Below, in pieces: positions 1 to 64,000 of a DNA stretch of 64,000 bases (positions are counted from its first letter, which is position 1; the number at the start of each line of letters is the position of its first letter). Position numbers and translations under genes: made by a program. The DNA lies in contig JBGSXW010000005.1 in assembly GCA_041751215.1 (NCBI GenBank), positions 67,664-131,663 on the forward strand, written 5' to 3'. The notes under the pieces are model-generated. The model ran no database searches. It saw nothing but the letters and a program-made list of their open reading frames with translations, and was not told the origin of the DNA. This DNA comes from Candidatus Saccharimonadales bacterium (GTDB lineage Bacteria; Patescibacteriota; Saccharimonadia; Saccharimonadales; JBGSXW01).

Positions 1-1194
1 ATCGGCGGCCGCTAACGTCAGTGCGTGCGCTTTTTCAGGTTTATCGGCAACACCAACAATGTTTAAGTTGCGTCCTCCTTGTGCGTATATTTCTCCGTCC
101 TGCTCGGCAGTACCAGCATGAAAAACCGTAACACCATCGATGGCTTTAGCCTGTTCGATGCCAGTAATTCTTTGCCCATCAACTACCTCTCCTGGATAGC
201 CGGGCGTAGTCAAAACTACTAGATTTGAGTGTTGATCTTGCTTCCATTTCAGCTCCACCGACTCGAGATCGCCAACCAAAGACCGCCTAATAACCTCGAT
301 GATATCAAACTGCGCCAACGGCCGCGCTAGCTGCGTCTCGGGATCACCGCTCCGGCCATTGTACTCAATAACTGTGATACCGTTATCGCGCGTAACCATG
401 AGCCCGGGATATAGGACCCCTAAGAAATCCAACCCGTCCAGCACTGGCTTTATCGCTTGTTCGCCAGCTTTTTCGGTAGCCGCCATGTCGAACCAAGGTA
501 CTGGCATGATGCCGCCTACGCCTCCAGTATTTTTGCCCGTATCTCCCTCTCCAATGGTTTTGTAATCTTGCATCGAGAGCCACATTTTGTGAACAGCTCC
601 AGCCACAAAAGCGTGCGTCGAAATTTCACCGCCCTCCAGATGTTGCTCCAGCACCGCAGCCACTGCCGCTTCTGCTCCATAGATTTGATCAACCATTAGC
701 TCGTCTATCAATCTGTGGGCTTCCGCCATAGTCTCAGCTCTGTTAGCTGCCTTACCAGCCCCCAGCCCGGCTCCCTTAACCCAAAGTGGAAAGACCATGG
801 CTTCAACAGCTTCGTGAGCCAACTTGGCACTATCAAACGAGCCATAATCTGCGGTCGGCACGCCGCGATCTTTCATTAGAGCTTTGCTCCAGTCCTTTCG
901 CGACTCGATCCTAAAAGCCGACTGAGATGGACCGTAAGTTGGCACGCCAATGGCCTGCAGACGATCGACCAAACCTAAGCTCAGCAAACTGTCGCGCTGA
1001 ACTATTACAAGGTCAGGATGAAAAGTCTCAACCGCTGACTGCATGTCATCGAGATCTGCTAGGTCCACCTCAACATTGATTCCTACCTCGCCGGTTCCAC
1101 CGTTTCCTGGCGCAATTAACACCTCTTCTACGTGCGGTGAATCTTTAGCCCAAGCAGCAAGGGCATGGGTGCGGCCCTCATAGCCAAAAACCAT
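1..1194 (-). CDS. purD: phosphoribosylamine--glycine ligase (GAR synthetase), C-terminus cut by window edge
   Basis: Not in ORF track because it runs off the edge. Hand translation of the minus strand from ATG at 1194 gives MVFGYEGRTHALAAW...IAPGNGGT...GDTGKNTGGVGG...EYNGRSGDPETQ...VFHAGT...GGRNLNIVG, matching PurD ATP-grasp motifs. The frame stays open to position 1. Confidence 0.8.
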   Translation of the reverse strand, partial: MVFGYEGRTHALAAWAKDSPHVEEVLIAPGNGGTGEVGINVEVDLADLDDMQSAVETFHPDLVIVQRDSLLSLGLVDRLQAIGVPTYGPSQSAFRIESRKDWSKALMKDRGVPTADYGSFDSAKLAHEAVEAMVFPLWVKGAGLGAGKAANRAETMAEAHRLIDELMVDQIYGAEAAVAAVLEQHLEGGEISTHAFVAGAVHKMWLSMQDYKTIGEGDTGKNTGGVGGIMPVPWFDMAATEKAGEQAIKPVLDGLDFLGVLYPGLMVTRDNGITVIEYNGRSGDPETQLARPLAQFDIIEVIRRSLVGDLESVELKWKQDQHSNLVVLTTPGYPGEVVDGQRITGIEQAKAIDGVTVFHAGTAEQDGEIYAQGGRNLNIVGVADKPEKAHALTLAAAD

Positions 1195-1259
1195 CACTGT
1201 CAGGTCATCGCGTTCAAGTAGCCCAGATACGTTTTGTTCGTACTCTGGACTAGCTTCGA

Positions 1260-3905
1260 TCAAAGAGCGCCCCAATCCTTTCCGATTGATACATCAACGT
1301 CGAGTTTTACTGGAAGTTTGTAGATCTTTTGCATGATGTCTTGCATCTGGTCGCCGACTTGCTTGGCCATCTTGTCGGGGCACTCAACTAAAATGCTGTC
1401 GTGGATCTGCAGAATCTGCTTGGCTTCTTTGGGGAGTTTTTTATCGAGCTCGATCATCGCCATCTTCATAAGATCGGCTTCGGTTCCTTGTAATGGCATG
1501 TTTACCGCTGCGCGCTCGGCGGCAGCTCTAACAACCCAGTTGCTCGATTTAACGTCCGGTGTTGGGCGGCGGCGACCAAACAGCGTCTCAACGTAACCTT
1601 GGTCGTGAGCTTCTTTCTTAGTTTTATCGATGTATTCGCGGATTGGTTTGCGTAGCTCAAAGTATCGATCGATAAAAATTTTGGCATCTTTTTGAGTCAT
1701 GCCCGTAGCTACACTCAAACCGTGCGGGCTCATGCCGTACATGATGCCAAAGTTAATGACCTTGGCATGGCGTCGTTGCTCTTTGGTGACGTCCTCGAGC
1801 GGAATGCCGTAGACCTGCGCGGCGGTACGGATATGAATATCTACGCCGTCGTTAAAGATCTCTATTAGATCGTCGTCGTGAGCTAGCGCAGCCGCTAGGC
1901 GCAACTCAAACTGCGAGTAGTCGGCAGAAATTAAAGTGTGTCCCTTCTCGGCAATAAAGGCCTTTCGGATCTTACGACCCTCCTCGGTGCGAATCGGGAT
2001 GTTTTGCAAGTTAGGATCGTGCGAGCTTAGGCGTCCGGTTGGCGCCACGGCAGTCGAGAAAGTTGTGTGCACGCGACCGTCACTAGCAATTAAGTCTGGC
2101 AGCGTATCGACATAGGTACTCTTTAGCTTGGTGACTTCACGGTACTTGGTGATCTGATCTATAATTTCGTGCTTGCCGCGGAGTTTATCGAGCTCGGTTG
2201 CAGCCGTAGAATAGCCGGTTTTAGTCTTTTTGATCGTTTCGGTTGGTAGTTTAAGTTCCTCAAACAAGATGTCGGCAAGCTGTGCAGGCGAGGCAATATT
2301 AAACTCTTTGCCCGCAAGTCCATAAATTGTTTGTTCGATGTCGGAGATTTCGCCTTCCATCTGAGTCGACATCTTGCGCAACTTTGAGCCATCGAGCTTG
2401 ATCCCATTTAGCTCCATCTTGGCCAGCACTGCAATTGACGGCCACTCTACCTCTCTGGCAAGCTTAGCAAGCTTGGGAATCTTATTAAGTGCACCGAGCT
2501 GAGCATTGTAGAGCTTCCATACGGTCGGCGCTATGGTTCCGCTCAGATCTAGTCGTTTCTCTGGTGGAACGTCGTCTAGGTCCTCTCCCTCGTAGCCAAA
2601 GGCGTCCTGTGCCAGCCTGGTTAAGCCCTGCTCCCGAATTAAAGAGTTAAGCAAAAAGGCGGCCATGCGCACATCGTGGTGAATCGGCGTGATTTCTACA
2701 CCGAGTCGGTAAAACGCCTTAAAAACAGCCTTGGTATCGTGAGCAATCTTAGGCACAGATTCGTCTTCTAGAATGTTTTTAAGGGCTTTGGCGACGTTTT
2801 CGGGCTTGAGTTTAGTGGCATTTATTAAGTAGGCACGCTTGGCATCATCGCTAATTAGCACCTCTGTTAGATCTGCTCCGTGGGCGCCGTTACACCAAAC
2901 GTGAACCACTAGCTCGGTGTGTGGTTTTAGTTCGAGCGACTCAAGTTGAGCCGGCAGCTCAACCTTGGTGACCTCGACGTTATGAGCCAGACCCTGCTCG
3001 GTATGTTTTTGCACGACTTCAGCCTCAACCTGCATTTTGTCTGGCAGTTGTCTTAACAAAGTTCTAAATTCTAGTTTTTGCAAAATTGCCGCGACAGCCT
3101 CAGGTTTGGTGTTGGTGACGTCGGCTTGCTTCCAGTCGAGTTTTATCGGCACGTCGCAGTCTAGAATTACTAACTTCTTAGTTAGATATGCCATGTCTTT
3201 GCCGGCTTCGAGCTTTTTAGCTAGGTTCGCTTTAATGAGGCCCAGATTGTCATATATGTTATCGAGTGAGCCAAACTCTTTAATAAGCTCGGTTGCGCCC
3301 TTTTCGCCAATACCAGCCACGCCAGGAATGTTATCGCTGGCATCACCCTTTAGCGACTTAAAGTCGACGAATTGCTCGGGCGTCATCTGATATTTAGCTT
3401 CAAAATGCGATTTATCGAACAATTCAACATCAGTTAAGCCGCGCTTGAGTGAAGCTACTTGAACGTGACCGTTTACCAACTGCAGCACGTCGTGATCGCT
3501 GGTGACAAGAATTGTTTCTATGTCTTTTTCTTTTGCCTTAACGGCGAAAGTTCCCATGATGTCATCGGCTTCATGATCATCAATTTCGTAAAGAGGCCAG
3601 CCGAAAGCATCGAGTAAATCGTGCAAGATGGGCACCTGGACATAAAAATCCGGCGGTGCGGGTTTGCGATTAGCTTTGTACTGCGGATAAAGATCCGTGC
3701 GACGACGAATGTTGGTCTTGGGCTTATCCCAGGCCACGCAGACGTAGTCTGGCTTGAGTTTCTTGAGAACTTCCAGCCCCATGACCGCAAAGCCGTAGAC
3801 TCCCCCGGTGGGCGTGCCGTCGCTGGTAGCGAGGTTGGGCATCGCATAGTAGCCGCGGTAGAACACGGACTTACCATCGATGACCACTAGCCTCTTTTTT
3901 GACAT
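1260..3905 (-). CDS. polA: DNA polymerase I
   Basis: 881-aa ORF. N-terminal 5'-3' exonuclease domain (ASDNIPGVAGIGEKGA). Polymerase motif A ISADYSQFELRLAA, motif B RRHAKVINFGIMYGM, motif C QIHDSILVE. Confidence 0.97.
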   Translation of the reverse strand: MSKKRLVVIDGKSVFYRGYYAMPNLATSDGTPTGGVYGFAVMGLEVLKKLKPDYVCVAWDKPKTNIRRRTDLYPQYKANRKPAPPDFYVQVPILHDLLDAFGWPLYEIDDHEADDIMGTFAVKAKEKDIETILVTSDHDVLQLVNGHVQVASLKRGLTDVELFDKSHFEAKYQMTPEQFVDFKSLKGDASDNIPGVAGIGEKGATELIKEFGSLDNIYDNLGLIKANLAKKLEAGKDMAYLTKKLVILDCDVPIKLDWKQADVTNTKPEAVAAILQKLEFRTLLRQLPDKMQVEAEVVQKHTEQGLAHNVEVTKVELPAQLESLELKPHTELVVHVWCNGAHGADLTEVLISDDAKRAYLINATKLKPENVAKALKNILEDESVPKIAHDTKAVFKAFYRLGVEITPIHHDVRMAAFLLNSLIREQGLTRLAQDAFGYEGEDLDDVPPEKRLDLSGTIAPTVWKLYNAQLGALNKIPKLAKLAREVEWPSIAVLAKMELNGIKLDGSKLRKMSTQMEGEISDIEQTIYGLAGKEFNIASPAQLADILFEELKLPTETIKKTKTGYSTAATELDKLRGKHEIIDQITKYREVTKLKSTYVDTLPDLIASDGRVHTTFSTAVAPTGRLSSHDPNLQNIPIRTEEGRKIRKAFIAEKGHTLISADYSQFELRLAAALAHDDDLIEIFNDGVDIHIRTAAQVYGIPLEDVTKEQRRHAKVINFGIMYGMSPHGLSVATGMTQKDAKIFIDRYFELRKPIREYIDKTKKEAHDQGYVETLFGRRRPTPDVKSSNWVVRAAAERAAVNMPLQGTEADLMKMAMIELDKKLPKEAKQILQIHDSILVECPDKMAKQVGDQMQDIMQKIYKLPVKLDVDVSIGKDWGAL

Positions 3906-4040
3906 GCTTTAAGTATATCTGTTTGGCTGAGAAGTTGCGACCTTGAGGACTTTGGACGATTTTTCACACACTTCTAAGCGTGTTTGGAGTAGGCTGCGCT
4001 CAGTAGGACCGGAGGTTTTAAACCCCCTTGGGTGGGTGGG

Positions 4041-5510
4041 CTATTCTACTACTAGGTAGTCGGCTTGCTCGGCGTTATTGATAATGATTTCCCAAGCCTG
4101 CTTGTCGACGTCGATTTCCATTAAGTTTACTTTGGGCAAATATTCTTTGGATTCGGCGATCTTACCACCGTCCTTGAAGAAGCCTGCGAGTTTATCGGCG
4201 TTTTCAACCGCACTACCGATTACGAGTAAGCCACCGCCCTCGCCTTCAACGACTTCCTTGATTCCCAGGCCGTGAATATCTAGGTCTATAACTTTTTCAA
4301 TCTTGCTAGTATCAACATCGAACTTCCAAAGCGTGGTCTTGTTTACTTTATAGCTATTGGCAGTCGTGCTGTCATCGCCGTCTTCGTCAACCTTTAGAGC
4401 TTTCTGTTCTGATGTAGTGGTGAAGAATACCGTCTTTCCATCAGGAGACCAAGCCATGCTTTCAACCGTAGCCTCGGTATTGGCAGATACAGCAGTTTTG
4501 CCGTCTGATGTGCTGACCAGGAGTAGTTTGCTGCTAGCTATATCACCGTTAGCTTTGTAAGTCGCTGAGCCGGTAGCAATCGTCTTGCCGTCTGGGGAAA
4601 CCCAACCCATATCACTCGATGCCGCAACAACCTTATCTTTTCCGGTAATCATGTCGAAGGCGTATACACCCTTAGATGAGCACGCACCTTCATGGTAAAG
4701 TGTGTCGTTAATGATGTCGTTAGTGATCGTGTTGTAGGTGTTAAAAGTGACGTCAAACAATGTGTGCACGTCCGCCGCATCAGAATATGCTCCGCCACAA
4801 CCGCTCTTAACGACGTATGTTCCCTTATCGGTGGCTTTGGCCTCTTCAAGGTCATAAGTAGAAACAGCAAGTTTGTCGCTCAGTTTTGTCTGTTCACTGT
4901 AAACCAAAGTTTTATCGTCGATCCAGCGAGCATTGGCGTTAACCTTTTCAGTCGAATCCAATACTGTAGTCGACTTGGCAGTTGCTATATCCATGTAAGC
5001 AATTTGCAATGAAGTAACGGTGCTCACCTTGTCTTCCTCGGTTCTTGTATACGAGACCATGGTTCCGTCCGGAGATACTTGAGGACTTGAGTAGTAAAGT
5101 ACGCCGTCGAGCGCAGGTACAAAAGTTGTTTCGAGTTTCAGTTCAGCGTCGGTTGTTAGCTGCTTCTCTTCTCCGTCAACATCAACCCATAAGTTACCGG
5201 CACGAATAAATGCTACGACAGTCTTAGCTTCGGCTTCCTCAACTTGCGCTGTATCTGCTGATTCTGGTTCTTCGTCTTTATTCATAACCAAGAAGTAATA
5301 GGCGGCTGCCCCACCGGCTGCTAGTAGCAACACCAGGAGTGCAATAAGCAGCTTCTTTTTCTTGCCGCTTTTAGGCTTTTTGCCAGAGTCTGGCAGCGGC
5401 GCTGAAGGCTGTTGCTGTTCAGGGGTTTCTTCTGGTTTATTTTCGTCTGGCATCTCAGGCGCCGGACCGGCCATTTCTGGTTGCATTTGCGGAGCTTTAA
5501 TATCGTCCAT
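4041..5510 (-). CDS. membrane-anchored protein with TolB-like beta-propeller repeats
   Basis: 489-aa ORF. Acidic/Pro-rich N-terminus, a Lys-rich stretch, then one TM helix (LLIALLVLLLAAGGAAAYYFLV). Repeated SPDG motifs (VSPDGTMVSY, WVSPDGKTIA, WSPDGKTVFF). Confidence 0.6.
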   Translation of the reverse strand: MDDIKAPQMQPEMAGPAPEMPDENKPEETPEQQQPSAPLPDSGKKPKSGKKKKLLIALLVLLLAAGGAAAYYFLVMNKDEEPESADTAQVEEAEAKTVVAFIRAGNLWVDVDGEEKQLTTDAELKLETTFVPALDGVLYYSSPQVSPDGTMVSYTRTEEDKVSTVTSLQIAYMDIATAKSTTVLDSTEKVNANARWIDDKTLVYSEQTKLSDKLAVSTYDLEEAKATDKGTYVVKSGCGGAYSDAADVHTLFDVTFNTYNTITNDIINDTLYHEGACSSKGVYAFDMITGKDKVVAASSDMGWVSPDGKTIATGSATYKANGDIASSKLLLVSTSDGKTAVSANTEATVESMAWSPDGKTVFFTTTSEQKALKVDEDGDDSTTANSYKVNKTTLWKFDVDTSKIEKVIDLDIHGLGIKEVVEGEGGGLLVIGSAVENADKLAGFFKDGGKIAESKEYLPKVNLMEIDVDKQAWEIIINNAEQADYLVVE

Positions 5511-5588
5511 CGAGCTTATCCTTTTAGTTAATTGAAGTTTAGCACATGAGCACTAGCAAACAGATGAAATTCTGTTTATGATGGACGG

Positions 5589-6143
5589 ATGAATGACAAG
5601 CTTGTGATCACCCTAGTTGGAATGCCTGGCGCCGGCAAAAGCTACTGCGTTGATTACCTAGAGAAAAAAGGCTTTCCAAACGTCTACTTTGGCGGCATCA
5701 CCGTTGATGAAGTTAAAGCCCGCGGCCTTGATGTCAATGAGGCTAACGAGAAGATGGTGCGCGAAGACATCCGAGCCAAAGAAGGTGTTGGTGTCTACGC
5801 TACTCGCATCATCGCCAAGCTCGAAAAACTGTTTGGTGAAGGCCACAAAACAGTAGTTGCCGATGGCCTGTACAGCTGGACTGAGTACAAGATTTTCAAA
5901 GAGAAGTTCGGCGACAACGCTGTGATTATCGCAATTGTTTCTCCTCGCAAGACTAGACACGCTCGTTTGGCTGATCGGCCAGTCCGTCCTTTGACTGATG
6001 AGGAGGTTACCTCGCGCGAATACGCCGAGATTGAGAACTTAGAAAAGGGTGGCCCGATCGCCAATGCCGACTACACCATAGTCAACGACTCGACGCCCGA
6101 AGACATGACCGCTCAGTTAGAGAAAGTCCTCGAGCAACTTTAA
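5589..6143 (+). CDS. P-loop nucleotide/nucleoside kinase-like protein
   Basis: 184-aa ORF with Walker A GMPGAGKS near the N-terminus. Size is typical of small NMP-kinase-like proteins. Substrate cannot be assigned. Confidence 0.6.
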   Translation: MNDKLVITLVGMPGAGKSYCVDYLEKKGFPNVYFGGITVDEVKARGLDVNEANEKMVREDIRAKEGVGVYATRIIAKLEKLFGEGHKTVVADGLYSWTEYKIFKEKFGDNAVIIAIVSPRKTRHARLADRPVRPLTDEEVTSREYAEIENLEKGGPIANADYTIVNDSTPEDMTAQLEKVLEQL

Positions 6144-6754
6144 GCGGTTACAACAACCTGGGTATCGATAGTTTCGTCGGACCCAACAGGGTGCAAGTTC
6201 ATTTCGTGAATTGTACCGCCAGGCAGTGAGATCACTCGCTCTGTTAGTACGGGAGCGCCGTTTTGAGGTGAAGAGTAAACATCCACGGTGGCCTCAGATA
6301 AAGCGGCTTCGAGACTTTGTGGTGATTCGGCCCCTAAAAACTTGGCTGCATCTTCGACTGCAAATGTCCGCGCCACAACCGCACCTTGTCGGTCAACTTC
6401 ACTGACTTCTGACTCTGTACTTGCTTGCGTTGGACGAATAAGTTCAACTGTCTGATCGGCTTTTACGCCACCAGCAACTTCCGACAATGCACCAAGATCG
6501 TAGCGCTTTTTAGCAACGCTGCCCAAGGCATCCTTGGCCCAACGCTTTGAAGTCTCAGCTTTAGCGCGGGCTCTATCCTGACTTGGAACACCAAATCCTT
6601 CTTTTACATCAGCTGCTTGATCATCCGTTAGTTCTACAGGAGTTGAGTCAACTGCCAGTCCGCGCGATTGAGCAAGCTCGCCGCGAATTCGTTCTAGCTC
6701 AGCACTTCCTTTTGGTACTTCCGTTGATAGATTTCCTTCGACTGATACGCTCAT
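6140..6754 (-). CDS. hypothetical protein
   Basis: 204-aa acidic ORF with no recognisable motif. It has a 4-nt convergent overlap with the kinase-like gene. Confidence 0.5.
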   Translation of the reverse strand: MSVSVEGNLSTEVPKGSAELERIRGELAQSRGLAVDSTPVELTDDQAADVKEGFGVPSQDRARAKAETSKRWAKDALGSVAKKRYDLGALSEVAGGVKADQTVELIRPTQASTESEVSEVDRQGAVVARTFAVEDAAKFLGAESPQSLEAALSEATVDVYSSPQNGAPVLTERVISLPGGTIHEMNLHPVGSDETIDTQVVVTA

Positions 6755-6857
6755 GTTTTTGGCCTTTTTTTTGTTTATTTTTGAACTTTATATAACAAAT
6801 CTATCATACTTATGCTTGCTTGTCAACTAGATGTTCCTGTAGGTACTCAGTTAGCTT

Positions 6858-7295
6858 CTAGTCTTGTGTATCCGTTCTAGACGTAATCTCTACCTGAGCC
6901 TCGTGCCCATCAAGCCCGTACACGCCACGAGCATTAAGGCACAGCTCTGATCCCATTTCATATTCTTTGCAAGATTTTGGACGATCATCGTAGTTTGAAC
7001 ATTCCCCGTCATCAGTTAGATAACCGCAATCTTCAGTGAGCATATAAAAACCGTAACGACTCTTTACTCGCACCGCTGTTGGGACAGGAACTCGCCGCCC
7101 ATCGGCATCCAAGCTTTCAACCTGAAGAATTACGCGTTGATCGTAGTTTTTGGGTTTTACTATCGGCTCTAGCTTCATGGACCGTCGATGCCTGTACGCT
7201 TCCTGCGCGTCCAGCATCAAAGCCGTCGGCGCACGACAGCAAGCCCCAACGCAATTAGAGCAATTTACCTCAGTCGGTTCTGATTCCATAGACAT
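6858..7295 (-). CDS. YkgJ/UPF0153-type cysteine-cluster protein
   Basis: 145-aa ORF with an N-terminal CSNCVGACC (CxxCxxCC) cluster and a second Cys group (CGYLTDDGECSNYDDRPKSC). Confidence 0.65.
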   Translation of the reverse strand: MSMESEPTEVNCSNCVGACCRAPTALMLDAQEAYRHRRSMKLEPIVKPKNYDQRVILQVESLDADGRRVPVPTAVRVKSRYGFYMLTEDCGYLTDDGECSNYDDRPKSCKEYEMGSELCLNARGVYGLDGHEAQVEITSRTDTQD

Positions 7296-7482
7296 GAACT
7301 ATATGGTGCAATATCATTTAATTTTTTGCAAGTTTATTGCTACACTTTTACTACTCCGGGTAGGAGTGAAATGCAAAGTCCATAGCTGATGGGTTTACGC
7401 CCTAGGTGATTGGCGCTAGTACCTCAACATCCCAACTACCATAGCCGATGGTCGAAGGATCTAGGCGATTGGAGAAGAAGCA

Positions 7483-8070
7483 ATGCCATCGAAACTGTAC
7501 AGAGAAGGAAGGCTTCCGTACTACCGGGGCAGTCTTCTGTCTAGGCTAGAAGACGAGACGATCAGCCGGATCGTAGTCCGCGTGGATCTCCTCCGCCGCC
7601 CAGGCCAACCGCCCGGCAGCGAACAAGTTCACGCCATGCTGATCAACTGGCGACAGGATGACGACGGTGAAGTCGCCGGCGTATTCCAGTTCGACTCGAC
7701 CGACCCATTCGATCCGCACCACTTGCAAATGCAGGTGTACTTCCACGACCACCCCCTCGCTCAGCCGTACGTTTTTCTACGCGCCATCCAGCACGGGAAC
7801 CCGGCCTGGTGGGAGCACCGTTCACCGACCGGACTACGACTTGGTTGGCGTGGTCGCGCGACCGCAGGTGCTCTCAACTGGGAGACGCTGAATCAGGGCG
7901 TACTGCTGTCGCAGTACCTGTGTCGGTTCGCCGGCATGATCAACCAATGGAAGCCACCCAGTGAGCGCCACGTCGCAGGTTCGTTCCTCAGGGAAGGCAC
8001 CGAGAAGCGTCTGAATTCGCTCATCATGAACACCAACACCGAACTCCATCGACTGGTCCTTGGTATGTAA
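7483..8070 (+). CDS. hypothetical protein (high-GC islet A)
   Basis: 195-aa ORF with GC3-rich codons. GGAGAAG Shine-Dalgarno sits 5-11 nt upstream of the ATG. A hairpin plus T-run follows. No recognisable motif. Confidence 0.55.
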   Translation: MPSKLYREGRLPYYRGSLLSRLEDETISRIVVRVDLLRRPGQPPGSEQVHAMLINWRQDDDGEVAGVFQFDSTDPFDPHHLQMQVYFHDHPLAQPYVFLRAIQHGNPAWWEHRSPTGLRLGWRGRATAGALNWETLNQGVLLSQYLCRFAGMINQWKPPSERHVAGSFLREGTEKRLNSLIMNTNTELHRLVLGM

Positions 8071-8089
8071 CACCCCTTCTACCCGAAGA

Positions 8090-8158
8090 CCCCGCCGTGC
8101 TCTCTGTATCCGTTACCAAACGGGCAAAATACAGACGGCGCGCGGGGTTTTCACTTTT
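8090..8158 (+). terminator. rho-independent terminator of islet A ORF
   Basis: Nested hairpin: CCCCGC (8090-8095) pairs with GCGGGG (8142-8147), with inner CTGTAT/ATACAG and CCGTT/AACGG stems. TTTTCACTTTT follows. Confidence 0.6.
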
Positions 8159-8159
8159 C

Positions 8160-8348
8160 TACATACACGCGTCAGTCAAAACCTCTGAATTTGTGAGGAT
8201 AGAACATGGAGCAACGAGGACTGTTCTGACGGACTCCGCAGTTGCCCAAGTTCTAGCTGAACAAATTCTTGAGTGTTTTGCCTGCAGCGTGAAAGTTTTG
8301 CGCCACTTTATAAAAAGCGGCAGAAGCGCGCCACCGCAGGTGGCAAAC
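8160..8348 (-). repeat. intergenic modular repeat, copy A (truncated), immediately downstream of rpoD
   Basis: The reverse complement aligns with 29466-29650 and 49263-49520. Shared blocks: GCCGCTTTTTATAAAGTGGCGCAAAACTTTCACGCTGCAG, TTCAGCTAGAACTTGGGCAACTGCGGAGT, CAGTCCTCG, CTCACAAATTCAGAGGTTTTGACTGACGCGTG. Confidence 0.75.
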
Positions 8349-8351
8349 AAA

Positions 8352-9458
8352 CTACTTTAAGTAATCATGCAGACGCTTCGCGTCCTTGTGTTTCCGAAGT
8401 TTAGCCAATGCTTTAGCCTCAATCTGCCTAATTCGCTCACGAGTAACATTAAACTCCTGCCCTACTTCTTCTAGGGTGTGGCTTTTGCCGTCTTCTAAAC
8501 CAAAGCGCATCTTCAAAATCTTTTGTTCGCGCTCGCTCAAAACGCCCAGCATATCTTTAACGTGTTCTTTAAGCAGCTGGCCAGTAGCAGACTCTTCTGG
8601 AGTTACGGTGTCTTCGTCCTCAATAAAGTCGCCGAGTACAGAATCTTCCTCGTCTTCACGAACTGAGGCATCAAGCGAGCTAATGTCCTGCTTGATCTTC
8701 ATGATGTGCTCAACCTTCTCAACTTCAATCTCCATTTCTTTGGCGATTTCTTCGTTGGTTGGTTCGCGGTTAAGTTCCTGTGTTAATCGGCGCTGAGTTC
8801 TAAGCAGCTTGTTAATGGTTTCAACCATGTGCACCGGAATACGAATGGTGCGAGCTTGGTCGGCAATGGCGCGAGTAATAGCTTGGCGAATCCACCAAGT
8901 AGCGTAGGTCGAGAACTTAAACCCCTTAGACGGATCAAACTTTTCAACTGCGCGGAGCAGTCCAGTGTTACCCTCTTGAATCAGGTCTAACAGATCTAAA
9001 CCGCGTCCCACGTAGCGCTTAGCAATTGAAACAACTAAACGCATGTTTGCTTCGGCCATTTCGTCTTTGGCCTTTTTGTCGCCGGCAACCACACGGTTAG
9101 CCAGAGTAATCTCTTCCTCGGGAGTTAGTAGTGGAATCTTACCGATTTCGCGCAAATAAAGACGCACTGAGTCATCGGCCACATCATCGAGATAGCCCTC
9201 GTTCGGTGCTACAGCCTCTTCTTCTTCGGCTTCCCATTCCGCGTCTTTGCCTTCGACTTCGATGCCTAGATCAACCAGCTCAGTAAACAAGCCGTCTAAA
9301 ACTTCGACGTTGTCATTGTTGTCCGGAATCTTTTCGTATATTTCTTTTTGATCAATTGTGCCGGTTTTTTTGGCTTTTTCGAGCAACTCTTGCTTAATTT
9401 GTTCTAACGAATCGGGGGTAGCTGGTGCCGCCGCCTTTTTCTTGCCTTTTGGTGCCAT
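8352..9458 (-). CDS. rpoD: RNA polymerase sigma factor, primary sigma-70
   Basis: 368-aa ORF. Region 2 [28 protein letters not shown], region 4 [25 protein letters not shown]. Acidic N-terminal region. Confidence 0.97.
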
Positions 9459-9460
9459 GT

Positions 9461-11188
9461 TTACTCCTTGATTAGCGTCTTAAAAGATTCGAGTAACTGC
9501 TGGACTGTCGCATCATCTCCGCGAGCCTCAGCGGCTCGAATTTGGGCGCTTAATTCTTGCTGATGTTTTTTCGTGTTGATATCTGTGAGCCGACGGATGA
9601 GGCCAATCGTTTCGATTGTACGATCTGCTGCCGTCCAGTCCTCATACAATTCCTCGGTTGTGAATAATAATAGTTTGACATAGTCTGCAACCTCTTGCAA
9701 ACCTTCGGTCGCCTCGGTAACGTGTTGGCGCTGATTTTGGACTAAATATTCAAACAATTTCTTGCGATCTGAGCCATCAAAGTACTCAGGCTGAGACTTG
9801 GCTAAACTTGAGCGAACTTCTGGATAAGCCAGCGCCAGGCCAAGCAGTCTATCCTGATAAACCGTGGTCGTATGATTGGTTTTTTCCGCTTTAGTAACCT
9901 TATTAGACCGTTTTTTTGCGGTAGATTTATTTGTGAGTCGATCGAGTTTTAGAGCGACGGTATCCACTCCCACCTCAAGGAGCTCCGCGAGTTTGTGTAC
10001 GTAATGTTCTTGTTCTACCGGATCCTCAAGACGCGAGACTGTCGCTAGCACGGCATCGCTAAGATTCTTTTTTCCTTCGGCGCTAGATAAATCGTTTTGC
10101 TTTGTATGATGCTCAATCAGCCAGTCGATAACGTAAACCGACTTTTGAACCGCTTGCTCCCAGGCTTTAGGACTGCTGCTAATCAGTTCGTCTGGATCCT
10201 TACCGCCCGAGATATTAATCATCGACAGTCGAACCCCGACCTCTTGAGCAATCGGGATGGCGCGTTCGGTTGCAGCAACTCCAGCCGCGTCCTGATCAAA
10301 GGCCAGCCGAACATCTTCACTTAAACGACCAAGTTGATCTAGCTGATATTTAGTTAAGGCCGTTCCGGCTGTGGCCACAACATTAGTAACTTGAGTTTTA
10401 TGAGAGGCAATAACGTCTAAGTTTCCTTCTACCACTACGCTGAATTTGTTGGCCCGGATTCCATCTTTAGCTAAATGCAGCCCAAAAACATGACGACTTT
10501 TGTCGTAAATCATCGTCTGAGCAGTGTTGATATATTTTGGCAGCGAATCATCGAGTACGCGAGCTGTAAAGCCAATCGCTCGCCCCTGGCCGTCGTGGAG
10601 CGGAACCATGAGTCGTCCTCTGAACATATCGACCAGCTGACCGCTTCGTCTAACTGCTAATCCGGCTTCTTCTAGCTCTTTCTCGCTAAACTTTCGCTTG
10701 CGCAAAAAGTTAGTCAGGGCCTGGCCGGTGCTCGGAGAGTAACCCAAGCCAAACTTACTAATTATTTCCTTGCCGTAGCCTCGACGCTTAACAACATACT
10801 CAAGAGCAGAAGAGTTTTTCACCAGACAAGCTTGGTAGTACTTGACTGCCAACTCGGTCGCTTGGTAAAGACGATCCTTCTTTTTTGCCGCCTGCCCGCT
10901 GCCAGCAAACTGAGTTAGCTCAACCCCGGCTTTGCGCGCCAATAACTGCAGCGCCTCGCGGAAATCAATGCCCTCCATCTCCATAACAAAGCTGAGCATG
11001 TCGCCGCCCCGATTTGAAGAAAAGTCATGCCAAATCTGTTTATCCGGGCTAATCATAAGACTGGCCGTTTTTTCATGCGTCCAGGGCGACAGCGCCTTAA
11101 AGTTGCGGCCAGCACGTTTTAGCTCAACGTATTCGCCAACAACGTCTTCTAGGCGCAACTTCTCCTTGATTTCCTCCTTGGCATCCAT
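9461..11188 (-). CDS. dnaG: DNA primase
   Basis: Conserved N-terminus [32 protein letters not shown] region [13 protein letters not shown]...AFDQDAAG. Start chosen at the second Met (11188); the track ORF starts at 11227. Sits 2 nt upstream of rpoD, as in dnaG-rpoD operons. Confidence 0.9.
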
Positions 11189-11311
11189 CCACCAAGTGTC
11201 GCACCACCTTAGCGCTCTTGCAAGCAATAGCGTGTGCCTAGAACGCCCGCTTTTTACTTTAGTCTAGCCGTTGTTAGTGCCTCTAGGTCTTGGTTATGGT
11301 TAAATATCCTC

Positions 11312-11923
11312 ATGCAACCCGAACAATATCCAGTACCCGCACAGCCGTCACCCGATGGACAACCGCAGCCAGATGCTGATTGGCTAAAAAACTACAAAAG
11401 CCCAAAAGCCTCACCTCCCAAGCAGCGGATATTAGTAATTGTCGCTATCGTGGGTGTGGTGCTTGCGGTTATATTCCTATTCTTAACGTTTATTGTTGGT
11501 GGTGAAGATATTCAGTCTCAAGTTCGTAAACTAGCCGCCGATCAACAAGACATCGTCAGGTTGGCAAACATTGGCCAAGAAACCGATAACGCCAGCGCGC
11601 CGACTCACAACCTCGCCTCTACGATTAGCATTATTGGTGGATCTAACGTTCAAGCGCTTGCGTCGGTAGTTGGTCAGTTGAGTAAAGATGAGCTGGCGCT
11701 TGCCGCTAACACTAGTGCCGACACTAGATTTCAAACTGCCGCTCAAACCAACACGTTTGATACGGTCTTCCCAGATGTAATGAAAACCGAGCTTACAGAG
11801 CTAAACGCTAGTCTTAGTAGCTTGTTTGACCAGACCAATAATCAAAAACTTAAAGAGGTTTTAATTATGGTTTACGACAACAACAAAGAACTCATCACCG
11901 CCACAACTTCAGTTAGAAACTAA
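11312..11923 (+). CDS. hypothetical single-pass membrane protein
   Basis: The track ORF starts at 11234; the internal Met at 11312 (MQPEQYP) is more plausible. Pro/Gln-rich N-terminus, then TM helix ILVIVAIVGVVLAVIFLFLTFIV. Confidence 0.55.
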   Translation: MQPEQYPVPAQPSPDGQPQPDADWLKNYKSPKASPPKQRILVIVAIVGVVLAVIFLFLTFIVGGEDIQSQVRKLAADQQDIVRLANIGQETDNASAPTHNLASTISIIGGSNVQALASVVGQLSKDELALAANTSADTRFQTAAQTNTFDTVFPDVMKTELTELNASLSSLFDQTNNQKLKEVLIMVYDNNKELITATTSVRN

Positions 11924-11925
11924 GT

Positions 11926-12696
11926 TTATCTAATACTTAAGTAAAACTTGGTTAGCGCTAGGCCGAAGTAAACACCGACCACACCATTGAATATAGCCTC
12001 AAGAAAAGTCGCTAGATCCTCTGGGAAAATATCCAGAATGATTCCCGCAAGTAGCGTAACTACGACTGCAAACAAAAACGCTGCCAGTATAAACACTACA
12101 ACCTTGCCGACGTTGGCGCTAACCAGATCAATGCTAGCTCTGATCGACTCTAAAGCACCGGTCTTTTTATCAATCGAGATTAGCGGCGCAAACAAAAGCA
12201 ACACGCCTAAGATAATGCCCGGAATAATAAACGCGATGAAACCAGCCGCTAATATAAGCATCATCACAAGTGTCAAAACGAGCAAACGACCGAAGCTAGC
12301 TTTTCCAGCATTTATAGCCTGAGCAAAGCTTACTGATTTGTTGTTTGCAGCCTCTAGCATTGCGTGCAACTGAGCGGCGTAAACAAAAATGCTGTAGACA
12401 CCAGCTAACAATGCCCAGACGAGCAATGCTCCCAGTAAAGAACTAATGTCGATGCCAGTTGTAGTTGGTACTGCTTTACCCACGAACACATCCGAATTAA
12501 CACTAAACGTCATTGCCACAAGTACCCCTATGATTAGCACTGGCACAAAGCCAAGTAGCCACAATGCGCCCCATAGTCCTATGTGCTTAGTTAGTAAATC
12601 CCACGCCGGAGCAAAACTATCTAAAGATGCTGTACTACCCGTGCTATTTGTACTTGCCTTCACTGGTTTGGAGGCTGCTGTTTTTTTATCGGCCAT
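11926..12696 (-). CDS. polytopic membrane protein, unknown function
   Basis: 256-aa ORF with about 6 hydrophobic helices. No catalytic motif recognised. Confidence 0.6.
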   Translation of the reverse strand: MADKKTAASKPVKASTNSTGSTASLDSFAPAWDLLTKHIGLWGALWLLGFVPVLIIGVLVAMTFSVNSDVFVGKAVPTTTGIDISSLLGALLVWALLAGVYSIFVYAAQLHAMLEAANNKSVSFAQAINAGKASFGRLLVLTLVMMLILAAGFIAFIIPGIILGVLLLFAPLISIDKKTGALESIRASIDLVSANVGKVVVFILAAFLFAVVVTLLAGIILDIFPEDLATFLEAIFNGVVGVYFGLALTKFYLSIR

Positions 12697-12778
12697 CGCC
12701 TTTTCTCCTATTAGTTGCTTTGAATTATAGGCCTATTTGGCTAATTGAAGTAGAAAAATCTAAAATTTGTCTAGAACA

Positions 12779-12830
12779 TAAAGAAAAGAGGCCCAAGCGT
12801 CGTAAAGTATTAATACGATGCGTGGGCCTC
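12779..12830 (-). terminator. rho-independent terminator of islet B ORF
   Basis: 17-bp stem with one mismatch and one G-U (GAGGCCCAAGCGTCGTA / TACGATGCGTGGGCCTC, 12788-12830). TTTTCTT follows on the minus strand. Confidence 0.65.
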
Positions 12831-12891
12831 AAGGGCACCTCCTTAAAGAGTTGATGCGGACAGGGAGTGCGCGGAGTTCTTCTGACTCCGG

Positions 12892-13218
12892 CTAGGAATC
12901 GTCGGGCTGGCTGTTGCGGAACTCCCACCGAGTGAGAAACAGCGGAACGCCGAAGAGCGGCAACAGAAAGCCGACTGGCTGCGTGAAGCCGTTCCAGAAG
13001 CCCTCGCCGAAGAGGGAGCTGAAGATCCACTGAACCAGGAATACCGACACGAGACCGGCCGTGGCGACCAGACCAATGTAGGTACCGATCATTCCGCCAG
13101 TCCAGCGGATGGCTTTCCAGGTCTGCTTCTCTTCTTCCGCCAAGATGGCCTTTTCCTCATCGGTCATCTCGTAGAGAGGCTTCTTGCGCCAATCTTTCTC
13201 TTTCTTGCGACGAGGCAT
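12892..13218 (-). CDS. small two-TM membrane protein (high-GC islet B)
   Basis: 108-aa ORF with GC3-rich codons. AGGAGGAGG Shine-Dalgarno lies directly upstream. Two hydrophobic helices. Overlapping antisense ORFs are GC artefacts. Confidence 0.6.
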   Translation of the reverse strand: MPRRKKEKDWRKKPLYEMTDEEKAILAEEEKQTWKAIRWTGGMIGTYIGLVATAGLVSVFLVQWIFSSLFGEGFWNGFTQPVGFLLPLFGVPLFLTRWEFRNSQPDDS

Positions 13219-13297
13219 AGCCTCCTCCTGTCATAGAACGAACACCCTGAGAATCTCCCAGAGAATGTGTTGATTTTATACTAAATCAAGTGATATG

Positions 13298-13651
13298 TCA
13301 AGACTTTGACAGAGGTCGTTTGTCTTCGGGAAGGCCTTCTACTATCAAACTATAAGAGTGATCCATTAGGTCTTTGACTTCTTGTTCAGGTAGTTGTCCG
13401 CTGAGCACAATAGTGTTCCAAAGGCGTTTGTTTAAGTGGTATCCAGGCTGAACAGATTCGTACTTTTCTCTTAAGAGTTCCGCGAGCTGAGGGTCGCATT
13501 TAAGACTGACACTAACCGGATTTTTAGTTGTAGACATCAGAGCAAACATTTTGCCGCCAACTTTATAAACCGCTACCTCCTCGCCAAAGGGGTAATCTAG
13601 TTTTGCGCCCGGCTTTGCCAGTAAGTAATCTTCTACTTCTTTAAAGTTCAT
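13298..13651 (-). CDS. MmcQ/YjbR family DNA-binding protein
   Basis: 117-aa ORF. KLDYPFGEEVAVYKVGGKMFALMS...VSLKCDP...GYHLNKRLWNTI is the typical YjbR-family pattern. Confidence 0.7.
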   Translation of the reverse strand: MNFKEVEDYLLAKPGAKLDYPFGEEVAVYKVGGKMFALMSTTKNPVSVSLKCDPQLAELLREKYESVQPGYHLNKRLWNTIVLSGQLPEQEVKDLMDHSYSLIVEGLPEDKRPLSKS

Positions 13652-13678
13652 ATGGCCTCAAGATAACTGTTTGTTACT

Positions 13679-14668
13679 ATGGATGCAATGACTTATCTGC
13701 TTTTTATTATTGGCTTTGTGCTTCTGATTCGAGGTGCCGAGTGGCTGGTAGACGGTGCTTCTAAACTTGGCCGACGACTAGGTATCTCGAGCCTTGTCAT
13801 TGGCTTAACGGTAGTTGCGTTTGGTACATCTTTGCCAGAGTTAGTCGTGAACATGTTCTCGGCCTTTACCCCAGGCGCAAACGATCTAGCAATTGGTAAC
13901 ATTTTAGGTAGTAACGTGGCAAACATATTACTGGTTCTGGGTCTGGCCGCACTTGTTCGGCCTTTAAGTGTTAAGCGCCCGACTGTTTACCGCGAAGTTC
14001 TGTTCAACGTTTTTGCCAGCGGGTTGCTCATTTTACTGGTTGCCGATCAGTTCTTTGACAACTTTCACCAAGACTTCGTTGGATTGTCGCGCATCGACGG
14101 TGTAATCCTTATGTCTTACTTCGTCGTCTTTTTGTACTATGCATTCGGCCGCAGACTATATGCCAAAGAGGAGGCAGGCGCCAAAGATACCCCAAAGCCC
14201 GATAAGAACTTCTCCGCAACCGAAGTTGCCTGGAAAATTATTGTTGGTAGCGCTGCTTTAGCGCTGGGAGGAAACTGGATCGTAGACGGCGCAATTACGG
14301 TGTCGGAACTAATCGGAGTCAGTACCGGAGTGGTTGGCTTAACGGTAGTTGCAATCGGCACTTCGCTACCTGAACTTGCTACTTCGGTAATCGCAGCCAA
14401 GAACAAGCAAGTCGATATTGCAGTTGGTAACGCTGTTGGCTCTAACCTGTTTAACATCTTTTGGGTGCTTGGCTTAACAGCGGCCATCAAGCCGCTGCCG
14501 TTTACCGATAACTTTAAGTTTGGCGCGGCTGCTGTGCTGATAACCTCGATTGTATTGTTCATGAGCGTAGCCTTTGGACGCTACAAGCATCAGATCAGCA
14601 AATCTGAGGGTAGATTCTTTTTGGCCTTATTCGCAGTATTCTTAATTACTACAGTTTTTGTTGGCTAA
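13679..14668 (+). CDS. Ca2+/Na+ antiporter (CaCA/YrbG family)
   Basis: 329-aa polytopic ORF with the two alpha-repeat motifs GNILGSNVANILLVLG and GNAVGSNLFNIFWVLG. Confidence 0.88.
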   Translation: MDAMTYLLFIIGFVLLIRGAEWLVDGASKLGRRLGISSLVIGLTVVAFGTSLPELVVNMFSAFTPGANDLAIGNILGSNVANILLVLGLAALVRPLSVKRPTVYREVLFNVFASGLLILLVADQFFDNFHQDFVGLSRIDGVILMSYFVVFLYYAFGRRLYAKEEAGAKDTPKPDKNFSATEVAWKIIVGSAALALGGNWIVDGAITVSELIGVSTGVVGLTVVAIGTSLPELATSVIAAKNKQVDIAVGNAVGSNLFNIFWVLGLTAAIKPLPFTDNFKFGAAAVLITSIVLFMSVAFGRYKHQISKSEGRFFLALFAVFLITTVFVG

Positions 14669-15197
14669 GCTGTTTGACGTATTCCTTGAGCTCGGCAATG
14701 CTGGCTCGGATATCATCAAGTGCGCGGTGTGAGTCTGGCTTACGAGCCATGGTTCCGTATTTGCCGTACATGTAGATCTTAAGCGAAGTCACATCAAGCA
14801 TTCGATAGTGCAGGAGTTTGTCGAGTTCTGGCCAGTGGCGTCTAATGAATCTCCTATCCTGATGGATCGAGCTACCAGCAATAATGGCCGGCGCATCAGC
14901 AAACTGGCGCTTTACCAGCTTCATCATTTCACTTTCGACTTCGCCCTCGCTGAGGTGGCTGGCTTTCACTTGGTCGAGCAGACCGTTGGCTGAGAGATGC
15001 TCTTTTACCCATGGGTCGGCTTTTTCTAACACTGCCTCAGATTGATGTACTACGGCTTCATAAGTTTCTAGTTCTTGAAAATCAAAATCGGTTACAATCG
15101 CGGCCACTTCAATAATGCGCTGTTTTTCCGGCTCAAGACCGGTCATCTCCAGATCAATCCAGAGTAGTTTAGTTGGGCGGGCGTTTCGTTTGTTCAC
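14649..15197 (-). CDS. orn: oligoribonuclease
   Basis: 182-aa ORF. DEDDh exonuclease motifs LLWIDLEMTGL, SSIHQDRRFI, HRALDDIRASI. 20-nt convergent overlap with the antiporter gene. Confidence 0.9.
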   Translation of the reverse strand: MNKRNARPTKLLWIDLEMTGLEPEKQRIIEVAAIVTDFDFQELETYEAVVHQSEAVLEKADPWVKEHLSANGLLDQVKASHLSEGEVESEMMKLVKRQFADAPAIIAGSSIHQDRRFIRRHWPELDKLLHYRMLDVTSLKIYMYGKYGTMARKPDSHRALDDIRASIAELKEYVKQLSQQKL

Positions 15198-15846
15198 GTT
15201 TTCTCCAAATTCGTCGGTGCTTAAACCGCGGGTTAAGACTCAAGAAGCGCTCTAGAGTTGTTCCCACGATACCATGCCTCTTGTTGGTTTGAACAATGCT
15301 ATAAGCTGCTATCGCTACCGCCAGCGAGCCGATACCATCGACTATGAGGTCCCACATTGTGTCCTGAAGACCGTTCTTTTGCATGTTGGTTCCAAAAAAT
15401 CCATCGACAGCAAACTCAAATATCTCCCAAACCGCACCAAAGGCCATGCCAAATGTGAACACAAAAGTTGCAATAATAAACGGTGATGCATCGAGCTTAC
15501 CCTGATGTTTTAGGGTGTAGAGAATCAAGAATCCCGCCATCGCTAAGACTACTCCCGAAATAACGTGCAGGACCGCATCCCACCACCAAAACCGCTCATA
15601 AGCATCTCCCACCTCACCTAAAACTACTGAAGCAAAAATAAACAACGCTAAGACTATGTTGTACTCAATTGGAATTACTATTTTGTATTTGCGGCTCAGT
15701 AGCTCAGGAATAAAAGTCAAAACCAGCGCCATAACACTTATAAAGAAGGCCTCCCACTCACCAGTTATTAGCCCCCAAACAGCGGCCAGGACAATGATCA
15801 GACGCAACGACCAAAGTATTGCAAGCTGCGAGCCAGTGGTCGCCAC
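15169..15846 (-). CDS. polytopic membrane protein, unknown function
   Basis: 225-aa ORF with about 6 TM helices. Its start overlaps the msrB stop by 1 nt. Confidence 0.6.
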   Translation of the reverse strand: MATTGSQLAILWSLRLIIVLAAVWGLITGEWEAFFISVMALVLTFIPELLSRKYKIVIPIEYNIVLALFIFASVVLGEVGDAYERFWWWDAVLHVISGVVLAMAGFLILYTLKHQGKLDASPFIIATFVFTFGMAFGAVWEIFEFAVDGFFGTNMQKNGLQDTMWDLIVDGIGSLAVAIAAYSIVQTNKRHGIVGTTLERFLSLNPRFKHRRIWRKREQTKRPPN

Positions 15847-16259
15847 TAGACTGCCTCCCCGTCGCCGCGAACAATAGTTCCGTCGTCTTCAGACTTAAAG
15901 TTTAGTGCGCAAGAGTTTATGCAGTAATGTTTACCATTCGGGGAGTCATCGGCGTCAAATACATGGCCAAGATGTCCGCCACACTTACTGCACGACACCT
16001 CTGTTCGTTGCATACCCAACTCGTTATCGTTCTTTAGCTTAACGGCGCCGGCTTTTATTACATCGTAAAAACTGGGCCAACCCAGCAAGCCCGGAGTTTT
16101 TGAGTCATACTTCGTATCCGAGGAAAACAGCTCCGTACCACAATCGGCACAAACGTAGGCTCCTGTTGCTTGGTTGTGTAAAAGTGCACCAGTAAATGGA
16201 GCTTCGGTTTCCTTTTCTAGAAGAATCTTTTTCTGCGCCGAACTAAGCTTTTTTGTCAT
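15846..16259 (-). CDS. msrB: peptide-methionine (R)-S-oxide reductase
   Basis: 137-aa ORF. Zinc CxxC pairs (CADCGTELF, CSKCGGHLGHVF) and GWPSF motif. Confidence 0.92.
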   Translation of the reverse strand: MTKKLSSAQKKILLEKETEAPFTGALLHNQATGAYVCADCGTELFSSDTKYDSKTPGLLGWPSFYDVIKAGAVKLKNDNELGMQRTEVSCSKCGGHLGHVFDADDSPNGKHYCINSCALNFKSEDDGTIVRGDGEAV

Positions 16260-16340
16260 ACCTCAATTATAGACCTTAGAGATTGATTAAAACTAACAAA
16301 ACCCATCGCCTATAAAAAGTTCTTGAGTTAGGATAAGAGT

Positions 16341-16973
16341 ATGCAATGGTTAAGAAATAACATAATTCCTGTGGGACTATTAGTTGGTTTAATGCTTGCT
16401 GGAGTGCTTTTGGCTTGGCAAAGCTACGACACCAACCAGCGGGCACAGGAACAAGTTAGCCAATTAACTGAGGTTGAGCCTGAATCAGAAGAATCAGAAG
16501 AGCCAGAACCAGCAAACGACGAGGCAATTCCAGACACTCAGGACCCAGAACCAAAACAAGAGCAAAACGGGCAAACTCAGGAAAAACCAAGCCCAACGAC
16601 AGCAACTCTAGAGGGCAGCTTGACCTATCCATCATCAGGAATCCCAAGTGGAATGCAAGTTTGCGCTCAAAATACCAAGACTGACGCGGCGGTCTGCACC
16701 ACGAAGCATCTGCAGAATTCAAAGTACGTTTACGACCTAGGCTACAAGATTAGTGTTAAGCCTGGGACATACCAGGTTTACGCCTTAAATCCAGCCGACA
16801 ACCAGCCCGCCTACTACAACAGCTACATGAAGAAGCTAGGCACCAGCGGTCAGTGGGGTAATTACCCAAAGAACTGCGCGAACCTAGCACCAATAAAACT
16901 GAATGTAGTCGCTGGTCAAAGCTACTTTGATCTCACCGTTGGCGACTGGTACTACGACGCTCAGTGCAATTAA
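16341..16973 (+). CDS. membrane-anchored/secreted hypothetical protein
   Basis: 210-aa ORF. N-terminal TM or signal anchor, an acidic Glu/Pro linker, then a Cys-containing globular C-terminal domain. Confidence 0.55.
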   Translation: MQWLRNNIIPVGLLVGLMLAGVLLAWQSYDTNQRAQEQVSQLTEVEPESEESEEPEPANDEAIPDTQDPEPKQEQNGQTQEKPSPTTATLEGSLTYPSSGIPSGMQVCAQNTKTDAAVCTTKHLQNSKYVYDLGYKISVKPGTYQVYALNPADNQPAYYNSYMKKLGTSGQWGNYPKNCANLAPIKLNVVAGQSYFDLTVGDWYYDAQCN

Positions 16974-16988
16974 AAAGCTACTAAAAAA

Positions 16989-17020
16989 GGACGCACTTTT
17001 TGTGCGTCCCCTCTTTTGGT
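16989..17020. terminator. bidirectional hairpin terminator between convergent genes
   Basis: GGACGCAC (16989-16996) pairs with GTGCGTCC (17002-17009). An A-run lies upstream and T-rich CCTCTTTTGGTTTT lies downstream. Confidence 0.65.
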
Positions 17021-17051
17021 TTTGTGGTTTTGTGAGTTTTAAACGCTTAAG

Positions 17052-17384
17052 TTATTTCTTCTTAGACGTTGAAGGCATTTTTAGTTTGCCAGAGTTGTGG
17101 AGCTTTACTAGCGCCCAAACAACCAGCAATACTGCTACGCTAGTGATCAATGTGTCTAGGAACTGTCCCCAGGCCAAAGTCACACCACGAATGTTGTCTT
17201 CGCTTGGCTCAACCAATGTTGAGTACTGAGAAGCTAGGTCTGATCCACCAAACAACCAGCTTACTAGTGGCATCACGATAGTTGCCACAAAAGTGTTTAA
17301 TAGTGCTAGTAAGGTTGCGCCTACAACAAATCCTAGCGCAATTGCCCACACCATGCTTTTCTCTAATTTTGCAAAAAGACCCAT
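17052..17384 (-). CDS. mscL: large-conductance mechanosensitive channel-like protein
   Basis: 110-aa ORF with two TM helices. TM1 region AIALGFVVGATLLALLNTFVATIVMPLV resembles the MscL signature. Confidence 0.6.
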   Translation of the reverse strand: MGLFAKLEKSMVWAIALGFVVGATLLALLNTFVATIVMPLVSWLFGGSDLASQYSTLVEPSEDNIRGVTLAWGQFLDTLITSVAVLLVVWALVKLHNSGKLKMPSTSKKK

Positions 17385-17430
17385 GTCTTCCCTCCGTTAA
17401 ATATTCCCTAGTATAGCAACCTTGCCCTAA

Positions 17431-17838
17431 TCAACCAACGAATTGACTGTATAACAGGTGTGTAATGCTCGATACAGCAGCGCCCAGTACAATCCCCCAC
17501 GCAATATCAATTACTACAATTTCTCGTGGCCAATTTTTTAACGTTGCCAGATTTGTTAAATCGTATGTTGCATAGGTAAAGAAACCAAAAGCTCCACCGG
17601 CAGCAGCCGCAAAACTCCAGCTATCGCCTACGGCTGGCGCTATGGCAAAATAGACTAGACCAATAACAAAGATTAAATAAAACAAAATCGCTGCCGGCCA
17701 ATTTACTTCTTTGGCAATAAATTTTCCAAGGTACTTTTGATAGATATTTTTAGCAATAACACCCAACCAAAGCATGTCGATAGCAAAGAAAACGACCACT
17801 GCAGTTATGTAGATTACTAAATAATCAATTAGCTCCAT
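17431..17838 (-). CDS. small four-TM membrane protein (DUF2177-like)
   Basis: 135-aa ORF. N-terminal FFAIDMLWLGVIAKNIYQKYLG pattern. Family assignment is from memory only. Confidence 0.55.
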   Translation of the reverse strand: MELIDYLVIYITAVVVFFAIDMLWLGVIAKNIYQKYLGKFIAKEVNWPAAILFYLIFVIGLVYFAIAPAVGDSWSFAAAAGGAFGFFTYATYDLTNLATLKNWPREIVVIDIAWGIVLGAAVSSITHLLYSQFVG

Positions 17839-17840
17839 GG

Positions 17841-19532
17841 CTACATCTTCTCCGGAACTTTAATTCCAAGTAGACTTAAGCCGTCTGTAAGCACTACTCT
17901 GACAGTCGCCAGCAGAGCTGTTCTTGGCTGTTCTTGATCGCTACCCAGAACCTTTGTCGTCTCGTAGTAACGGTTGAGTGTGCGGGCGATATCGTACATA
18001 AACATAGCAATCTTGTGTGGTTCCATATTTGTGGCCGCCTCAGAAACCATTTGCGGATAACGAGCTAGCATAAATAACAAGTCCTTTTCAGCCACCCAAT
18101 CATATTCAGTTTTGCTAAGACGAAGATCTTTAATCTGGCCTTTGCGCAGAATCGAAGAAATCCTAACCGCCGCGTACTGAACATAAGGCCCAGAATTGCC
18201 CTCTAAGCTCACGGACTCTTTTGGATCGTAGATTACATCTCCGCCAATGCCTTGCTTTAAAAATGCGTACTTTACTGCCCCGAGCATGACTGTGTGATCT
18301 TTATGCCCGACTGTTTCTTCCATGGCAGCGGTAGCTTCGTCTAAAACATCGACTGCGCGCAAAATGTTACCTTTACGACTACTCATCTTGACGCCGCCCT
18401 GAAGTTTTACGTTGCCGTGAGTGATGTGACGCGTAGCTTCAGAGAGCTTAGGCTGAAACTGCTCAATGCTTTTTAGCACGACTTTCATGTACTCAACAAT
18501 GTCGTTCCCGGTAATAATAACTGATTGATCAAAGTGGTAATCTTCCCACTTTTTGATGATTAGGCCGACGTCTTTGGCCTCATAAGTTGGCAGCCCCTCG
18601 GAGTTAATAAATACTCGTTTGTGCAACCCGTGCTTTTCGCCGTCAAATATTACAGCTCCGTCGCTAACTTCGTAAACTCCAGTTTTTTGCTGTTCTTTTA
18701 CGGTTGCAAGTCCAATCGGTGCGGTTTGGCTTTCTGGGTAAAATCGCTCAAATTCTGAGCCGATGGTTTTATAAAATTCTTTAAAGTAATCATAGCTCCA
18801 CTCACGACAAGTCCAGTAAACCTTAGCCAGGTCTGAGTCGCGGTCGTTGTCTTTATGAATTTGGTAGATACTTTTGTTCAGTTTAATTACTTCTTTTTTG
18901 ACATCCTCGTCAGCTTCGAAGACTGCATTGCCTTCGACGTAGGCCGCAGTTAGCCACTCGGCATGATCTTCAACCTCAGCCAGCTTATCGGGGTTTGCAC
19001 CGCCCAAGCGCTTTAAAATAGCCCACATGGTTATCGCAACGTGGCGCCCAACGTCGCCGCCAAAATTAACACGGTGAACGTTGGCACCTTGAGCTTCAAA
19101 TAGATTGGCGATCGAATCACCCACTACACTGGTGTAGAGGTGCCCTGCGTGCAAAACCTTAAATGGATTTGGATCTGAATATTCCGTGACAATGGTTTTG
19201 TCTTTAAGAACTTCGTTAGATCCATACTTGGCGTGAGTTTTAACGTCGCTAAGCAATTCATCGGCTAAGACTTCAGGTTTGAGCCAGAGATTAAGATATC
19301 CGCCGCTGGCTTCAAGCTTTTGCACTGCTTCAAGCTTAATGGTGGTCGCTTGCTGAGCTAATTCGGCCGGATTTTTGCCTAACTTGCTTGCGGCTTTAAA
19401 CAACGGCAGCGCTAAATCAGCACCAGATTTTGGGTTGGCAATTTCAAGAGTTAGCTCTGATTTATCTAGATCGCAACTGTGGGCAACGGCTTCGGTAAAC
19501 TCTTGGCTAAACCGATCTAGAAAGTAACTCAT
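17841..19532 (-). CDS. argS: arginine--tRNA ligase
   Basis: 563-aa ORF. HIGH-type motif [23 protein letters not shown] (KMSKS variant), C-terminal anticodon-binding DALR-type region. Confidence 0.93.
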
Positions 19533-20224
19533 CCTAGGAACAGAGGCTCAAGCCAACTACCTACAGCAAATGCTGCACCGGCGGCCAAGGCTCCCAGAGT
19601 TAAGGTTTCAAGCACTGATGAAAAAACTGGAGCATGCGCCACTCGGCTCTTAAGCCAGCCGATTCCGGTAAAGGCCAGGGCTGCTAAGATGCTAGTTTGC
19701 AAGAATAGATTTTCGCTTGGCCCCTCAACAATAAAGTCGTAAAGATAAGCCAACATAGGCACTAAGCCAACGATCATAAAGGCTACGAAGGTCGTGAAGC
19801 CAATTAGGCCAGCGTTTTCTGGTTCCTCTGCTTTTGCGTGCTCTTCTTTCATAATAAAGTCCGCTGCTTGATTACTGCTAGCGATTACGGCAGTTGCAGT
19901 CGTTAATTCTTTGCCCGCAAAACCATATTTTTTTAAGTTTCTAGAAATAATAGTTTTGGCTCTAGAAATACTATCTTCTAGCATCTTAACCACAGCTCGA
20001 CGCTGCTTACGGTACTGATCGACCTCTGAGCGCTCGGATAAGTAGGCGCTAACGCCCATCGAAATGCCATCAGCAATTAAGTTGGCGAAGCCGAGCACTA
20101 AAATTACTCCTGCTTCGAGTCCGGCCGCAGCCGATGCTGCAACTACCGCAAAGGTAGTAACAATTCCGTCAATTCCACCGTAAACGAATTCTCCTAGATA
20201 CTTGTCAGTTAGACGCTTGATCAT
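19529..20224 (-). CDS. VIT1/CCC1-family iron/manganese transporter
   Basis: 231-aa ORF. N-terminal [19 protein letters not shown] motif and C-terminal TM bundle. 4-nt ATGA overlap with argS. Confidence 0.8.
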
Positions 20225-20296
20225 ATTCTCTCCTCTTTTCTAACAGTATAGGGTAGCTGGCTGTAACTGATCAACAAAAAAGCCCGTAAGTATGCG

Positions 20297-20391
<95 letters not shown>

Positions 20392-20454
20392 ACACTGTTG
20401 ACTATACATAAGGTAACTTGTTTAAGTCATAGGTTCAAAGTAATATTTAGTTAT

Positions 20455-21210
20455 ATGGCGTTAATCGAGATCAAAGATCTAAGCAAGATTTATGGCGAGG
20501 GCGATGCTACGACTGTAGCTCTAGACAGCGTGTCGCTCGAGATCAAAAAAGGCGAATTTGTAGCTATTATGGGGCCTAGCGGTTCCGGAAAATCCACCCT
20601 TATGAACATGATTGGACTTCTTGATCGCCCGACTCACGGCTCTTATCATCTGGATCGTCAGGATGTTTCAGCCCTCAAGCAACGCCAGCAAGCCAAGTTC
20701 CGCCGAGAACAAATTGGCTTTATATTTCAGACCTTTAATCTATTACCCAGAATAACCGCAATTGAAAATGTTGCCCTGCCTCTTATGTATCAGCGCGTAA
20801 ATCAAGCTAAGCGCCTCGAGCAGGCAGCTAAATTTATGAAGAACGTCGGTCTCGAAGATCGTCAGTACTACATGCCCAACCAGCTTTCTGGCGGCCAGGT
20901 TCAGCGCGTCGCGGTTGCACGAGCGCTAGTTAATAAGCCTAAGCTGGTTCTTGCCGATGAGCCAACCGGCAACCTCGACACGGCTGCCAGTGCCAAGATT
21001 ATGAACCTGCTCAAAGAGATCAACAAAGGCGGCAATACGATTTTAATGGTGACTCACGAACCAGAACTGGCCTCTTATGCTGACCGAGTTATTTACCTGC
21101 AAGACGGCAAGATTATCGATACTCCACCTCACCTAATAAAGCCCGACACCAAGAAAAAATCCTCTAAAAAGGGTTCAACTAAGACTAAAAAGGCGGCTAA
21201 AAAATCATGA
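20455..21210 (+). CDS. ABC transporter ATP-binding protein (MacB/LolD-type)
   Basis: Start at the internal Met 20455 (MALIEIKDL); the upstream part of the track ORF is tRNA antisense. Walker A GPSGSGKST, signature LSGGQVQR, Walker B LVLADEPT, Lys-rich tail. Confidence 0.93.
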   Translation: MALIEIKDLSKIYGEGDATTVALDSVSLEIKKGEFVAIMGPSGSGKSTLMNMIGLLDRPTHGSYHLDRQDVSALKQRQQAKFRREQIGFIFQTFNLLPRITAIENVALPLMYQRVNQAKRLEQAAKFMKNVGLEDRQYYMPNQLSGGQVQRVAVARALVNKPKLVLADEPTGNLDTAASAKIMNLLKEINKGGNTILMVTHEPELASYADRVIYLQDGKIIDTPPHLIKPDTKKKSSKKGSTKTKKAAKKS

Positions 21211-22433
21211 TGTTGGTAAATATTCGCATGGCGCTAGCCGCTCTTCGCTCAGCGAAAGTTAGAACAATGCTGACTATGGTGGCCGTAATTATTGGTGTTA
21301 CTGCATTTACGGTTGTAACTACTGTGGCCGACGGCTTTAAGGTCTCTATCGAGAACGAAATTAACGCCTTTGGCGGAAACCTAGTTCAGATCACCCCGGG
21401 AGAGTCGGTAGTGCGCGATGACGAAGGAAATATTGTTTCCTTCAACCCGGTGGCGGCATTTGGAACCTCGACAATCTCTGAAAAAGACGTCAAAGACATT
21501 AAAAATACCCCCGGAATAGCCAGTGCTGCTCCGTTAATGTTAATCTCTGGTGTTGTATCGCGCGGCGAAACCGAAGCACCCGCCGGATCGATGATTATTG
21601 CAACCAACGAGGACTACCCCATAGCCTTTAACCAAGAGCTGGCTCAAGGCGGCTTCTTTAAGGACAGCAACGGAGCTCAGAAACAGATTGTTATTGGGCA
21701 TGGCATTGCCGAGGCGCTGTTTGGAGAGAACAATCCACTAGGCGGTAAGCTACAGATTCGCGGCCAAGACTTTGTGGTTGTCGGTGTGCTAGCAGAAGTT
21801 GAAAGCGCCCTTGGTTTTGCAGGCGACTTTAACACCATGTCGTTTATATCCTCTGCTCAAGGCAAACAGTTCAACAACGGCGTAATCCAAATCATGGAAG
21901 TCGATGCCCAGCTCGAGGACGGAGCCGACCCCGATCAAGTTGTACAAGCAATTACTGAAACGCTGAAAGAGAATCATGGCGGCGAGGAAGACTTTACTGT
22001 CATCAAACAAGACGAAGTATTGGAGCTAACAGATAGCATCATTGGCTTAGCCGAGAGCATTGCCAACACTTTCGCTTACATAATGCTCTTAGTTGGAACC
22101 TTGGTAATTATGCTGATTATGCTGGTTTCGGTCAGCGAGCGAACTAGAGAAATCGGTATCCGAAAAAGCATCGGTGCCGCCAACAGTCACATTTTGTCTC
22201 AGTTCTTAGTAGAAGCCGTCGTGATTAGCTGGCTTGGATCATCACTTGGAATCGTGCTGGCTTACTTGCTTGGACTGTACATCAAGTATTTGATTGATGT
22301 CACTCCTGTTTATACTGTCAGTACTCTGATAGCGACGATAATACTCGCAACTATCGTTGGCGCCTTAGCTGGCTTAGCGCCGGCCTTTAAAGCCGCTCGC
22401 AAAGATCCAGTTGAAGCTCTACGACACGAATGA
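21207..22433 (+). CDS. ABC transporter permease (MacB/FtsX family)
   Basis: 408-aa ORF. N-terminal TM, large extracytoplasmic domain, C-terminal FtsX-type 3-TM bundle. 4-nt overlap with the ATPase gene. Confidence 0.88.
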   Translation: MMLVNIRMALAALRSAKVRTMLTMVAVIIGVTAFTVVTTVADGFKVSIENEINAFGGNLVQITPGESVVRDDEGNIVSFNPVAAFGTSTISEKDVKDIKNTPGIASAAPLMLISGVVSRGETEAPAGSMIIATNEDYPIAFNQELAQGGFFKDSNGAQKQIVIGHGIAEALFGENNPLGGKLQIRGQDFVVVGVLAEVESALGFAGDFNTMSFISSAQGKQFNNGVIQIMEVDAQLEDGADPDQVVQAITETLKENHGGEEDFTVIKQDEVLELTDSIIGLAESIANTFAYIMLLVGTLVIMLIMLVSVSERTREIGIRKSIGAANSHILSQFLVEAVVISWLGSSLGIVLAYLLGLYIKYLIDVTPVYTVSTLIATIILATIVGALAGLAPAFKAARKDPVEALRHE

Positions 22434-23044
22434 TCTCTATAAAACAGCCTCCATCACTGCACTCAATCAACAATGCCCTAACGGTGCTGGTGTTTATTCT
22501 TGGGCTCTATATTCTGATTACTCCATTTACGCCGGTTTTGTCTCTGTGGTGGCAAAATAGCTTCGGTGGTGACGGTTATAACTACTCTGGACGACTAGCC
22601 AACACTGCCAGCTCAGATGCCAGCCAGCCAGCGCCTAAAGATAGCCGATTAGTTATCCCGGCAATTCACTTAGATGAACCGATTGTGGTCGGCGATGATC
22701 CAGCCAACATTGATAAGGGCGTTTGGCATCGTCCCAATACGAGTACTCCCGATTTGGGAAGCAATACGGTTCTAGTTGGGCATCGTTGGGATTATGGACG
22801 AACTACTGCAGTCTTTTATAACCTCGACAAACTAAAGACCGGTGATTTATTTGCGCTTTGGTGGGATGGTAAAGAGTACGTCTACAGAGTGTCTGGGCAT
22901 AAAATTGTTGAGCCAACAGCAGTCGAAGTCGAGGATCCAACCGGAAAACCAATGGTCACTCTCTACACCTGTACACCGATTTGGACAGCTAAGCAGCGCT
23001 TGGTTGTCACTGCCGACTTAGTGATAGATGAGGATGCAAGATGA
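22430..23044 (+). CDS. sortase-family transpeptidase
   Basis: 204-aa ORF. N-terminal TM anchor, catalytic His context VLVGHR, TLYTCTP (TLxTC) Cys motif. 4-nt overlap with the permease gene. Confidence 0.82.
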   Translation: MISIKQPPSLHSINNALTVLVFILGLYILITPFTPVLSLWWQNSFGGDGYNYSGRLANTASSDASQPAPKDSRLVIPAIHLDEPIVVGDDPANIDKGVWHRPNTSTPDLGSNTVLVGHRWDYGRTTAVFYNLDKLKTGDLFALWWDGKEYVYRVSGHKIVEPTAVEVEDPTGKPMVTLYTCTPIWTAKQRLVVTADLVIDEDAR

Positions 23045-23151
23045 AAGAAAAGATCCGATTTACTGTATTGGTCCTTCTACTAGTAGCTGGAATTGGGTTT
23101 GTGATTTATACCCAAACTCAAATTGACTCAAACTTCGTCGAGAGTTTTTAG
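23041..23151 (+). CDS. 36-aa single-TM micro-protein
   Basis: ATGA overlap with the sortase stop. MKEKIRFTVLVLLLVAGIGFVIYTQTQIDSNFVESF. Below the ORF-track size cutoff; hand translated. Confidence 0.4.
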   Translation: MKEKIRFTVLVLLLVAGIGFVIYTQTQIDSNFVESF

Positions 23152-23579
23152 GCTGCGGCTGATTGCTCGTGTCGCTTGGCAAAACCAACAGCTGCCCGAA
23201 CAACTCGGTGCTGCTGAGCTAAATCAAGCGGATGAGACACACCCTGATGGAATCGATGATCAGCGTGACGCTCGCCTCTTGGCTGCTCATTATTTACTGA
23301 AAAAATCGACAAAGCCTCTAAGACACCGCGTCTTGGTCCTGGCACCAAAAGACTAAGCACCTGTTTTCCGTCTTCTTCGTAAGCCCGAACCACGCAGCCC
23401 TGGCCATCAACCGTATGCTCGTGTAAATCAGTGTCTGGTTCAGCTTCTCTGACCGCTTCAATTAAGTGCTCTAGAGTCTCGGCGTTAACTACATGAACAG
23501 GAAATCCGGTAAGTTGTTCTGGCCGTTCGAGCACATCACCCAAGTCAATAGGTGTTACTTCTTCTTCTGTCATGCTCAT
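23148..23579 (-). CDS. hypothetical acidic protein
   Basis: 143-aa ORF with no recognisable motif. Confidence 0.45.
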   Translation of the reverse strand: MSMTEEEVTPIDLGDVLERPEQLTGFPVHVVNAETLEHLIEAVREAEPDTDLHEHTVDGQGCVVRAYEEDGKQVLSLLVPGPRRGVLEALSIFSVNNEQPRGERHADHRFHQGVSHPLDLAQQHRVVRAAVGFAKRHEQSAAA

Positions 23580-23660
23580 AGCTAAGCCCTTTGTTTATTG
23601 TTTTATAATGCTTTGGTTTTTTAACAACCCTCTACATATAATTGTACGCCCCGGTGTCAA

Positions 23661-23827
23661 CCCTAGGTGCTTTCGGTGCACACTGACACTGCCCTGCCTA
23701 CTGGCAAAGCCAGTAGCAACCACCAGTTCTTCGTCAGAAGCTCCAGTACTCGCGTATAGTACTTATTTGTACAACAGCACTCCATGCTTCGCTTCTTCCT
23801 TGCAGTGTATGCCGAAAGCACCTAGGG
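23661..23827. repeat. 167-bp element bounded by 25-bp imperfect inverted repeats (MITE-like or structured RNA)
   Basis: CCCTAGGTGCTTTCGGTGCACACTG (23661-23685) against the reverse complement of CAGTGTATGCCGAAAGCACCTAGGG (23803-23827): 22 of 25 match. The interior holds several local hairpins, including CTACTGGC-AAA-GCCAGTAG and AGTACT-N7-AGTACT. Confidence 0.6.
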
Positions 23828-23840
23828 CGTTTTCAGTAAA

Positions 23841-24869
23841 CTAAACTAATTCTTTCTTCATGCGCTCAACTAGGTCTATCGGCGCTGGGTCGTGTCCGTT
23901 AAGAAAGGCTAGGTAGAACGATACGAAGTCTCCCAGCACACACGTGCTGAGTAGCTGTTCGAGCATAGTGTCACCCTGCGCCTTTACCGTTACCGGATGC
24001 GGTCGTTTGCCGGAAAGTAGCTTGGCGGAAATACCAAATCTCTTTTGCACTCTCGGGTGGTCTAAGTCGGACACGATGTCAATTATTGCGTAGGGCTTTT
24101 CGACTGGATGCGAGGACCAGCCAATAAACTCATTGTGGTTGAACTCAGGGTACTGATTGACCCATGCTACATTCTTGGCGTTTTCATTAAAGCTAATCTT
24201 CCACTTGTTCGCGGCAGGAAATAACTGTGTGCTTGCATATACAACAATCGATTTCCCCATCAGCTCTTGAGCGACCTGTTTGGCTTTATTCTCAGCTGTG
24301 GGCACATCGGCAGTTAAGACACCAGTTGAGCCCTGAAGCTTTCGAGCAGCTTCCTCAAGCTCCGCGGCAGCACCCTTCTTAACCGCACTGGCAGCTTCTA
24401 AGATCGTTACCAATGCCTTAAAACTATAAAACGTTGCCATTCTTGGCTGTGGTGAATCAGGAAGTTCTGCGTAGGGATACTTCTTGTTCTTTGCAATTTC
24501 GCCCAGCTTGCCACCATGAGCAATCACCGCGATTTTGGCACCGGCCTGTTCGGCTAGCTCAAGTGCACTAAGTGTTTCTTCGGTATTGCCCGAGTAGCTC
24601 GATGCAATGAACAAAGTGTTTTGATTTACATATTCAGGAATCGTATAGTCTCGTACCACTTGATATGGCTTGGCTAAACCTGGCCAAGTAAACGGCATCG
24701 TCGCCGAAATCGCCGACCCGCCCATGCCAGTAAACACTACATTTTGAATTTCAGAGATGTCCCCAAGATCAATATCGTAAGTTTGTAGTAACTGATCGTA
24801 TTGTTTAGCCGCAAAAGCCACAGAACCCGATTTATCGTAGGTTTTTACCAAATTTGTGTCATCTAACAT
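23841..24869 (-). CDS. bifunctional phosphoglucose/phosphomannose isomerase (SIS domain)
   Basis: 342-aa ORF. SIS motif FTGMGGSAISA...ASSYSGNTEET. Size and C-terminal domain are typical of the PGI/PMI family. Confidence 0.8.
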   Translation of the reverse strand: MLDDTNLVKTYDKSGSVAFAAKQYDQLLQTYDIDLGDISEIQNVVFTGMGGSAISATMPFTWPGLAKPYQVVRDYTIPEYVNQNTLFIASSYSGNTEETLSALELAEQAGAKIAVIAHGGKLGEIAKNKKYPYAELPDSPQPRMATFYSFKALVTILEAASAVKKGAAAELEEAARKLQGSTGVLTADVPTAENKAKQVAQELMGKSIVVYASTQLFPAANKWKISFNENAKNVAWVNQYPEFNHNEFIGWSSHPVEKPYAIIDIVSDLDHPRVQKRFGISAKLLSGKRPHPVTVKAQGDTMLEQLLSTCVLGDFVSFYLAFLNGHDPAPIDLVERMKKELV

Positions 24870-25004
24870 GCTACCTCCATTAAGCGACTCTAGGTTGTAG
24901 ATAAATCATACTAGCTAATGCGAAATGTCTTAAACATTTAATGTTTGATTTAGGATTCATATTGATTATGCTATGATTTAGCAAAGAATAATGAACATTT
25001 AAGG

Positions 25005-25628
25005 GTGGGCATGGACGAACAGTCGCAACAAACTAACACGCAAGAACCAACACAACCAGACTCAATCGCCCAAGATGAAGCTGCAGTTGGTCAATTGATT
25101 ACGCCCCAAGACGCTACTTCTACCAGCGACAACTCAAATGCCAAAGCTTCGGATGACACGGCTAAGGTTACAGTTTCTCCTATTGGTAGTGTTCCTGCCG
25201 ATGATTCGGGCATGACTACCGAGGAAGTAAAGCCAGCAATTACCGGTTCCCCCGGAGGTTTGCTGACCGATAGCGCTCCAACTGATACCGTCAAAGTATC
25301 ACCAGCAGTAGTGAGCCCTGCCCCGTCTGCTGCACCTGAGGCCACCGAAGACAAAGAACTGCTTTCGGTTAAGCAACAAGCGCTCGAACAACTCACACCA
25401 TTAGTCGACAAACTAGATGTGCCAGCCGAAGAAAAGTTTAATACTTACATGATGATAATTCGCGCTAGCGATGACCCAAAGCTGATCAAACCAGCTTTTG
25501 AATCGGCCCAAGCTATCGCCGAAGACGATAAAAAAGCTCAGGCGCTCCTTGATGTCGTTAACGAAATCAACTACTTAACCCAGCCAGATGGCGACAAGCC
25601 TGAAAACGACAAAACCCCAACCTCGTAA
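25005..25628 (+). CDS. hypothetical low-complexity acidic protein
   Basis: 207-aa ORF. Thr/Ser/Pro/Asp-rich N-terminal two thirds, predicted helical C-terminus. Confidence 0.5.
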   Translation: MGMDEQSQQTNTQEPTQPDSIAQDEAAVGQLITPQDATSTSDNSNAKASDDTAKVTVSPIGSVPADDSGMTTEEVKPAITGSPGGLLTDSAPTDTVKVSPAVVSPAPSAAPEATEDKELLSVKQQALEQLTPLVDKLDVPAEEKFNTYMMIIRASDDPKLIKPAFESAQAIAEDDKKAQALLDVVNEINYLTQPDGDKPENDKTPTS

Positions 25629-25878
25629 CCTCTTACCAAAAAGCAAAATTTAACAAAAAATAGAGCTACCTCTTAACAACAGGGGTAAAGTGGAGTATAG
25701 TTTAGAACCTGTTTTCTTAACTTGCTTCTGGTAATAAAGCTAGGACTTGTTGAGCGAAAGTAATGAAGAGCGAGAAATCGTATCAACAGAAAGGATACGA
25801 TGACGAACTCTGAGTTAATTGCAGCCAACAAGAACAGCCTTAGACCGGAATGAAGCTAATAAAACAGGTTTAAGCCTT

Positions 25879-27672
25879 ATGTCAAAACATAACCGATCTA
25901 CCAATTTCAAGACCTTGCAGATATTCTGGCGCTTTACGCGCGAGTATAAGCTACGCTTTTGGCTTGGAACATCAGGTGCGGTGCTTGGGACTATTGTCCA
26001 AGACATCATTCCGCCGCTAATTGTGGCTCGTGGCTTTAACCTGCTACAAGACCAGGTAAACAGCAATTCGCCCCTAGAACTAAGCCAATTCTGGCCCTTT
26101 ATTATTGCCTACGCAATCTGCATGCTGCTCGGTTTAATCATTTGGCGATTACAGGTAATTGCAGTTTGGATGTACGAAGTTCCAGTAATTGAAAACTTGG
26201 CCCTGCACATCTTTAATCACCTCCAAAAGATGGGGGCTGGTTTCCATGCTAACCGCTTTGGGGGCGCTCTGGTCTCGCAAACCACCAAGTTCTTGAGCGC
26301 CTACGAAAAAATCATGGATGAATTCACTTGGAGTGTGGTTACCGGCATAACTGCAATTAGTGCATCGATGATTGTTCTAACCGCAGTGGCTCCACTCTAC
26401 GCCGCAGTTTACGGCGCGATTAGTATTCTCTACTTTTTAATAGTTTATCGATTGCAAAAAAGGTCGATGCCTCTAGACCGCGCCCTAGCCGCTAGCGAAA
26501 GTGATCGGACCGCTAAGTTTGCCGATATGATAACCAATGTCTCAGCTGTTAACTCCTACGCCGGCGAGGAACATGAGTTCAAACGCTTTAACGAGCAAAC
26601 CAAAGAAACCTCACAGGCTTACTATCGCCTGCTCAGACGAGTCTTAAAAAATGACATCGTTGGCCAGGGCATAACCAACAGCTTAGGCTGGATAGCCTTT
26701 GTGTCTGGAATCCTAGCAATTACCGTCTTTAACAGCCCGGCCGGAGTGTTGTTCTTGGCTGTTTCTTACACCATGTCACTAACCAGGCGTCTCTGGGAGT
26801 CATCGCGAACCATGCGTAACTTTAGTCGCGCCTTCGGTGACTCCACCGATATGACCGAGATCTTGCAGCTAGAACCAGAGATTCAAGATCCAGTCGATTC
26901 ATCATCGCTAGATGTCTCCGACGGCTCCATCGAATTTAAGGCAGTCGGCTTTGCGTATCAAGATAGCGACAGCGCCAATGCAAAAGTGTTCCATGACTTG
27001 AGTCTAAAGATTGAAGGTGGCGAAAAAATTGGCCTGGTTGGCCATAGTGGTGGCGGAAAAACTACTATCACCAAGTTGTTGCTGAGATTTATGGATATTC
27101 AAGAAGGTCAGATCCTTGTCGACGGCCAGGATATCACCAAAGTAACTCAATCTGATTTACGCCGAGCAATTGCTTATGTGCCTCAAGAACCGATGCTGTT
27201 TCATCGCTCGATTGCCGAAAACATTGCTTACGGCAAACCAGGTGCCAGCATTAAAGAAATCGAGGCCGTAGCTAAAAAAGCCCATGCACACGAGTTCATT
27301 AAAGATCTGCCTCACGGATATCAGACTCTAGTCGGTGAGCGCGGAGTTAAACTATCGGGTGGTCAGCGACAGCGCGTCGCTATTGCCCGCGCCATGCTTA
27401 AAGATGCTCCGATACTGGTGCTCGATGAAGCTACTAGTGCTCTGGACTCAGAGAGTGAAAAGTACATTCAAGATGCTCTTTGGGAGTTAATGAAAGGCCG
27501 AACTGCCATCGTTATCGCCCACCGACTAAGTACTGTGCAAAAAATGGATCGCATTTTGGTTCTAGAAGATGGAGCGGTTGTTCAAGACGGACCGCACGCC
27601 GAGCTGGTTAAGTCCAAAGGAATTTACTCTGATCTTTGGAACCACCAATCTGGCGGATTTTTAGAGGAATAA
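25879..27672 (+). CDS. ABC exporter, fused permease/ATPase (MsbA-like)
   Basis: Six-TM domain followed by an NBD. Walker A GHSGGGKTT, signature LSGGQRQR, Walker B ILVLDEATSALD. Start uncertain (25819 or 25879). Confidence 0.93.
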   Translation: MSKHNRSTNFKTLQIFWRFTREYKLRFWLGTSGAVLGTIVQDIIPPLIVARGFNLLQDQVNSNSPLELSQFWPFIIAYAICMLLGLIIWRLQVIAVWMYEVPVIENLALHIFNHLQKMGAGFHANRFGGALVSQTTKFLSAYEKIMDEFTWSVVTGITAISASMIVLTAVAPLYAAVYGAISILYFLIVYRLQKRSMPLDRALAASESDRTAKFADMITNVSAVNSYAGEEHEFKRFNEQTKETSQAYYRLLRRVLKNDIVGQGITNSLGWIAFVSGILAITVFNSPAGVLFLAVSYTMSLTRRLWESSRTMRNFSRAFGDSTDMTEILQLEPEIQDPVDSSSLDVSDGSIEFKAVGFAYQDSDSANAKVFHDLSLKIEGGEKIGLVGHSGGGKTTITKLLLRFMDIQEGQILVDGQDITKVTQSDLRRAIAYVPQEPMLFHRSIAENIAYGKPGASIKEIEAVAKKAHAHEFIKDLPHGYQTLVGERGVKLSGGQRQRVAIARAMLKDAPILVLDEATSALDSESEKYIQDALWELMKGRTAIVIAHRLSTVQKMDRILVLEDGAVVQDGPHAELVKSKGIYSDLWNHQSGGFLEE

Positions 27673-27786
27673 CCACTAGTAAGTAGCGCATCCTCGAACA
27701 TAAAACACAAAATCCCAAAATGTTGAGGGGTTGACGCCTAATAAAATAGTAATACTATGAAAATAAGCATTACTTAAATAAGTGGT

Positions 27787-29370
27787 ATGGATACATCTAT
27801 GAAACAAGGAAATGAAACACCAGCTAGCTCGGGGTCTGTCGGTGAGAATAGTTCTTTAGCAAAAAAACTGTCCTCAAAATCAAATCAACTCGGTAAAAAA
27901 ATGAAGCAAAGACCCGTAATCAGTCTTCTGATTGTGGGTCTTCTTGTTGGCGTTATCGCTGCGCTGGCAGTTTATACAACTCAAGCCAATGCGTTTAAGT
28001 ACGTGCTCGTCTCTGGCGGAGGGTGGCGCGGCACTTGTGTTTCGCAGGGCCACACTCTTCTTGGTGAATCAAATCAAACAACTACAAAACGCAACTACGC
28101 TGTTTGCCAGATAGATAGTTCGGGCAAAAACAGTCTTTACCCCAATGACTGGCGTTGGCTTAGATCTGGACCAAATACTATAGGTGACTTCGAGATCGCT
28201 CTCCAAAAGGTCAAGGAACTTGGTTATACAGAGTCTGAAACCTGCTTTAACATGGTGGCCTTAACTAATAACGCGAAAGTAGACCTCGATCTATTTGGTG
28301 ACTACGCCGCAAAACGCACTGGAGTTTCGGTTACAACCGGAGACTACGAAAGTTATTGTTATACCGCTCCGCTAACCAACAATAACCATAATGCCGGGAT
28401 TATTGTAACTAGCGGGACAGTCAGGCTTTCGTCAATAACCGTCGCAAGCAAGAAAACTCCGCCAAATGACGACGCAGTTAGGGCTGGTCGCGTCGTTCCT
28501 TATGATGCAAACTCGGCGTGGAATACACCTATCGGTGCTAATCCGGCAATTCACCCCAAATCAAAGCAATATGTGGAGGCTATCGCTGATAACGATAAGC
28601 CTCTGACAGCTGACGTGGATCAATACTCGGTCCCTGTATATATGTTTGACGCAAGCACCCCCAGAGTAACCATTAAGATGACGGGCTACTTCTCGTCATA
28701 CGACAGCGGTGATGACTCTCGCAAAGGGTATGGCTTTGCACCAACGATAACTAGCGTGCCTGTTCCGGAAGGAGCAAAAGAAGGTGAAGGATCAGACGGT
28801 CAGATCGTCTTCTGGGACCCAATCAATCAGGTTGAATGGGGCTTCTGGCGCTGGGATAAAAAAGCTGACGGCAGCTACACCGCTCAGAATGGTTATCGAT
28901 ACCACACCGGCCCAGGTTACTTTGGTAGGTTTGCAGATGGACTGTCCGGTCGCGGCGCGGGCACACCTTACTTCTCTGGTCTTGTACGACGCTGGGAGAT
29001 TGACCAAGGCAGAATCGATCATGCCATCAGCTTTGCCTACGCCTTCCCTGAAGATAGATACACCTACCCTGCCTCCAAGTCTGACGGCACCGGTGTGCTC
29101 GGAGTTGATCTACCAGAAGGAGCTCGTCTACAGCTAAATCCAAATCTGACTGAAGCTGACTTTAATAGATACGGCCTCAACGCAAAAGCCAAGGTTGTAG
29201 CACGTGCGCTACAAGAATACGGCATGATCGTAATCGATAGATCTGGCTCATCCAAGCTGTACGTAGAAGATAGATTGACTGCTGGTTGGGGCAGCGATGT
29301 AAACCGCGACTTTGTTTCCGGTATACCGTGGTCTGAGTTCAGAGTCCTCAACTTTTCCTACAGCGACTAA
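27787..29370 (+). CDS. secreted/membrane-anchored hypothetical protein
   Basis: 527-aa ORF. N-terminal anchor VISLLIVGLLVGVIAALAVY, then a large extracytoplasmic domain with no motif I can name. Confidence 0.6.
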   Translation: MDTSMKQGNETPASSGSVGENSSLAKKLSSKSNQLGKKMKQRPVISLLIVGLLVGVIAALAVYTTQANAFKYVLVSGGGWRGTCVSQGHTLLGESNQTTTKRNYAVCQIDSSGKNSLYPNDWRWLRSGPNTIGDFEIALQKVKELGYTESETCFNMVALTNNAKVDLDLFGDYAAKRTGVSVTTGDYESYCYTAPLTNNNHNAGIIVTSGTVRLSSITVASKKTPPNDDAVRAGRVVPYDANSAWNTPIGANPAIHPKSKQYVEAIADNDKPLTADVDQYSVPVYMFDASTPRVTIKMTGYFSSYDSGDDSRKGYGFAPTITSVPVPEGAKEGEGSDGQIVFWDPINQVEWGFWRWDKKADGSYTAQNGYRYHTGPGYFGRFADGLSGRGAGTPYFSGLVRRWEIDQGRIDHAISFAYAFPEDRYTYPASKSDGTGVLGVDLPEGARLQLNPNLTEADFNRYGLNAKAKVVARALQEYGMIVIDRSGSSKLYVEDRLTAGWGSDVNRDFVSGIPWSEFRVLNFSYSD

Positions 29371-29429
29371 AGATGTTCTCTGCTTTTGCCGCGAATGACA
29401 AAGCTATAACAGCCCGCCACGCTTTACCA

Positions 29430-29886
29430 AACACCAAGCAAAGCAGCTAGAGTCGCTACGCGCGACGGGAGTAACGCCACCTTTTTAAAAAGGTGGCCCC
29501 AAAACCTTTCACGCTGCAGCTAAAACAATCCTTGAATTCGTTCAGTGAAAACTCGGGTAGCTGCGGAATGCATCCGCCAGCTAGCGGACAGTCCTCGCTA
29601 CGCCGGGTTTCTCCCTCACAAATTCAGGAGTTTTAGCTGATGCGTGTTCAAAATGATGGGACACGCCAGGTGCTGTCCTCACAAGCTCAGAGGTTTTAGT
29701 AGATGCGGCGGGCCATGAGTCTGACCTTTTTTCAGAGATGAACGACAAGGAAGCGCCGAGCAACGGACGAAAGCGTACTTGGGTGTACGGTGGAAGGAGT
29801 AGCGGAGGCGCTGACGCAGAATCAGCAGTGCTGACAGCTTTGCTGTCAGGCAGGCTGATGTTCGTTCGCTATGAAAAGAGGTCAGC
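29430..29886 (+). repeat. intergenic modular repeat, copy B (full length), between two convergent genes
   Basis: Contains the perfect 20-bp palindrome CCACCTTTTTAAAAAGGTGG. Two tandem submodules: CTCACAAATTCAGGAGTTTTAGCTGATGCG and CTCACAAGCTCAGAGGTTTTAGTAGATGCGG. The distal module TTTTCAGAGATGAACGACAAGGAAG...ATGAAAAGAGGTCAGCC is homologous to 49551-49703. Confidence 0.8.
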
Positions 29887-31533
29887 CTACATCATCCCCA
29901 TGCCGCCAGGCATTCCACCGCCTGCCGACATCGGAGATTCTTCCTTTGGAATATCAACCACTAGTGCGCCCATAGTGATGGCAGTACCAGCAATTGAGGC
30001 AGCGTTTTGGATAGCTTCTTTGGTAACTCGAGCTGGGTCAATAATTCCTGAGCTCTTCATGTCTACTAGCTTTTTAGGGTTGGTTACATCAATACCAAAG
30101 CCTTTTTTAGCATCTCGGATCTGAGGAAACCACTCGTCTGGGTTAAGTCCTGAGTTGTGCATTAGCTCAAAGAACGGGCGAAGTAGTGCAGTCTTGAGTA
30201 GTTGTTTGCCTTCGACTAGTGGGTCGGAGCTATCAATCTTGATCGATTCGCTAAGTTGAATCATTGTTACGCCGCCACCAGCCACAATGCCCTCATCAAG
30301 AGCTGCTTTAACAGAGGCCACGGCATCGTCTACTCGGAACTTCTTTTCCTCGATTTCGGTCTCGGTTGCACCGCCAACTTTAATGACCGCAACTTTGCCG
30401 CTCAATGCTGCTCGGCGCTTGTCGAGTTGTTCTTTGTCGTACTCGCTAGCTGCTTCGGCGCTCTGAGCATTAATCTGAGCTATGCGCTGTTTAACAGAGT
30501 TAGCGGATCCGCCGCCTTCGATGATGGTAGTCTCGTCTTTGGTCACAATGACCTTGCGAGCCGTACCTAGCATTCCCAGATCGGCAGTTTCAAAAGTGTG
30601 CCCTTGTTCCTCACTGATAACCGTAGCGCCGGTTAAGGTCGCAATGTCTTGTAAAACGTCTTTTCGGCGATCACCAAAAGATGGCGCCTTAACGGCAACC
30701 GTATTAAATACGCCTTTAAGCTTGTTGAGCACCAATGTGCCTAAAGCTTCACCTTCTACATCTTCGGCCACGATGACCAAGTCCTTTTTGCCGGCTTGAG
30801 CGGCTTGCTCGAGCAGTGGCAAGAACTCTTGAACCGAGCTCATCTTTTTATCTGTTACCAGAATCAGAGGCTTTGAGTAAACCGCTTCCATGCGAGCACT
30901 GTCGGTTACCATCAGCGGACTAACGTAGCCGCGGTCCATGCTAAAGCCCTCGACAACTTCTGATTCGACTTCTAGACCTTGACCTTCTTCGACTGTTACT
31001 ACGCCGTCTTTGCCAACTTTATCTATAACATCTGCAATGAGAGCACCAATAGCTTGATCGCCAGCCGAGATTGTTGCGACTTCGGCCACGCGCTCTTTTT
31101 TGCTACCAATGTTTTCGCTCATGCCGGATAACTTCTTAAGAATGTCGCTGGCGGCGGCTTCGATTCCTTTGCGCAACTGCATTGGATTGTGTCCGGCTGC
31201 AATCAGCTTATTAGCTTCGTTGAGAATGTGGTAAGTCAAAACCGTAGCTGTGGTTGTACCATCACCGGCTACGTCATTCATTTTGTTAGCAGCTTCTTTG
31301 ATTAGGTCAGCTCCAACACTGTAGCCAAGCTTCTCGTCATCATCCTCGGGTAGTTCAACACCTTTAGCGACCGTTACACCGTCGTGAGTAACAGTAGGAT
31401 TTCCGTAACCCTTGCTGATAACTACGTTGCGACCTTTTGGCCCCATCGTTACCTTTACGGCGTTATAAAGTGCTTCTGCGCCACCAAGCACTCGTCGCCT
31501 TGCATCGTCATCATAAAATACTCGTTTAGCCAT
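29887..31533 (-). CDS. groL: chaperonin GroEL
   Basis: 548-aa ORF. AGDGTTTATVL motif, full-length GroEL pattern, C-terminal GGMPGGMGMM tail. Confidence 0.98.
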   Translation of the reverse strand: MAKRVFYDDDARRRVLGGAEALYNAVKVTMGPKGRNVVISKGYGNPTVTHDGVTVAKGVELPEDDDEKLGYSVGADLIKEAANKMNDVAGDGTTTATVLTYHILNEANKLIAAGHNPMQLRKGIEAAASDILKKLSGMSENIGSKKERVAEVATISAGDQAIGALIADVIDKVGKDGVVTVEEGQGLEVESEVVEGFSMDRGYVSPLMVTDSARMEAVYSKPLILVTDKKMSSVQEFLPLLEQAAQAGKKDLVIVAEDVEGEALGTLVLNKLKGVFNTVAVKAPSFGDRRKDVLQDIATLTGATVISEEQGHTFETADLGMLGTARKVIVTKDETTIIEGGGSANSVKQRIAQINAQSAEAASEYDKEQLDKRRAALSGKVAVIKVGGATETEIEEKKFRVDDAVASVKAALDEGIVAGGGVTMIQLSESIKIDSSDPLVEGKQLLKTALLRPFFELMHNSGLNPDEWFPQIRDAKKGFGIDVTNPKKLVDMKSSGIIDPARVTKEAIQNAASIAGTAITMGALVVDIPKEESPMSAGGGMPGGMGMM

Positions 31534-31545
31534 TGAGTTCTCCTC

Positions 31546-31812
31546 CTATTTAACCGTTGCTAAGATTTTTTCTTCTTTAACGATTATGTAATCGTCGTTT
31601 CCAACTTTAGCTTCGGTAGCACTAAATTCTTCGTAAATAATTTTGTCGCCCTTTTTGACCGACTTTACGTCTGGTCCAACCGAAACTACAACAGCCAACT
31701 TTGGCTTTTCTTGAGCGCCAGCTGTTAACAAAATGCCAGCACTGGTTTTAGTCTCAGCTTCTTCGCGCTGAGCAACCACTCGGTCTGTTAGCGGTGTAAT
31801 GTTTACGCTCAT
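31546..31812 (-). CDS. groS: co-chaperonin GroES
   Basis: 88-aa ORF immediately upstream of groEL. Mobile-loop region EEAETKTSAGILL. Confidence 0.95.
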   Translation of the reverse strand: MSVNITPLTDRVVAQREEAETKTSAGILLTAGAQEKPKLAVVVSVGPDVKSVKKGDKIIYEEFSATEAKVGNDDYIIVKEEKILATVK

Positions 31813-31853
31813 ACTTATAAACCTCCATAATTCACGTATTGTTTACACGTATT

Positions 31854-31880
31854 TTAGCACTTGCACTATGAGAGTGCTAA
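31854..31880. promoter_or_regulatory. CIRCE operator (HrcA binding site) of groES-groEL
   Basis: TTAGCACTT-N9-GAGTGCTAA against consensus TTAGCACTC-N9-GAGTGCTAA. Lies between the promoter and the groES start. Confidence 0.9.
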
Positions 31881-31891
31881 TTCAGGACTCA

Positions 31892-31920
31892 ATGATAGGC
31901 AAGCCGCTGGTGTGTGTCAA
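31892..31920 (-). promoter_or_regulatory. sigma-70-type promoter of groES-groEL
   Basis: On the minus strand: TTGACA (31920-31915), 17-nt spacer, TATCAT (31897-31892), directly upstream of CIRCE. Confidence 0.75.
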
Positions 31921-31937
31921 GAGCTGAGAGTTCAGAT

Positions 31938-32750
31938 TTACTCAAAAGCGGCGGCGCTCATAGGTTCGATGAGACCGGTAAATTCGTGGGCTAGGCGATC
32001 TTCGTCAATCTCGCTGCCGTCGCTTAAATCTAAGAGATCTTCGGTGTCGTCTGCTCGGTGAAGATCAGCTAGCAGCTCAGCAAACTCAGCATCGATTGGG
32101 TCAAGGCTGGCGTGCTGGTCGTCGCTTGGCGTAGCCTCTAGCGCTGATCCTATTGAATCGGCTAGTTGATCACGACTTTCGGCCTTTAGATCTGGGAGCG
32201 GCCAAATTCCTTCATGAGAAACCTGATAAAAGGCCTCAGTCCCGTTGTTGTGAATAAACTGCAGAATAAACAAGTTCGTATTTGTGATCTGCTCGACACT
32301 CGGAATGGCAGGTGGTTCTTCGCTAGGCTTTAGCAGCCCAACCGGCATGTAGACTCGAATGCGCAAATCGCTAGCATACTGCGCCTCACCTAGAGCGCCC
32401 GGTTGGTCAGAAACTTCAATTCGCCTAGGAGCCACTAGGTGCACGTGTCTCGGCAGTCTTTCGGGCTCTTTCAGGAGAATCGAGTAGTAGTGATGCCCGC
32501 TTTCTGTGGGATCATCGGGTTTGATAAAAGCCCCACCGGGTTGTCGGTAAGGTCTAGGTGTAGACAGATGCCTTGATACCGAACGCTCGAGTTCAGGGTC
32601 CTCATCGGCACGTCCGCTTTCTAAGTTTCGTTGCATCCTGTGGCGCTCTGCCTGAGCTGCATCAATGAATCGATCCTGCAACAAATCGACCAACTCCTCT
32701 AAGTGGGGGTTGTGCTCTAGTTCTGGTTCTTCGGAAAATTCTTGTGCCAT
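31938..32750 (-). CDS. hypothetical acidic protein
   Basis: 270-aa ORF with a strongly acidic N- and C-terminus. No recognisable motif and no signal peptide. Confidence 0.55.
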   Translation of the reverse strand: MAQEFSEEPELEHNPHLEELVDLLQDRFIDAAQAERHRMQRNLESGRADEDPELERSVSRHLSTPRPYRQPGGAFIKPDDPTESGHHYYSILLKEPERLPRHVHLVAPRRIEVSDQPGALGEAQYASDLRIRVYMPVGLLKPSEEPPAIPSVEQITNTNLFILQFIHNNGTEAFYQVSHEGIWPLPDLKAESRDQLADSIGSALEATPSDDQHASLDPIDAEFAELLADLHRADDTEDLLDLSDGSEIDEDRLAHEFTGLIEPMSAAAFE

Positions 32751-32896
32751 GGGTTCCTAATTATATCTCATTTCCAGTAGTCAAGCTGTGCATAACCTTA
32801 ATGGTCGTCATACTATATAACAAATTCTTATTGAAATCAATACTACTATGTGTTAGTGTTACTTCCATTCGACCCCCTATCGGAAGGGAATCCAAC

Positions 32897-33319
32897 ATGA
32901 CGGTCGGAAGCACATGGCAAGGTATCAGTCTCAGCACGAAGGTGCTGGGGATCACACAGGGCAAAGGCAGTGAGGACAAGCCTCACACCTTCGCCCGAGT
33001 GAGAGGAGTGGTCACGAGGCCAACGGACATCGCGGCGGTGAAGCGTCAAGCGCAGCACGCAGCCACCATGACCCCCGGCTTCAGCAGCAAGATGATCGAG
33101 TTCGAGGCCGACGGCCCCGGAAGGACGATCATCAGGCTGCAGACCAACAGCGGTGAGATCATCTTCGAACCCCAGGCGCGGGACATCGCCGAACGGTTCG
33201 TGAAGCAGCTCATGGCTCTCATCCGGCAAGCGAACGGAGAGCTCGACCTCGACGAGGCCAGCACCGCCGCCGAGCCACCCATCACGTCCGGACGCCCCAA
33301 GCTCCAGGCCGTGACCTGA
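32897..33319 (+). CDS. hypothetical protein (high-GC islet C)
   Basis: The GC-rich part of track ORF 32744..33319. The Met at 32897 is preceded by GGAAGGGA. 140 aa, GC3-rich, no motif. The AT-rich upstream part of the track ORF is unlikely to be coding. Confidence 0.5.
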   Translation: MTVGSTWQGISLSTKVLGITQGKGSEDKPHTFARVRGVVTRPTDIAAVKRQAQHAATMTPGFSSKMIEFEADGPGRTIIRLQTNSGEIIFEPQARDIAERFVKQLMALIRQANGELDLDEASTAAEPPITSGRPKLQAVT

Positions 33320-33415
33320 TCCACCCGCCAGCCACCCTCGATGGGGACCGTGAGACTTCGGTTTCACACCCCATCGAGGCGGCCGGCGACCTTGCAAATT
33401 AATCCCTTCCCAAAC

Positions 33416-33492
33416 AGCCTGATCTATACCGTGAGCGTCACCGCTCGCCCCGTACACTCGTACAATCTATAGATCAGGCTTTTCTCTTTTTT
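33416..33492 (+). terminator. terminator-like long hairpin after islet C ORF
   Basis: AGCCTGATCTATA (33416-33428) pairs with TATAGATCAGGCT (33468-33480), followed by TTTCTCTTTTTT. A second hairpin at 33336-33379 (CCTCGATGGGG/CCCCATCGAGG) has an inner CTTCGG-capped stem. Confidence 0.6.
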
Positions 33493-33503
33493 AGCCCTTA
33501 AAA

Positions 33504-34805
33504 CTAGTTCTTGAGTTTATCTTTTAGCAATTCCTTGGCGACTTCGCGGTCATCCCAAGGTATTTTTTTGCCTGCGCCAACTGTCATGTAGGTTTGACTG
33601 CCCATGCCAGTAATTACTACGGTGTCATCAGGCCTGGCAATCTTAAAGGCCTCGGCAATCCCATCACGCCGACTGGCAATCTCCTTGCACTTAGACTCGC
33701 CGCCTTTAACTTTTTTAATGCCTTTATAGATTTGCTTACGAATAGCAGCTGGATCCTCAGTATACGGTTCTTCATCTGTTAATATGATCCTATCTGCTAG
33801 TTTGGCAGCAATCTCACCCATTCCTGGACGCTTTAAGGCGTCTCGGTCGCCACAGCTCCCAAACACTAAAATGACTCGGCGCTTAGTGAGCGCACTTAAA
33901 GTCTCTAGCAGGTTTTGCAAAGCATCGGGAGTGTGAGCGTAATCAACAATCACGCTAAATGATTGTCCGACATCAATAGTTTCCATGCGGCCGGGCACCG
34001 CTTCTAAATCGAGTAGTCCTTCGCCGATGTGATGCTTGTCTACGTGCAACAAGTAGGTTGCTGCGACTGCTGCGACTGCGTTATAAACGTTAAACTTCCC
34101 GACTAGCTTGGTAGCTAGTTTCATTTCTGTAGTTTTATCGATAGTTAGTTTAAAAGTGCTGCCTTTGGCGCCTAGCTTGGCTTCTTCGATTCGGCAATCG
34201 GCTTCTTCGCTTATGCCAAACGACATCTTATGCTGCCCAGCTTCAAACTGATTAAAGTAATCGAACCATTCGTCGTCTCTGTTTAAAACAATAGAATCTG
34301 GCATCATCTTAAGCAACTTGGCCTTGGCGGCCGCGTAGTTCTCCATAGTTCCAAAGTAATCTAGATGATCCTGCGTAAGATTGGTCACCACAGCCGCCTT
34401 AAACGGAATACCCCACAGCCGAAACTGCTGTAGGCCGTGAGCCGTGACCTCTAATACCACCCAGTCAACACGCTTGGCGCGCATCTTGGCTAACATCTTC
34501 TGAACTTTAAAGGGATCGGTTACCGTCATGTTGGTTTCATTAGGAGTAACCTTATCGCCAATCTGATAGTAGGCCGTGGTGCTTACTCCGACCCGATACC
34601 CTGCAGACCGTAAGATACTAGCAATAAAGGATGACGTGGTGGTTTTGCCATTGGTGCCAGTTACGGCAATAATCTGCATGCGCCGAGCCGGAAAACCATA
34701 AAGCACACTAGCTAACACTCCGCGCAGCCAGTGATAGGCAGGCAGAATGTGTCTAAGCAATCCCGTTGGGATGATCTTTTTTAGCCATCTCCTCATGGCA
34801 CTCAT
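33504..34805 (-). CDS. murE: Mur ligase, MurE-like (UDP-MurNAc-L-Ala-D-Glu:diamino acid ligase)
   Basis: 433-aa ORF. VTGTNGKTTTSSF P-loop, EVTAHGLQQFRL, NLTQDHLDYFGTMENY, GSCGDRDALKRPGMG...ILTDEEPYTEDP. The N-terminal domain is shorter than in E. coli MurE. Confidence 0.75.
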   Translation of the reverse strand: MSAMRRWLKKIIPTGLLRHILPAYHWLRGVLASVLYGFPARRMQIIAVTGTNGKTTTSSFIASILRSAGYRVGVSTTAYYQIGDKVTPNETNMTVTDPFKVQKMLAKMRAKRVDWVVLEVTAHGLQQFRLWGIPFKAAVVTNLTQDHLDYFGTMENYAAAKAKLLKMMPDSIVLNRDDEWFDYFNQFEAGQHKMSFGISEEADCRIEEAKLGAKGSTFKLTIDKTTEMKLATKLVGKFNVYNAVAAVAATYLLHVDKHHIGEGLLDLEAVPGRMETIDVGQSFSVIVDYAHTPDALQNLLETLSALTKRRVILVFGSCGDRDALKRPGMGEIAAKLADRIILTDEEPYTEDPAAIRKQIYKGIKKVKGGESKCKEIASRRDGIAEAFKIARPDDTVVITGMGSQTYMTVGAGKKIPWDDREVAKELLKDKLKN

Positions 34806-34853
34806 GATACAGGACAGGTGATGATAGAATCTAGAGGTTAAACGAGAGACAGA

Positions 34854-35882
34854 GTGAAAATACTAGGAATAGAGAGTAGTTGCGATGAAACCTCGGCCGC
34901 CGTTGTAGACGACGGAGCTAAATTACTGTCGAATGTCGTCGCCTCTCAGATCGAAATCCACAAAGAATACGGGGGAGTAGTACCCGAAATCGCTGCCCGC
35001 AACCACATCGAAGCGATTATTCCAGTTATAAACAAGGCCTTAACCGAAGCCAAATGCAGCTGGGATGACATCGATGCTATAGCAGTTACTCGCGGGCCGG
35101 GATTATCCGGAGCGCTCTTGATCGGCACTTTGACTGCTCGAACCCTAGCCCTAGCCAAGAAAAAGCCACTCTACGGAGTTAATCACGTCGAGGGGCATGT
35201 TTACGCCAACTGGTTAATTGAGCCGAAACCTGAATTTCCGGTGCTAGCTCTGATCTGTTCTGGATTGCATACTGAGTTGGTTTTATTTAAGAATCACGGT
35301 GAGCATCAAATGCTTGGCCACACAAGAGATGACGCCGTCGGGGAAGCGTTTGATAAAGTAGCAAGAATTATTGGTCTACCTTATCCAGGTGGACCAGCCA
35401 TACAAGCGGCCGCCAAAGCCGGCGATCCCCACGCCTTTAAGTTTCCAGTTGCAAAACTGGATACACCTTACGAATTTAGCTTCTCAGGGCTCAAAACAGC
35501 CGTTCTCAGGCAAGTTCAGTCTCTCTGCGGGAAAGACTACGATTTTCCGTCATTCAATCTAGCCGAGCTCCTGAGTGAGTCTCAGCGCAACGATCTAGCA
35601 GCCTCTTTTCAGTATGGAGCAGTTAAAACCCTAGTAGATAAAACCATGTTGGCTCATAAAGAGTTTCAGCCCAAAACTGTAATCATCGGTGGCGGAGTGG
35701 CTGCCAGCGCCGAGCTTCGGCGTCAGCTAACAGAGGCGCTACCAATTGAAATCAACTACGCACCGATAAGTCTTTGTACTGATAACGCGGCCATGATCGC
35801 CACGCTTGGCTACTACGAATCCCAGCGCCGGGAGCCTGATGATCCAAATACCCTAAAAATTGATCCCAGTTTGAGCTTATAG
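34854..35882 (+). CDS. tsaD: tRNA N6-adenosine threonylcarbamoyltransferase
   Basis: 342-aa ORF. MKILGIESSCDETSAAVV, VNHVEGH metal motif, GGGVAAS. Confidence 0.95.
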   Translation: MKILGIESSCDETSAAVVDDGAKLLSNVVASQIEIHKEYGGVVPEIAARNHIEAIIPVINKALTEAKCSWDDIDAIAVTRGPGLSGALLIGTLTARTLALAKKKPLYGVNHVEGHVYANWLIEPKPEFPVLALICSGLHTELVLFKNHGEHQMLGHTRDDAVGEAFDKVARIIGLPYPGGPAIQAAAKAGDPHAFKFPVAKLDTPYEFSFSGLKTAVLRQVQSLCGKDYDFPSFNLAELLSESQRNDLAASFQYGAVKTLVDKTMLAHKEFQPKTVIIGGGVAASAELRRQLTEALPIEINYAPISLCTDNAAMIATLGYYESQRREPDDPNTLKIDPSLSL

Positions 35883-35883
35883 T

Positions 35884-36882
35884 CTAAGCTGCTTGATGTA
35901 CGTCTTCCGACAATGAGTCAGCTAATTCAACCATCCGCTCAGTATGTTCATCTATGTCAGCATGAAGCTCCTCAAGTTCCTCATCGCTTAGTCTTACCCC
36001 GATTTGTGAAAGTGAGATCCGCTCAGTTTGATACATATTTACGTCAACGCCTTTAATCCTATGCACTAAGTAACCCAAAGCTGCTGAGGTATAGCCGTCT
36101 ACTACTCTCGTTAGGATGTTCTCCTCTTTGCGTATAAGAGTGATTCTCTCAGCTTTTTCATTTGGCCCTAGACTGGTGTCAGCTTCAACTTTTTCTCGTT
36201 CGGATACGTAATCGCTTGCCCTCTCAGAAAGCTTATCCATCATCATTGGCGACACGAACAAGAATCCTGCATGCTCGCCTAGGTCGTGAATAGTGACATC
36301 AAGTTTCTCAACGCCAACTGGCATCTTTCGTTCATGCACATAGCGACTGTAATCGTCGCCGGAAACTATTTCTTTGTGGGTATCGCTCTCGCTGCTATAT
36401 TCTACGGGCCTTGCACTAAAAACATTTTGATGAGCATCAATAAAATCGTTGAGGCGCTTGACTGTAGGCAAGGACACCATAGCTACGCCCTCTTCAAAAA
36501 TTGGGTAGCTGCCTTCTGAAGCTAGATCGTAACCCATGGCTCGGAGCAGTGGCGCTAGCTTAGAGTCAAAGGCTGGGGTGAGCACTGTTAATGTGGTCCC
36601 TAGTTCTGCTGAAATCTGCTGGGCCAGCCAGCCAGCATCAGGATCTTCTCCGTCTACGTATTTCGTTCGCCCAGGCCTTTTGGAGTGTTCAATGAGGATC
36701 CGTTCGTCATCTTGCTCAACTCTTAGGTCTACTTTGTCGTTGTGAAACTCAAAAAGAAGCTGAGCTTCTGTCTGCTCGCCGTTGTTAGTTGGGATGTCGT
36801 CAGGCGTAATCAGCTCGTGCTCCTGGGGAGGCACAGCGGCGAATTCGTTCGGATCTACTGGCATTTCTGTTTCTGTTACCAC
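35884..36882 (-). CDS. hypothetical acidic protein, paralog 1
   Basis: 332-aa ORF. Shares blocks with the next gene: LLFEFH vs VLFDFD; DDYSRYVHERKMPVGVEKLDVTIHDLGEHAGFLFVSPMMMDKLSERA vs GDVYSSYLESKEMPLGTETLALLIHDRVTHIGWLFMSPLVTDLLSARA. Confidence 0.6.
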   Translation of the reverse strand: MVTETEMPVDPNEFAAVPPQEHELITPDDIPTNNGEQTEAQLLFEFHNDKVDLRVEQDDERILIEHSKRPGRTKYVDGEDPDAGWLAQQISAELGTTLTVLTPAFDSKLAPLLRAMGYDLASEGSYPIFEEGVAMVSLPTVKRLNDFIDAHQNVFSARPVEYSSESDTHKEIVSGDDYSRYVHERKMPVGVEKLDVTIHDLGEHAGFLFVSPMMMDKLSERASDYVSEREKVEADTSLGPNEKAERITLIRKEENILTRVVDGYTSAALGYLVHRIKGVDVNMYQTERISLSQIGVRLSDEELEELHADIDEHTERMVELADSLSEDVHQAA

Positions 36883-36936
36883 CCTTAAACATTAGCATAT
36901 TGTTGACTAACTGTCAATCTGAACCCTGCGGTAAAG

Positions 36937-37845
36937 TTAAGCAGCAACTGCGTGCTCAGCTAGCGACTCACCAAAGTCCCGTAAAGCTCTTGTGTGACGC
37001 TTCAGGTCTTCTCCTACTGCATCAGCAAGCTCGGGTGTTAGCTCGATTCCAGCAGACGATAAAAACTCCAGCTCCCTCTCCGGCGTAACTGCTTCGGGAT
37101 CTTTGATTCTATCTCTGAGAAGTTTGGCTAGGCATCGAACATGTAAAGTTTGTGTATAAAGATCGACTTGGTAGGTCATCGCGTTTTGGTCCGATCTAGC
37201 GGCGGTCGCTTGCTCAGGATCTTCTGCTTGATCTGATAACTCTTGGGCACGGGCGCTAAGTAAATCTGTCACAAGTGGCGACATAAACAACCACCCAATA
37301 TGCGTAACTCGATCGTGTATCAGTAAAGCGAGAGTTTCAGTGCCCAGAGGCATTTCTTTGCTTTCCAGGTACGAACTGTAGACATCGCCATCAACCACAC
37401 CAGCTCGGTGCTCTACTTGCTCCACAGAGAACAGTTCGGGATGTTGAGCGAGAACCACGTTTACTCGGTCGGCTGATGGAATAGTAAGCTCGGTTACCGT
37501 ACCTCCCGATTCACCACGCCTGAGTGTGTAAGAGTATCCTAACAACTGCGTTATGTTTCCAAGTGGTCCACTACCAACCAGATCAAAGGTAGACTTTGCT
37601 TCCTTCAGTTCTTCTTTAAGCGCAGCGTAGAGTCTGTAGTCCTCATATTCTACTGGGGTTTCCTGGGTAGAGGGAGCTCGAATTGTGTGCGTGAGCTGCG
37701 TATAGTCCCCGTTAGTCGTCATCCGCATAGCATGTGAGCCCATATCAAAATCGAAGAGCACTTCTTCATTTGTTTGGGCTTCGTGCTGAGCCTCGAATTC
37801 TTCCGGGGCTTGAGGAGGATTTTCAACTGCGACAGCTGATGTCAT
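36937..37845 (-). CDS. hypothetical acidic protein, paralog 2
   Basis: 302-aa ORF, paralogous to 35884..36882 (blocks listed there). No signal peptide or TM helix. Confidence 0.6.
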   Translation of the reverse strand: MTSAVAVENPPQAPEEFEAQHEAQTNEEVLFDFDMGSHAMRMTTNGDYTQLTHTIRAPSTQETPVEYEDYRLYAALKEELKEAKSTFDLVGSGPLGNITQLLGYSYTLRRGESGGTVTELTIPSADRVNVVLAQHPELFSVEQVEHRAGVVDGDVYSSYLESKEMPLGTETLALLIHDRVTHIGWLFMSPLVTDLLSARAQELSDQAEDPEQATAARSDQNAMTYQVDLYTQTLHVRCLAKLLRDRIKDPEAVTPERELEFLSSAGIELTPELADAVGEDLKRHTRALRDFGESLAEHAVAA

Positions 37846-37899
37846 AAACCAAATACTGCCACAATCTTGCTAATTGTCAAGACTTGTGAGGAATTCAGG

Positions 37900-38232
37900 C
37901 TAGTATAGCCGGCCGCCTAGGGGCACACTCTTGTCGGGCTGGATAAGCATGCAGTTGCCTTTGCCATCTGGTACGCCAAGTGTAAGGACTTCCGAAACAG
38001 CTGGCCCGATCTGGCGTGGCGGAAAGTTCACCACACACAGCACCAACTTGTCTTGAAGCTCATCCTTGCTGTAATTGGCCGGGAGTTGAGCGCAAGACTT
38101 CTTAACGCCGATCTCTTCTCCCAGATCAATCTTGAGCTTGTAAGACGGGTTGCGAGCTTCCGGAAAATCCGCCACTTCAACAATCTTGCCGACGCGGATA
38201 TCAAGTTTTTCAAAGTCTTCATAGGTTGCCAT
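37900..38232 (-). CDS. tRNA-binding domain protein (CsaA/EMAP-II-like)
   Basis: MATYEDFEKLDIRVGKIVEVADFPEARNPSYKLKIDLGEEIGVKKSCAQL is the typical CsaA OB-fold pattern. Start taken at the Met at 38232. Confidence 0.82.
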   Translation of the reverse strand: MATYEDFEKLDIRVGKIVEVADFPEARNPSYKLKIDLGEEIGVKKSCAQLPANYSKDELQDKLVLCVVNFPPRQIGPAVSEVLTLGVPDGKGNCMLIQPDKSVPLGGRLY

Positions 38233-38333
38233 GCAGATATTGTACACCTAGCCTTTTGCCCTCGAGTGGCATAGAATAGAAACAGCGGACAAAGTGAGGT
38301 GCCCGACGGGTATTTAGTTGTTCTAATTTTCAT

Positions 38334-40940
38334 ATGAAGCTACCCAAAACTTACGAACCCCAAAAATACGAAGCCGACATCTACAAGCTGTGGGAATCTT
38401 CTGGTGCCTTTGCTCCTACCGGTAAAGGTGAGCCTTTTTCGATCGTTTTACCACCACCCAACGCCACTGGAAAACTGCACGTTGGCCACGCTGCAATGCT
38501 AGCCATCGAGGACTGCGTGGTTCGATACCAGCGCATGCAAGGCAAGGACGTCTTGTGGGTCCCCGGAACAGATCATGCGGCCATTGCTACCAACTCCGTT
38601 ATGGAGCGGCAGCTAGAAGCCGAAGGCACTACTAAACACGAAGTCGGCCGGGATGACTTCTTGAAGAGACTTCATCTTTACGTTGATGAAAGCCGCGACA
38701 CCATCAACACTCAGGTGAGAGCTATGGGCGCTTCTATTGATTGGTCGCGCGAACGCTACACCATGGAGCCAGCCATGAATCGAATCGTTGGCTTGGTGTT
38801 TATCAAGATGTTTGAAGATGGCCTGATTTACAGAGGTAATCGCATTGTAAATTGGGATCCCAAAATGCAGACGACAGTGGCTGATGACGAGGTCGAGTAT
38901 GTGGAGGAAAAGGCCCCACTCTACACCTTAAAGTACGGTCCGTTTGAGATCGCAACTGCTCGCCCAGAAACTAAGTTCGGCGACAAATATGTGGTCATGC
39001 ACCCTGATGATAAACGCTACAAAGACTACAAGCACGGCGACACCTTTGAAGCCGAATGGATTAACGGCAAAGTTACGGCCACCGTTATTAAAGATGGGGC
39101 CATCGACCCGGAATTCGGCACTGGTGTTATGACCATTACTCCTTGGCACGACGTTACCGACTTCGAAATCGCCGAGCGACATAAACTCGATAAGCAGCAA
39201 GTCATCGACTACGACGGAAAATTACTTGATATTGCTGGCGACCTCAAGGGTCTGTCGATTACCGAAGCTCGACCCAAGATTGTCGAGATTCTAAAAAGCA
39301 AAGATCTGCTGGTTAGTGTTGAGGAAAATTACACTCACAACATCGCAGTAAGTTACCGCGGCAAAGGGGTAATAGAACCTCAGATCAAAGAACAATGGTT
39401 TGTTGATGTAAACAAAGAGGCCGTGCACTGGAAGGGTCACAAACGCTCGCTCAAAGAAGTCATGCTCAGCGTCATCAAAGACAGCGACATTGATATCTTG
39501 CCGGCGCGGTTCGACAAGACTTATTTTCACTGGGTCGAGAACCTGCGCGATTGGTGCGTGTCGCGACAAATTTGGTGGGGCCACCGTATTCCGGTTTGGT
39601 ACCGCAGCCAGGACGGAAAAACAGAGGTCAAAGCTAGCCTAAACCAGCCCGAGGGTGATGGCTGGAAGCAAGATCCTGACACTCTAGACACTTGGTTTAG
39701 TTCGGCGCTTTGGACCTGGAGCACGCTAATCGAGCCAGACCTGGCTACGAACGAAAAGTTTGACCTAGAAGACATGCTCAAAAAGAGCCAAGACTTTAAC
39801 CGCTATCATCCAACAACTCTAATGGAGACTGGCTACGATATTATCTTCTTTTGGGTAGCTCGAATGATCCTAATGACTACCTACGTAACCAACCAGGTTC
39901 CCTTTAAAACTGTGTACCTGCACGGCCTGGTGCGCACTAAGGACGGCTCGAAGATGAGTAAATCTCATCCTGAGCAAGCCATCGACCCACTCGATATGAT
40001 TGCCAAATACGGCACCGATGCCCTGCGCTTAGCCATGATGGTCGGACAAGCTCCAGGTCATGACATGCGCTTGTTCGAGGAAAAGATTGCCGGCTTTAGA
40101 AACTTCTGCAACAAGCTGTGGAACATGGCTCGTTTTGTTGAAGACAATGCCTCGCATCCACATAAAGTTGAGCCAAAAACTCCAGCTGATCATTGGATTC
40201 TAGAGCGCCTGGGCCGCACTTTAACAGAGGTAGAGAACAAAATGTCTACCTACGAGCTTGGCCAGGCATACGAGCTGGCATACCACTTCATTTGGGACGA
40301 TTTTGCCGACTGGTACATCGAGGCCAGCAAAGCCGACCTAAACGAAGGGGTGCTCATCCACGTCATGGAGGCAGCACTGCATATGACCCATCCATTCGCG
40401 CCGTTTGTCACAGAAACCATCTGGGAGACGCTGGACTGGGAAAAACGGCCGCTAATCAGCTCTGCGTGGCCGACAGCCCAGGGTAGTGACCACAAACAAG
40501 CCGAAGAATTCGCCGAAATTATGACCATCGTTAAAGAAGTACGCTATCTTCGTGCCCAACTTGGCACACAGCACAATCATCTGTACTTTGCTCAGAGTGA
40601 ATTCTTAACCAAACACAGTAATCTTATCGCCAAACTGGCAAATCTTGAGGGCGTTACGCCAGTAGCCGAGGGCAAGGGACTCCACCTGACTACAACTACG
40701 CACGATTGCTGGCTAGATGTTGAGGAGACGAAAATCCGTGAATACCTCGAAAAGCTTTCCTCGATTAAAGAGGCCACCGCCGCTAAAGTCACCAATTTTG
40801 AGAAGCGACTAGATAACAAACAGTACCTTAAGTCCGCGCCAAAGGCGGTAGTAGATGAGACAAAGCAGCAGCTAGATGACGCTCGCTCGCATCTAGTTCG
40901 ACTCGAAGGCGAGCTAGATCAGTTTAAATCCGCGCTTTAG
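38334..40940 (+). CDS. valS: valine--tRNA ligase
   Basis: 868-aa ORF. HIGH motif PPPNATGKLHVGHA, KMSKS motif GSKMSKS, editing domain, C-terminal coiled coil. Confidence 0.97.
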   Translation: MKLPKTYEPQKYEADIYKLWESSGAFAPTGKGEPFSIVLPPPNATGKLHVGHAAMLAIEDCVVRYQRMQGKDVLWVPGTDHAAIATNSVMERQLEAEGTTKHEVGRDDFLKRLHLYVDESRDTINTQVRAMGASIDWSRERYTMEPAMNRIVGLVFIKMFEDGLIYRGNRIVNWDPKMQTTVADDEVEYVEEKAPLYTLKYGPFEIATARPETKFGDKYVVMHPDDKRYKDYKHGDTFEAEWINGKVTATVIKDGAIDPEFGTGVMTITPWHDVTDFEIAERHKLDKQQVIDYDGKLLDIAGDLKGLSITEARPKIVEILKSKDLLVSVEENYTHNIAVSYRGKGVIEPQIKEQWFVDVNKEAVHWKGHKRSLKEVMLSVIKDSDIDILPARFDKTYFHWVENLRDWCVSRQIWWGHRIPVWYRSQDGKTEVKASLNQPEGDGWKQDPDTLDTWFSSALWTWSTLIEPDLATNEKFDLEDMLKKSQDFNRYHPTTLMETGYDIIFFWVARMILMTTYVTNQVPFKTVYLHGLVRTKDGSKMSKSHPEQAIDPLDMIAKYGTDALRLAMMVGQAPGHDMRLFEEKIAGFRNFCNKLWNMARFVEDNASHPHKVEPKTPADHWILERLGRTLTEVENKMSTYELGQAYELAYHFIWDDFADWYIEASKADLNEGVLIHVMEAALHMTHPFAPFVTETIWETLDWEKRPLISSAWPTAQGSDHKQAEEFAEIMTIVKEVRYLRAQLGTQHNHLYFAQSEFLTKHSNLIAKLANLEGVTPVAEGKGLHLTTTTHDCWLDVEETKIREYLEKLSSIKEATAAKVTNFEKRLDNKQYLKSAPKAVVDETKQQLDDARSHLVRLEGELDQFKSAL

Positions 40941-40953
40941 GGTTAGGTGTTAG

Positions 40954-41802
40954 CTATTTAGAGTTTACGACTTTACCGAGTCGCTCAACTGACTCTTTGG
41001 GGCGCGAGTCGTCAAACCAAAACACCCGCCAGTGACGAAGCTCAGCTGCACGGAGGTTAGACGGAGTGTCGTCAATCAATAGAATTTGCTCGGGCGGACA
41101 CTTGGCTGCAACCTCAGCAACTTCATAGATTTTTGCGGCCGGCTTAAGCGCTCTGACCTCTGAGGAATCAATAATTGCTGCGTAATCAAGTTTAGGCAGC
41201 AAATTCAGCTTAATCATCTCTTTTAAGAATCCCGGGAAGATATTGCTAATTAATCCGACGCTGTGATGTTTAGATGTTTGCTCCAGCCAGTCGTGCATTG
41301 CTTGAATCGGCTCGATTGCTTCGTAGTAATAGTGTTTCCAATCGATCGGCTCGCTAATACCAAGCCTCGCCGACCAAGCCTTTTGGTAATCCTCGAGGCT
41401 AATCTGACCACTGTTTACGGCATCGCAGTAATGCCAGAATGCCGACTCTACTCGGTCCATGCTTACACCAAAGTCTTTGGCCATAGCCGTAAAGGCGCGC
41501 TGGTAAAATCGAACTAATACACCGTTAACATCGCAGTAAACGAAGCTAATTTCTTGGCTGGGCAAAACTTTCAGGGGCTTGGGTTTGGTCTTAAGTCCAA
41601 GGATCTCTTCAATCGAAACTTCTAGCACACCGGCTAGGGCCTGAACCGTAAATATAGAGGGGTTTTTAATAGCACCCCGTTCAATTTTAGCTAAGGTCGA
41701 ATAAGCCAAGCCCGCCTTATCTGATAAGTCGTCTTGGGTTAGTCTCTTCTCTTGCCGCAATTTTTGGATCGCTCGGCCGAGCGCTTTAGAATCAGCCACC
41801 AT
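40954..41802 (-). CDS. fusion protein: XRE-family HTH domain + HAD-superfamily hydrolase-like domain
   Basis: 282-aa ORF. N-terminal LGRAIQKLRQEKRLTQDDLSDKAGLAYSTLAKIERG (Cro/C1 HTH). C-terminal part carries HAD-like motifs (YCDVNGVL, GLISN, LLIDDTPSNL). Confidence 0.7.
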   Translation of the reverse strand: MVADSKALGRAIQKLRQEKRLTQDDLSDKAGLAYSTLAKIERGAIKNPSIFTVQALAGVLEVSIEEILGLKTKPKPLKVLPSQEISFVYCDVNGVLVRFYQRAFTAMAKDFGVSMDRVESAFWHYCDAVNSGQISLEDYQKAWSARLGISEPIDWKHYYYEAIEPIQAMHDWLEQTSKHHSVGLISNIFPGFLKEMIKLNLLPKLDYAAIIDSSEVRALKPAAKIYEVAEVAAKCPPEQILLIDDTPSNLRAAELRHWRVFWFDDSRPKESVERLGKVVNSK

Positions 41803-42012
41803 GTCTCTATGGTATCACAATACTAGTATCGTAGTACTAGCTAACAGATTAGAAATATATAAATCAAACGCAAAAAAGGTAAGTAACGGCCGCCTCTGTT
41901 TAACTTAATTGTAGCTGCGGTGTTTAAAAAAGGGAAGCGCTTTCAGCTTTGGCTCATATTTTATGAAGCAAGGGTGAAAGGACAAGAGATAGATTGATCG
42001 CAGGGGTGGATG

Positions 42013-42069
42013 CTCCGGGAGGGGGGCGATGCGGTGTGGGTGGGCGAAACCCACAAACCCCTCCCGGAG
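42013..42069 (-). terminator. strong hairpin downstream of islet D operon
   Basis: CTCCGGGAGGGG (42013-42024) pairs with CCCCTCCCGGAG (42058-42069), with an inner GTGGG/CCCAC stem. No clear U-run, so function as a terminator is tentative. Confidence 0.45.
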
Positions 42070-42089
42070 CAGAACTTGTTCAACCAAGC

Positions 42090-42188
42090 CTACGACAGCA
42101 TGACCGCAAGAGCTCCACCGATCACGATGATAAATAGAAATGCCCACGGTATGAACTGCCACGTACTGATCTGTCGCTCGGGATCCAT
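42090..42188 (-). CDS. 32-aa hydrophobic micro-protein (islet D, gene 4)
   Basis: Hand translated: MDPERQISTWQFIPWAFLFIIVIGGALAVMLS. The ATG lies 7 nt after the stop of the upstream gene. GC3-rich. Confidence 0.4.
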   Translation of the reverse strand: MDPERQISTWQFIPWAFLFIIVIGGALAVMLS

Positions 42189-42194
42189 GGTCGG

Positions 42195-42410
42195 CTACAA
42201 GCTGCTGAGGTCGATGACCCAGTTGAGGACCAGGCCGCCCAGCATGTAGAGAGCCCAACCGACGAGCACTAGCGCCGCCACGCCCACGGAGGCAATGATC
42301 AGAAGGCGCAGCCCCCCGAGCGTTGCTTCCATCTGCTCTTCATCACTGAGCGGCTTCTGGCCATACGCCAAGCTGTCGAGACTGAAGTCTGTAGCATGTT
42401 CGTCCATCAT
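42195..42410 (-). CDS. 71-aa single/double-TM small protein (islet D, gene 3)
   Basis: Track ORF with an acidic N-terminus, then LRLLIIASVGVAALVLVGWALYMLGGLVLNWVI. GC3-rich. Confidence 0.5.
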   Translation of the reverse strand: MMDEHATDFSLDSLAYGQKPLSDEEQMEATLGGLRLLIIASVGVAALVLVGWALYMLGGLVLNWVIDLSSL

Positions 42411-42465
42411 GATTCCCCCTGATGGTCTAGTTTTCGAGTGAACTTTGCTAGCCCCTTTTTGCCAC

Positions 42466-42567
42466 CTAGAAGATCGCGGATACGATCCAAAAGATCAGGA
42501 ACCAGAGAGCAAGGCTTATCGGCATTGCAATCACCAGGCCCTTGAAAAAGTTGCCTTGTGCTTCCAT
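42466..42567 (-). CDS. 33-aa hydrophobic micro-protein (islet D, gene 2)
   Basis: Hand translated: MEAQGNFFKGLVIAMPISLALWFLIFWIVSAIF. A G-rich SD-like GGGGGG lies 4 nt upstream. Confidence 0.4.
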   Translation of the reverse strand: MEAQGNFFKGLVIAMPISLALWFLIFWIVSAIF

Positions 42568-42590
42568 CTAACCCCCCGGGGTTCAGACCG

Positions 42591-42761
42591 CTACTGGCTT
42601 GCCACCACCAAAATTGCGACTGGCAGCACCAAACACAGCGACATGAGCGAAAAGAGCACGAAGCCGAGCCGTCGTCGGTACTGCGGGTCTACTTTGTAGT
42701 CCGGATGTGAGCGGGATTCGCTGCGCCTCAACGCCGGTTCGTATGGAAAGTGCGGGTACAT
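42591..42761 (-). CDS. 56-aa single-TM small protein (islet D, gene 1)
   Basis: The internal Met of track ORF 42591..42872 is preceded by a perfect AAGGAG 7 nt upstream. MYPHFPYEPALRRSESRSHPDYKVDPQYRRRLGFVLFSLMSLCLVLPVAILVVASQ. Confidence 0.55.
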   Translation of the reverse strand: MYPHFPYEPALRRSESRSHPDYKVDPQYRRRLGFVLFSLMSLCLVLPVAILVVASQ

Positions 42762-42864
42762 GGGCGTCTCCTTGGAGTCGTCGAACAGTCTATCTCTTGT
42801 CGATGAACTTCTCGAGCACATTAAGCGCTCAACACTAATAATTACTGTAGTATCAAAACCCTGA

Positions 42865-43275
42865 TTATGCAAGTGACGCAGATATCTTCAGTCGTTCGGC
42901 CATAGCGCTAAGGGCTGCGTGATCTGGCTCGGAAGTAAGGTTTGGCTGCATTCGAAAATCCTCTCCACTGTTAATTGGGAAGACCTTAACGTGCACGTGA
43001 TCAACTTCCATACCTTCAATCTGGACGCCAATTCTTAGTTTGTCGGGAAAAACTTCTCGCTGTTTTTTAGCAACTAGTTTTACGGTTTGCCATAGCGCCT
43101 TGTAGGCTTCGTCGTCTAGTTCGTAGAAGTTGCCAATCTGTTGTTTTGAAACCACCAACACCATACCGGGCTGAACTGGGTGAATATCCATAAGGGCTAG
43201 GGTGTGTTGATCCTCGTAAATTTTGTGGGCAGATAGCTCACCTTTAATGATTTGCGTAAATATGCTGTCGTTCAT
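42865..43275 (-). CDS. HIT-family (histidine triad) protein
   Basis: 136-aa ORF. IFTQIIKGELSAHKIYEDQHTLALMDIHP and the histidine triad VDHVHVKVFP. Confidence 0.9.
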   Translation of the reverse strand: MNDSIFTQIIKGELSAHKIYEDQHTLALMDIHPVQPGMVLVVSKQQIGNFYELDDEAYKALWQTVKLVAKKQREVFPDKLRIGVQIEGMEVDHVHVKVFPINSGEDFRMQPNLTSEPDHAALSAMAERLKISASLA

Positions 43276-43420
43276 GGTTGTTAATTGCCCCTCGATATAA
43301 GTTTATCTAAGTTTTTTGCGTCTATGCCTACATTCTATCCTATACTTTTGTTTCGTACGCGGCTTAAATCTTTCCATATGCCCGGACTCGAATGTTAAAC
43401 TAACATCAAGAAGCACTAGC

Positions 43421-44506
43421 ATGATGAATAAACTAACGAGAATACTACGCTTTATTGTTCACAAAATGACGCTGCTGGTATTTGCGCTGGTCGCCTCGCT
43501 CTTTATTCTGACTTTTACAGTCAACCAAATCACTGCCAGCCCAGAAAGTGTTAAAAACTGGCTATCAGAGTCCGACACTTACAAAAATAGCTTACAGAGC
43601 TTTCTAGAGCTGCTTAATACCAGTTCTGGGCCTAACGCTGAGTCGGCAGCCGACAAACTGGGCGGTAACCAGTCTATAAGTCAAAGTAAAATCACAACCG
43701 CGGTGGTTGAGGCCATAGATCCAGCGTTTTTACGGGATCAAGTCGAGGGTGGAATTGATGGCCTTTACGCATGGCTGAAAGGCGAAACTCAGACACCTCA
43801 ATTTTCAGTTAGCCTTGCTGGCCGTCACTCGGCAATGATCGAGTCTCTGACAAACACTCTCTACGATGAGCTTAAGGATCGCCCGCTGTGTGCAAACGCA
43901 AGCAACCTCAACACCGACAACCTGCTAGAAGCCAACTGCCAAATTCCGCGTGCAGAGCTACGGGTTTTGGTAGTTCGATTGATAAAACAAGATTTGGCAA
44001 AAGAAATTGCAGTCTTTAGCACAGAAGGTTACAACGGAGATTCGTTAAATCTATCTAGAAGTAGCGCCGAATCAATACCCAAAAACTTTGCGATCATTAG
44101 CTGGGTTCCCTGGTTCTTGTTGCTCTTGGTAATTGGTTTGTCCGGCTTGATCATCTTGACTGCAAAAGGCTTGGACCGCGGCCTGCGCGAAGCCGGCGTG
44201 GCACTAATCAGCCTAGCGGGATTAACCCTGCTTGGAACCTTTATTTTAAGCTGGGTTAGCTCTTTGATCCCTGTTTGGCAGCCTGGTGATAAAGTTAGCA
44301 CGGCCGGAGAAGCTAACTTTGCGAAAGATGTCTTAAAGCCGTTGATGGAAGTAATCATTAACGACGCTATGAGCGCTACAAGGTTAGCCTGTTTGATACT
44401 TTTGCTACTTGGGGGAGCTGCATTGGCGGGCGGGCTTGTTTGGAAGAATAAGGTAGCTAAAAGATCAGCTGATGCTGAGCCAATCCGTTCGCCATCTGTT
44501 AAGTAG
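43421..44506 (+). CDS. polytopic membrane protein, unknown function
   Basis: Start at MMNKLTRILRF (43421) within track ORF 43316..44506. N-terminal TM, a roughly 220-aa extracytoplasmic segment, then C-terminal TM helices. Confidence 0.6.
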   Translation: MMNKLTRILRFIVHKMTLLVFALVASLFILTFTVNQITASPESVKNWLSESDTYKNSLQSFLELLNTSSGPNAESAADKLGGNQSISQSKITTAVVEAIDPAFLRDQVEGGIDGLYAWLKGETQTPQFSVSLAGRHSAMIESLTNTLYDELKDRPLCANASNLNTDNLLEANCQIPRAELRVLVVRLIKQDLAKEIAVFSTEGYNGDSLNLSRSSAESIPKNFAIISWVPWFLLLLVIGLSGLIILTAKGLDRGLREAGVALISLAGLTLLGTFILSWVSSLIPVWQPGDKVSTAGEANFAKDVLKPLMEVIINDAMSATRLACLILLLLGGAALAGGLVWKNKVAKRSADAEPIRSPSVK

Positions 44507-44523
44507 GGTCTTGTTGCAATGTT

Positions 44524-44615
44524 TGGCGGAGAGGGAGGGATTTGAACCCTCGAAACGTCTTGCAACGTTTACACGATTTCGAGTCGTGCGCCTTCAGCCG
44601 CTCGGCCACCTCTCC
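44524..44615 (-). tRNA. tRNA-Ser(CGA)
   Basis: Reverse complement GGAGAGGTGGCCGAGCGGCTGAAGGCGCACGACTCGAAATCGTG...GAGGGTTCAAATCCCTCCCTCTCCGCCA. Anticodon loop CTCGAAA, long variable arm, encoded CCA. Confidence 0.92.
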
Positions 44616-44683
44616 ACGACAAGCAATTGTATCAGATTGAGCACTGATTGCACGTACTGCGTTTATGTGGTATGGTTTGCCCC

Positions 44684-45049
44684 ATGATAGACGTCGACCC
44701 AAATCAAGAGGCTGTAGATATTACACCTTCAATGGCGTTGATTGCAGCTCGCAATCAACTGGGGCTTGCTCATTACGAACGAGGCATCATTTCAGATGAA
44801 GCGGTTGAGTGCTTTACGGTGGCAGCTGCCGTCGTGCATGATGTCGGCGCTCGTTACCTAGAGACAATGTCCGAAGCTTCAGGCTTACCACTGATAGGAG
44901 TTGAAGCCCAGCGTGAAATCGCTTTTTCTACCCTAGTCGAATACGGAAGCCGAAGCGTCGACCACTCAAACACTCACGAGCAATACTACGAACACACCTT
45001 AAAGTTCCTAAAAGATCTTAGTCAGCTATTTGAAGATGAAGGCTACTGA
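44684..45049 (+). CDS. hypothetical protein
   Basis: About 121-aa ORF. Start uncertain: track 44648, alternative Met at 44684. No motif. Confidence 0.45.
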   Translation: MIDVDPNQEAVDITPSMALIAARNQLGLAHYERGIISDEAVECFTVAAAVVHDVGARYLETMSEASGLPLIGVEAQREIAFSTLVEYGSRSVDHSNTHEQYYEHTLKFLKDLSQLFEDEGY

Positions 45050-45591
45050 AGCCAGGAATACTTTTTAACTAGATTTTGCTTGGCCCACCATTTTCCAAGT
45101 CCTAAGACCTGAGTGCCATTAGCTAGAACTATCCCGATTAGAACCAGCGAGTAAATAATATGGTCGTCGACTATCGGATGATGCTCGGGCGGCAATACGG
45201 CCGTGTACATCATCAAAAGCATTGCAGCACCAGAAATTGCTGCGATTTTTACGCCAATCCCAAGAATTAGCGAAGCTCCGATTAACAGTAGTCCCAGCAT
45301 AAATAGCCAGTCCACAAAGGCACTACCCGCCAAACTTTGGTAAAAGTCGGCAAACGGACCTTTTGTGCCGAAGTTAAGAAAGCCCTCGGTTGGCGATCCG
45401 CCATTAATCCAGGCTGACTCACACATTTTATCTACTACATTAGTTTCGCTGTTTCTACAGGTTGAAAATCCTAAACCATACAGCTTATCGGCAAACGCCC
45501 AAAGAAAAATTGACCCCAAGCCAATTCTCAGTAAAGCGATGACGTAATCCAAACTCAGTGCATTAATCTGCTTAGTGCTTTTACGAGCCAT
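45043..45591 (-). CDS. DoxX-family membrane protein
   Basis: 182-aa ORF with four TM helices. N-terminal LLRIGLGSIFLWAFADKL pattern is typical of DoxX. Confidence 0.7.
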   Translation of the reverse strand: MARKSTKQINALSLDYVIALLRIGLGSIFLWAFADKLYGLGFSTCRNSETNVVDKMCESAWINGGSPTEGFLNFGTKGPFADFYQSLAGSAFVDWLFMLGLLLIGASLILGIGVKIAAISGAAMLLMMYTAVLPPEHHPIVDDHIIYSLVLIGIVLANGTQVLGLGKWWAKQNLVKKYSWLQ

Positions 45592-45817
45592 CTAACCACC
45601 CTCCTCTTATTGCTTGTGCTTATGATAGACCCAGATAGCAGTTTGAGCAATAAGAAGTACTTTTCAGGGATACTTATCCCGGCCTTAAATTAGCGAGCCA
45701 CAGCACATGACGACCGGTGGTGCTGCAAGCTTCGCTGGCTATCAGTTTCAAATCTGCTGGGCTCCGCCCAGCTTTGAATTAACAAACCGCCCTTTTCAGG
45801 ACGGTTTTTAATTCAAC

Positions 45818-45894
45818 TGGTGTACCCGGCAGGATTTGAACCTGCGGCCTTTGGCTCCGCAAGCCAACGCTCTATCCAGCTGAGCTACGGGTAC
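45818..45894 (-). tRNA. tRNA-Arg(GCG)
   Basis: Reverse complement GTACCCGTAGCTCAGCTGGATAGAGCGTTGGCTTGCGGAGCCAAAGGCCGCAGGTTCAAATCCTGCCGGGTACACCA. Anticodon stem TTGGC/GCCAA, loop TTGCGGA (U33, anticodon GCG, G37). Confidence 0.85.
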
Positions 45895-45978
45895 ATAGTT
45901 TTACTTATTTTACTTGGTTCCATGCACCGAATCTTAGCTGGATAGAGTGGGCCATTATCTAAAACGGCTTCGCCTGGG

Positions 45979-45999
45979 CCAGCTGAGCTACGGGTACAT
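45979..45999 (-). repeat. 21-bp exact duplicate of the tRNA-Arg 5' end
   Basis: CCAGCTGAGCTACGGGTACAT at 45876-45896 and again at 45979-45999. The intervening 82 bp contains a D-arm-like TAGCTGGATAGAG on the opposite strand. Confidence 0.8.
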
Positions 46000-46138
46000 G
46001 ATTTACGTATATAAAATTGCTTGACCATTTGCCTTGGCCGAACGCTAGCAAACGCTAACGCCGGCACAAGTGCATCTGGTTTCTAAATAGAAGGTGCATC
46101 CGCCGGAGGCGGAACAGAGGTCACTATATCACACCGGA

Positions 46139-46666
46139 CTAAAATCGCAAACGTTCAAAGAAACGATCAACCACATCTGGTTGTCTATCTTCGTGCGGCA
46201 AGTGCTCGGCCAAGATATTAACAATTTTTTCCGCGTCTTCGTTGCTAAAATAAACCGAAATTGCGGGTAAAAACCGCTTAACCGGAATGAGCTGCGCGCT
46301 AACAAATCCGACTTCTTGTCTAACGGAAAAGGACTTTAGCTCACTAAAAAGATACTGCTTGTTTTCAATCAAAATGCCACTGGCGCCAATTCCATAGTTT
46401 AGTACTCGGGGCGGGCGCTTGGCAAAAAGAATAAAAGCCGTGAACATTAATGCAATGACAACGGCTGAAACTACGTCGATAAATACAGCCAATAAAACTA
46501 CCAGTACAACTCCGGCAGCCGCCACCCCAATAAACCAACTTGCCTGCTTTTCATGATGAACAAACTCGGAGGCCTGCCAGGTAGTAGTAGGCTCAATTTG
46601 AACTGGCTCAGGCGGACCCTGGGCCTGTTGGAGAGGAGTTTGCGGTTGACCTGGAGTAATTTCCAT
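46139..46666 (-). CDS. two-TM membrane protein, unknown function
   Basis: 175-aa ORF. Pro/Gln-rich N-terminus, a TM hairpin, then a roughly 90-aa cytoplasmic domain. Confidence 0.55.
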   Translation of the reverse strand: MEITPGQPQTPLQQAQGPPEPVQIEPTTTWQASEFVHHEKQASWFIGVAAAGVVLVVLLAVFIDVVSAVVIALMFTAFILFAKRPPRVLNYGIGASGILIENKQYLFSELKSFSVRQEVGFVSAQLIPVKRFLPAISVYFSNEDAEKIVNILAEHLPHEDRQPDVVDRFFERLRF

Positions 46667-46689
46667 AAGCTTTATTGTAAACTAAAGCC

Positions 46690-46923
46690 ATGAACAAAAG
46701 AAAGAACCTGGTTATTGTCGTATGCGTAGTTATAGCTGCAGTTGCTTGCATGCTCGTCTGGAAGTACTTTATTCAAGACAGCACCGTATTGGCGCCAGAC
46801 GGCACACCTTACAAATACAGTCATACGTTTAGCGGTGATGAGCCTCTATGTGACGCGATTACCTTAGATTGCGGCTACTGCGAGGGCGAGTTGGTTGGCG
46901 ACACCTGCTACTGGAATGATTAA
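46690..46923 (+). CDS. small anchored Cys-rich protein
   Basis: 77-aa ORF. N-terminal TM or signal anchor, four Cys in the C-terminal 30 residues. Confidence 0.5.
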   Translation: MNKRKNLVIVVCVVIAAVACMLVWKYFIQDSTVLAPDGTPYKYSHTFSGDEPLCDAITLDCGYCEGELVGDTCYWND

Positions 46924-46991
46924 ACAAGGGTAACAAAAAACCACCCTTGCCGTGAGCTTTGCATGTGGGCATAGGTGGTTGGTGCAATGCT

Positions 46992-47248
<257 letters not shown>

Positions 47249-47463
47249 ACAATGGCATGTTAAACAATATCTCCCATCTGGGCAAGCACGTGCAGGCACA
47301 GGAGGGATAGCGCTACGCGCTCAGACTTCGATGCTCGGCAACAACAAGCACAAGGTCTTGCTGTTGGCCTGCGCGTCTTGTCTATCGAACCCCAAGGGGT
47401 TCTCATCTCGTCATATCAACTGCCAGGTCCCTGCAGCCAACCTTTGGGCTGGCTCCATGGACC

Positions 47464-47630
47464 TGGCGGAGAGGGAGGGATTGGGCTAACGCCCCGTTTC
47501 CTCGCGTGCTCTCCGCCTAAGGCGGATGTGTGCGCTCGTTACGACCGCACCCCTTTTGCTACGCAAAAGAAGGGTTCGAATGACTATCCACTGCCAGTCT
47601 GCATAGCCCGCTTACGCAGGCCATCCAGAC
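47464..47630 (-). repeat. tRNA-Ser-associated element, copy 2
   Basis: The same 19-bp fragment (47464-47482) plus the 148-bp core (47483-47630), abutting tRNA-Ser(GCT). Here the 19 bp exactly repeats the tRNA's own T-loop-to-CCA end (47631-47649). Confidence 0.85.
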
Positions 47631-47723
47631 TGGCGGAGAGGGAGGGATTCGAACCCTCGCAGGAGATTGCTCCCCTCTAACGATTTAGCAAACCGTCCCC
47701 TTCAGCCTCTTGGGTACCTCTCC
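47631..47723 (-). tRNA. tRNA-Ser(GCT)
   Basis: Reverse complement GGAGAGGTACCCAAGAGGCTGAAGGGGACGGTTTGCTAAATCGTTAG...GAGGGTTCGAATCCCTCCCTCTCCGCCA. Anticodon loop TTGCTAA, long variable arm, encoded CCA. Confidence 0.9.
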
Positions 47724-47772
47724 TCGCACGCTGACCTCAGTTGCAACAGCTCATATTGTAGCATGCGAAGGT

Positions 47773-48432
47773 TTAGCGTCGAAGCGCAAAAACAACTACG
47801 TCAACATGTTTCGCTCCCTGACGACGCAACAACTTTGAGCAGGCGTATACCGTAGCGCCCGTAGAGATTACATCGTCAACTAGTAAAATCTGTTTTCCGC
47901 TCAGGTTTGCATTGCATTTGTAGCTCATGGCAGCCTGCTTCTGCCTCTGTTGTCTGCTCGAACCCACCTGTCTACTAGAGCCGGTTCTATGAAGCAATCG
48001 ATAGCAAGGAAGCTTTAGCTCGTGTGCCAACGATCTGGCTAGTAGTTCTGCTTGATCGTAACCACGCTGTCGCACACGCTTTTTTGCGGTTGGAACAAAT
48101 GTAACCCCGTAGTAGCTCGCATCTGTGTATGCGGCCATCTCTCTAGACATAGCTTTAGCTGCAGCACGAGCGTGCTTAAATTTTAAGCTCGCAACTAGTG
48201 TTGCCGCCACTTCTTGGTAGCTACAGGGCGCAATGACAGCCCTCGGACCTTGGTCGCGCCGACACGACCGGCAAACTCGCCAGTTATTTGAGAGCGAGTT
48301 ACAGCGCCAACAAGTTGGATGACGGCAAGGGAGCCTGGCTCGGCAGTCCGAACACAATATAGCGCCAACCTTCTCGCAAGCTAGGCATTTATGGGGAGCG
48401 AACAGATTGACGACGTTATCAAAAAAATACAT
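47773..48432 (-). CDS. comFC: ComF-family phosphoribosyltransferase-like competence protein
   Basis: 219-aa ORF. N-terminal Cys4-type pairs (CLACE...CSDC, CWRC...CRSC) and a PRT-type motif ILLVDDVISTGATV. Confidence 0.85.
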   Translation of the reverse strand: MYFFDNVVNLFAPHKCLACEKVGAILCSDCRARLPCRHPTCWRCNSLSNNWRVCRSCRRDQGPRAVIAPCSYQEVAATLVASLKFKHARAAAKAMSREMAAYTDASYYGVTFVPTAKKRVRQRGYDQAELLARSLAHELKLPCYRLLHRTGSSRQVGSSRQQRQKQAAMSYKCNANLSGKQILLVDDVISTGATVYACSKLLRRQGAKHVDVVVFALRR

Positions 48433-48478
48433 AATCCGTGTTGTTTTTTACTCGTTGTCAATACTACAGCGCGGTTGT

Positions 48479-48507
48479 TTGGAATGTGATGAGAAGTTAG
48501 CTATAAT
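48479..48507 (+). promoter_or_regulatory. sigma-70-type promoter upstream of hsp20 leader
   Basis: TTGGAA (48479-48484), 17-nt spacer, TATAAT (48502-48507). Confidence 0.65.
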
Positions 48508-48533
48508 GCTTATTAGCCAATAAAGCAATGGAG

Positions 48534-48689
48534 CCTGCTTAATAATTCGTGTTCAGAGGGGAGCTAGCGACAGATGTCGCCGAAAATAGCTTCAGGCGAG
48601 GCGGCGTATCCTGTGGATACGTTAACGAGCGGAAAGCTATTTGCAGGCAATCTGTAGGTTGCGAAGCCGAACAGGAATTAGTAAGCAGG
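48534..48689 (+). ncRNA. rod-like structured RNA (hsp20 5' leader or independent 6S-like sRNA)
   Basis: A 21-position closing helix pairs 48534-48554 with 48669-48689 (19 of 21 positions pair). Inner 9-bp helix AAATAGCTT (48584-48592) / AAGCTATTT (48634-48642). Apical hairpin CGTATCC-TGT-GGATACG (48605-48621). Side hairpin GCGACA-GAT-GTCGC. Confidence 0.45.
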
Positions 48690-48723
48690 TTCTAAGTGTG
48701 AAGCTAAAGTGGAGGTAGGTTTT

Positions 48724-49185
48724 ATGGCACGAAAACAACAGAAGCCTGAAGACGATCTGTTGATGGACGATGAACTCGCCACAGCATTTTTAGACGATGG
48801 CGATGCAGCTGGCTCTATGCCAGTAGCACAAGATGAAGAGTGGGACGAAGATGATGGTCTGCCTGGTCAGCTAGCCATTGATTTGTATGAGACCAAAGAG
48901 AAGTTGGTTGTTAAGGCTCGGGTTGCGGGTGTTAACAAGAACGATCTCGATGTAAATATTTCTGATAACACCCTGTCTATTCACGGCACTTTGACTTCGG
49001 GTGACGAAGTTGAAGCTGAGAACTATTTTGTTCAAGAGTGTTACTGGGGCGAATTCTCGCGCAGTATTGCTTTGCCTGTACCGGTCAAAGAAGATGAGAT
49101 TGAAGCTGTCCTAAAAGACGGCGTTCTGACCATCTCCTTCACAAAAGTGAAGCAAGACACTGTTAAGAAGATCGAGATCATGTAA
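48724..49185 (+). CDS. Hsp20/alpha-crystallin small heat-shock protein
   Basis: Start at MARKQQ (48724), preceded by GGAGG. Alpha-crystallin core LAIDLYETKEKLVVKARVAGVNKNDLDVNISDNTLSIHG...GEFSRSIALP...AVLKDGVLTISF. Confidence 0.92.
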   Translation: MARKQQKPEDDLLMDDELATAFLDDGDAAGSMPVAQDEEWDEDDGLPGQLAIDLYETKEKLVVKARVAGVNKNDLDVNISDNTLSIHGTLTSGDEVEAENYFVQECYWGEFSRSIALPVPVKEDEIEAVLKDGVLTISFTKVKQDTVKKIEIM

Positions 49186-49205
49186 CACAAACACGTGTTC
49201 AAATG

Positions 49206-49240
49206 AAAAAGCTCCGGGAAACCGGGGCTTTTTCTTTTTG
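49206..49240 (+). terminator. rho-independent terminator of hsp20
   Basis: AGCTCCGG-GAAA-CCGGGGCT hairpin followed by TTTTTCTTTTT. Confidence 0.75.
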
Positions 49241-49703
49241 TCGCTTACCAGCGAGAGGAATTTCCACTTTTTATAAAGTGGCGCAAAACTCTTCACGCAG
49301 TTACCAAAATTGGCTTCTTTGTCGCTATCGCGACGGAGTAATGACGCCTTTTTCAAAAAGGTGTCCCAAAACTCTCCCGCTGCTGTAAAAACACCCATGA
49401 GCCTACTTCATTCAAAACTCGGGCGGCTGCGGAGTTCGTCCGCCAGTTGGGCGGACAGTCCTCGCCGCTCCGGGCCTTGGCTTCGCAAACTCAGAGGTTT
49501 TTACAGAGGCGGGGAGAAATACCGAACATTAACCCTAGTTTTGGCTAATTCTTTTCAGTGATGAAGCACAAGGAAGATACGAGTAGCGGAGCTCAGCTGT
49601 ACATGGAGGGTACTGCTGGCGAGCAACGGAGCATCTAACGATGAGCAGCCAGTGCTCCGCCGGATGGTGGAGGCAGGGCTGCGGTGATTCGTGCTGAAAA
49701 GAG
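49241..49703 (+). repeat. intergenic modular repeat, copy C (full length), between hsp20 and the pilin array
   Basis: Two palindrome submodules (CCACTTTTTATAAAGTGG, GCCTTTTTCAAAAAGGTG), each followed by CAAAACTCT.C.CGC.G. Then TTCAAAACTCGGGCGGCTGCGGAGT...GGACAGTCCTCGCC...GCAAACTCAGAGGTTTTTACAGAGGCGG. The distal module is homologous to 29721-29886. Confidence 0.8.
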
Positions 49704-50105
49704 TTAGCCCTGGAGAGAGGTGAGGACGAAGTTGACTAATGCGTAAGCTAGGAACGAAATAACAATACCAACGATTGCATAAAGAATGGTGTTTTTAGCA
49801 CCCTGGACGGCATTCTGATCACCAGCGGATACGACATAGCGAATTCCACCAATGATTAACATGATCACGGAGATAGCACCGACTACGAAGAGCATAGTGT
49901 TAACGACAGTTTCAAAAATGCTGTTGTCACCAAACAGGTTCTCTTGTGTTGGATCAGGTACGGCACAGTTAAGGCCGCCTTCAATTCCGCCGGCTGCGGT
50001 TTCACAGTTACTTTGTGCTGCCACGCTTCCGACTGACACTAAAGCAGTGGTTGCCCCGGTAGCTGAGGTTATTGCTAGTTGTTTTACTTTTTGATTAATG
50101 GACAT
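49704..50105 (-). CDS. T4SS pilin-like protein (VirB2/TrbC-type), paralog 1
   Basis: 133 aa. Signal-like N-terminus, Cys pair SNCETAAGGIEGGLNC, two C-terminal hydrophobic helices around GGIRYVVSAGDQNAVQGAKNTILYAIVG. Confidence 0.75.
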   Translation of the reverse strand: MSINQKVKQLAITSATGATTALVSVGSVAAQSNCETAAGGIEGGLNCAVPDPTQENLFGDNSIFETVVNTMLFVVGAISVIMLIIGGIRYVVSAGDQNAVQGAKNTILYAIVGIVISFLAYALVNFVLTSLQG

Positions 50106-50180
50106 CTTAGCTCCTTAGAACTTCTTATGGGTTTTAGTATATATCACAGGACTTCATCGGTGCAACAAGCTAGTGGCCTT

Positions 50181-50573
50181 TTATAGTGAATTTATGACAA
50201 AATTCACCAGCGCGTAGGCCAAAAAGGCCACCACTACACCCACTATTGAGTACATGACGGTGTTTTTTGCACCCTGGACTGCATTTGCGTCTCCGCCCGA
50301 CACCGCGTAGCGAATGCCACCGATGATCAGCATAATGACTGATATGCCACCGATCACAAACAACATAACATTAATTATATTTGCAAATATGCTGTCGCTA
50401 CCAAAAAGAGGCGTACTGGCGTTTGTGTTGACGCAAGTATCAACTTTCCAGGTTCCACCGCTACCTCGACAGATCTCCGCTTCTGGTTGAGCAAAAACTT
50501 GGTCCACGGACAGCAAAGCTACTGTTAGAGTAGTGGCCGCAAGTGTTGCACGTTTAGTTAGTCGATTAGTCAT
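50181..50573 (-). CDS. T4SS pilin-like protein, paralog 2
   Basis: 130 aa. Signal-like N-terminus, Cys pair EICRGSGGTWKVDTC, GGIRYAVSGGDANAVQGAKNTVMYSIVG. Confidence 0.75.
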   Translation of the reverse strand: MTNRLTKRATLAATTLTVALLSVDQVFAQPEAEICRGSGGTWKVDTCVNTNASTPLFGSDSIFANIINVMLFVIGGISVIMLIIGGIRYAVSGGDANAVQGAKNTVMYSIVGVVVAFLAYALVNFVINSL

Positions 50574-50583
50574 TTAGGGTTCC

Positions 50584-51000
50584 TTAAATACTATTAATTA
50601 CAAAGTTAACCAGAGTATAGGCCGCGGCCGCGACGATAACGCCAATGACGGCATAGAGGATCGTATCTTTGGCTCCTTGCGTCGCTTGAGCATCTCCACT
50701 AGATAAAACGTAACGAATACCGCCAATCACAATCATTATTACTGATGCAGCACCGACTATGTAAATAAGTACATTTACGATATCAGTAATAACATCCCCG
50801 AGACTTGCAGCACCATCACCACCGGCATCCCTGACCGCATCCTCCGCCTCGCCCTTAAGCGAGTCGTCGACTTGTCCTGGCCCACCAAACGGATTAACTT
50901 GAGCTAGCACAGTGGGCGCTGCGAACAAAGCTAAAGCGCCGAAGTAAGCGGTAAAAATTATCAGGCTGCTAGCAGTAATCATTGATAGTCGTTTAATCAT
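50584..51000 (-). CDS. T4SS pilin-like protein, paralog 3
   Basis: 138 aa. Signal-like N-terminus, no Cys, GGIRYVLSSGDAQATQGAKDTILYAVIG. Confidence 0.75.
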   Translation of the reverse strand: MIKRLSMITASSLIIFTAYFGALALFAAPTVLAQVNPFGGPGQVDDSLKGEAEDAVRDAGGDGAASLGDVITDIVNVLIYIVGAASVIMIVIGGIRYVLSSGDAQATQGAKDTILYAVIGVIVAAAAYTLVNFVINSI

Positions 51001-51002
51001 TA

Positions 51003-51428
51003 TTAGATCCTTTCTAGTACAAACAGTACCAAGCTCTGGGAGACTATAGCAATAGCTACCCCAATTAGCGCATACATGATTGTATCTTTAGCACTCTTAG
51101 TTGACTGCGGGTCTCCACCAGACAAAACATACTTGAGGCCACCGATAACTATAACTACTGTCGATATGGCCGCTATAACATACACTAAGGCTTGAGTAAT
51201 ATTAGTAATGACTCCGTCTGGGCCAACTAGCGGATTGCCTCCGTCGGCTTGGGCTGCCGCATTTTCTTTACAGACAGCTGGCAGGTTGTCTGGATCGGCA
51301 GTCTCGCAGGCTGGATCTATGACATCTACAGCTAGGACATCGCTTGTACTAACTGCGAATGAAACCACAGTCAGGCTTGTTAATATTAGTGTTAGTAAGA
51401 GTAGTTTTCTATACATTGTCGAATACAA
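51003..51428 (-). CDS. T4SS pilin-like protein, paralog 4
   Basis: 141 aa. Signal-like N-terminus, Cys pair PACETADPDNLPAVC, GGLKYVLSGGDPQSTKSAKDTIMYALIG. Confidence 0.75.
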   Translation of the reverse strand: MYSTMYRKLLLLTLILTSLTVVSFAVSTSDVLAVDVIDPACETADPDNLPAVCKENAAAQADGGNPLVGPDGVITNITQALVYVIAAISTVVIVIGGLKYVLSGGDPQSTKSAKDTIMYALIGVAIAIVSQSLVLFVLERI

Positions 51429-51723
51429 ATCCCACTATCGTAAAGGCCATAAGTGCCAAAACTAAACCGATAATTGCATACAGTATGGTGTCTTTAGCGC
51501 TTTGAATGCCGCCAGGATCACCCGAGGACGTTACATATTTTAGAGCGCCAATTACTACAAACAATAGGCTTAGCCCGCCGATAACCCCAAAAACAATCTG
51601 TAGAATTGTCTGAACCGCTGACTGGTCGGCAGAGATCATTGGAATTGGCACCTCATCGCCGGTAAATTTGTTAACCTCGTCTTGTATTGCCTGCGCAAAA
51701 CGTATGATTGTGGCGTAAAACAT
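51409..51723 (-). CDS. T4SS pilin-like protein, paralog 5
   Basis: Start probably at Met 51723, 1 nt after the upstream stop (track start 51759). No classical signal peptide and no Cys. GALKYVTSSGDPGGIQSAKDTILYAIIG. Confidence 0.7.
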   Translation of the reverse strand: MFYATIIRFAQAIQDEVNKFTGDEVPIPMISADQSAVQTILQIVFGVIGGLSLLFVVIGALKYVTSSGDPGGIQSAKDTILYAIIGLVLALMAFTIVGFVFDNV

Positions 51724-51724
51724 A

Positions 51725-52096
51725 TTAATTAAACTGTCCTGCAATAAATGATACGACAAGCGTTGCCATTATGGCGACAATCAGACCAATAATAGCGTTG
51801 GTAATAGTATCTCTTGCAGCTTTAATACCATCTGGGCTGCCCTGGCTAGTAACCATTTTAATAGAACCCCAAATTATAAAACCGACAGCAAATAGCGCAC
51901 CGAGTCTAGTTAATATCTCAATAAGGGCTGCCAAGATGAGCCAGATGTCATTAATATTGTTAATCGCTGGTATGCAGGTGTCGCCGAGTTCTAGATACTC
52001 GTACCAGGCCGGAAAATCTAAGACGTTTCCGCCGGAGCCACGACATTCCGCACCGGTTTTTCCAAACTGAGTCACTATATTAGTAGGATCTATCAT
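51725..52096 (-). CDS. T4SS pilin-like protein, paralog 6
   Basis: Start probably at Met 52096, in a TAATG overlap with paralog 7 (track start 52180). Cys pair AECRGSGG...GDTC. GSIKMVTSQGSPDGIKAARDTITNAIIG. Confidence 0.7.
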   Translation of the reverse strand: MIDPTNIVTQFGKTGAECRGSGGNVLDFPAWYEYLELGDTCIPAINNINDIWLILAALIEILTRLGALFAVGFIIWGSIKMVTSQGSPDGIKAARDTITNAIIGLIVAIMATLVVSFIAGQFN

Positions 52097-52584
52097 TATC
52101 CAAATATCCCTCCTGGAACCAACCATTGCAAGAATGCAAACATAAATATGTAGGCAAGTAGCGCAATAACAACGTTCCAAATATGATCTTTGGCGGCGCT
52201 GACTTGTTGTGGGTTGTCCTGCGCCATTATGTATTGTATGCCACTTAAAACTAAAGCAAAAACAATAATTATTCCGATTCCGGCCGCTAGAAATCTACTT
52301 ATGCCCCCGATATAGGCCAGAATTGGGTTGTCATTGTCTGTGCAATTTACATCGACACTTAGCTTAACGTCAGAGGTGCCGCAGTCTGCGCCGTCACGAT
52401 CTATCGGTATACCGCCAAGCTCGCTGTCTTCTGGACTAATAGGGTCGGCCGGAACAGTTGGGTCGGTCTGAGCACTAACAGGTGGGTTGAAATAACTGTC
52501 TGTGACGGTTGCCCCTCCAATACCTATTAATAGCATCGCTAGAAAAAGAGTCTTTGTTAAAATTTTAGTCTGTTTTAATATCAT
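52096..52584 (-). CDS. T4SS pilin-like protein, paralog 7 (most divergent, first in operon)
   Basis: 162 aa. Signal peptide, Pro-rich linker, Cys pair DCGTSDVKLSVDVNC, SGIQYIMAQDNPQQVSAAKDHIWNVVIA. Confidence 0.65.
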   Translation of the reverse strand: MILKQTKILTKTLFLAMLLIGIGGATVTDSYFNPPVSAQTDPTVPADPISPEDSELGGIPIDRDGADCGTSDVKLSVDVNCTDNDNPILAYIGGISRFLAAGIGIIIVFALVLSGIQYIMAQDNPQQVSAAKDHIWNVVIALLAYIFMFAFLQWLVPGGIFG

Positions 52585-52663
52585 ATGGATCTAGATTACC
52601 ACATAAACGCCTCTGTCACTTGAACCCGCGCTTATGCTAAAATAACGAGAAGTGGCAACTGAT

Positions 52664-55600
52664 ATGAAACTACAAAAGATCAAAAAATACCTGCTAGTGC
52701 CGATTGCGGCTATTGTAGTGTCCCAGCTGGCCCTGTCTGCAATCGCACAGGTCGTACCAGACACCTACGATGACGACAACACTACTTACGGCAATGCTGT
52801 TGATGTAGCAAACTTCAAGTTTGATAGGCCCCAACTATACGTTGAGGTGATTCGTAACGACTCAGAAACAGACTACACGTACAAAAAGGGTGCAGGATAC
52901 ACTACTAGGTACGACAACCGAATAATGACCTTCACCTCTGGTAGCAGTCGCCTCACTATGGATGTCTGCAAAATGACGCGAGCCTGGATTTCTAGCAACG
53001 ACGACGAAATATATCAGAAGCCAACTCGCTTTTTCTTCCCAGAGATATCTGATACGGCTGAAGTAAACTACAACCTGCAAGAAGGAAGAGAATGGGCTGA
53101 ATCTCACCAAGCTGCCCTGACTACCTACCATCGGCAGGTTCTTAGCAGTGCCGATATATACAATGAGCGCTGCTTAAACAACGACACTACATACAAAGAT
53201 CTAACTCCACTGCCCAATAGAAAGGTAGACATCAAAGTTGATCTTAATGGCGGAGACTCAGGAGATGGCGAAGATACTGTTATGGCCGAGCACGAACTTA
53301 GTGCTGAACTTCTTCTAGAAAATCTATATCTGTGTTTGTGGCGCGATGGACAAGAAGTTCTTATGTACGATCACAGCACTAGAGCGTGCGGAAAAATTTC
53401 TGGTGTTACGGTTCGCAACATCCTCGACGACGATGACAATACGCAAAAAAACGTATCTATATCTACTCCAGGAGCTCGAACTGGATCCTATGAAGTCTCC
53501 ATTTTAGGACTCGGCCGCACTCGGACCCAAGCGGAGTCCGTAAACTTTGGCAGTACTGGCGACGGCAACAGAAAACACTATGGTGCAGCAAAAGACGATG
53601 ATTTAGACATTGATTTTGCCCATGTATTAAGGGAGGCAAGAACCAGCCCGGACTCATTCCTGGAAAGGGTAGAGGAACACGAAGAAGCAGTTAGGCTAGC
53701 CAACCTTGAGGACGAACTCATAAACACTGGTGACGGTCCTACCGGTAGTCAGTCAGCCGATGTAATTGGCTGCGAAACTGGCTCAGGGCCGCTTGGCTGG
53801 ATTATCTGTCCCATCATCAACGGGCTCGTTAGTGCTGTAGACTGGGTCAGAATTTCAGTTATTGAACCTTCGCTTGAAGTTTCACCGCTTCAGACCGGTA
53901 CCAGCGACGCCACTTATTCAGTCTGGGTACAGATCCGAAACGTAGCCTTTGCCTTGTTGGTTCCGTTGTTTTTGGTAATGATTATGAGTCAGGCACTATC
54001 TTTTGAAGTCTTTGACGCATACACCGTTAAGAGAGCGCTGCCAAGGATTGTGGTGGCGACTATTGGTATTTCGCTTTCTTATTACTTCTGCGCCCTATTA
54101 ATAGACTTCTTCAATGTTCTTGGAGCCGGACTCGACAACCTTGTGCTAAATGCAGTTGCGCAGGCGGGTGGAATTACTATTACCGCCGATAGTATTGCGG
54201 CTAGTGGGTTTGTTAACGTTGCGGCGATTTTGGGCACGACCGGTACGATTTGGTATCTAACTTCCTCTATCGGCGCCTCTATTGGGCTGTTCATGCTAAT
54301 GGTGCTCCTGCCGCTTGTTCTGGGCGTTTTGACGGTATTTATAACTCTAGTCGCAAGGCAAGCGGTTATTTTGCTACTAGTTATGTTATCGCCCTTGGCA
54401 TTCTTGGCCTATATCTTTCCTAGTACTGAAGGGTACTTTAAAACTTGGTACAGCATTTTTTCTAAGACACTATTAATGTATCCGTTAATCATTCTTCTCT
54501 TGATGTCTGGAGGGTTGTTTGCAGCCATAATTACAACTGCTAGCAACAGTCCATTGGCGCAAATTACTGCCATTGTGGCGGTAGCCGCACCAATGTTCTT
54601 GATACCAGCAACATTTAAGATGGCGGGTGCGGCTATGGGGGCAGTGGGCGGAGCATTAACTGGTATGAGTGGGCGAATTAAGGCTCCTCTTACCGATCGA
54701 CGCAACCCCAACTCTGCCTACAACAAACTTAAGGGCAAGCAGCAAGTCGGTCAACAAAGACAGGCTATTAGGTTTATGCGCAATAACGTCAACAACAAGG
54801 GAATTAGAGGTCGAGCCGCCAAGACTATGGCTCGCTGGGGCCCTAACCTTGATATGGCCGAGGGCCGCTTTAACGAAGAGGCTGGCAAGCAGATTGAAGA
54901 TTTGGTTAATAACGGTAAGGACGGCTACGCCTATGCCCTGCTCGGCCTGGATCACGATCCTCGAAACGGCAAGCCGCTTGAAGCCGATGCCATTGAGTAC
55001 GCCAAGCGTAACCACGGCAATACTCACCTGACCCAGGCAGCTTTGTCCTATGCTATGCGTAAGGCCGGCGAAACTGGCCAACTAACCAAGGTCAAGGACG
55101 ATCTAATCGGTCTTGGTCACCGTGTAGGAATGCAGAATTCAGAAATCGATGGAGCTTGGATCGGCGCAGCCTTTAAGAACCAAATGACTCAAGGACAGCT
55201 TAAGCACCAGACTGCACGACCAGATCAAGAGGTTAACCAGATTCTACAGCGCCGTGCGGGTAGCGGACCATACGACTCAAGCTCTACTGGTGTCGCAGCC
55301 TACGGTGTGGGTAAGGCAGATGAGTTTGCTCAAGAAGCCCTGGAAACTAAGGGCTCGTACGCCTTTGCCCAACAGCGAGAGGGCTATTGGAAGGGTCTTG
55401 TAAACGCCGAGCAGCGCGTACAAATGCATAGAGACCTACTAGACTCTGGCGATGCTGAATATATGTCTAAGATGGGCATTAAAAGCGAGGCTGAGCGTAC
55501 TGCCGGCGTGGCATCCGCAGATTCAACTCTGGAGAAATTCACCACACTCAAAGACGGCTTGGCCAGCGAGCTTGCCAGCAGCCCAGGTGGTATTACTGGA

Positions 55601-55810
55601 ACAGCAGATGAAGATGGCATGATGTACACCAAGAGCGGCGCCCCAATTCTAGCCGGCGCGGCTATGCGTGACTTTGTTGGCACCGAGCGACTAGATGCAG
55701 CTCGCGGCAGCACTGGTCGCGGACCCAGAACCCCACCTGGCGGCACTCCACCGCCGACTCTGCCACCCGAACCACCAGCACCTGGCGCCCCTTACAGCTA
55801 CGGGAGTTAA
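52664..55810 (+). CDS. giant VirB6/TrbL-like polytopic T4SS membrane protein
   Basis: The ATG at 52664 gives a signal-like MKLQKIKKYLLVPIAAIVVSQLALSA (the track uses GTG at 52652). About 400-aa ectodomain, about 8 TM helices over residues 430-660, about 380-aa C-terminal soluble region ending in a Pro-rich tail PPGGTPPPTLPPEPPAPGAP. Confidence 0.65.
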   Translation: MKLQKIKKYLLVPIAAIVVSQLALSAIAQVVPDTYDDDNTTYGNAVDVANFKFDRPQLYVEVIRNDSETDYTYKKGAGYTTRYDNRIMTFTSGSSRLTMDVCKMTRAWISSNDDEIYQKPTRFFFPEISDTAEVNYNLQEGREWAESHQAALTTYHRQVLSSADIYNERCLNNDTTYKDLTPLPNRKVDIKVDLNGGDSGDGEDTVMAEHELSAELLLENLYLCLWRDGQEVLMYDHSTRACGKISGVTVRNILDDDDNTQKNVSISTPGARTGSYEVSILGLGRTRTQAESVNFGSTGDGNRKHYGAAKDDDLDIDFAHVLREARTSPDSFLERVEEHEEAVRLANLEDELINTGDGPTGSQSADVIGCETGSGPLGWIICPIINGLVSAVDWVRISVIEPSLEVSPLQTGTSDATYSVWVQIRNVAFALLVPLFLVMIMSQALSFEVFDAYTVKRALPRIVVATIGISLSYYFCALLIDFFNVLGAGLDNLVLNAVAQAGGITITADSIAASGFVNVAAILGTTGTIWYLTSSIGASIGLFMLMVLLPLVLGVLTVFITLVARQAVILLLVMLSPLAFLAYIFPSTEGYFKTWYSIFSKTLLMYPLIILLLMSGGLFAAIITTASNSPLAQITAIVAVAAPMFLIPATFKMAGAAMGAVGGALTGMSGRIKAPLTDRRNPNSAYNKLKGKQQVGQQRQAIRFMRNNVNNKGIRGRAAKTMARWGPNLDMAEGRFNEEAGKQIEDLVNNGKDGYAYALLGLDHDPRNGKPLEADAIEYAKRNHGNTHLTQAALSYAMRKAGETGQLTKVKDDLIGLGHRVGMQNSEIDGAWIGAAFKNQMTQGQLKHQTARPDQEVNQILQRRAGSGPYDSSSTGVAAYGVGKADEFAQEALETKGSYAFAQQREGYWKGLVNAEQRVQMHRDLLDSGDAEYMSKMGIKSEAERTAGVASADSTLEKFTTLKDGLASELASSPGGITGTADEDGMMYTKSGAPILAGAAMRDFVGTERLDAARGSTGRGPRTPPGGTPPPTLPPEPPAPGAPYSYGS

Positions 55811-55814
55811 CTAA

Positions 55815-56780
55815 ATGGCCGTCTATAAAGTACCGCAAAACGTTGAGGCCGAAGACAAGCTGATCGGGCCATTTACCTTTAAGCAGTTCATCTTTTTAAT
55901 TGCGGCGGCAATCTCTGGCTTTTTGACCTGGACGCTAGCTCAGCTTGCTTTGCCGCTAGCCTTAATTACTCTGCCCTTTACCTTAGCGTTTGGATTGCTC
56001 GGAGTTTATCACCGCGACGATCAGCCGGTAGAGGTCTACCTGCTCTCACTAATGAGATTCTATTTTAAGCCCCGCGTCAGGCTCTGGAGTCAGACTGGCA
56101 TGGTTAGCCTAGTTAAAGTCACGGCTCCAAAAGTAATTGAAAAGAACTATACCGATGGCCTTAGCCAAGGGGAAGTTAGGAACCGCCTGAAGTCTTTGGC
56201 TACTGTTATGGATACTCGTGGCTGGTCTTCGCGCAACGCTACACTTCAGGACGGGCAAACTCAAACAGTAGACGCTAGCGATCGCTTGGTCGTACCAAAC
56301 TACGGCACGTCAGAGCCAACCGATGTTCATCAATCCGATGATCCACTTTACGAATACGGCAGCCAGTACGAAAAGTTTAGTACTGGAATTGATCAAGCCA
56401 GCGCTCGAATTAAAGAAGAAGCCGTGGAACGAATGCATCAACAGCTCGCCCAACCAGTAACCCCGCCACCGGCCCCAGCAGCAGCGATGCCTCCAGTTAC
56501 CCCGCCACTTGCCGACCCTCAACCTGCAAGCCCACAGCCAACTGTCAGCTACAACCCTTACCCAAACAGCATGCATCAACGGGTGATTAATCCCGCTGGA
56601 TCTGGTCAATCTGCGCCGACCACTACTGCGTCAAAATCAACTTCAAACACAAGCACAATGACAGAGGCCAGCTCGCCTGATATACTGAGGCTAGCGCGGA
56701 ACAATGACCGCAATGTAGCGTCGATTCAGCGTGAGGCCGACAACGAACTTCACGACGATCAGACGATCTCTCTTCACTAG
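55815..56780 (+). CDS. PrgI/VirB3-like T4SS protein
   Basis: The N-terminus YKVPQNVEAEDKLIGPFTFKQFIFLIAAAISGF followed by two TM helices matches the PrgI-family pattern. The C-terminal half is Pro/Ser/Thr-rich. Confidence 0.6.
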   Translation: MAVYKVPQNVEAEDKLIGPFTFKQFIFLIAAAISGFLTWTLAQLALPLALITLPFTLAFGLLGVYHRDDQPVEVYLLSLMRFYFKPRVRLWSQTGMVSLVKVTAPKVIEKNYTDGLSQGEVRNRLKSLATVMDTRGWSSRNATLQDGQTQTVDASDRLVVPNYGTSEPTDVHQSDDPLYEYGSQYEKFSTGIDQASARIKEEAVERMHQQLAQPVTPPPAPAAAMPPVTPPLADPQPASPQPTVSYNPYPNSMHQRVINPAGSGQSAPTTTASKSTSNTSTMTEASSPDILRLARNNDRNVASIQREADNELHDDQTISLH

Positions 56781-56819
56781 GGGGCGCAGGGTAGTCAATA
56801 AACGCGGTAATTTTTTGTT

Positions 56820-57827
56820 ATGGATCCAAACCAACCAACCAACAACCAGTCGCTAGTTCCACCAATGCCGACGACTATCGATAACGTCGCGCCAACGGGT
56901 CAGCTAACTACACCTCAAGCTCCAGGTGTACCTCAAGCCGACTCGCTTCCTCAGCCAACGACATCTGCGCCGCAACCAGTCATGCAGCAACCTCAGCCAG
57001 CTCCAGCAACTTCTCCTTACGGGGCCCCTCCTCAGGCACCAGTAGGCCAGCCGATAGTTCAGCCAGCGACTGTTAACCAAGAGCAGGCCAAAGAAGTTGC
57101 CCCAGCCGGAAATCCCAACAGCACCCAAAACTCATTAATAATTGCCGAGATTAGAGACGGCATTGTCATCATGAATGACGGCAGCTACCGAGCGGTAGCA
57201 ATGGCTAAGTCAATTAACTTTGACCTTATGAGCCAGCAAGAGCGAGAAGCCATCGAAAGTAGCTATCAAGGCTTCTTAAACTCACTGTATTTTGATATAC
57301 AGATCTTTATTCGCTCAAGACGGGTAGATATTCGGCCTTACATGGAGAGATTAACCCGCCTACGCAACGAACAAGACAACATGCTGCTAGCTTTGTTGAT
57401 GGAGGATTACATTCAATACATCACTGATCTGTCGCAGGAAACTAACATCATGAACAAGCAGTTTTACATCGTTGTGCCGTTTTATCCACCAGGACTCTCA
57501 GAGAATGCTCTGCGCAACAGCAAATCAAAGGCCACTAAAATATTTGGCCGCAAGCAACATGTCGTAACTGTTAACGAGGCCGATTTAGTTAAAGCCAAAG
57601 ACGAGCTTAAAAACCGATTGCAAGCAACTGTTAATGGCCTTGCTCAGATGAACCTGCAAGCGGTTCCGCTTGATACACAGGAGTTGATTGAGCTTTACTA
57701 TGACGCTTACAACCCAGACACCGCTACAACTCAGCATCTCCAAGACCAACAATCTTTGGAAGCTTTGGTGGTAACCAAAGGCACTGGTCAAGCGGCTCAA
57801 CCTTACTTAGATCGAGAGGCGATGTAA
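56820..57827 (+). CDS. VirB4 N-terminal-domain-like protein (split VirB4, part 1)
   Basis: 335 aa. About 95-aa Pro/Gln-rich N-terminus, then IAEIRDGIVIMNDGSYRAVAMAKSINFDLMSQQEREAIESSYQGFLNSLYFDIQIFIRSRRVDIRPYMERL, which resembles the extreme N-terminus of Gram-positive VirB4/ConE-type ATPases. TAATG overlap with the ATPase ORF. Confidence 0.5.
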   Translation: MDPNQPTNNQSLVPPMPTTIDNVAPTGQLTTPQAPGVPQADSLPQPTTSAPQPVMQQPQPAPATSPYGAPPQAPVGQPIVQPATVNQEQAKEVAPAGNPNSTQNSLIIAEIRDGIVIMNDGSYRAVAMAKSINFDLMSQQEREAIESSYQGFLNSLYFDIQIFIRSRRVDIRPYMERLTRLRNEQDNMLLALLMEDYIQYITDLSQETNIMNKQFYIVVPFYPPGLSENALRNSKSKATKIFGRKQHVVTVNEADLVKAKDELKNRLQATVNGLAQMNLQAVPLDTQELIELYYDAYNPDTATTQHLQDQQSLEALVVTKGTGQAAQPYLDREAM

Positions 57828-59785
57828 TGGCTTTTGGAAAACGCAAACCGGACCCGGTTGATATTGCTCAGCAGCAGCGCCAGCGCGAGCAGATCGAAGT
57901 AGAGCAAGAATTCCGCAAGGGCGTAACCGCTCTACGCGATTTTATTGCGCCCAGCTCACTAGAATTTCAGTCTGGTTACTTCAGGGCTGGAACTAAGTAT
58001 GCTCGAACACTATACGTTTACGGCTACCCTCGGCAGCTTTATACCGGCTGGTTGTCGCCAATTATTAACATCGATGAGGTCATCGACATCTCGATGTTTA
58101 TCTATCCAGTTGAGAGCCAGGTTGTGCTAGAAAACTTAAAGAAAAAAGTCGGACAGCTAGAAGCCAGTCTTCAAATTAACGCCGAAAAGGGGCGAGTCCG
58201 CGACCCAGGCCTTGAAGCCGCTATTGGCGACGCCGAAGAGCTAAGAGATAAGCTTCAGATTGGTGAAGAAAGATTCTTTCGCTTTGGCTTTTACGTAACC
58301 ATCTACTCCGACTCGCTTGATGAACTAAACTTTGTTCAACATAAGATTGAGTCCATTCTTGGACAACAGTTGGTCTACTCTAAAGCCGCAACTGCCCAAA
58401 TGGAGCAAGGCTTTAACTCAACCTTGCCACAAATGGTTGACCAGTTAATGGTGCGGCGCAACATGAATACCGGTGCAATTTCGACTAGCTTTCCCTTTAC
58501 CTCTGCTGATCTGACCCAAGAAGAGGGCATTCTCTACGGCATTAACATGCACAACAACGGACTGGTCATCTTTGACCGCTTTAGTCTTGAAAACGCCAAT
58601 ATGGTGGTTTTTGCTAAGTCTGGTGCCGGTAAATCTTTTGCGGTTAAGCTCGAGGCCTTGCGCAGTTTGATGATGGGCGTCGAGGTTGTGGTTATTGACC
58701 CAGAAAACGAGTATCAACGCATGGCCGAGGCTGTTGGCGGTGCGTATGTGCGACTGTCGCTCAACTCGCAAACTCGAATTAATCCATTTGATCTACCTCA
58801 CGTTGTTGACCGCGAGGACGCCGATAACGCCTTGCGCGCTAACCTAATTACGTTGCACGGTTTGTTACGACTAATGATGGGCGGAGCTCAAGCACAGATG
58901 GTAGAAAGCGGCAACGGACCGGCTTTGATATCCCCGCTAACCCCTGTTGAAGAATCCGATCTCGACCAAGCTCTAATCGATACCTACGCCAAAGCCGGTA
59001 TTACAACTGATCCACTAACGCACAACTCTCCGCCACCAACCATTAACGATCTTTATGACACGCTTTTACACATGAGTGGTTCTGGTCCTCAGCTTGCCCA
59101 GCGCTTACGCAAATACACTAAGGGCACCTTTGCTGGCATTTTTAGTCAGCCTTCTAACGTTAATACCGACAACAACCTAGTGGTGTTTAACATCCGTGAC
59201 CTTGAGGACGAACTACGTCCGGTTGCCATGTATATTGTTCTTAATTACATCTGGAACAAAACTAAGGCCGATAAACGCAAGCGCATGCTAATCGTGGACG
59301 AAGCCTGGCAGCTCATGAAATACGAAGATTCAGCGCACTTTATGTTTAGTTTGGCTAAAAGGGCCAGAAAGTATTACCTAGGTCTTACCACTATCTCTCA
59401 GGACGTAGAAGACTTTATGAGTTCAAAGATGGGTCGAGCAGTTGTGGCTAACGCCTCTATGCAGTTGTTACTAAAACAGGCCCCATCGGCGGTTGATGTG
59501 TTGGCGCAAACCTTTAAGCTAACTTCAGAAGAACAAAAGCGATTGATAAACTTCCCCGTTGGCCAAGGTCTGCTATTTGCTGGACCAAACCACATTCATA
59601 TGCAGATCATTGCTTCTCCGACTGAAACCTCTTTGATCACTACCGACCCGGGTCAATTAAACGCCATCGCCCAGGCAGCCAAGTTAGATGAACTACAAAG
59701 AGACCTGATGCCTCAATCACCAATTCCGACACCCCAGCCACAGACTCCCGGACCCGCACCAGGAGCAGGAACAATTCCTAAATAA
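57827..59785 (+). CDS. virB4: VirB4-family T4SS ATPase
   Basis: 652 aa. FIAPSSLEFQSGYFRAGTKYARTLYVYGYPRQLYTGWLSPII, Walker A VVFAKSGAGKS, Walker B RMLIVDEAWQLM, LGLTTISQDVEDF. Confidence 0.88.
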   Translation: MAFGKRKPDPVDIAQQQRQREQIEVEQEFRKGVTALRDFIAPSSLEFQSGYFRAGTKYARTLYVYGYPRQLYTGWLSPIINIDEVIDISMFIYPVESQVVLENLKKKVGQLEASLQINAEKGRVRDPGLEAAIGDAEELRDKLQIGEERFFRFGFYVTIYSDSLDELNFVQHKIESILGQQLVYSKAATAQMEQGFNSTLPQMVDQLMVRRNMNTGAISTSFPFTSADLTQEEGILYGINMHNNGLVIFDRFSLENANMVVFAKSGAGKSFAVKLEALRSLMMGVEVVVIDPENEYQRMAEAVGGAYVRLSLNSQTRINPFDLPHVVDREDADNALRANLITLHGLLRLMMGGAQAQMVESGNGPALISPLTPVEESDLDQALIDTYAKAGITTDPLTHNSPPPTINDLYDTLLHMSGSGPQLAQRLRKYTKGTFAGIFSQPSNVNTDNNLVVFNIRDLEDELRPVAMYIVLNYIWNKTKADKRKRMLIVDEAWQLMKYEDSAHFMFSLAKRARKYYLGLTTISQDVEDFMSSKMGRAVVANASMQLLLKQAPSAVDVLAQTFKLTSEEQKRLINFPVGQGLLFAGPNHIHMQIIASPTETSLITTDPGQLNAIAQAAKLDELQRDLMPQSPIPTPQPQTPGPAPGAGTIPK

Positions 59786-59793
59786 ATGTCGCT

Positions 59794-62772
59794 ATGACCG
59801 AAGAATTAAACAAACTAGAGAACCAAGACTACACACCGGGTGCCGAGTCGGGTACTGACGACGGCTCAAATACCAAGCCAGAACCAAATGACCAAGATGG
59901 CGCCAACAAGCCAAACAGACTTGAACGGATAAAAATCAAAGCCAAGGCTAATCGTCGAAAAATACTAATTTCGGGCGGAGCTGGTATAGGTATCCTCGGT
60001 GGCGGCATGTTTATGGGCTCGATTTTGCAAGGACCGTTTCAGTTTATTCAGATTGGTCAGTTTGCCCAGGGCAATCTTGAGCCTAATGAAGTCATGGTCG
60101 ACTCGCGCTTGAGTCAGGGCTACCGCTTTAACAGAGCCATAAACAATATCGATAACTCCCACCTGTACCGCCTGGGCTGGACCGGCCGAAAGTTGTGGGG
60201 TGAAAACGGCCGCGCCACCCAATATCTGGCTAATCGCGGCATCCGACCAGTTTACGAAAACAGTGTTTTGGTTGATCTGGTTGACCCTAACGGGCAGTCT
60301 ATTCGCCGCGGCGATCAGACCTTTAGGGATATTGAGTCTGGCGACACCGCAGCCTCAAGACGCACCGCAAACCTGCAGCGGCGAAACTTTGTTCGGTCGG
60401 TGGCCTGGCAGAACGGCGGAGTAAGCAAGGCGGCCATTGCCATTGGGTCACGTTCGTTCTTTAAAGTTAGCGGTATTGATTTGCGCCCTTTAGGAAACTT
60501 TAAGTACGATAGAAGTAAGTCGTTTTTTGAGAACCTACAATTAAAAAATGAACAAGAGAATGCTGCGGCCAGGGGAGAGACTAGCCCCTTAGACTTTACC
60601 GGTGCTGAACCAGACCCAGACGCCGACGGCAACGGAGATGTTACGCAAGCCGAGTCCGATGCTGCTGATGCAGCAAAGGCTCAAGCCGATGCCCAGGCGG
60701 ACCAAGTTAAAAACATCGACGTAGACGAGATCAGAAATGCCCCCAATACCAACGCCAACAACTCACCATCGGCAACGCTCAAAGGAAAGCTTAGAGCCGG
60801 CGCTGGGGTTGGCCTAGCCGTAAGTGTAGCTTGTTTAGCCCGCGAACTTTCTAGCGCCAGTGACGAAGCCCAGCATGCCCAAGCTTATATGGTACTGATG
60901 CGAATAGCCGGCAGGTTCATGGCCATCGGTTCGCAGATCCAGGCAGGCGAGGCTGGACCGGATATGCTGGATGAACTTGGTCTGCTCGCAACCCACTTAT
61001 ATGACAAGGAAAGCGGCCTAGACTGGTCGGCAGCTAAGAGTGTAGGGGCAGTTGAAGGTAAGTCAGAAGCAGAGCTCGAAAACCGGCCAGATATGTTTGC
61101 CAGTGGACAAGTAGGAACCAAGGCGGCACAAAATGATCTTAAAAAGTCTTTGGACTCCATCGGCAGTTTTACTCCAGGACCAATCTGCAGCGCCTTTAAC
61201 AGCACGGCAGCTCAAGTGGCCTTTGCGTTGGTAGATCCGGTCGGTGAGGCGGCAGAAGCAGCAATAATGCACGTGCTAACCGAACTCTTTTTAGACGATG
61301 TCCTGAGAATGATATCTGGTGAGCCAGTTGATTTTAGCTCGTTGTTTGGCCCAGATACCGGAAACGCGATAACTCACGGTGGGTTCTTTTTAGGACGAGA
61401 GACTAGACGTCAACTAGCAGGCACTGAGATAACGCCAGCTCAAAGTACGCAGTGGCGACGATTCATAGCTGAACAGAATGAACTCGATGCTAAGGAAAAA
61501 GGTTTTGGTTACCGTTACTTTGCGATTGATAATCCCAAATCTTTGGTTAGCAGCTTTGCCCGGTCATTCCCGACCTCCCTCAAGCAAGTAGCCAGCTCAC
61601 TCGGCGATGTCACCAACAACTTTAAGTCGGTCTTTGGCTGGGCTAGTGCTCCGTTTGCACGCGTTAACGCCATAGACACCGATAACTACGACTTTGGTGT
61701 TCCCGACATCGGGATCCCCCTTGATACTTTGTTTGATGAAACCTATGAGAACCCGTACCAGAACACCGACCTTCTTCACCAGCAAATTCAGCAAAATCCA
61801 AACTTCGACGACATCAACGACCTGCACGAGGAGTTTGCAAAAGAGTGCTTTAACATGGATATCACCGAAGGTTCTGGCGAGAACCCCTCGCTAACAATTG
61901 TGCCAATGACCGGACTAGATGACGGCGGAACACCGTACTACGAAATGACCAATAAATGTAATCGAAACGATGTTTTCTTTAATCGTTACCGCTTTTACGT
62001 GCTCGATCTGATGGCCAATGAATCTATGAACTGCTACTTAGGTGACGCCAACTCTTGTGAGGTACTAGGGATAAACTCAGCGCCATCGAACTCTGGTGGA
62101 GATTCTACCAACACCCCTTCGTACTTGAGCTGTCCGGATCTCAGCACTACCTTAAGTGTGCAGGGTTTTAAATATTATCTTTTACCCGACCTGCCAGACG
62201 GCATTAACGTAAGAGGTGGGTCGAACCCTGATGACTACAGCTACGGAGTCCGCGAAATCGTCTGTGCAGTTAACACAGTGGCTGAAAAGTTTAGAGATAA
62301 GTACGGCGCTGGCGCCTACACTCAAACTATGGACCTTAACGGGTCTGGGCACTGGTACCACGCCAACGGAACTGATGTTGATACCTACGCTTTCTTGGCC
62401 AACGGCCAGTCGGCGGCTACCAATGTTAGCGCGCAAAGCCAAGAGGCCACAATCGAACTAGGAAAGATGTGGATTGATACCGGCTTAGTCGATACGATAA
62501 TCTGGTGCGATCCGGGCTCAACGCCTCAGCCCACTGGCGATATGTCCAACCAAACCATTGGTAATGGACCTGCCATGGACGCGTTACGCGAGTATGGGCG
62601 CGGCAAGGGTAAGAACACCACTGGTGATGTTTTGGTATTTTGTTGGTCCAGCCACTATGACCACTTCCACATTAGAATTGACCGCAGCTTAAAGGGGCCG
62701 TGCCACATGCCTCTGCCGCCAAGAGTGGGAACCTCGGCTAAAAACTGTGATAACTATGTGGAGAGTAGTTAG
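59794..62772 (+). CDS. membrane-anchored T4SS-associated protein with C-terminal LAS/M15-like zinc-peptidase motif
   Basis: 992 aa. N-terminal TM ILISGGAGIGILGGGMFMGSIL. C-terminal WYHANGTDVD (HxxGxDxD, compare SxHxxGxAxD) and SSHYDHFHI (DxxH) about 100 residues apart. Confidence 0.55.
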   Translation: MTEELNKLENQDYTPGAESGTDDGSNTKPEPNDQDGANKPNRLERIKIKAKANRRKILISGGAGIGILGGGMFMGSILQGPFQFIQIGQFAQGNLEPNEVMVDSRLSQGYRFNRAINNIDNSHLYRLGWTGRKLWGENGRATQYLANRGIRPVYENSVLVDLVDPNGQSIRRGDQTFRDIESGDTAASRRTANLQRRNFVRSVAWQNGGVSKAAIAIGSRSFFKVSGIDLRPLGNFKYDRSKSFFENLQLKNEQENAAARGETSPLDFTGAEPDPDADGNGDVTQAESDAADAAKAQADAQADQVKNIDVDEIRNAPNTNANNSPSATLKGKLRAGAGVGLAVSVACLARELSSASDEAQHAQAYMVLMRIAGRFMAIGSQIQAGEAGPDMLDELGLLATHLYDKESGLDWSAAKSVGAVEGKSEAELENRPDMFASGQVGTKAAQNDLKKSLDSIGSFTPGPICSAFNSTAAQVAFALVDPVGEAAEAAIMHVLTELFLDDVLRMISGEPVDFSSLFGPDTGNAITHGGFFLGRETRRQLAGTEITPAQSTQWRRFIAEQNELDAKEKGFGYRYFAIDNPKSLVSSFARSFPTSLKQVASSLGDVTNNFKSVFGWASAPFARVNAIDTDNYDFGVPDIGIPLDTLFDETYENPYQNTDLLHQQIQQNPNFDDINDLHEEFAKECFNMDITEGSGENPSLTIVPMTGLDDGGTPYYEMTNKCNRNDVFFNRYRFYVLDLMANESMNCYLGDANSCEVLGINSAPSNSGGDSTNTPSYLSCPDLSTTLSVQGFKYYLLPDLPDGINVRGGSNPDDYSYGVREIVCAVNTVAEKFRDKYGAGAYTQTMDLNGSGHWYHANGTDVDTYAFLANGQSAATNVSAQSQEATIELGKMWIDTGLVDTIIWCDPGSTPQPTGDMSNQTIGNGPAMDALREYGRGKGKNTTGDVLVFCWSSHYDHFHIRIDRSLKGPCHMPLPPRVGTSAKNCDNYVESS

Positions 62773-62774
62773 CT

Positions 62775-64000
62775 ATGCGCAAGCTCGTTGTTGCTCTTCT
62801 AGCCCTAATGATCTTCTCGATTGCCGGGCAGAGCTTAGTTTTGGCTCAAGAAACAGAAGAAACCCCCGCCGCTGACCCTGAGGAGAGCGGCCTATCTCCA
62901 GAACAAAGACAGCTACTTAACTATGGGGTCTATTATTACGACCCGAATGACATTTGCTCGACTTCAAGCCAAGGAACAGAAGGAACCATCGCACCCGGCG
63001 CAACCCCCGGACCGGTGGTGCTAATTGGAGATTCACTCAGCGACCCTAACTGGCCCGGCACAGCCAACGCAAAACTTCAACAACAGTTCTCAGCTGGCGG
63101 TTGGTCGCTAACTATTGATTCAGTTGCTGGACGACGCGCCTCACAAGCTGTTCCAAGAATTAACGCAAACTCGGCTCAAATCGCAGCTGCTAACGCCGTG
63201 GTCGTACAGCTAGGTTCAAACCCGGACACCGGTAATTTTGGTAATCAAATAAACCCAATCATTAATGCCATCAAAAGCATCAATGAAGAGGCCCGGATTT
63301 TTTGGGTTGATGTCGGCTCCAACACCAATGGCACCGGCAAGGACGGAACTTCACTTGCGGGCATCCTAGACGTAGATGCGCAAACTCCAGCAGCTTATAG
63401 CGCTATTAACGAAAAGATTCATACACTTTCAACCACCAATAACTACACAGTTATCCCGTGGTTTAAAACTGTCTTCCCAGACGGGGACCCCAAGGCAATC
63501 AACGCTAGTTGGGTTGATTCAAATAACTATCTCGACAATGACAAGCTCCACTTAAGTCCCGAGGGCAGCACCAGGTTTGCAACTTTAATTGGTGACTACG
63601 TTAAAGGGGGAGGTGGACAATCGGTTCCAACATCAAACGCCAGCGTAGACCCACAAGCCCTGCAGATATTCCAGGATGAACTTCTGCCACTGATCACGCC
63701 GTTGGTGCCACTTTACCAACAAGCTGCCCAGGAAGAGGGTCTCTTAGACTGGCAGTTGTTGCCGGCCCTACATAACTTAGAGTTTGGACTTAGGCGCGAT
63801 AACCCAACCACCAACCTCGGCTTTAAGTCTCCATTTCAGATGTCTCAAACTGGACTTAGTGCGGGAGGTGTCGATACTAGTGCCGAAATATTTGCTCCAG
63901 GTAGGGTGCTGAGCGATGAAGAATTCGTTACCGTAGCTCGTTACGCAATTCGTTTTTACCTAAAACCGAACGGGGATCATCTTGGCATAGACCTTTCTGG
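62775..64000 (+). CDS. secreted SGNH/GDSL hydrolase fused to a lysozyme/lytic-transglycosylase-like segment (3' end outside window)
   Basis: Not in ORF track because it runs off the edge. The ATG lies 2 nt after the previous stop. Signal peptide MRKLVVALLALMIFSIAGQSLVLAQ. SGNH block I VLIGDSLS, block III LGSNPD, block V DKLHLSPEG. Later LEFGLRRDNP...SPFQMSQ. The frame stays open to position 64000. Confidence 0.7.
   Translation, partial: MRKLVVALLALMIFSIAGQSLVLAQETEETPAADPEESGLSPEQRQLLNYGVYYYDPNDICSTSSQGTEGTIAPGATPGPVVLIGDSLSDPNWPGTANAKLQQQFSAGGWSLTIDSVAGRRASQAVPRINANSAQIAAANAVVVQLGSNPDTGNFGNQINPIINAIKSINEEARIFWVDVGSNTNGTGKDGTSLAGILDVDAQTPAAYSAINEKIHTLSTTNNYTVIPWFKTVFPDGDPKAINASWVDSNNYLDNDKLHLSPEGSTRFATLIGDYVKGGGGQSVPTSNASVDPQALQIFQDELLPLITPLVPLYQQAAQEEGLLDWQLLPALHNLEFGLRRDNPTTNLGFKSPFQMSQTGLSAGGVDTSAEIFAPGRVLSDEEFVTVARYAIRFYLKPNGDHLGIDLS

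Follow-up and report, generated by a model that had tools for sequence, protein, structure and literature searches.

The loci described here, from a 64-kb window of contig JBGSXW010000005.1 of a Candidatus Saccharimonadales bacterium (the window being the whole stretch of DNA analysed), are best explained as mosaics of two lineage-specific, non-coding insertional repeat families. With a probability of roughly 0.6, we consider these families to be non-autonomous elements, mobile or recently mobile, of the general kind of MITEs, Rickettsia palindromic elements (RPEs), ERIC and BOX sequences. The first family, P-hp2, has two small hairpins and, after them, a long one (hp2) measuring about 140 nt. 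The second, S, stands on its own as an element of about 175 nt; it folds into a three-way junction made of two arms and a closing stem of roughly 24 bp, with conserved, purine-rich junctions and internal loops.

The genomes of Saccharibacteria and other CPR bacteria are small, about 1 Mb, and contain hardly any spacer DNA. Interspersed repeats are, to our knowledge, not a known trait of these bacteria, and our literature search found no description of interspersed repeats in Saccharibacteria or CPR. In the 80 kb surveyed, the two families fill most of the long spacers, each recurring about once every 13-16 kb, and they reshape gene ends. They represent a second, independent case of palindromic elements in a reduced genome, as in Rickettsia.

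Architecture of the P-hp2 family

A preliminary description of the window had pointed to three regions with common ordered modules, named P, Q, R and S, and blastn against the whole window established that the similarity is real (E values from 1e-18 to 2e-23). Copy B (29452-29634) is 75% identical to copy C (49321-49501) over 186 bp (E 2e-23), and copy A (8165-8317, inverted) is 72% identical to copy B over 167 bp (E 1e-18). Copy C matches copy A at 67% over 162 bp and, in its truncated first unit C1, at 94% over 35 bp. The three regions matched no further locus in the 64 kb. The P tail, Q and R do not form a linear string of motifs: they supply, in that order, the 5' arm, the apex and the 3' arm of a single hairpin about 140 nt long, and P, Q and R together make up one P-hp2 unit. 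This unit of about 200 nt comprises a GC hairpin of 5-6 bp (hairpin 0), an A/T-centred palindrome hairpin, and hp2 with its conserved apex. The short open reading frames inside the loci are, as had been noted, unconserved, with stops at differing places in all six frames.

Copy A lies on the minus strand. Its hairpin 0 (8330..8344), which reads GCCACCTGCGGTGGC on that strand, begins 11 nt past the rpoD stop codon; elsewhere GTCGC..GCGAC stands at the equivalent position, a different stem giving the same fold. The A/T-centred palindrome hairpin of copy A (8302..8321, GCCGCTTTTTATAAAGTGGC) contains one G·T pair and has one mismatch to the family palindrome, 0 such matches being expected by chance. 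It is followed by an imperfect hp2 hairpin of the short-apex type (8162..8301), which scores 143.6 bits (E 1.5e-35) with the hp2 covariance model CM R1 and has a fold z-score of -4.9.

In copy B, on the plus strand, hairpin 0 (GTCGCTACGCGCGAC, 29452..29466) precedes a palindrome that is perfect, as first reported, and measures 22 bp rather than the 20 bp initially given (GCCACCTTTTTAAAAAGGTGGC, 29476..29497, self reverse match 22/22). The hp2 of this copy (29500..29650, 161.6 bits with CM R1) is of the long-apex type, with an apical hairpin added by an 11-nt insert. An extra solo 3' arm follows on the same strand (29666..29708); over 36 nt it shares 94% identity with the terminal copy of contig L066. 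Copy C, also on the plus strand, starts directly after the hsp20 terminator with C1 (49240..49310), which retains hairpin 0, the palindrome (49263-49282) and, of the 5' arm, no more than its beginning. A complete unit, C2, comes next, with hairpin 0 and the palindrome hairpin at 49321..49364 (GTCGCTATCGCGAC and ACGCCTTTTTCAAAAAGGTGT, the latter with one G·T pair) and a long-apex hp2 at 49366..49517 (155.3 bits with CM R1). The duplication of submodules was thus seen correctly from the start: R occurs twice in copy B (29611-29645 and 29674-29708) and P twice in copy C (the stub at 49240-49310 and the full version at 49321-49364).

Architecture of the S family

Copies B and C each continue into an S element on the plus strand, at 29716..29892 (171.5 bits with the S covariance model CM R2) and 49539..49715 (167.1 bits), respectively. 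The closing stem of the former stops 1 nt short of the groEL stop codon on the opposite strand. A pilin-like gene (49704..50105) runs convergently to the latter, and its stop codon falls within the closing stem, GGCTAA..TTAGCC. S had been thought to occur in these two copies only, a view refuted by copy G, a full solo S on the minus strand (23654..23831, 110.1 bits, E 6e-28) with a closing stem of 25 bp. Copy G begins 10 nt past the pgi stop codon (23841), ends 75 nt before the next gene and is sense to both; it had escaped blastn as well as the first reading. A partial, weak S match at 47323-47383 (21.9 bits) was left out of the counts.

Covariation and strand bias

Compensatory change in the stems had been suspected from GTCCGCC/GGCGGAC in one copy as against TCCGC/GCGGA in another. 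That example proved to be a stem extension; the suspicion itself was well founded, with an effect much stronger than claimed, both hp2 and S showing strong compensatory change. For hp2, 89% of cells are paired versus 34-46% with slid partners, and 11 pairs carry double changes versus 3.8±1.6 in shuffles, a number that none of 500 shuffles attained. The hp2 test was restricted to three complete copies because RNAalifold gave a degraded result when the truncated copy of L041 or the MAFFT-aligned copy D was included. For S, 93% of cells are paired (30-43% with slid partners), and double changes affect 22 of 61 pairs in three MAFFT-aligned copies and 42 of 61 in seven model-aligned copies. The covariation of S is unusually clean and provides a ready consensus structure for testing its own propagation against an RNA function.

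The two families differ in strand preference. The forward strand of S is more stable by 6-19 kcal/mol in all six copies, G·U cells outnumber A·C cells by 27 to 7, one U·G pair is invariant, and S is sense to local transcription wherever this is defined (copies G, F, H and D). The bias of hp2 is opposite and weaker, the reverse strand being more stable by 8-11 kcal/mol in four of four copies, and its consensus pairs hold only 8 A·C versus 5 G·U cells. Fold z-scores of the loci range from -4.9 to -5.9.

Copy census, genomic setting and relatives

A census with the two covariance models over 79.5 kb of one metagenome-assembled genome (the window together with contigs L066 and L067) yielded five hp2 copies and six S copies, the additional ones being the solo S inside the window and four copies just outside it. 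Copy A (P-hp2) and copies G, F and H (S) occur singly; B, C and D are joined in the fixed order P-hp2-S, with a composite length of about 430 nt. Partial or duplicated pieces also occur, namely truncated C1, the second R of copy B and a truncated S in copy D. In window coordinates, three S copies are on the plus and three on the minus strand. No two of them are near-identical; the identity among them, about 70%, does not demonstrate recent transposition.

The copies occupy the gene boundaries of a very compact genome and, once, an in-frame position within fpg. The generalization that they sit at the 3' ends of highly expressed or stress genes is true for three loci only, the others adjoining pgi, fpg, rpsT and rnpA, and a link to such genes is not supported. 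Composite copy D lies upstream of rpsT, and other copies are found upstream of rnpA or between co-directional genes. The S closing stem of copy F overlaps the fpg stop codon, and in copies G, F and D a gap of 43-75 nt separates the end of the S element from the start codon downstream. Lineage-specific genes without assigned function (195, 527, 143 and 344 aa) border several of the copies. A tie to one family of neighbouring genes was rejected, the neighbours being mutually unrelated.

Comparison with relatives is in line with insertional behaviour. The syntenic holA-rpsT-X spacer measures 473 bp here, with copy D, versus 215 bp in relative L065, and both families are absent from about 110 kb in six relatives. 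Relative L041 (84% GroEL identity, 2.2-kb contig) carries both elements downstream of groEL, where P-hp2 is reversed in orientation and follows a 35-nt S remnant. Between the same two species, groEL four-fold degenerate sites are 36.5% identical, against a random expectation of 27%, while the elements are 75-80% identical, which argues that they are not neutral leftover DNA. The repeats break short-read assemblies of these genomes, contigs L001, L041 and L066 terminating within copies, and they could serve as strain markers.

An S element within a DNA-repair gene

Copy H (L067:18511-18686) interrupts fpg in frame and is translated as part of this gene for a DNA-repair enzyme. The protein has 345 aa versus 292-294 aa in two relatives; the insertion adds about 56-58 residues, the frame stays open and conserved motifs are found on both sides. 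The match to the Pfam N-domain of Fpg ends at residue 86, corresponding to profile position 89 of 117. In-frame insertion is known from this single case. No conserved S-encoded peptide was detected, stops being present in the corresponding frame of the other S copies. A profile of the S-frame peptide retrieved only two low-complexity proteins from 1.84 billion representative proteins, and a reverse-frame peptide alignment, used to seek more copies, matched none of 5.8 billion proteins.

Signals, enzymes and database searches

No promoter-like signals belonging to the elements were found, and the hairpins are not followed by a U-tract on either strand. Terminator-like sites are limited to the hsp20 terminator, which lies outside the element, an alternative fold in copy A and a weak 5-bp site (29709-29723) between the second R and S of copy B, no more than chance would give; no such site is shared among copies. 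Of the genes beside the elements, hsp20 and the 195-aa gene have a terminator-like site of their own; rpoD, groEL, the 527-aa gene and the pilin-like gene do not. A terminator/antiterminator switch operated by the palindrome was rejected as not general, the alternative terminator-like fold being confined to copy A.

Scanning of the window ORFs against Pfam and NCBIfam revealed no transposase, RAYT, Y1 transposase, TnpB or integrase. Six S copies, the exact ends of which are uncertain, showed no direct repeat at their stem boundaries that would indicate a target-site duplication. At gathering scores, Rfam returned only tRNAs in the window and no family match for the elements, and relaxed searches of loci A, B, C and G, with E cut-offs of 10 or 1, gave nothing relevant. 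Blastn against phages and plasmids produced no match. Four DNA patterns of the hp2 core gave no or single matches in unrelated taxa among GTDB species representatives, JGI metagenomes and IMG/VR; these single matches are attributed to chance because blastn gave no extended similarity. An S pattern had no match in IMG/VR. As for known motifs, the CUGACGA junction of S fits the CUGANGA core of the hammerhead ribozyme in some copies only, and a hammerhead was rejected given an unfit layout and the silence of Rfam. Readings of the palindrome region as parS, CIRCE, dif, attC, or a Shine-Dalgarno sequence with a small ORF were likewise discarded as half-site or chance likeness by eye.

Comparison with known repeat systems

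BIMEs are built of REP units of 20-40 nt mobilised by RAYT transposases. A REP/BIME-like element was one of the natures proposed in the preliminary description, and it is the proposal closest to the evidence, inasmuch as the elements form multi-copy mosaics absent from most relatives. Membership in the REP/BIME/REPIN group does not hold: the units here are 140-175 nt long, no short REP unit (5' GTAG) is present and the scanned ORFs include no RAYT. Pneumococcal BOX, RUP and SPRITE repeats cluster and insert into one another (PMC10969869). Like these and the BIMEs of E. coli, our loci are modular mosaics with variable numbers of submodules and bunched families (PMC10969869), an architecture that accounts for the repeated P and R, although sequences and sizes are different.

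RPEs were reportedly dealt with by Ogata et al. in 2000. They are hairpin-forming repeats of about 100-150 bp or more that occur as several families in a reduced genome with no known transposase, and they fuse in frame with ORFs (PMC10969869). Like RPEs, which are both intergenic and in frame in housekeeping ORFs, the elements described here include an in-frame palindromic insertion kept in translation, S copy H, a single case. They differ in host phylum (Patescibacteria/CPR versus Alphaproteobacteria) and have no apparent sequence relationship to RPEs. S, moreover, is no simple palindrome, since its fold is a three-way junction whose loops are conserved and whose G·U pairs favour one strand, and no conserved encoded peptide was detected.

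The hp2 hairpin resembles ERIC/IRU sequences in several respects: it is an imperfect palindrome about 140 bp long, it lies in transcribed spacers and may point either way, internal insertions give it size variants (short and long apex), and it is kept across species above neutral DNA. It is distinguished by the two conserved hairpins that precede it, by the S element that often follows and by an unrelated host lineage. Membership in the ERIC family (127-bp consensus) is implausible given the unrelated phylum and the lack of plasmid or phage blastn matches.

In MITEs, the terminal inverted repeats are conserved transposase sites. As in classical MITEs (Correia/NEMIS), the present elements are small (175-200 nt), non-coding (no conserved ORF) and multi-copy (five hp2 and six S copies in 79.5 kb), with complementary ends that form RNA hairpins. 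Their termini, in contrast, covary, being complementary within each copy and different between copies: S ends read CTGACC, GGCTAA, CCTTGA, TTCAAA and CCCTAG, and hp2 has four basal-stem variants. Neither a parent IS among the scanned ORFs nor a σ70-like promoter-like site was seen, and no target-site duplication was evident at the S ends, whose exact position is uncertain.

Integron attC sites offer a last parallel, in a strand-specific fold kept above sequence and a position directly after stop codons. Here, however, the stem ends lack the R''/R' cores (RYYYAAC/GTTRRRY), the scanned ORFs contain no intI or other integrase, and the copies are dispersed among housekeeping genes rather than arranged in a cassette array.

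Nature of the elements

If the families are insertional repeats, the fold of one strand would be recognised on copying or insertion, possibly by an enzyme acting in trans. The copies would then be co-transcribed with their neighbours and would thereby furnish mRNA 3' ends, intercistronic gaps and the spaces where genes converge with stem-loops of high stability. When transcribed, the hairpins of ERIC and Correia elements become RNase targets, and ERIC at gene 3' ends alters mRNA decay (PMC10969869). The stem-loops described here may block 3' exonucleases, offer cleavage sites to double-strand-specific RNases or serve as insulators, as a by-product that was possibly co-opted. Some observations run against mobility: no partner enzyme was found in the scanned ORFs of the window, no target-site duplication is visible at the uncertain ends of S, and the strand bias of hp2 is opposite to that of S even within a composite. 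In addition, the outermost stems vary among copies while conservation is highest in the internal loops and junctions, which is the reverse of a classical MITE and the signature of a functional structured RNA.

S, and perhaps hp2, could instead be cis-acting RNA modules that benefit the host, selected locus by locus to stabilise, process or insulate mRNAs, their spread being secondary. Such modules might be protective 3' or 5' stem-loops, RNase III or RNase E sites, protein-recruiting motifs or barriers between convergent genes without intrinsic terminators. Conserved loops, covarying stems, the invariant U·G pair, the excess of G·U on the sense strand, the sense orientation and the short distance that copies G, F and D keep from the following start codon are all consistent with this role, as are the four neighbouring genes without a terminator-like site and an identity between species that persists where synonymous sites are near-saturated. 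A position within fpg would be unexpected for such modules, however, and relatives manage the same genes without them. Downstream of groEL, the two carrier species arrange the elements differently, U-tracts are missing, and fragments and duplicated arms resemble debris rather than design. On balance we regard selection at each locus as unlikely.

The conserved loops may also be read as the active part of an undescribed, lineage-specific class of structured RNA comprising S and perhaps hp2, not the relic of a DNA transposon: either a module that moves or propagates itself at the RNA level or an RNA domain that recruits proteins. Its binding or catalytic core would be formed by CAAGGAAG, the twice-repeated GAGCAGCGGAG loop, CUGACGAAGA and the CAGUGCU/AGGCAGG junctions, and the S stems would be free to evolve by compensation. 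We put this forward tentatively, as unlikely.

A role at the DNA level is more doubtful still. The elements would be recognition sites, in folded single-strand or duplex form, for a recombinase or nucleoid protein: attC- or REP-like recombination sites at the junctions of acquired genes, or protein-binding arrays, as suggested earlier, here centred on the A/T-rich palindrome. A strand-specific structure kept above sequence is also a property of integron attC sites, several copies adjoin lineage-specific genes, and the palindrome is perfect in copy B. Those genes are mutually unrelated, though, no integrase or recombinase is encoded nearby, attC cores are missing, and the copies are dispersed in both directions without forming an array. 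The sense-strand bias, with the S copies equally divided between the two strands in window coordinates, suits transcription over replication.

Independent small RNA genes, whether trans-acting or derived from 3' UTRs, are very improbable. The stable folds and the location of the three window loci downstream of genes speak for them. Against them stand the absence of promoter-like sites and of terminators after the units, copies that lie within coding sequence (fpg) or upstream of genes (rpsT, rnpA), a length and mosaic make-up that differ by locus, and the lack of an Rfam match even at E values up to 10; the 3'-UTR-derived family proposed earlier is not supported in that form. Chance or low-complexity similarity is refuted, with nothing found in its favour, by the blastn E values within 64 kb, by covariance-model scores of 94-182 bits and by a level of covariation that was reached in none of 500 shuffles.

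Two repeat families and their folds

Two multi-copy repeat families account for the three look-alike loci of the window, A (near 8162-8344, minus strand), B (29452-29892, plus strand) and C (49240-49715, plus strand). The sequence likeness claimed in the preliminary description was confirmed by blastn against the window (E 1e-18 to 2e-23): B aligned with C over 186 bp at 75% (E 2e-23) and with inverted A over 167 bp at 72% (E 1e-18), while C and A shared 162 bp at 67% and 35 bp at 94%; no fourth matching locus was found in the 64 kb. Its assignment of the flanking genes also stands, with rpoD (8352..9458, minus strand) adjoining A, groEL (29887..31533, minus strand) adjoining B and the Hsp20 gene (48709..49185, plus strand) adjoining C. 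At all three loci the genes on either side converge.

Folding of each copy (single-copy z-scores of -4.9 to -5.9 for the loci) revealed that the modules P, Q and R are real and are parts of a hairpin, not the linear string of motifs first described. An imperfect hairpin of ~140 nt, hp2, has the P tail (CACGCTGCAG..AAAAC) and R (GTTTT..CTGATGCGTG) as its arms and Q (CTGCGGA...ACAGTCCTCG) as its apex. On its 5' side lie two small hairpins, a 5-6 bp GC stem and then an A/T-centred palindrome, the whole forming the element P-hp2. The GC stem reads GTCGC..GCGAC in B, in C1 and C2 (a truncated stub and a full copy, both within locus C), in copy D on contig L067 and in the related contig L041, and GCCACC..GGTGGC in A. 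The palindrome, described as perfect over 20 bp, is perfect in copy B and measures 22 bp (29476-29497). R is indeed doubled in B and P in C; an 11-nt apical insert with an extra small hairpin is present in B and C2 and absent from A, D and L041. The short ORFs inside the loci are unconserved, as had been noted, with stops in every frame at sites differing from copy to copy.

The second element, S, is separate from P-hp2 and has a predicted three-way junction fold, with a closing stem of ~24 bp, a first arm tipped by GUAC..GUAC and carrying two symmetric internal loops (GAG-CAGC-GGAG), a second arm between CAGUGCU and AGGCAGG, and junctions CAAGGAAG and CUGACGAAGA.

The folds of both elements are kept by compensation, which had been suspected from the stems and exceeded all 500 shuffles in a covariation test of each. 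For hp2, the RNAalifold consensus on a MAFFT alignment of the three complete window copies has 63 pairs, with 89% of cells paired (34-46% after sliding the partners) and 11 two-sided pair changes, against 3.8±1.6 after shuffling (0/500 reach 11) and 1-4 after sliding. Four versions of the basal stem occur, each compensated relative to the others: CAGCTAAAAC/GTTTTAGCTG, CTGTAAAAAC/GTTTTTACAG, CAGGCAAAAC/GTTTTGACTG and CTACCAAAAC/GTTTTGGTAG. Three MAFFT-aligned copies of S gave 93% paired cells (30-43% slid) and double changes in 22 of 61 pairs (7.9±2.3 shuffled, 0/500). Seven copies gave 93% paired cells and double changes in 42 of 61 pairs (21.0±3.0 shuffled, 0/500), counts that lean towards structure because this alignment was fitted to the model. 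At the tip of the second arm, compensation replaces CTGACAGC/GCTGTCAG of B by CTAGCTGC/GCAGCTAG in F, CTACTGGC/GCCAGTAG in G and CTCCGCC/GGTGGAG in C.

Distribution of the copies

The source genome of the window is saccharibacterial (TM7, Candidate Phyla Radiation), and its nearest named relatives are Candidatus Saccharibacteria / Saccharimonadales. Logan contigs of run SRR28170463 encode an identical GroEL, and two Logan contigs from that sample, L067 and L066, add 8.7 kb and 6.7 kb beyond the window. The resulting 79.5 kb were searched with covariance models, R1 for hp2 and R2 for S, and further copies were found beyond the three loci, for a total of five hp2 and six S. Within the window R1 matched only A, B and C2; R2 matched B and C and, in addition, another full copy, G (23654-23831, minus strand, 110 bits), between pgi and a gene for a 143-aa protein. 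S is thus not, as initially proposed, confined to B and C. On L067 are a solo S, F (19285-19461), whose closing stem includes the fpg stop codon, a copy inside fpg, H (18511-18686, 94 bits), and the composite D (22079-22470), a P-hp2 followed by a truncated S, which lies between the divergent rpsT and a 570-aa gene and points at the rpsT start. The 3' arm of an hp2 (E, L066:16839-16881), 94% identical to the second R of B, lies upstream of rnpA. In three of the five hp2 copies, S follows in the same order and orientation.

These families break up short-read assemblies of such genomes, since contigs end inside copies: L001 stops 147 nt into the S of B, L041 in the hp2 apex and L066 within the hp2 3' arm. 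In contrast, L067 spans copies A, F, H and D. At 47323-47383 (minus strand) the first arm of S has a weak partial match (21.9 bits, E about 3e-4), which may be either a decayed fragment or a chance similarity.

S is kept on the sense strand. Among its paired cells G·U outnumbers A·C by 27 to 7, one U·G pair is invariant, and the forward strand is 6-19 kcal/mol stabler than its complement in all six copies. Wherever local transcription has a clear direction (G, F, H, and D with respect to rpsT), S lies in sense orientation. Replication direction fails to explain the bias because the copies are split three plus and three minus in window coordinates. The trend of hp2 is opposite and suggestive: in the predicted folds the reverse strand is 8-11 kcal/mol stabler in 4/4 copies (A, B, C2 and D, L067:22262-22416), although on its consensus pairs A·C cells exceed G·U cells by just 8 to 5. 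Within one composite, hp2 and the adjoining S therefore prefer opposite strands.

Insertional footprints and related genomes

One such footprint is copy H. Fpg has 345 aa here against 294 and 292 aa in two relatives, and the extra 56-58 residues, between the invariant HLKMTGQ and GHP motifs, coincide with the S match to within 1-2 codons. The reading frame stays open, and 88% of the S fold remains paired. The Pfam N-terminal domain match ends at residue 86 (profile position 89 of 117), whereas that of a relative spans the whole profile.

Neither hp2 nor S was detected by either model in ~110 kb from six related genomes (L002, L003, L042, L064, L065 and L068; 79-80% GroEL or 82-85% RpoD identity), in which the spacers after rpoD, groEL and fpg are 0-125 nt long. 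The syntenic holA-rpsT-X spacer measures 473 bp here and 215 bp in relative L065. The closest relative, L041 (run SRR27710318, 84% GroEL identity), carries an element downstream of groEL: a 35-nt remnant of the S end, then a P-hp2 oriented opposite to copy B and nearest to copy A (105 nt at 80%). Four-fold degenerate sites of groEL are 36.5% identical between the two species (27% expected at random), so the elements, at 75-80%, are by sequence comparison not neutrally drifting orthologous DNA.

Nature of the elements

The in-frame copy, the overlapped stop codons, the larger syntenic spacer, the change of orientation between species and the fragments are footprints of insertion. No known family matches, and the behaviour of the elements appears to match that of small structured interspersed repeats, a known kind. 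A 2024 review (PMC10969869) describes frequent in-frame fusion of Rickettsia palindromic elements with ORFs, clustering and mutual insertion of pneumococcal BOX, RUP and SPRITE elements, and effects of ERIC at gene 3' ends and of Correia elements via RNase E/RNase III cleavage of the folded transcript. Without conserved terminal inverted repeats, visible target-site duplication or a parent IS, hp2 and S fall outside the strict definition of a MITE, and likewise outside those of REP/BIME and attC.

The Rfam search initially suggested gave no family, even at permissive thresholds. No match to the elements was found among phage and plasmid sequences, pattern scans of GTDB representatives, JGI metagenomes and IMG/VR gave chance matches only, and no transposase-like domain occurs among the scanned ORFs. 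Our literature search turned up no description of such repeats from Saccharibacteria or Patescibacteria, nor of other interspersed ones.

In the most likely mechanism, the machinery that copies or inserts these repeats would act on the folded single strand. Co-transcription would place very stable stem-loops at mRNA ends and between cistrons, where they would probably affect decay, processing or convergent read-through. The main rival is that the elements have a real RNA function, in keeping with loops that are the conserved part and termini that are the variable part; this same pattern disfavours a pure DNA-transposon relic. No σ70-like promoter was found in or beside the elements, and terminator-like sites are nearly all extraneous to them: the hsp20 terminator lies just 5' of C1, outside the element, and a long hairpin with a T-run, read by eye and absent from the terminator scan, follows the 195-aa gene beside A. 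A terminator-like alternative fold exists in copy A only. The exception is a weak 5-bp site at 29709-29723, between the second R and the S of B, locus B having two such sites against 1.1 expected by chance. The proposed link to stress or highly expressed genes fails, as the wider census adds pgi, fpg, rpsT, rnpA and function-unassigned neighbours; since this genome has next to no spacer DNA, copies are expected to favour gene ends.

Other features of the region

A CIRCE-type inverted repeat (TTAGCACTT-N9-GAGTGCTAA, 31854-31880, one mismatch to consensus) lies upstream of groES-groEL, and L041 has a similar one upstream of groES (about 53-79); HrcA thus seems to control the chaperonin operon, independently of the repeats. 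The window probably adjoins the replication origin, because rnpA, a 40-aa ORF, dnaA, an 84-aa ORF, dnaN and a recF-like gene lie ~3.3-6.7 kb past its right end (L066:13288-16849), all on one strand. The ~600-bp spacer at 42259-42864 has no convincing ORF, Rfam match or match to either repeat model.

Four tRNA-Ser genes occur in the window. A 196-nt direct repeat (46992-47187 and 47464-47659, 98% identity), spanning the 3' ends of two of them (anticodons tga and gct) and ~167 nt further, suggests that this segment was recently duplicated in place. A 26-nt piece of tRNA-Arg (gcg) at 45876-45901 recurs 103 nt away (45979-46004, 92% identity) beside function-unassigned genes (45043..45591 and 46139..46666), and may be the att-like scar of an integrated element. 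Finally, a tandem array of ~7 paralogous T4SS-pilin-like small proteins (PF18895, mutual identity 27-54%) at 49704-52584 is followed, up to 62772, by PrgI-, TraC- and TraG/VirB4-like genes and several large family-less proteins, and the gene content of the cluster resembles that of a type IV secretion or conjugation-like system.

Follow-up and report, generated by a model that had tools for sequence, protein, structure and literature searches.

A resident type IV secretion locus of Saccharimonadales with a probable non-conjugative role in host contact

Results

A stretch of 64,000 nucleotides of DNA from a Saccharimonadales bacterium (the window) was analyzed, with emphasis on positions 49704-64000. 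[quoted passage not shown] We assign a probability of roughly 0.78 to this reading, which covers the identity of the system and its non-conjugative host-contact role, the cargo being excluded. The locus type is already known and the window adds one more orthologue rather than a system of a new type, because a gene-for-gene match to the SEML1 locus, its essentiality in Tn-seq experiments and a phylum-wide survey have all been published. An earlier note on this DNA, made from the sequence alone, had called the architecture unknown. This was overstated, as the locus type, which is essential in S. epibionticum, has been described (PMC10633639, PMC12102498, PMC7427843).

Gene organization and genomic context

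The coordinates of all open reading frames between 49704 and 64000 were confirmed by an ORF check. Seven genes for VirB2-like pilins occupy the minus strand. The divergent plus-strand genes encode a VirB6-like protein, a PrgI/VirB3 protein, a TrsD-like protein, VirB4, an anchored protein of 992 amino acids and a secreted SGNH protein. The divergent layout described in the earlier note, around 52585-52663, was confirmed; the spacer itself lies at 52585..52651. This intergenic spacer of 67 bp separates the pilin array from the VirB6-to-hydrolase operon, and a consensus promoter scan of it gave no signal above chance. The pilin array and the hsp20 gene, which are convergent, are separated by a G+C-rich hairpin with T-runs (49205..49234; a 13-pair stem followed by TTTTT). 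It probably terminates transcription from both sides and marks the left end of the locus. On the other side, an identical public contig adds 6.7 kb of sequence past the end of the window, in which the cluster gives way to recF-dnaN-dnaA-rpmH-rnpA; recF-dnaN-dnaA starts 6.3 kb after VirB4. The cluster, flanked by hsp20/comFC on one side and recF-dnaN-dnaA on the other, sits at the replication origin. The housekeeping flanks include polA, dnaG, rpoD, argS, valS, groEL and tsaD. The GC content was uniform (0.447-0.511 within the locus, 0.443-0.522 elsewhere), in agreement with the earlier statement that the composition resembles that of the housekeeping flanks (hsp20, comFC, tRNAs). Genes for tRNA-Ser and a repeat of a tRNA 3'-end were observed 2 kb to the left of the locus.

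A family scan of the proteins encoded in the 14-kb locus, in the following 6.7 kb and by 30 ORFs further upstream revealed no relaxase, coupling protein (T4CP) or integrase. No VirB11 was detected in or near the cluster, and VirB4 was its sole P-loop ATPase; the stretch inspected comprised the 64 kb of the window plus the 6.7 kb. An att-like repeat joining both flanks was not found, the flanks sharing zero 14-mers. The earlier claim that the 14 kb lack a relaxase, a VirD4-type ATPase, an integrase and att-like boundaries was thereby confirmed. Its non-conjugative reading had been made to depend on the sequence past position 64000, and the 6.7 kb available there likewise carry no relaxase, T4CP or integrase.

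The pilin array

The minus-strand proteins were compared with the Pfam family T4SS_pilin (PF18895, gathering score 26.6 bits). Six of the seven scored above this threshold, with 35.0-45.4 bits. Pilin 1 (49704..50105, 133 aa, 35.3 bits) is the most distal one and is followed by pilin 2 (50181..50573, 130 aa, 35.0 bits) and pilin 3 (50584..51000, 138 aa, 45.4 bits). The latter also matched the NF045849 model of Mycoplasma-ICE pilin-like proteins with 30.3 bits, below its cutoff. Pilin 4 (51003..51428, 141 aa) exceeded the gathering scores of both T4SS_pilin (43.1 bits) and TrbC/VirB2 (32.8 bits). The shortest protein, pilin 5 (51409..51759, 116 aa, 44.2 bits), has a positional orthologue in relatives. 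Pilin 6 (51725..52180, 41.0 bits) comprises 151 aa as the longest ORF, which overlaps the pilin 7 gene by 85 nt. Its true start is uncertain; an alternative in-frame ATG at 52096 would reduce the overlap to one base of the pilin 7 stop codon. The divergent pilin-like protein 7 (52096..52584, 162 aa), encoded beside the spacer, reached 21.9 bits with T4SS_pilin and 30.9 bits with NF045849 (cutoff 40), both below threshold, yet a positional orthologue was present beside VirB6 in 46 related loci. The count of seven pilin-like genes given before consequently holds at profile level for six of them. The order pil5-pil6-pil7 beside VirB6 is conserved in relatives.

Identity to pilin 1 ranged from 18 to 54% over the full length, and pairs of pilins shared 18-74% over the helical hairpin. 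From one end of the array to the other, identity decreases in steps, starting at 74% and reaching 21%. Pilins 1 and 2 share 74% identity over the hairpin, and pilin 1 appears to be the most recently duplicated member. Relatives carry 5 to 9 copies. An AF2 model of pilin 1 (pLDDT 63) consisted of a signal helix and a hairpin (63-92/97-132). A pilin fold search was uninformative.

The membrane core and the VirB4 ATPase

The first plus-strand gene (52652..55810) encodes an extended VirB6-like polytopic protein of 1052 aa, tentatively assigned by its transmembrane (TM) topology and position. It is composed of an N-terminal exported domain with a hydrophobic segment, a TM core at aa ~380-655 with at least six TM segments (aa 381-653) and a hydrophilic C-terminal domain of ~400 aa. 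Conservation is limited to the TM core (31%). Topology and position fit the earlier assignment to VirB6/TrbL, which profile searches recovered weakly. The whole protein matched Pfam TrbL with an E value of 0.061, below the gathering score, and 8 of 22 orthologue cores matched TrbL (best E 1.3e-5). Six homologues carry a precomputed PF19590 match. A sequence profile search against the PDB gave no match. An AF2 model of the core, which is of low confidence (pLDDT 53), retrieved the stalk chains TrwJ/VirB5-TrwI/VirB6 of R388 as the top four PDB entries in Foldseek, with probabilities of 0.96-0.99.

The adjacent plus-strand gene (55815..56780) encodes a PrgI/VirB3-like membrane protein of 321 aa, as noted before, which matched PF12666 at aa 5-90 with 57.5 bits (cutoff 27). 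It contains 2-3 TM segments at aa 16-62 and a Pro/Gln-rich tail.

The next two plus-strand genes had been described as a VirB4 in two ORFs. This description is apt because the 335-aa ORF (56820..57827) corresponds to positions 11-119 of the NCBIfam model conju_CD1110 (E 6.6e-8) and the 652-aa ORF (57827..59785) to positions 174-732. Both parts of the model were recovered; the reading was corrected to a conserved pair of TrsD and VirB4 genes instead of a broken gene. The stop codon of the TrsD-like gene overlaps the start of virB4 by one base (TAATG), and the TrsD-like protein is encoded by its own ORF adjoining virB4 in 74-78 relatives. It matched NF041427 with 29.7 bits (E 5.2e-7), far below the cutoff of 200, and carries a precomputed match to PF26593 (TraC-like). 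Judged by its sequence, it is presumably the counterpart of the N-terminal piece of monoderm VirB4.

VirB4 itself scored 362.7 bits with conju_CD1110 (cutoff 325) and 86.5 bits with P-loop_TraG, and matched Thermoanaerobacter VirB4 (PDB 4AG5) with an E value of 1.6e-50. The Walker A motif KSGAGKS (aa 264, nt 58616-58636) and the Walker B motif LIVDEAW (aa 488, nt 59288-59308), both pointed out in the earlier note, are conserved in 79 of 80 and 77 of 80 relatives, respectively. These matches assign the protein to the predicted monoderm (MPF-FATA-related) type of VirB4. The partial match to the CedB model (E 4.6e-15) amounted to 55.3 bits, far below the cutoff of 700; membership in the archaeal Ced system was rejected, the likeness being compositional only. 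VirB4, PrgI and six pilins were thus recovered by profile searches above curated thresholds, while TrsD and VirB6 remained below them. With VirB4, a separate TrsD-like piece, PrgI/VirB3 and an extended VirB6-like protein, the core is of the monoderm (MPF-FATA-like) kind.

The scaffold and hydrolase block

Downstream of virB4 an anchored protein of 992 aa is encoded (59794..62772, plus strand), in which aa 1-~780 represent a conserved family and the C-terminal ~210 aa a putative, divergent LAS-type zinc-peptidase module. The anchor segment and zinc-peptidase motif reported earlier were located. A hydrophobic TM-like segment lies at aa 57-75 (KD 1.58), and the C-terminus contains the motifs HxxGxxxD (H856..D863) and HxH (H957xH959). 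The C-terminus alone matched Peptidase_M74 with an E value of 0.005, below the gathering score. The C-terminal part of the family profile matched VanY/LdcB structures (E 1e-14), and VanY matches with E <= 0.001 were obtained for 14 of 47 positional orthologues.

Homologues of the N-terminal ~80% of this scaffold occurred in 53 of 54 loci, and the window protein's own C-terminus was present in 4 of the 54. In 51 of 53 loci the scaffold gene is the first large gene after virB4; a short ORF precedes it in the other two. The family comprised 735 relatives among 1.84 billion representatives. Its C-terminal modules include LAS, M23, CHAP and GDSL domains, and Exo_endo_phos or GDPD in some species. 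The protein after VirB4 is a conserved scaffold of ~780 aa with swapped C-terminal enzymes.

The following plus-strand gene (62775..64000) runs past the end of the window. It encodes a secreted multi-domain hydrolase with a signal peptide, an SGNH/GDSL domain, a middle domain and a C-terminal LAS peptidase, which lies beyond the window. The full-length protein comprises 667 aa (L001, 8920-10923) and contains a GDSL motif at aa 85, HELGRAID at 584 and HIH at 660. It matched Lipase_GDSL_2 with 27.4 bits, below the cutoff of 32.9. The earlier designation as an SGNH/lysozyme-like protein stood for the signal peptide and the GDSL motif; the supposedly lysozyme-like middle part gave no profile match in an isolated-domain search, and the LAS domain had not been part of that description. 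Compared with the L061 orthologue, identity was 45% in the LAS and 27% in the SGNH domain, and the middle domain was unalignable.

In all 54 loci the block between virB4 and recF contained a large ORF, a mid-sized one and one or two small ones, all on the plus strand. The modules found in it were VanY, M23, CHAP, GDSL, phage-tail lysozyme, SLT, amidase, glucosaminidase and NlpC/P60. The entire block constitutes a polymorphic toolbox of predicted cell-wall hydrolases.

Conservation and relation to known systems

The gene order comFC-hsp20-pilins-VirB6-PrgI-TrsD-VirB4-[variable block]-recF-dnaN-dnaA recurs in ~40 Saccharimonadales genomes; a synteny comparison had been proposed in the earlier note. 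VirB4 relatives were found in at least 575 species-level genomes, the best 80 of which are nearly all labelled Saccharimonadales or Saccharibacteria. The nearest relatives (72-81% identity) all belong to such genomes, in line with the proposal of an episymbiotic ultrasmall bacterium. Together with the CD1110-type VirB4, the conserved synteny in ~40 species also upheld the description as a chromosomally fixed, Gram-positive-style minimal T4SS. VirB4 evolves slowly (median identity 76% over 80 loci). The pilins (36-45%) as well as the outer VirB6 domains and the hydrolases (~26-29% or undetectable) evolve fast. This contrast between a conserved ATPase core and fast pilins, outer VirB6 domains and modular hydrolases indicates which components make contact with the host.

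The closest studied counterpart is that of S. epibionticum ML1, whose SEML1_0003-0021 region the window locus matches gene for gene. The T4SS genes of ML1 were essential by Tn-seq (Wang 2023, PMC10633639), essentiality having been shown for ML1 only. SEML1_0006-0019 (PMC10633639) agrees with the present locus in surroundings and gene order, which runs from dnaA, dnaN, recF, small exported proteins and a lysozyme/peptidase protein through the scaffold position, VirB4, the TrsD position, PrgI, the VirB6-like protein and the pilins to hsp20, comFC and tRNA-Ser. At the scaffold position ML1 has a protein of ~1100 aa ending in a Hedgehog/DD-peptidase (LAS) fold, and at the TrsD position a protein of ~290 aa which is unannotated in Wang's tables and a TrsD according to PMC12102498. 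The ML1 cluster likewise lacks a relaxase and a coupling protein; the coupling protein of ML1 is encoded far from the cluster and is non-essential (PMC12102498). The genome studied here may also encode one at another site. ML1 differs in having two VirB6-like genes (999 and 1089 aa) around a non-essential NTF2-like gene where the window has one (1052 aa), the single gene being the state in most close relatives of the window locus. ML1 has six pilins and the window seven. The mid-sized protein of ML1 combines two lysozyme domains with a cysteine protease, whereas that of the window combines SGNH, middle and LAS domains.

The T4SSs of Patescibacteria in the phylum-wide survey (Quinonero-Coronel 2025, PMC12102498) and the TM7x region (McLean 2020, PMC7427843) share with the window VirB4, TrsD, PrgI/VirB3 and VirB6, arrays of 2-11 VirB2-like pilins with comF/gntX nearby, and a chromosomal position, often near dnaA/dnaN, without a relaxase. 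There is no essential difference between them and the window locus. What our analysis adds to these two studies is the scaffold with swapped C-terminal enzymes and the hydrolase toolbox present systematically in the VirB4-recF interval.

Monoderm MPF-FATA systems (CTn2 CD1110, pGO1 Trs, pCF10 Prg and the Mycoplasma ICE Mbov_0395-0397) have in common with the window the CD1110-family VirB4, a TrsD-like protein, PrgI and multi-domain wall hydrolases that are anchored in the membrane and can be likened to PrgK or CwlT. The pilin-like model of the Mycoplasma ICE resembles the window's pilin-like protein. In contrast to these systems, the window locus is non-mobile, without relaxase, T4CP, oriT-processing or integration genes, and it possesses an array of VirB2-like pilins which is missing from classical Gram-positive systems.

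The archaeal Ced/Ted systems for DNA import and Helicobacter pylori ComB are the two known importers. Like the window locus, they combine a VirB4-type sole ATPase with a VirB6-like channel protein and VirB2-like pilins, lack a relaxase and a coupling protein, and serve chromosomal housekeeping uses. ComB has diderm VirB7-10 parts, unlike the window locus.

Discussion

The reading we prefer is that of a pilus or conduit to the host that breaches walls and does not serve conjugation. PrgI would hold VirB4 at the membrane, and VirB4 and TrsD would pull Sec-inserted pilins out at the VirB6 platform. The extracted pilins would polymerize into a pilus or tube, and the anchored scaffold and the secreted hydrolases (LAS peptidases, SGNH esterase) would open a way through the walls of both symbiont and host. 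The outcome would be a contact-dependent conduit at the interface of episymbiont and host, and not a conjugation machine. The role of the T4SS has been called "completely unknown" even in cultured relatives (PMC11665869). As to the direction of transport, VirB4 as sole ATPase with VirB6 and VirB2 and without a coupling protein is the composition of the two known importers, and we therefore lean, tentatively and at somewhat less than even odds, to the uptake of host macromolecules over effector export or adhesion only. Against import stand the dispensability of comEC in ML1 and the lack of a DNA-handling protein in the cluster.

The system may instead export effectors or other proteins, the hydrolases among them, into or onto the host so as to co-opt or damage it, comparable to diderm effector T4SSs, the killing T4SS of Xanthomonas or Bordetella Ptl. 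Export is what most T4SSs do, and the combination of a conserved scaffold body with swapped C-terminal enzymes is an architecture typical of polymorphic effectors. The downstream proteins carry Sec signals or anchors, and a coupling protein would therefore not be needed, as with Ptl. Protein delivery was also suggested by Wang 2023 (PMC10633639) and in a 2024 perspective (PMC11665869). We nevertheless regard export as possible rather than likely. The 64 kb plus 6.7 kb contain neither a coupling ATPase nor VirB11, recognizable effector-immunity pairs were not seen, and every enzymatic module found degrades the wall or envelope, which equally fits the channel-opening hydrolases of Gram-positive conjugation.

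An adhesion pilus that fastens the symbiont to its host, assembled by VirB4, VirB6 and PrgI from VirB2-type pilins without any translocation, is less probable still. VirB4, VirB3, VirB6 and VirB2 do form a pilus assembly set, and coupling proteins are required for substrate transfer, not for T4SS pilus assembly. Paralogous pilins would widen the host range, consistent with seven diversifying copies (74% to 21% identity along the array) and a number of 5 to 9 among relatives. However, the conserved battery of wall hydrolases and the extended VirB6 with its large cytoplasmic domain exceed the needs of adhesion, and type IV pili already serve adhesion and motility in Saccharibacteria (PMC12206443).

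For TM7x an analogy to Bordetella ptx/ptl was drawn from the layout, 4-6 signal-peptide proteins being arrayed beside T4SS genes (McLean 2020, PMC7427843). That reading, in which the T4SS would export the small minus-strand products as toxin-like subunits secreted via Sec, is very improbable here: six of seven exceed the T4SS_pilin threshold and one also that of TrbC/VirB2, the model consists of a VirB2-type signal helix and a hydrophobic helical hairpin, and the similarity to pertussis toxin S1 was just 11% (PMC7427843). Finally, ICEs of Firmicutes and Mycoplasma typically carry a VirB4 of this family (CD1110, Mbov_0397), and 2 kb to the left there are tRNA-Ser genes and a repeat of a tRNA 3'-end, but an ordinary or decayed ICE can practically be dismissed given the lack of relaxase, T4CP and integrase in the locus, the next 6.7 kb and 30 ORFs upstream, the uniform GC content and flanks without shared repeats, the same dnaA-adjacent position in ~40 species with 72-81% VirB4 identity, and the essentiality of the orthologue in ML1.

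Within the favoured reading of a conduit to the host, the scaffold might be the working part of the machine, presenting interchangeable C-terminal "warheads" from a membrane anchor. Alongside the secreted hydrolases, which are equally polymorphic, and the growing set of pilin paralogues, it would set which host walls can be breached, and thereby act as a host-range determinant of a conduit feeding on host macromolecules. We put this forward as a rather doubtful, speculative extension.

Few machines are known to be indispensable to Patescibacteria living as epibionts, and this system is one of them; the group makes up a huge and mostly uncultured share of bacterial diversity. The locus described here provides a point of comparison.

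Gene Content of the T4SS Locus

The ORF map of the T4SS locus (49704–64000) agreed with the divergent layout described in an earlier note on this DNA. Seven small ORFs were read directly on the minus strand within 49704–52584, and a 67-bp spacer (52585–52651) separates them from the plus-strand genes. The latter encode a VirB6-like protein of 1052 aa (52652–55810), a PrgI/VirB3 protein of 321 aa (55815–56780), a TrsD-like protein of 335 aa (56820–57827), a VirB4 of 652 aa (57827–59785), an anchored protein of 992 aa, here called the scaffold (59794–62772), and a secreted protein of 667 aa which starts at 62775 and runs past the window end. The plus-strand junctions are tight (4, 39, −1, 8, and 2 nt), and the 335-aa and 652-aa ORFs share one base between stop and start codon (TAATG), which fits a single plus-strand operon. 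A consensus promoter scan gave fewer sites than in shuffled sequences, and the divergent spacer yielded nothing usable. The GC content of the locus (0.447–0.511) falls inside the range of the remaining window (0.443–0.522), in line with the earlier claim that its base composition resembles that of the flanks.

The 321-aa protein was identified as PrgI/VirB3 with 57.5 bits. The 652-aa protein reached 362.7 bits on the CD1110 conjugative-ATPase family (curated cutoff 325) and matched the solved VirB4 of Thermoanaerobacter (4AG5) with an E-value of 1.6e-50; its Walker A and Walker B motifs were found where the earlier note had placed them. On the CD1110 VirB4 model the 335-aa protein covers positions 11–119 and the 652-aa protein positions 174–732, and the former also aligns with the TrsD family. 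The description as a two-ORF VirB4 was fair, since both ORFs cover parts of one VirB4 model and the arrangement is the TrsD plus VirB4 pair known from pGO1-type and Patescibacteria systems (PMC12102498). BLASTP of TrsD against VirB4 of the window revealed no paralogy, and their relation is seen only via family models. A frameshifted or broken VirB4 is ruled out because TrsD is a separate ORF in 74–78 related loci.

Among the core proteins the 1052-aa protein has the weakest family assignment. Its own TrbL/VirB6 match has an E-value of 0.061; TrbL was matched by 8 of 22 orthologue cores (best E-value 1.3e-5), and PF19590 is a precomputed match on relatives. Searching the PDB with a VirB6-core sequence profile gave no match. 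The four best PDB matches of a low-confidence core model built on a shallow alignment (pLDDT 53) were R388 TrwJ/VirB5-TrwI/VirB6 stalk chains (probability 0.96–0.99, identity 20–22%). On the basis of at least six TM segments and its operon position, the protein was accepted as an extended VirB6-like protein. With TM-rich or fast-evolving queries, word-indexed protein searches recovered just 2, 4, and 6 relatives.

The Pilin Array

Six of the seven small proteins, numbered from the distal end towards the spacer, exceeded the Pfam T4SS_pilin threshold. Pilin 7 (52096–52584), next to the spacer, scored 21.9 bits, below the cutoff of 26.6 bits. All seven exhibit the VirB2 layout with two hydrophobic helices toward the C-terminus, and most carry an N-terminal hydrophobic segment. 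The AF2 model of pilin 1, of modest confidence (shallow alignment, pLDDT 63), consists of a signal helix followed by a helical hairpin. A Foldseek search with this model yielded no significant match, which is uninformative because a helical hairpin is nondiscriminating.

The hairpin identity of neighbouring pilins drops from 74% (pilins 1 and 2) to 21% (pilins 6 and 7). Across relatives the three pilin genes closest to VirB6 hold their position, and the number of distal pilins varies. Together these features suggest that successive tandem duplications extended the array at its distal end.

The longest ORFs at 51409–52584 overlap by 20 nt (pilins 4 and 5), 35 nt (5 and 6), and 85 nt (6 and 7); therefore, some pilin starts are probably internal to them. 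Pilin 6 also has an in-frame ATG at 52096, which shares one base with the pilin 7 stop; a start at this site would leave pilin 6 without its hydrophobic N-terminus. Pilin 5 shows no obvious signal peptide. No convincing ORF occupies the 470 nt that separate the terminator hairpin of hsp20 from the pilin array (49235–49703), a long gap for such a compact genome; no pilin remnant was found in it. The array is flanked by comFC (47773–48432) and hsp20 (48709–49185), likewise in 22 and 35 related loci and in Candidatus Southlakia epibionticum, where hsp20 was rated essential and comFC nonessential (Wang 2023, PMC10633639).

The Scaffold and Hydrolase Block

In iterative HMM searches the N-terminal ~80% of the scaffold was homologous in 53 of 54 loci, and the C-terminal ~20% recurred in just four of the 54. 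The scaffold belongs to no Pfam family; a search of 1.84 billion representative proteins gave 735 relatives at E ≤ 0.001. Its family profile matches solved VanY/LdcB LAS peptidases (E-value 1e-14), and the C-terminus of the window's protein carries an HxxGxxxD...HxH motif with a sub-threshold M74 match. The C-terminal modules of 47 positional orthologues comprise VanY/M15 (14/47), M23 (5), Exo_endo_phos (3), and GDSL (3), as well as CHAP, GDPD, and M14. In individually checked orthologues they begin past approximately residue 820. Two of the module types, Exo_endo_phos (3/47) and GDPD (1/47), are not peptidoglycan enzymes; orthologues of this kind are located, for example, at three related loci (L049, 8666–12478; L023, 11930–15598; L029, 11917–15465). 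Their presence hints that nucleic acid, lipid, or teichoic acid of the host may be attacked in addition to murein.

Genes two and three of the block also carry predicted wall-hydrolase domains. The 114 proteins contained phage-tail lysozyme (30), GDSL (12), amidase (10), C39-like (9), PEGA (9), SLT (at most 9), M23 (8), and glucosaminidase (5) domains, besides CHAP and NlpC/P60. Judged by this predicted domain content, the genes between VirB4 and recF are a hydrolase toolbox. The 667-aa protein combines an SGNH domain, a middle domain, and a C-terminal LAS peptidase. Of its earlier description as SGNH/lysozyme-like, the SGNH part was recovered, but the lysozyme-like part is unsupported, as the middle domain gave no Pfam match and no alignment to the SLT domain of the orthologue on contig L061.

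Chromosomal Context and Distribution

A public 16.9-kb contig (L001) encodes a protein identical to the 992-aa one; this contig matches 53856–64000 of the window at 100% identity and extends 6.7 kb further. Downstream it encodes the complete 667-aa protein and a 428-aa anchored protein, followed on the opposite strand by recF, dnaN, an 84-aa ORF without matches, dnaA, a 40-aa ORF at the rpmH position, and rnpA. The T4SS cluster thereby adjoins the origin set recF-dnaN-dnaA-rpmH-rnpA (L001 10928–16849, corresponding to 64783–70704 beyond the window). Its last gene product, the 428-aa protein, is N-terminally anchored, matches no family, and has homologues in just 2-3 of 54 loci.

With each species represented by one genome, at least 575 genomes were found to encode a VirB4 relative. 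The best 80 relatives (72–81% identity) are nearly all labelled Saccharimonadales or Saccharibacteria. About 40 sufficiently long loci share the order comFC, hsp20, five to nine pilins, VirB6-like, PrgI, TrsD, VirB4, a variable block of 4.6–8.5 kb, recF, dnaN, dnaA. From this shared order, the locus is a vertically inherited chromosomal fixture next to the replication origin; that it is fixed in the chromosome had been proposed in the sequence-only reading. The median identity to relatives is 76% for VirB4, 56% for TrsD, 36–45% for the pilins, 35% for PrgI, and 31% for the VirB6-like protein, where it is confined to the TM core. The downstream proteins have median identities of ~26–29% or are undetectable by tblastn.

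Scans of the locus, of the 6.7 kb downstream, and of 30 ORFs in the 49 kb leftward revealed no relaxase, coupling ATPase, or integrase; the leftward ORFs include polA, dnaG, rpoD, argS, valS, groEL, a Mur ligase, tsaD, pgi, and transporters. No 14-mer is common to both flanks as an att repeat. The absence of DNA-processing genes, first noted up to position 64000, thus holds as far as recF-dnaN-dnaA-rpmH-rnpA. An ordinary integrative conjugative element, the alternative set against the original reading, is rejected on these grounds and on the uniform GC content and conserved synteny.

Eight sizeable ORFs upstream of the locus gave no Pfam match at the thresholds used (11234–11923, 27787–29370, 31938–32750, 35884–36882, 36937–37845, 43316–44506, 45043–45591, 46139–46666). 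Two copies of a 167-nt element, 99.4% identical, lie on the minus strand (46992–47158 and 47464–47630) directly 3' of tRNA-Ser(tga) (47159–47248) and tRNA-Ser(gct) (47631–47723). Each copy terminates in 19 nt that duplicate the tRNA-Ser 3' end (AATCCCTCCCTCTCCGCCA); this exact 19-mer ends three of the window's four tRNA-Ser genes, and the fourth (47159) differs by one base. The element forms a strong fold (−83 kcal/mol, z = −5.0), belongs to no Rfam family, and has no exact match in viral or metagenome collections. It could be an attL/attR-like scar left by a tiny integrative element, or else a structured RNA linked to the tRNAs.

Relation to Described Systems and Possible Function

In TM7x a region with VirB4, VirB6, PrgI, a series of small proteins with signal peptides, and a gntX/comFC gene was described and found across Saccharibacteria (McLean 2020, PMC7427843). 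In S. epibionticum ML1 the genes SEML1_0006–0019 were annotated by structure, and Tn-seq scored all of them as essential except the NTF2-like gene 0012 (Wang 2023, PMC10633639). The ML1 order is dnaA, dnaN, recF, two small exported proteins, a lysozyme/cysteine-protease, an 1114-aa protein with a terminal Hedgehog/DD-peptidase fold, VirB4, a ~290-aa protein, PrgI, VirB6-like, NTF2-like, VirB6-like, six pilins, hsp20, comFC, tRNA-Ser (PMC10633639), and the gene order of the window matches it. A phylum survey reported VirB4, TrsD, PrgI, VirB6, and VirB2 arrays of 2–11 genes near dnaA, with relaxases being rare, and proposed a role other than conjugation, perhaps import (Quinonero-Coronel 2025, PMC12102498). 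A T4SS review from 2025 and a perspective from 2024 (PMC11665869) give the same account and term the role unknown. Consequently, the locus belongs to a system that has been described before and is not new, and the overall inference of the earlier note is, with minor corrections, correct and agrees with the published view of these T4SSs.

According to established T4SS biology, VirB4, tethered via VirB3/PrgI, would pull membrane-inserted VirB2 pilins out at the VirB6 platform to form a pilus, and the anchored and secreted hydrolases would open the peptidoglycan. PrgK- and CwlT-type enzymes do so in Gram-positive conjugation. All exposed parts evolve rapidly, as would fit contact between them and diverse host envelopes.

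The two known importers, archaeal Ced/Ted and H. pylori ComB, use VirB4 as the sole ATPase and lack a coupling protein. The window system is alike in its sole VirB4 ATPase and in having no coupling protein nearby. Moreover, Saccharibacteria are unable to make nucleotides. In ML1 comEC is dispensable and the T4SS is not (PMC12102498; PMC11665869). For these reasons, and by analogy only, we tentatively prefer uptake, at a probability of roughly 0.4. Export by the same apparatus appears somewhat less likely, and adhesion alone is improbable. The window does not make the function of the Patescibacteria T4SS newly testable. The scaffold and its hydrolase modules are candidates for host-range experiments.
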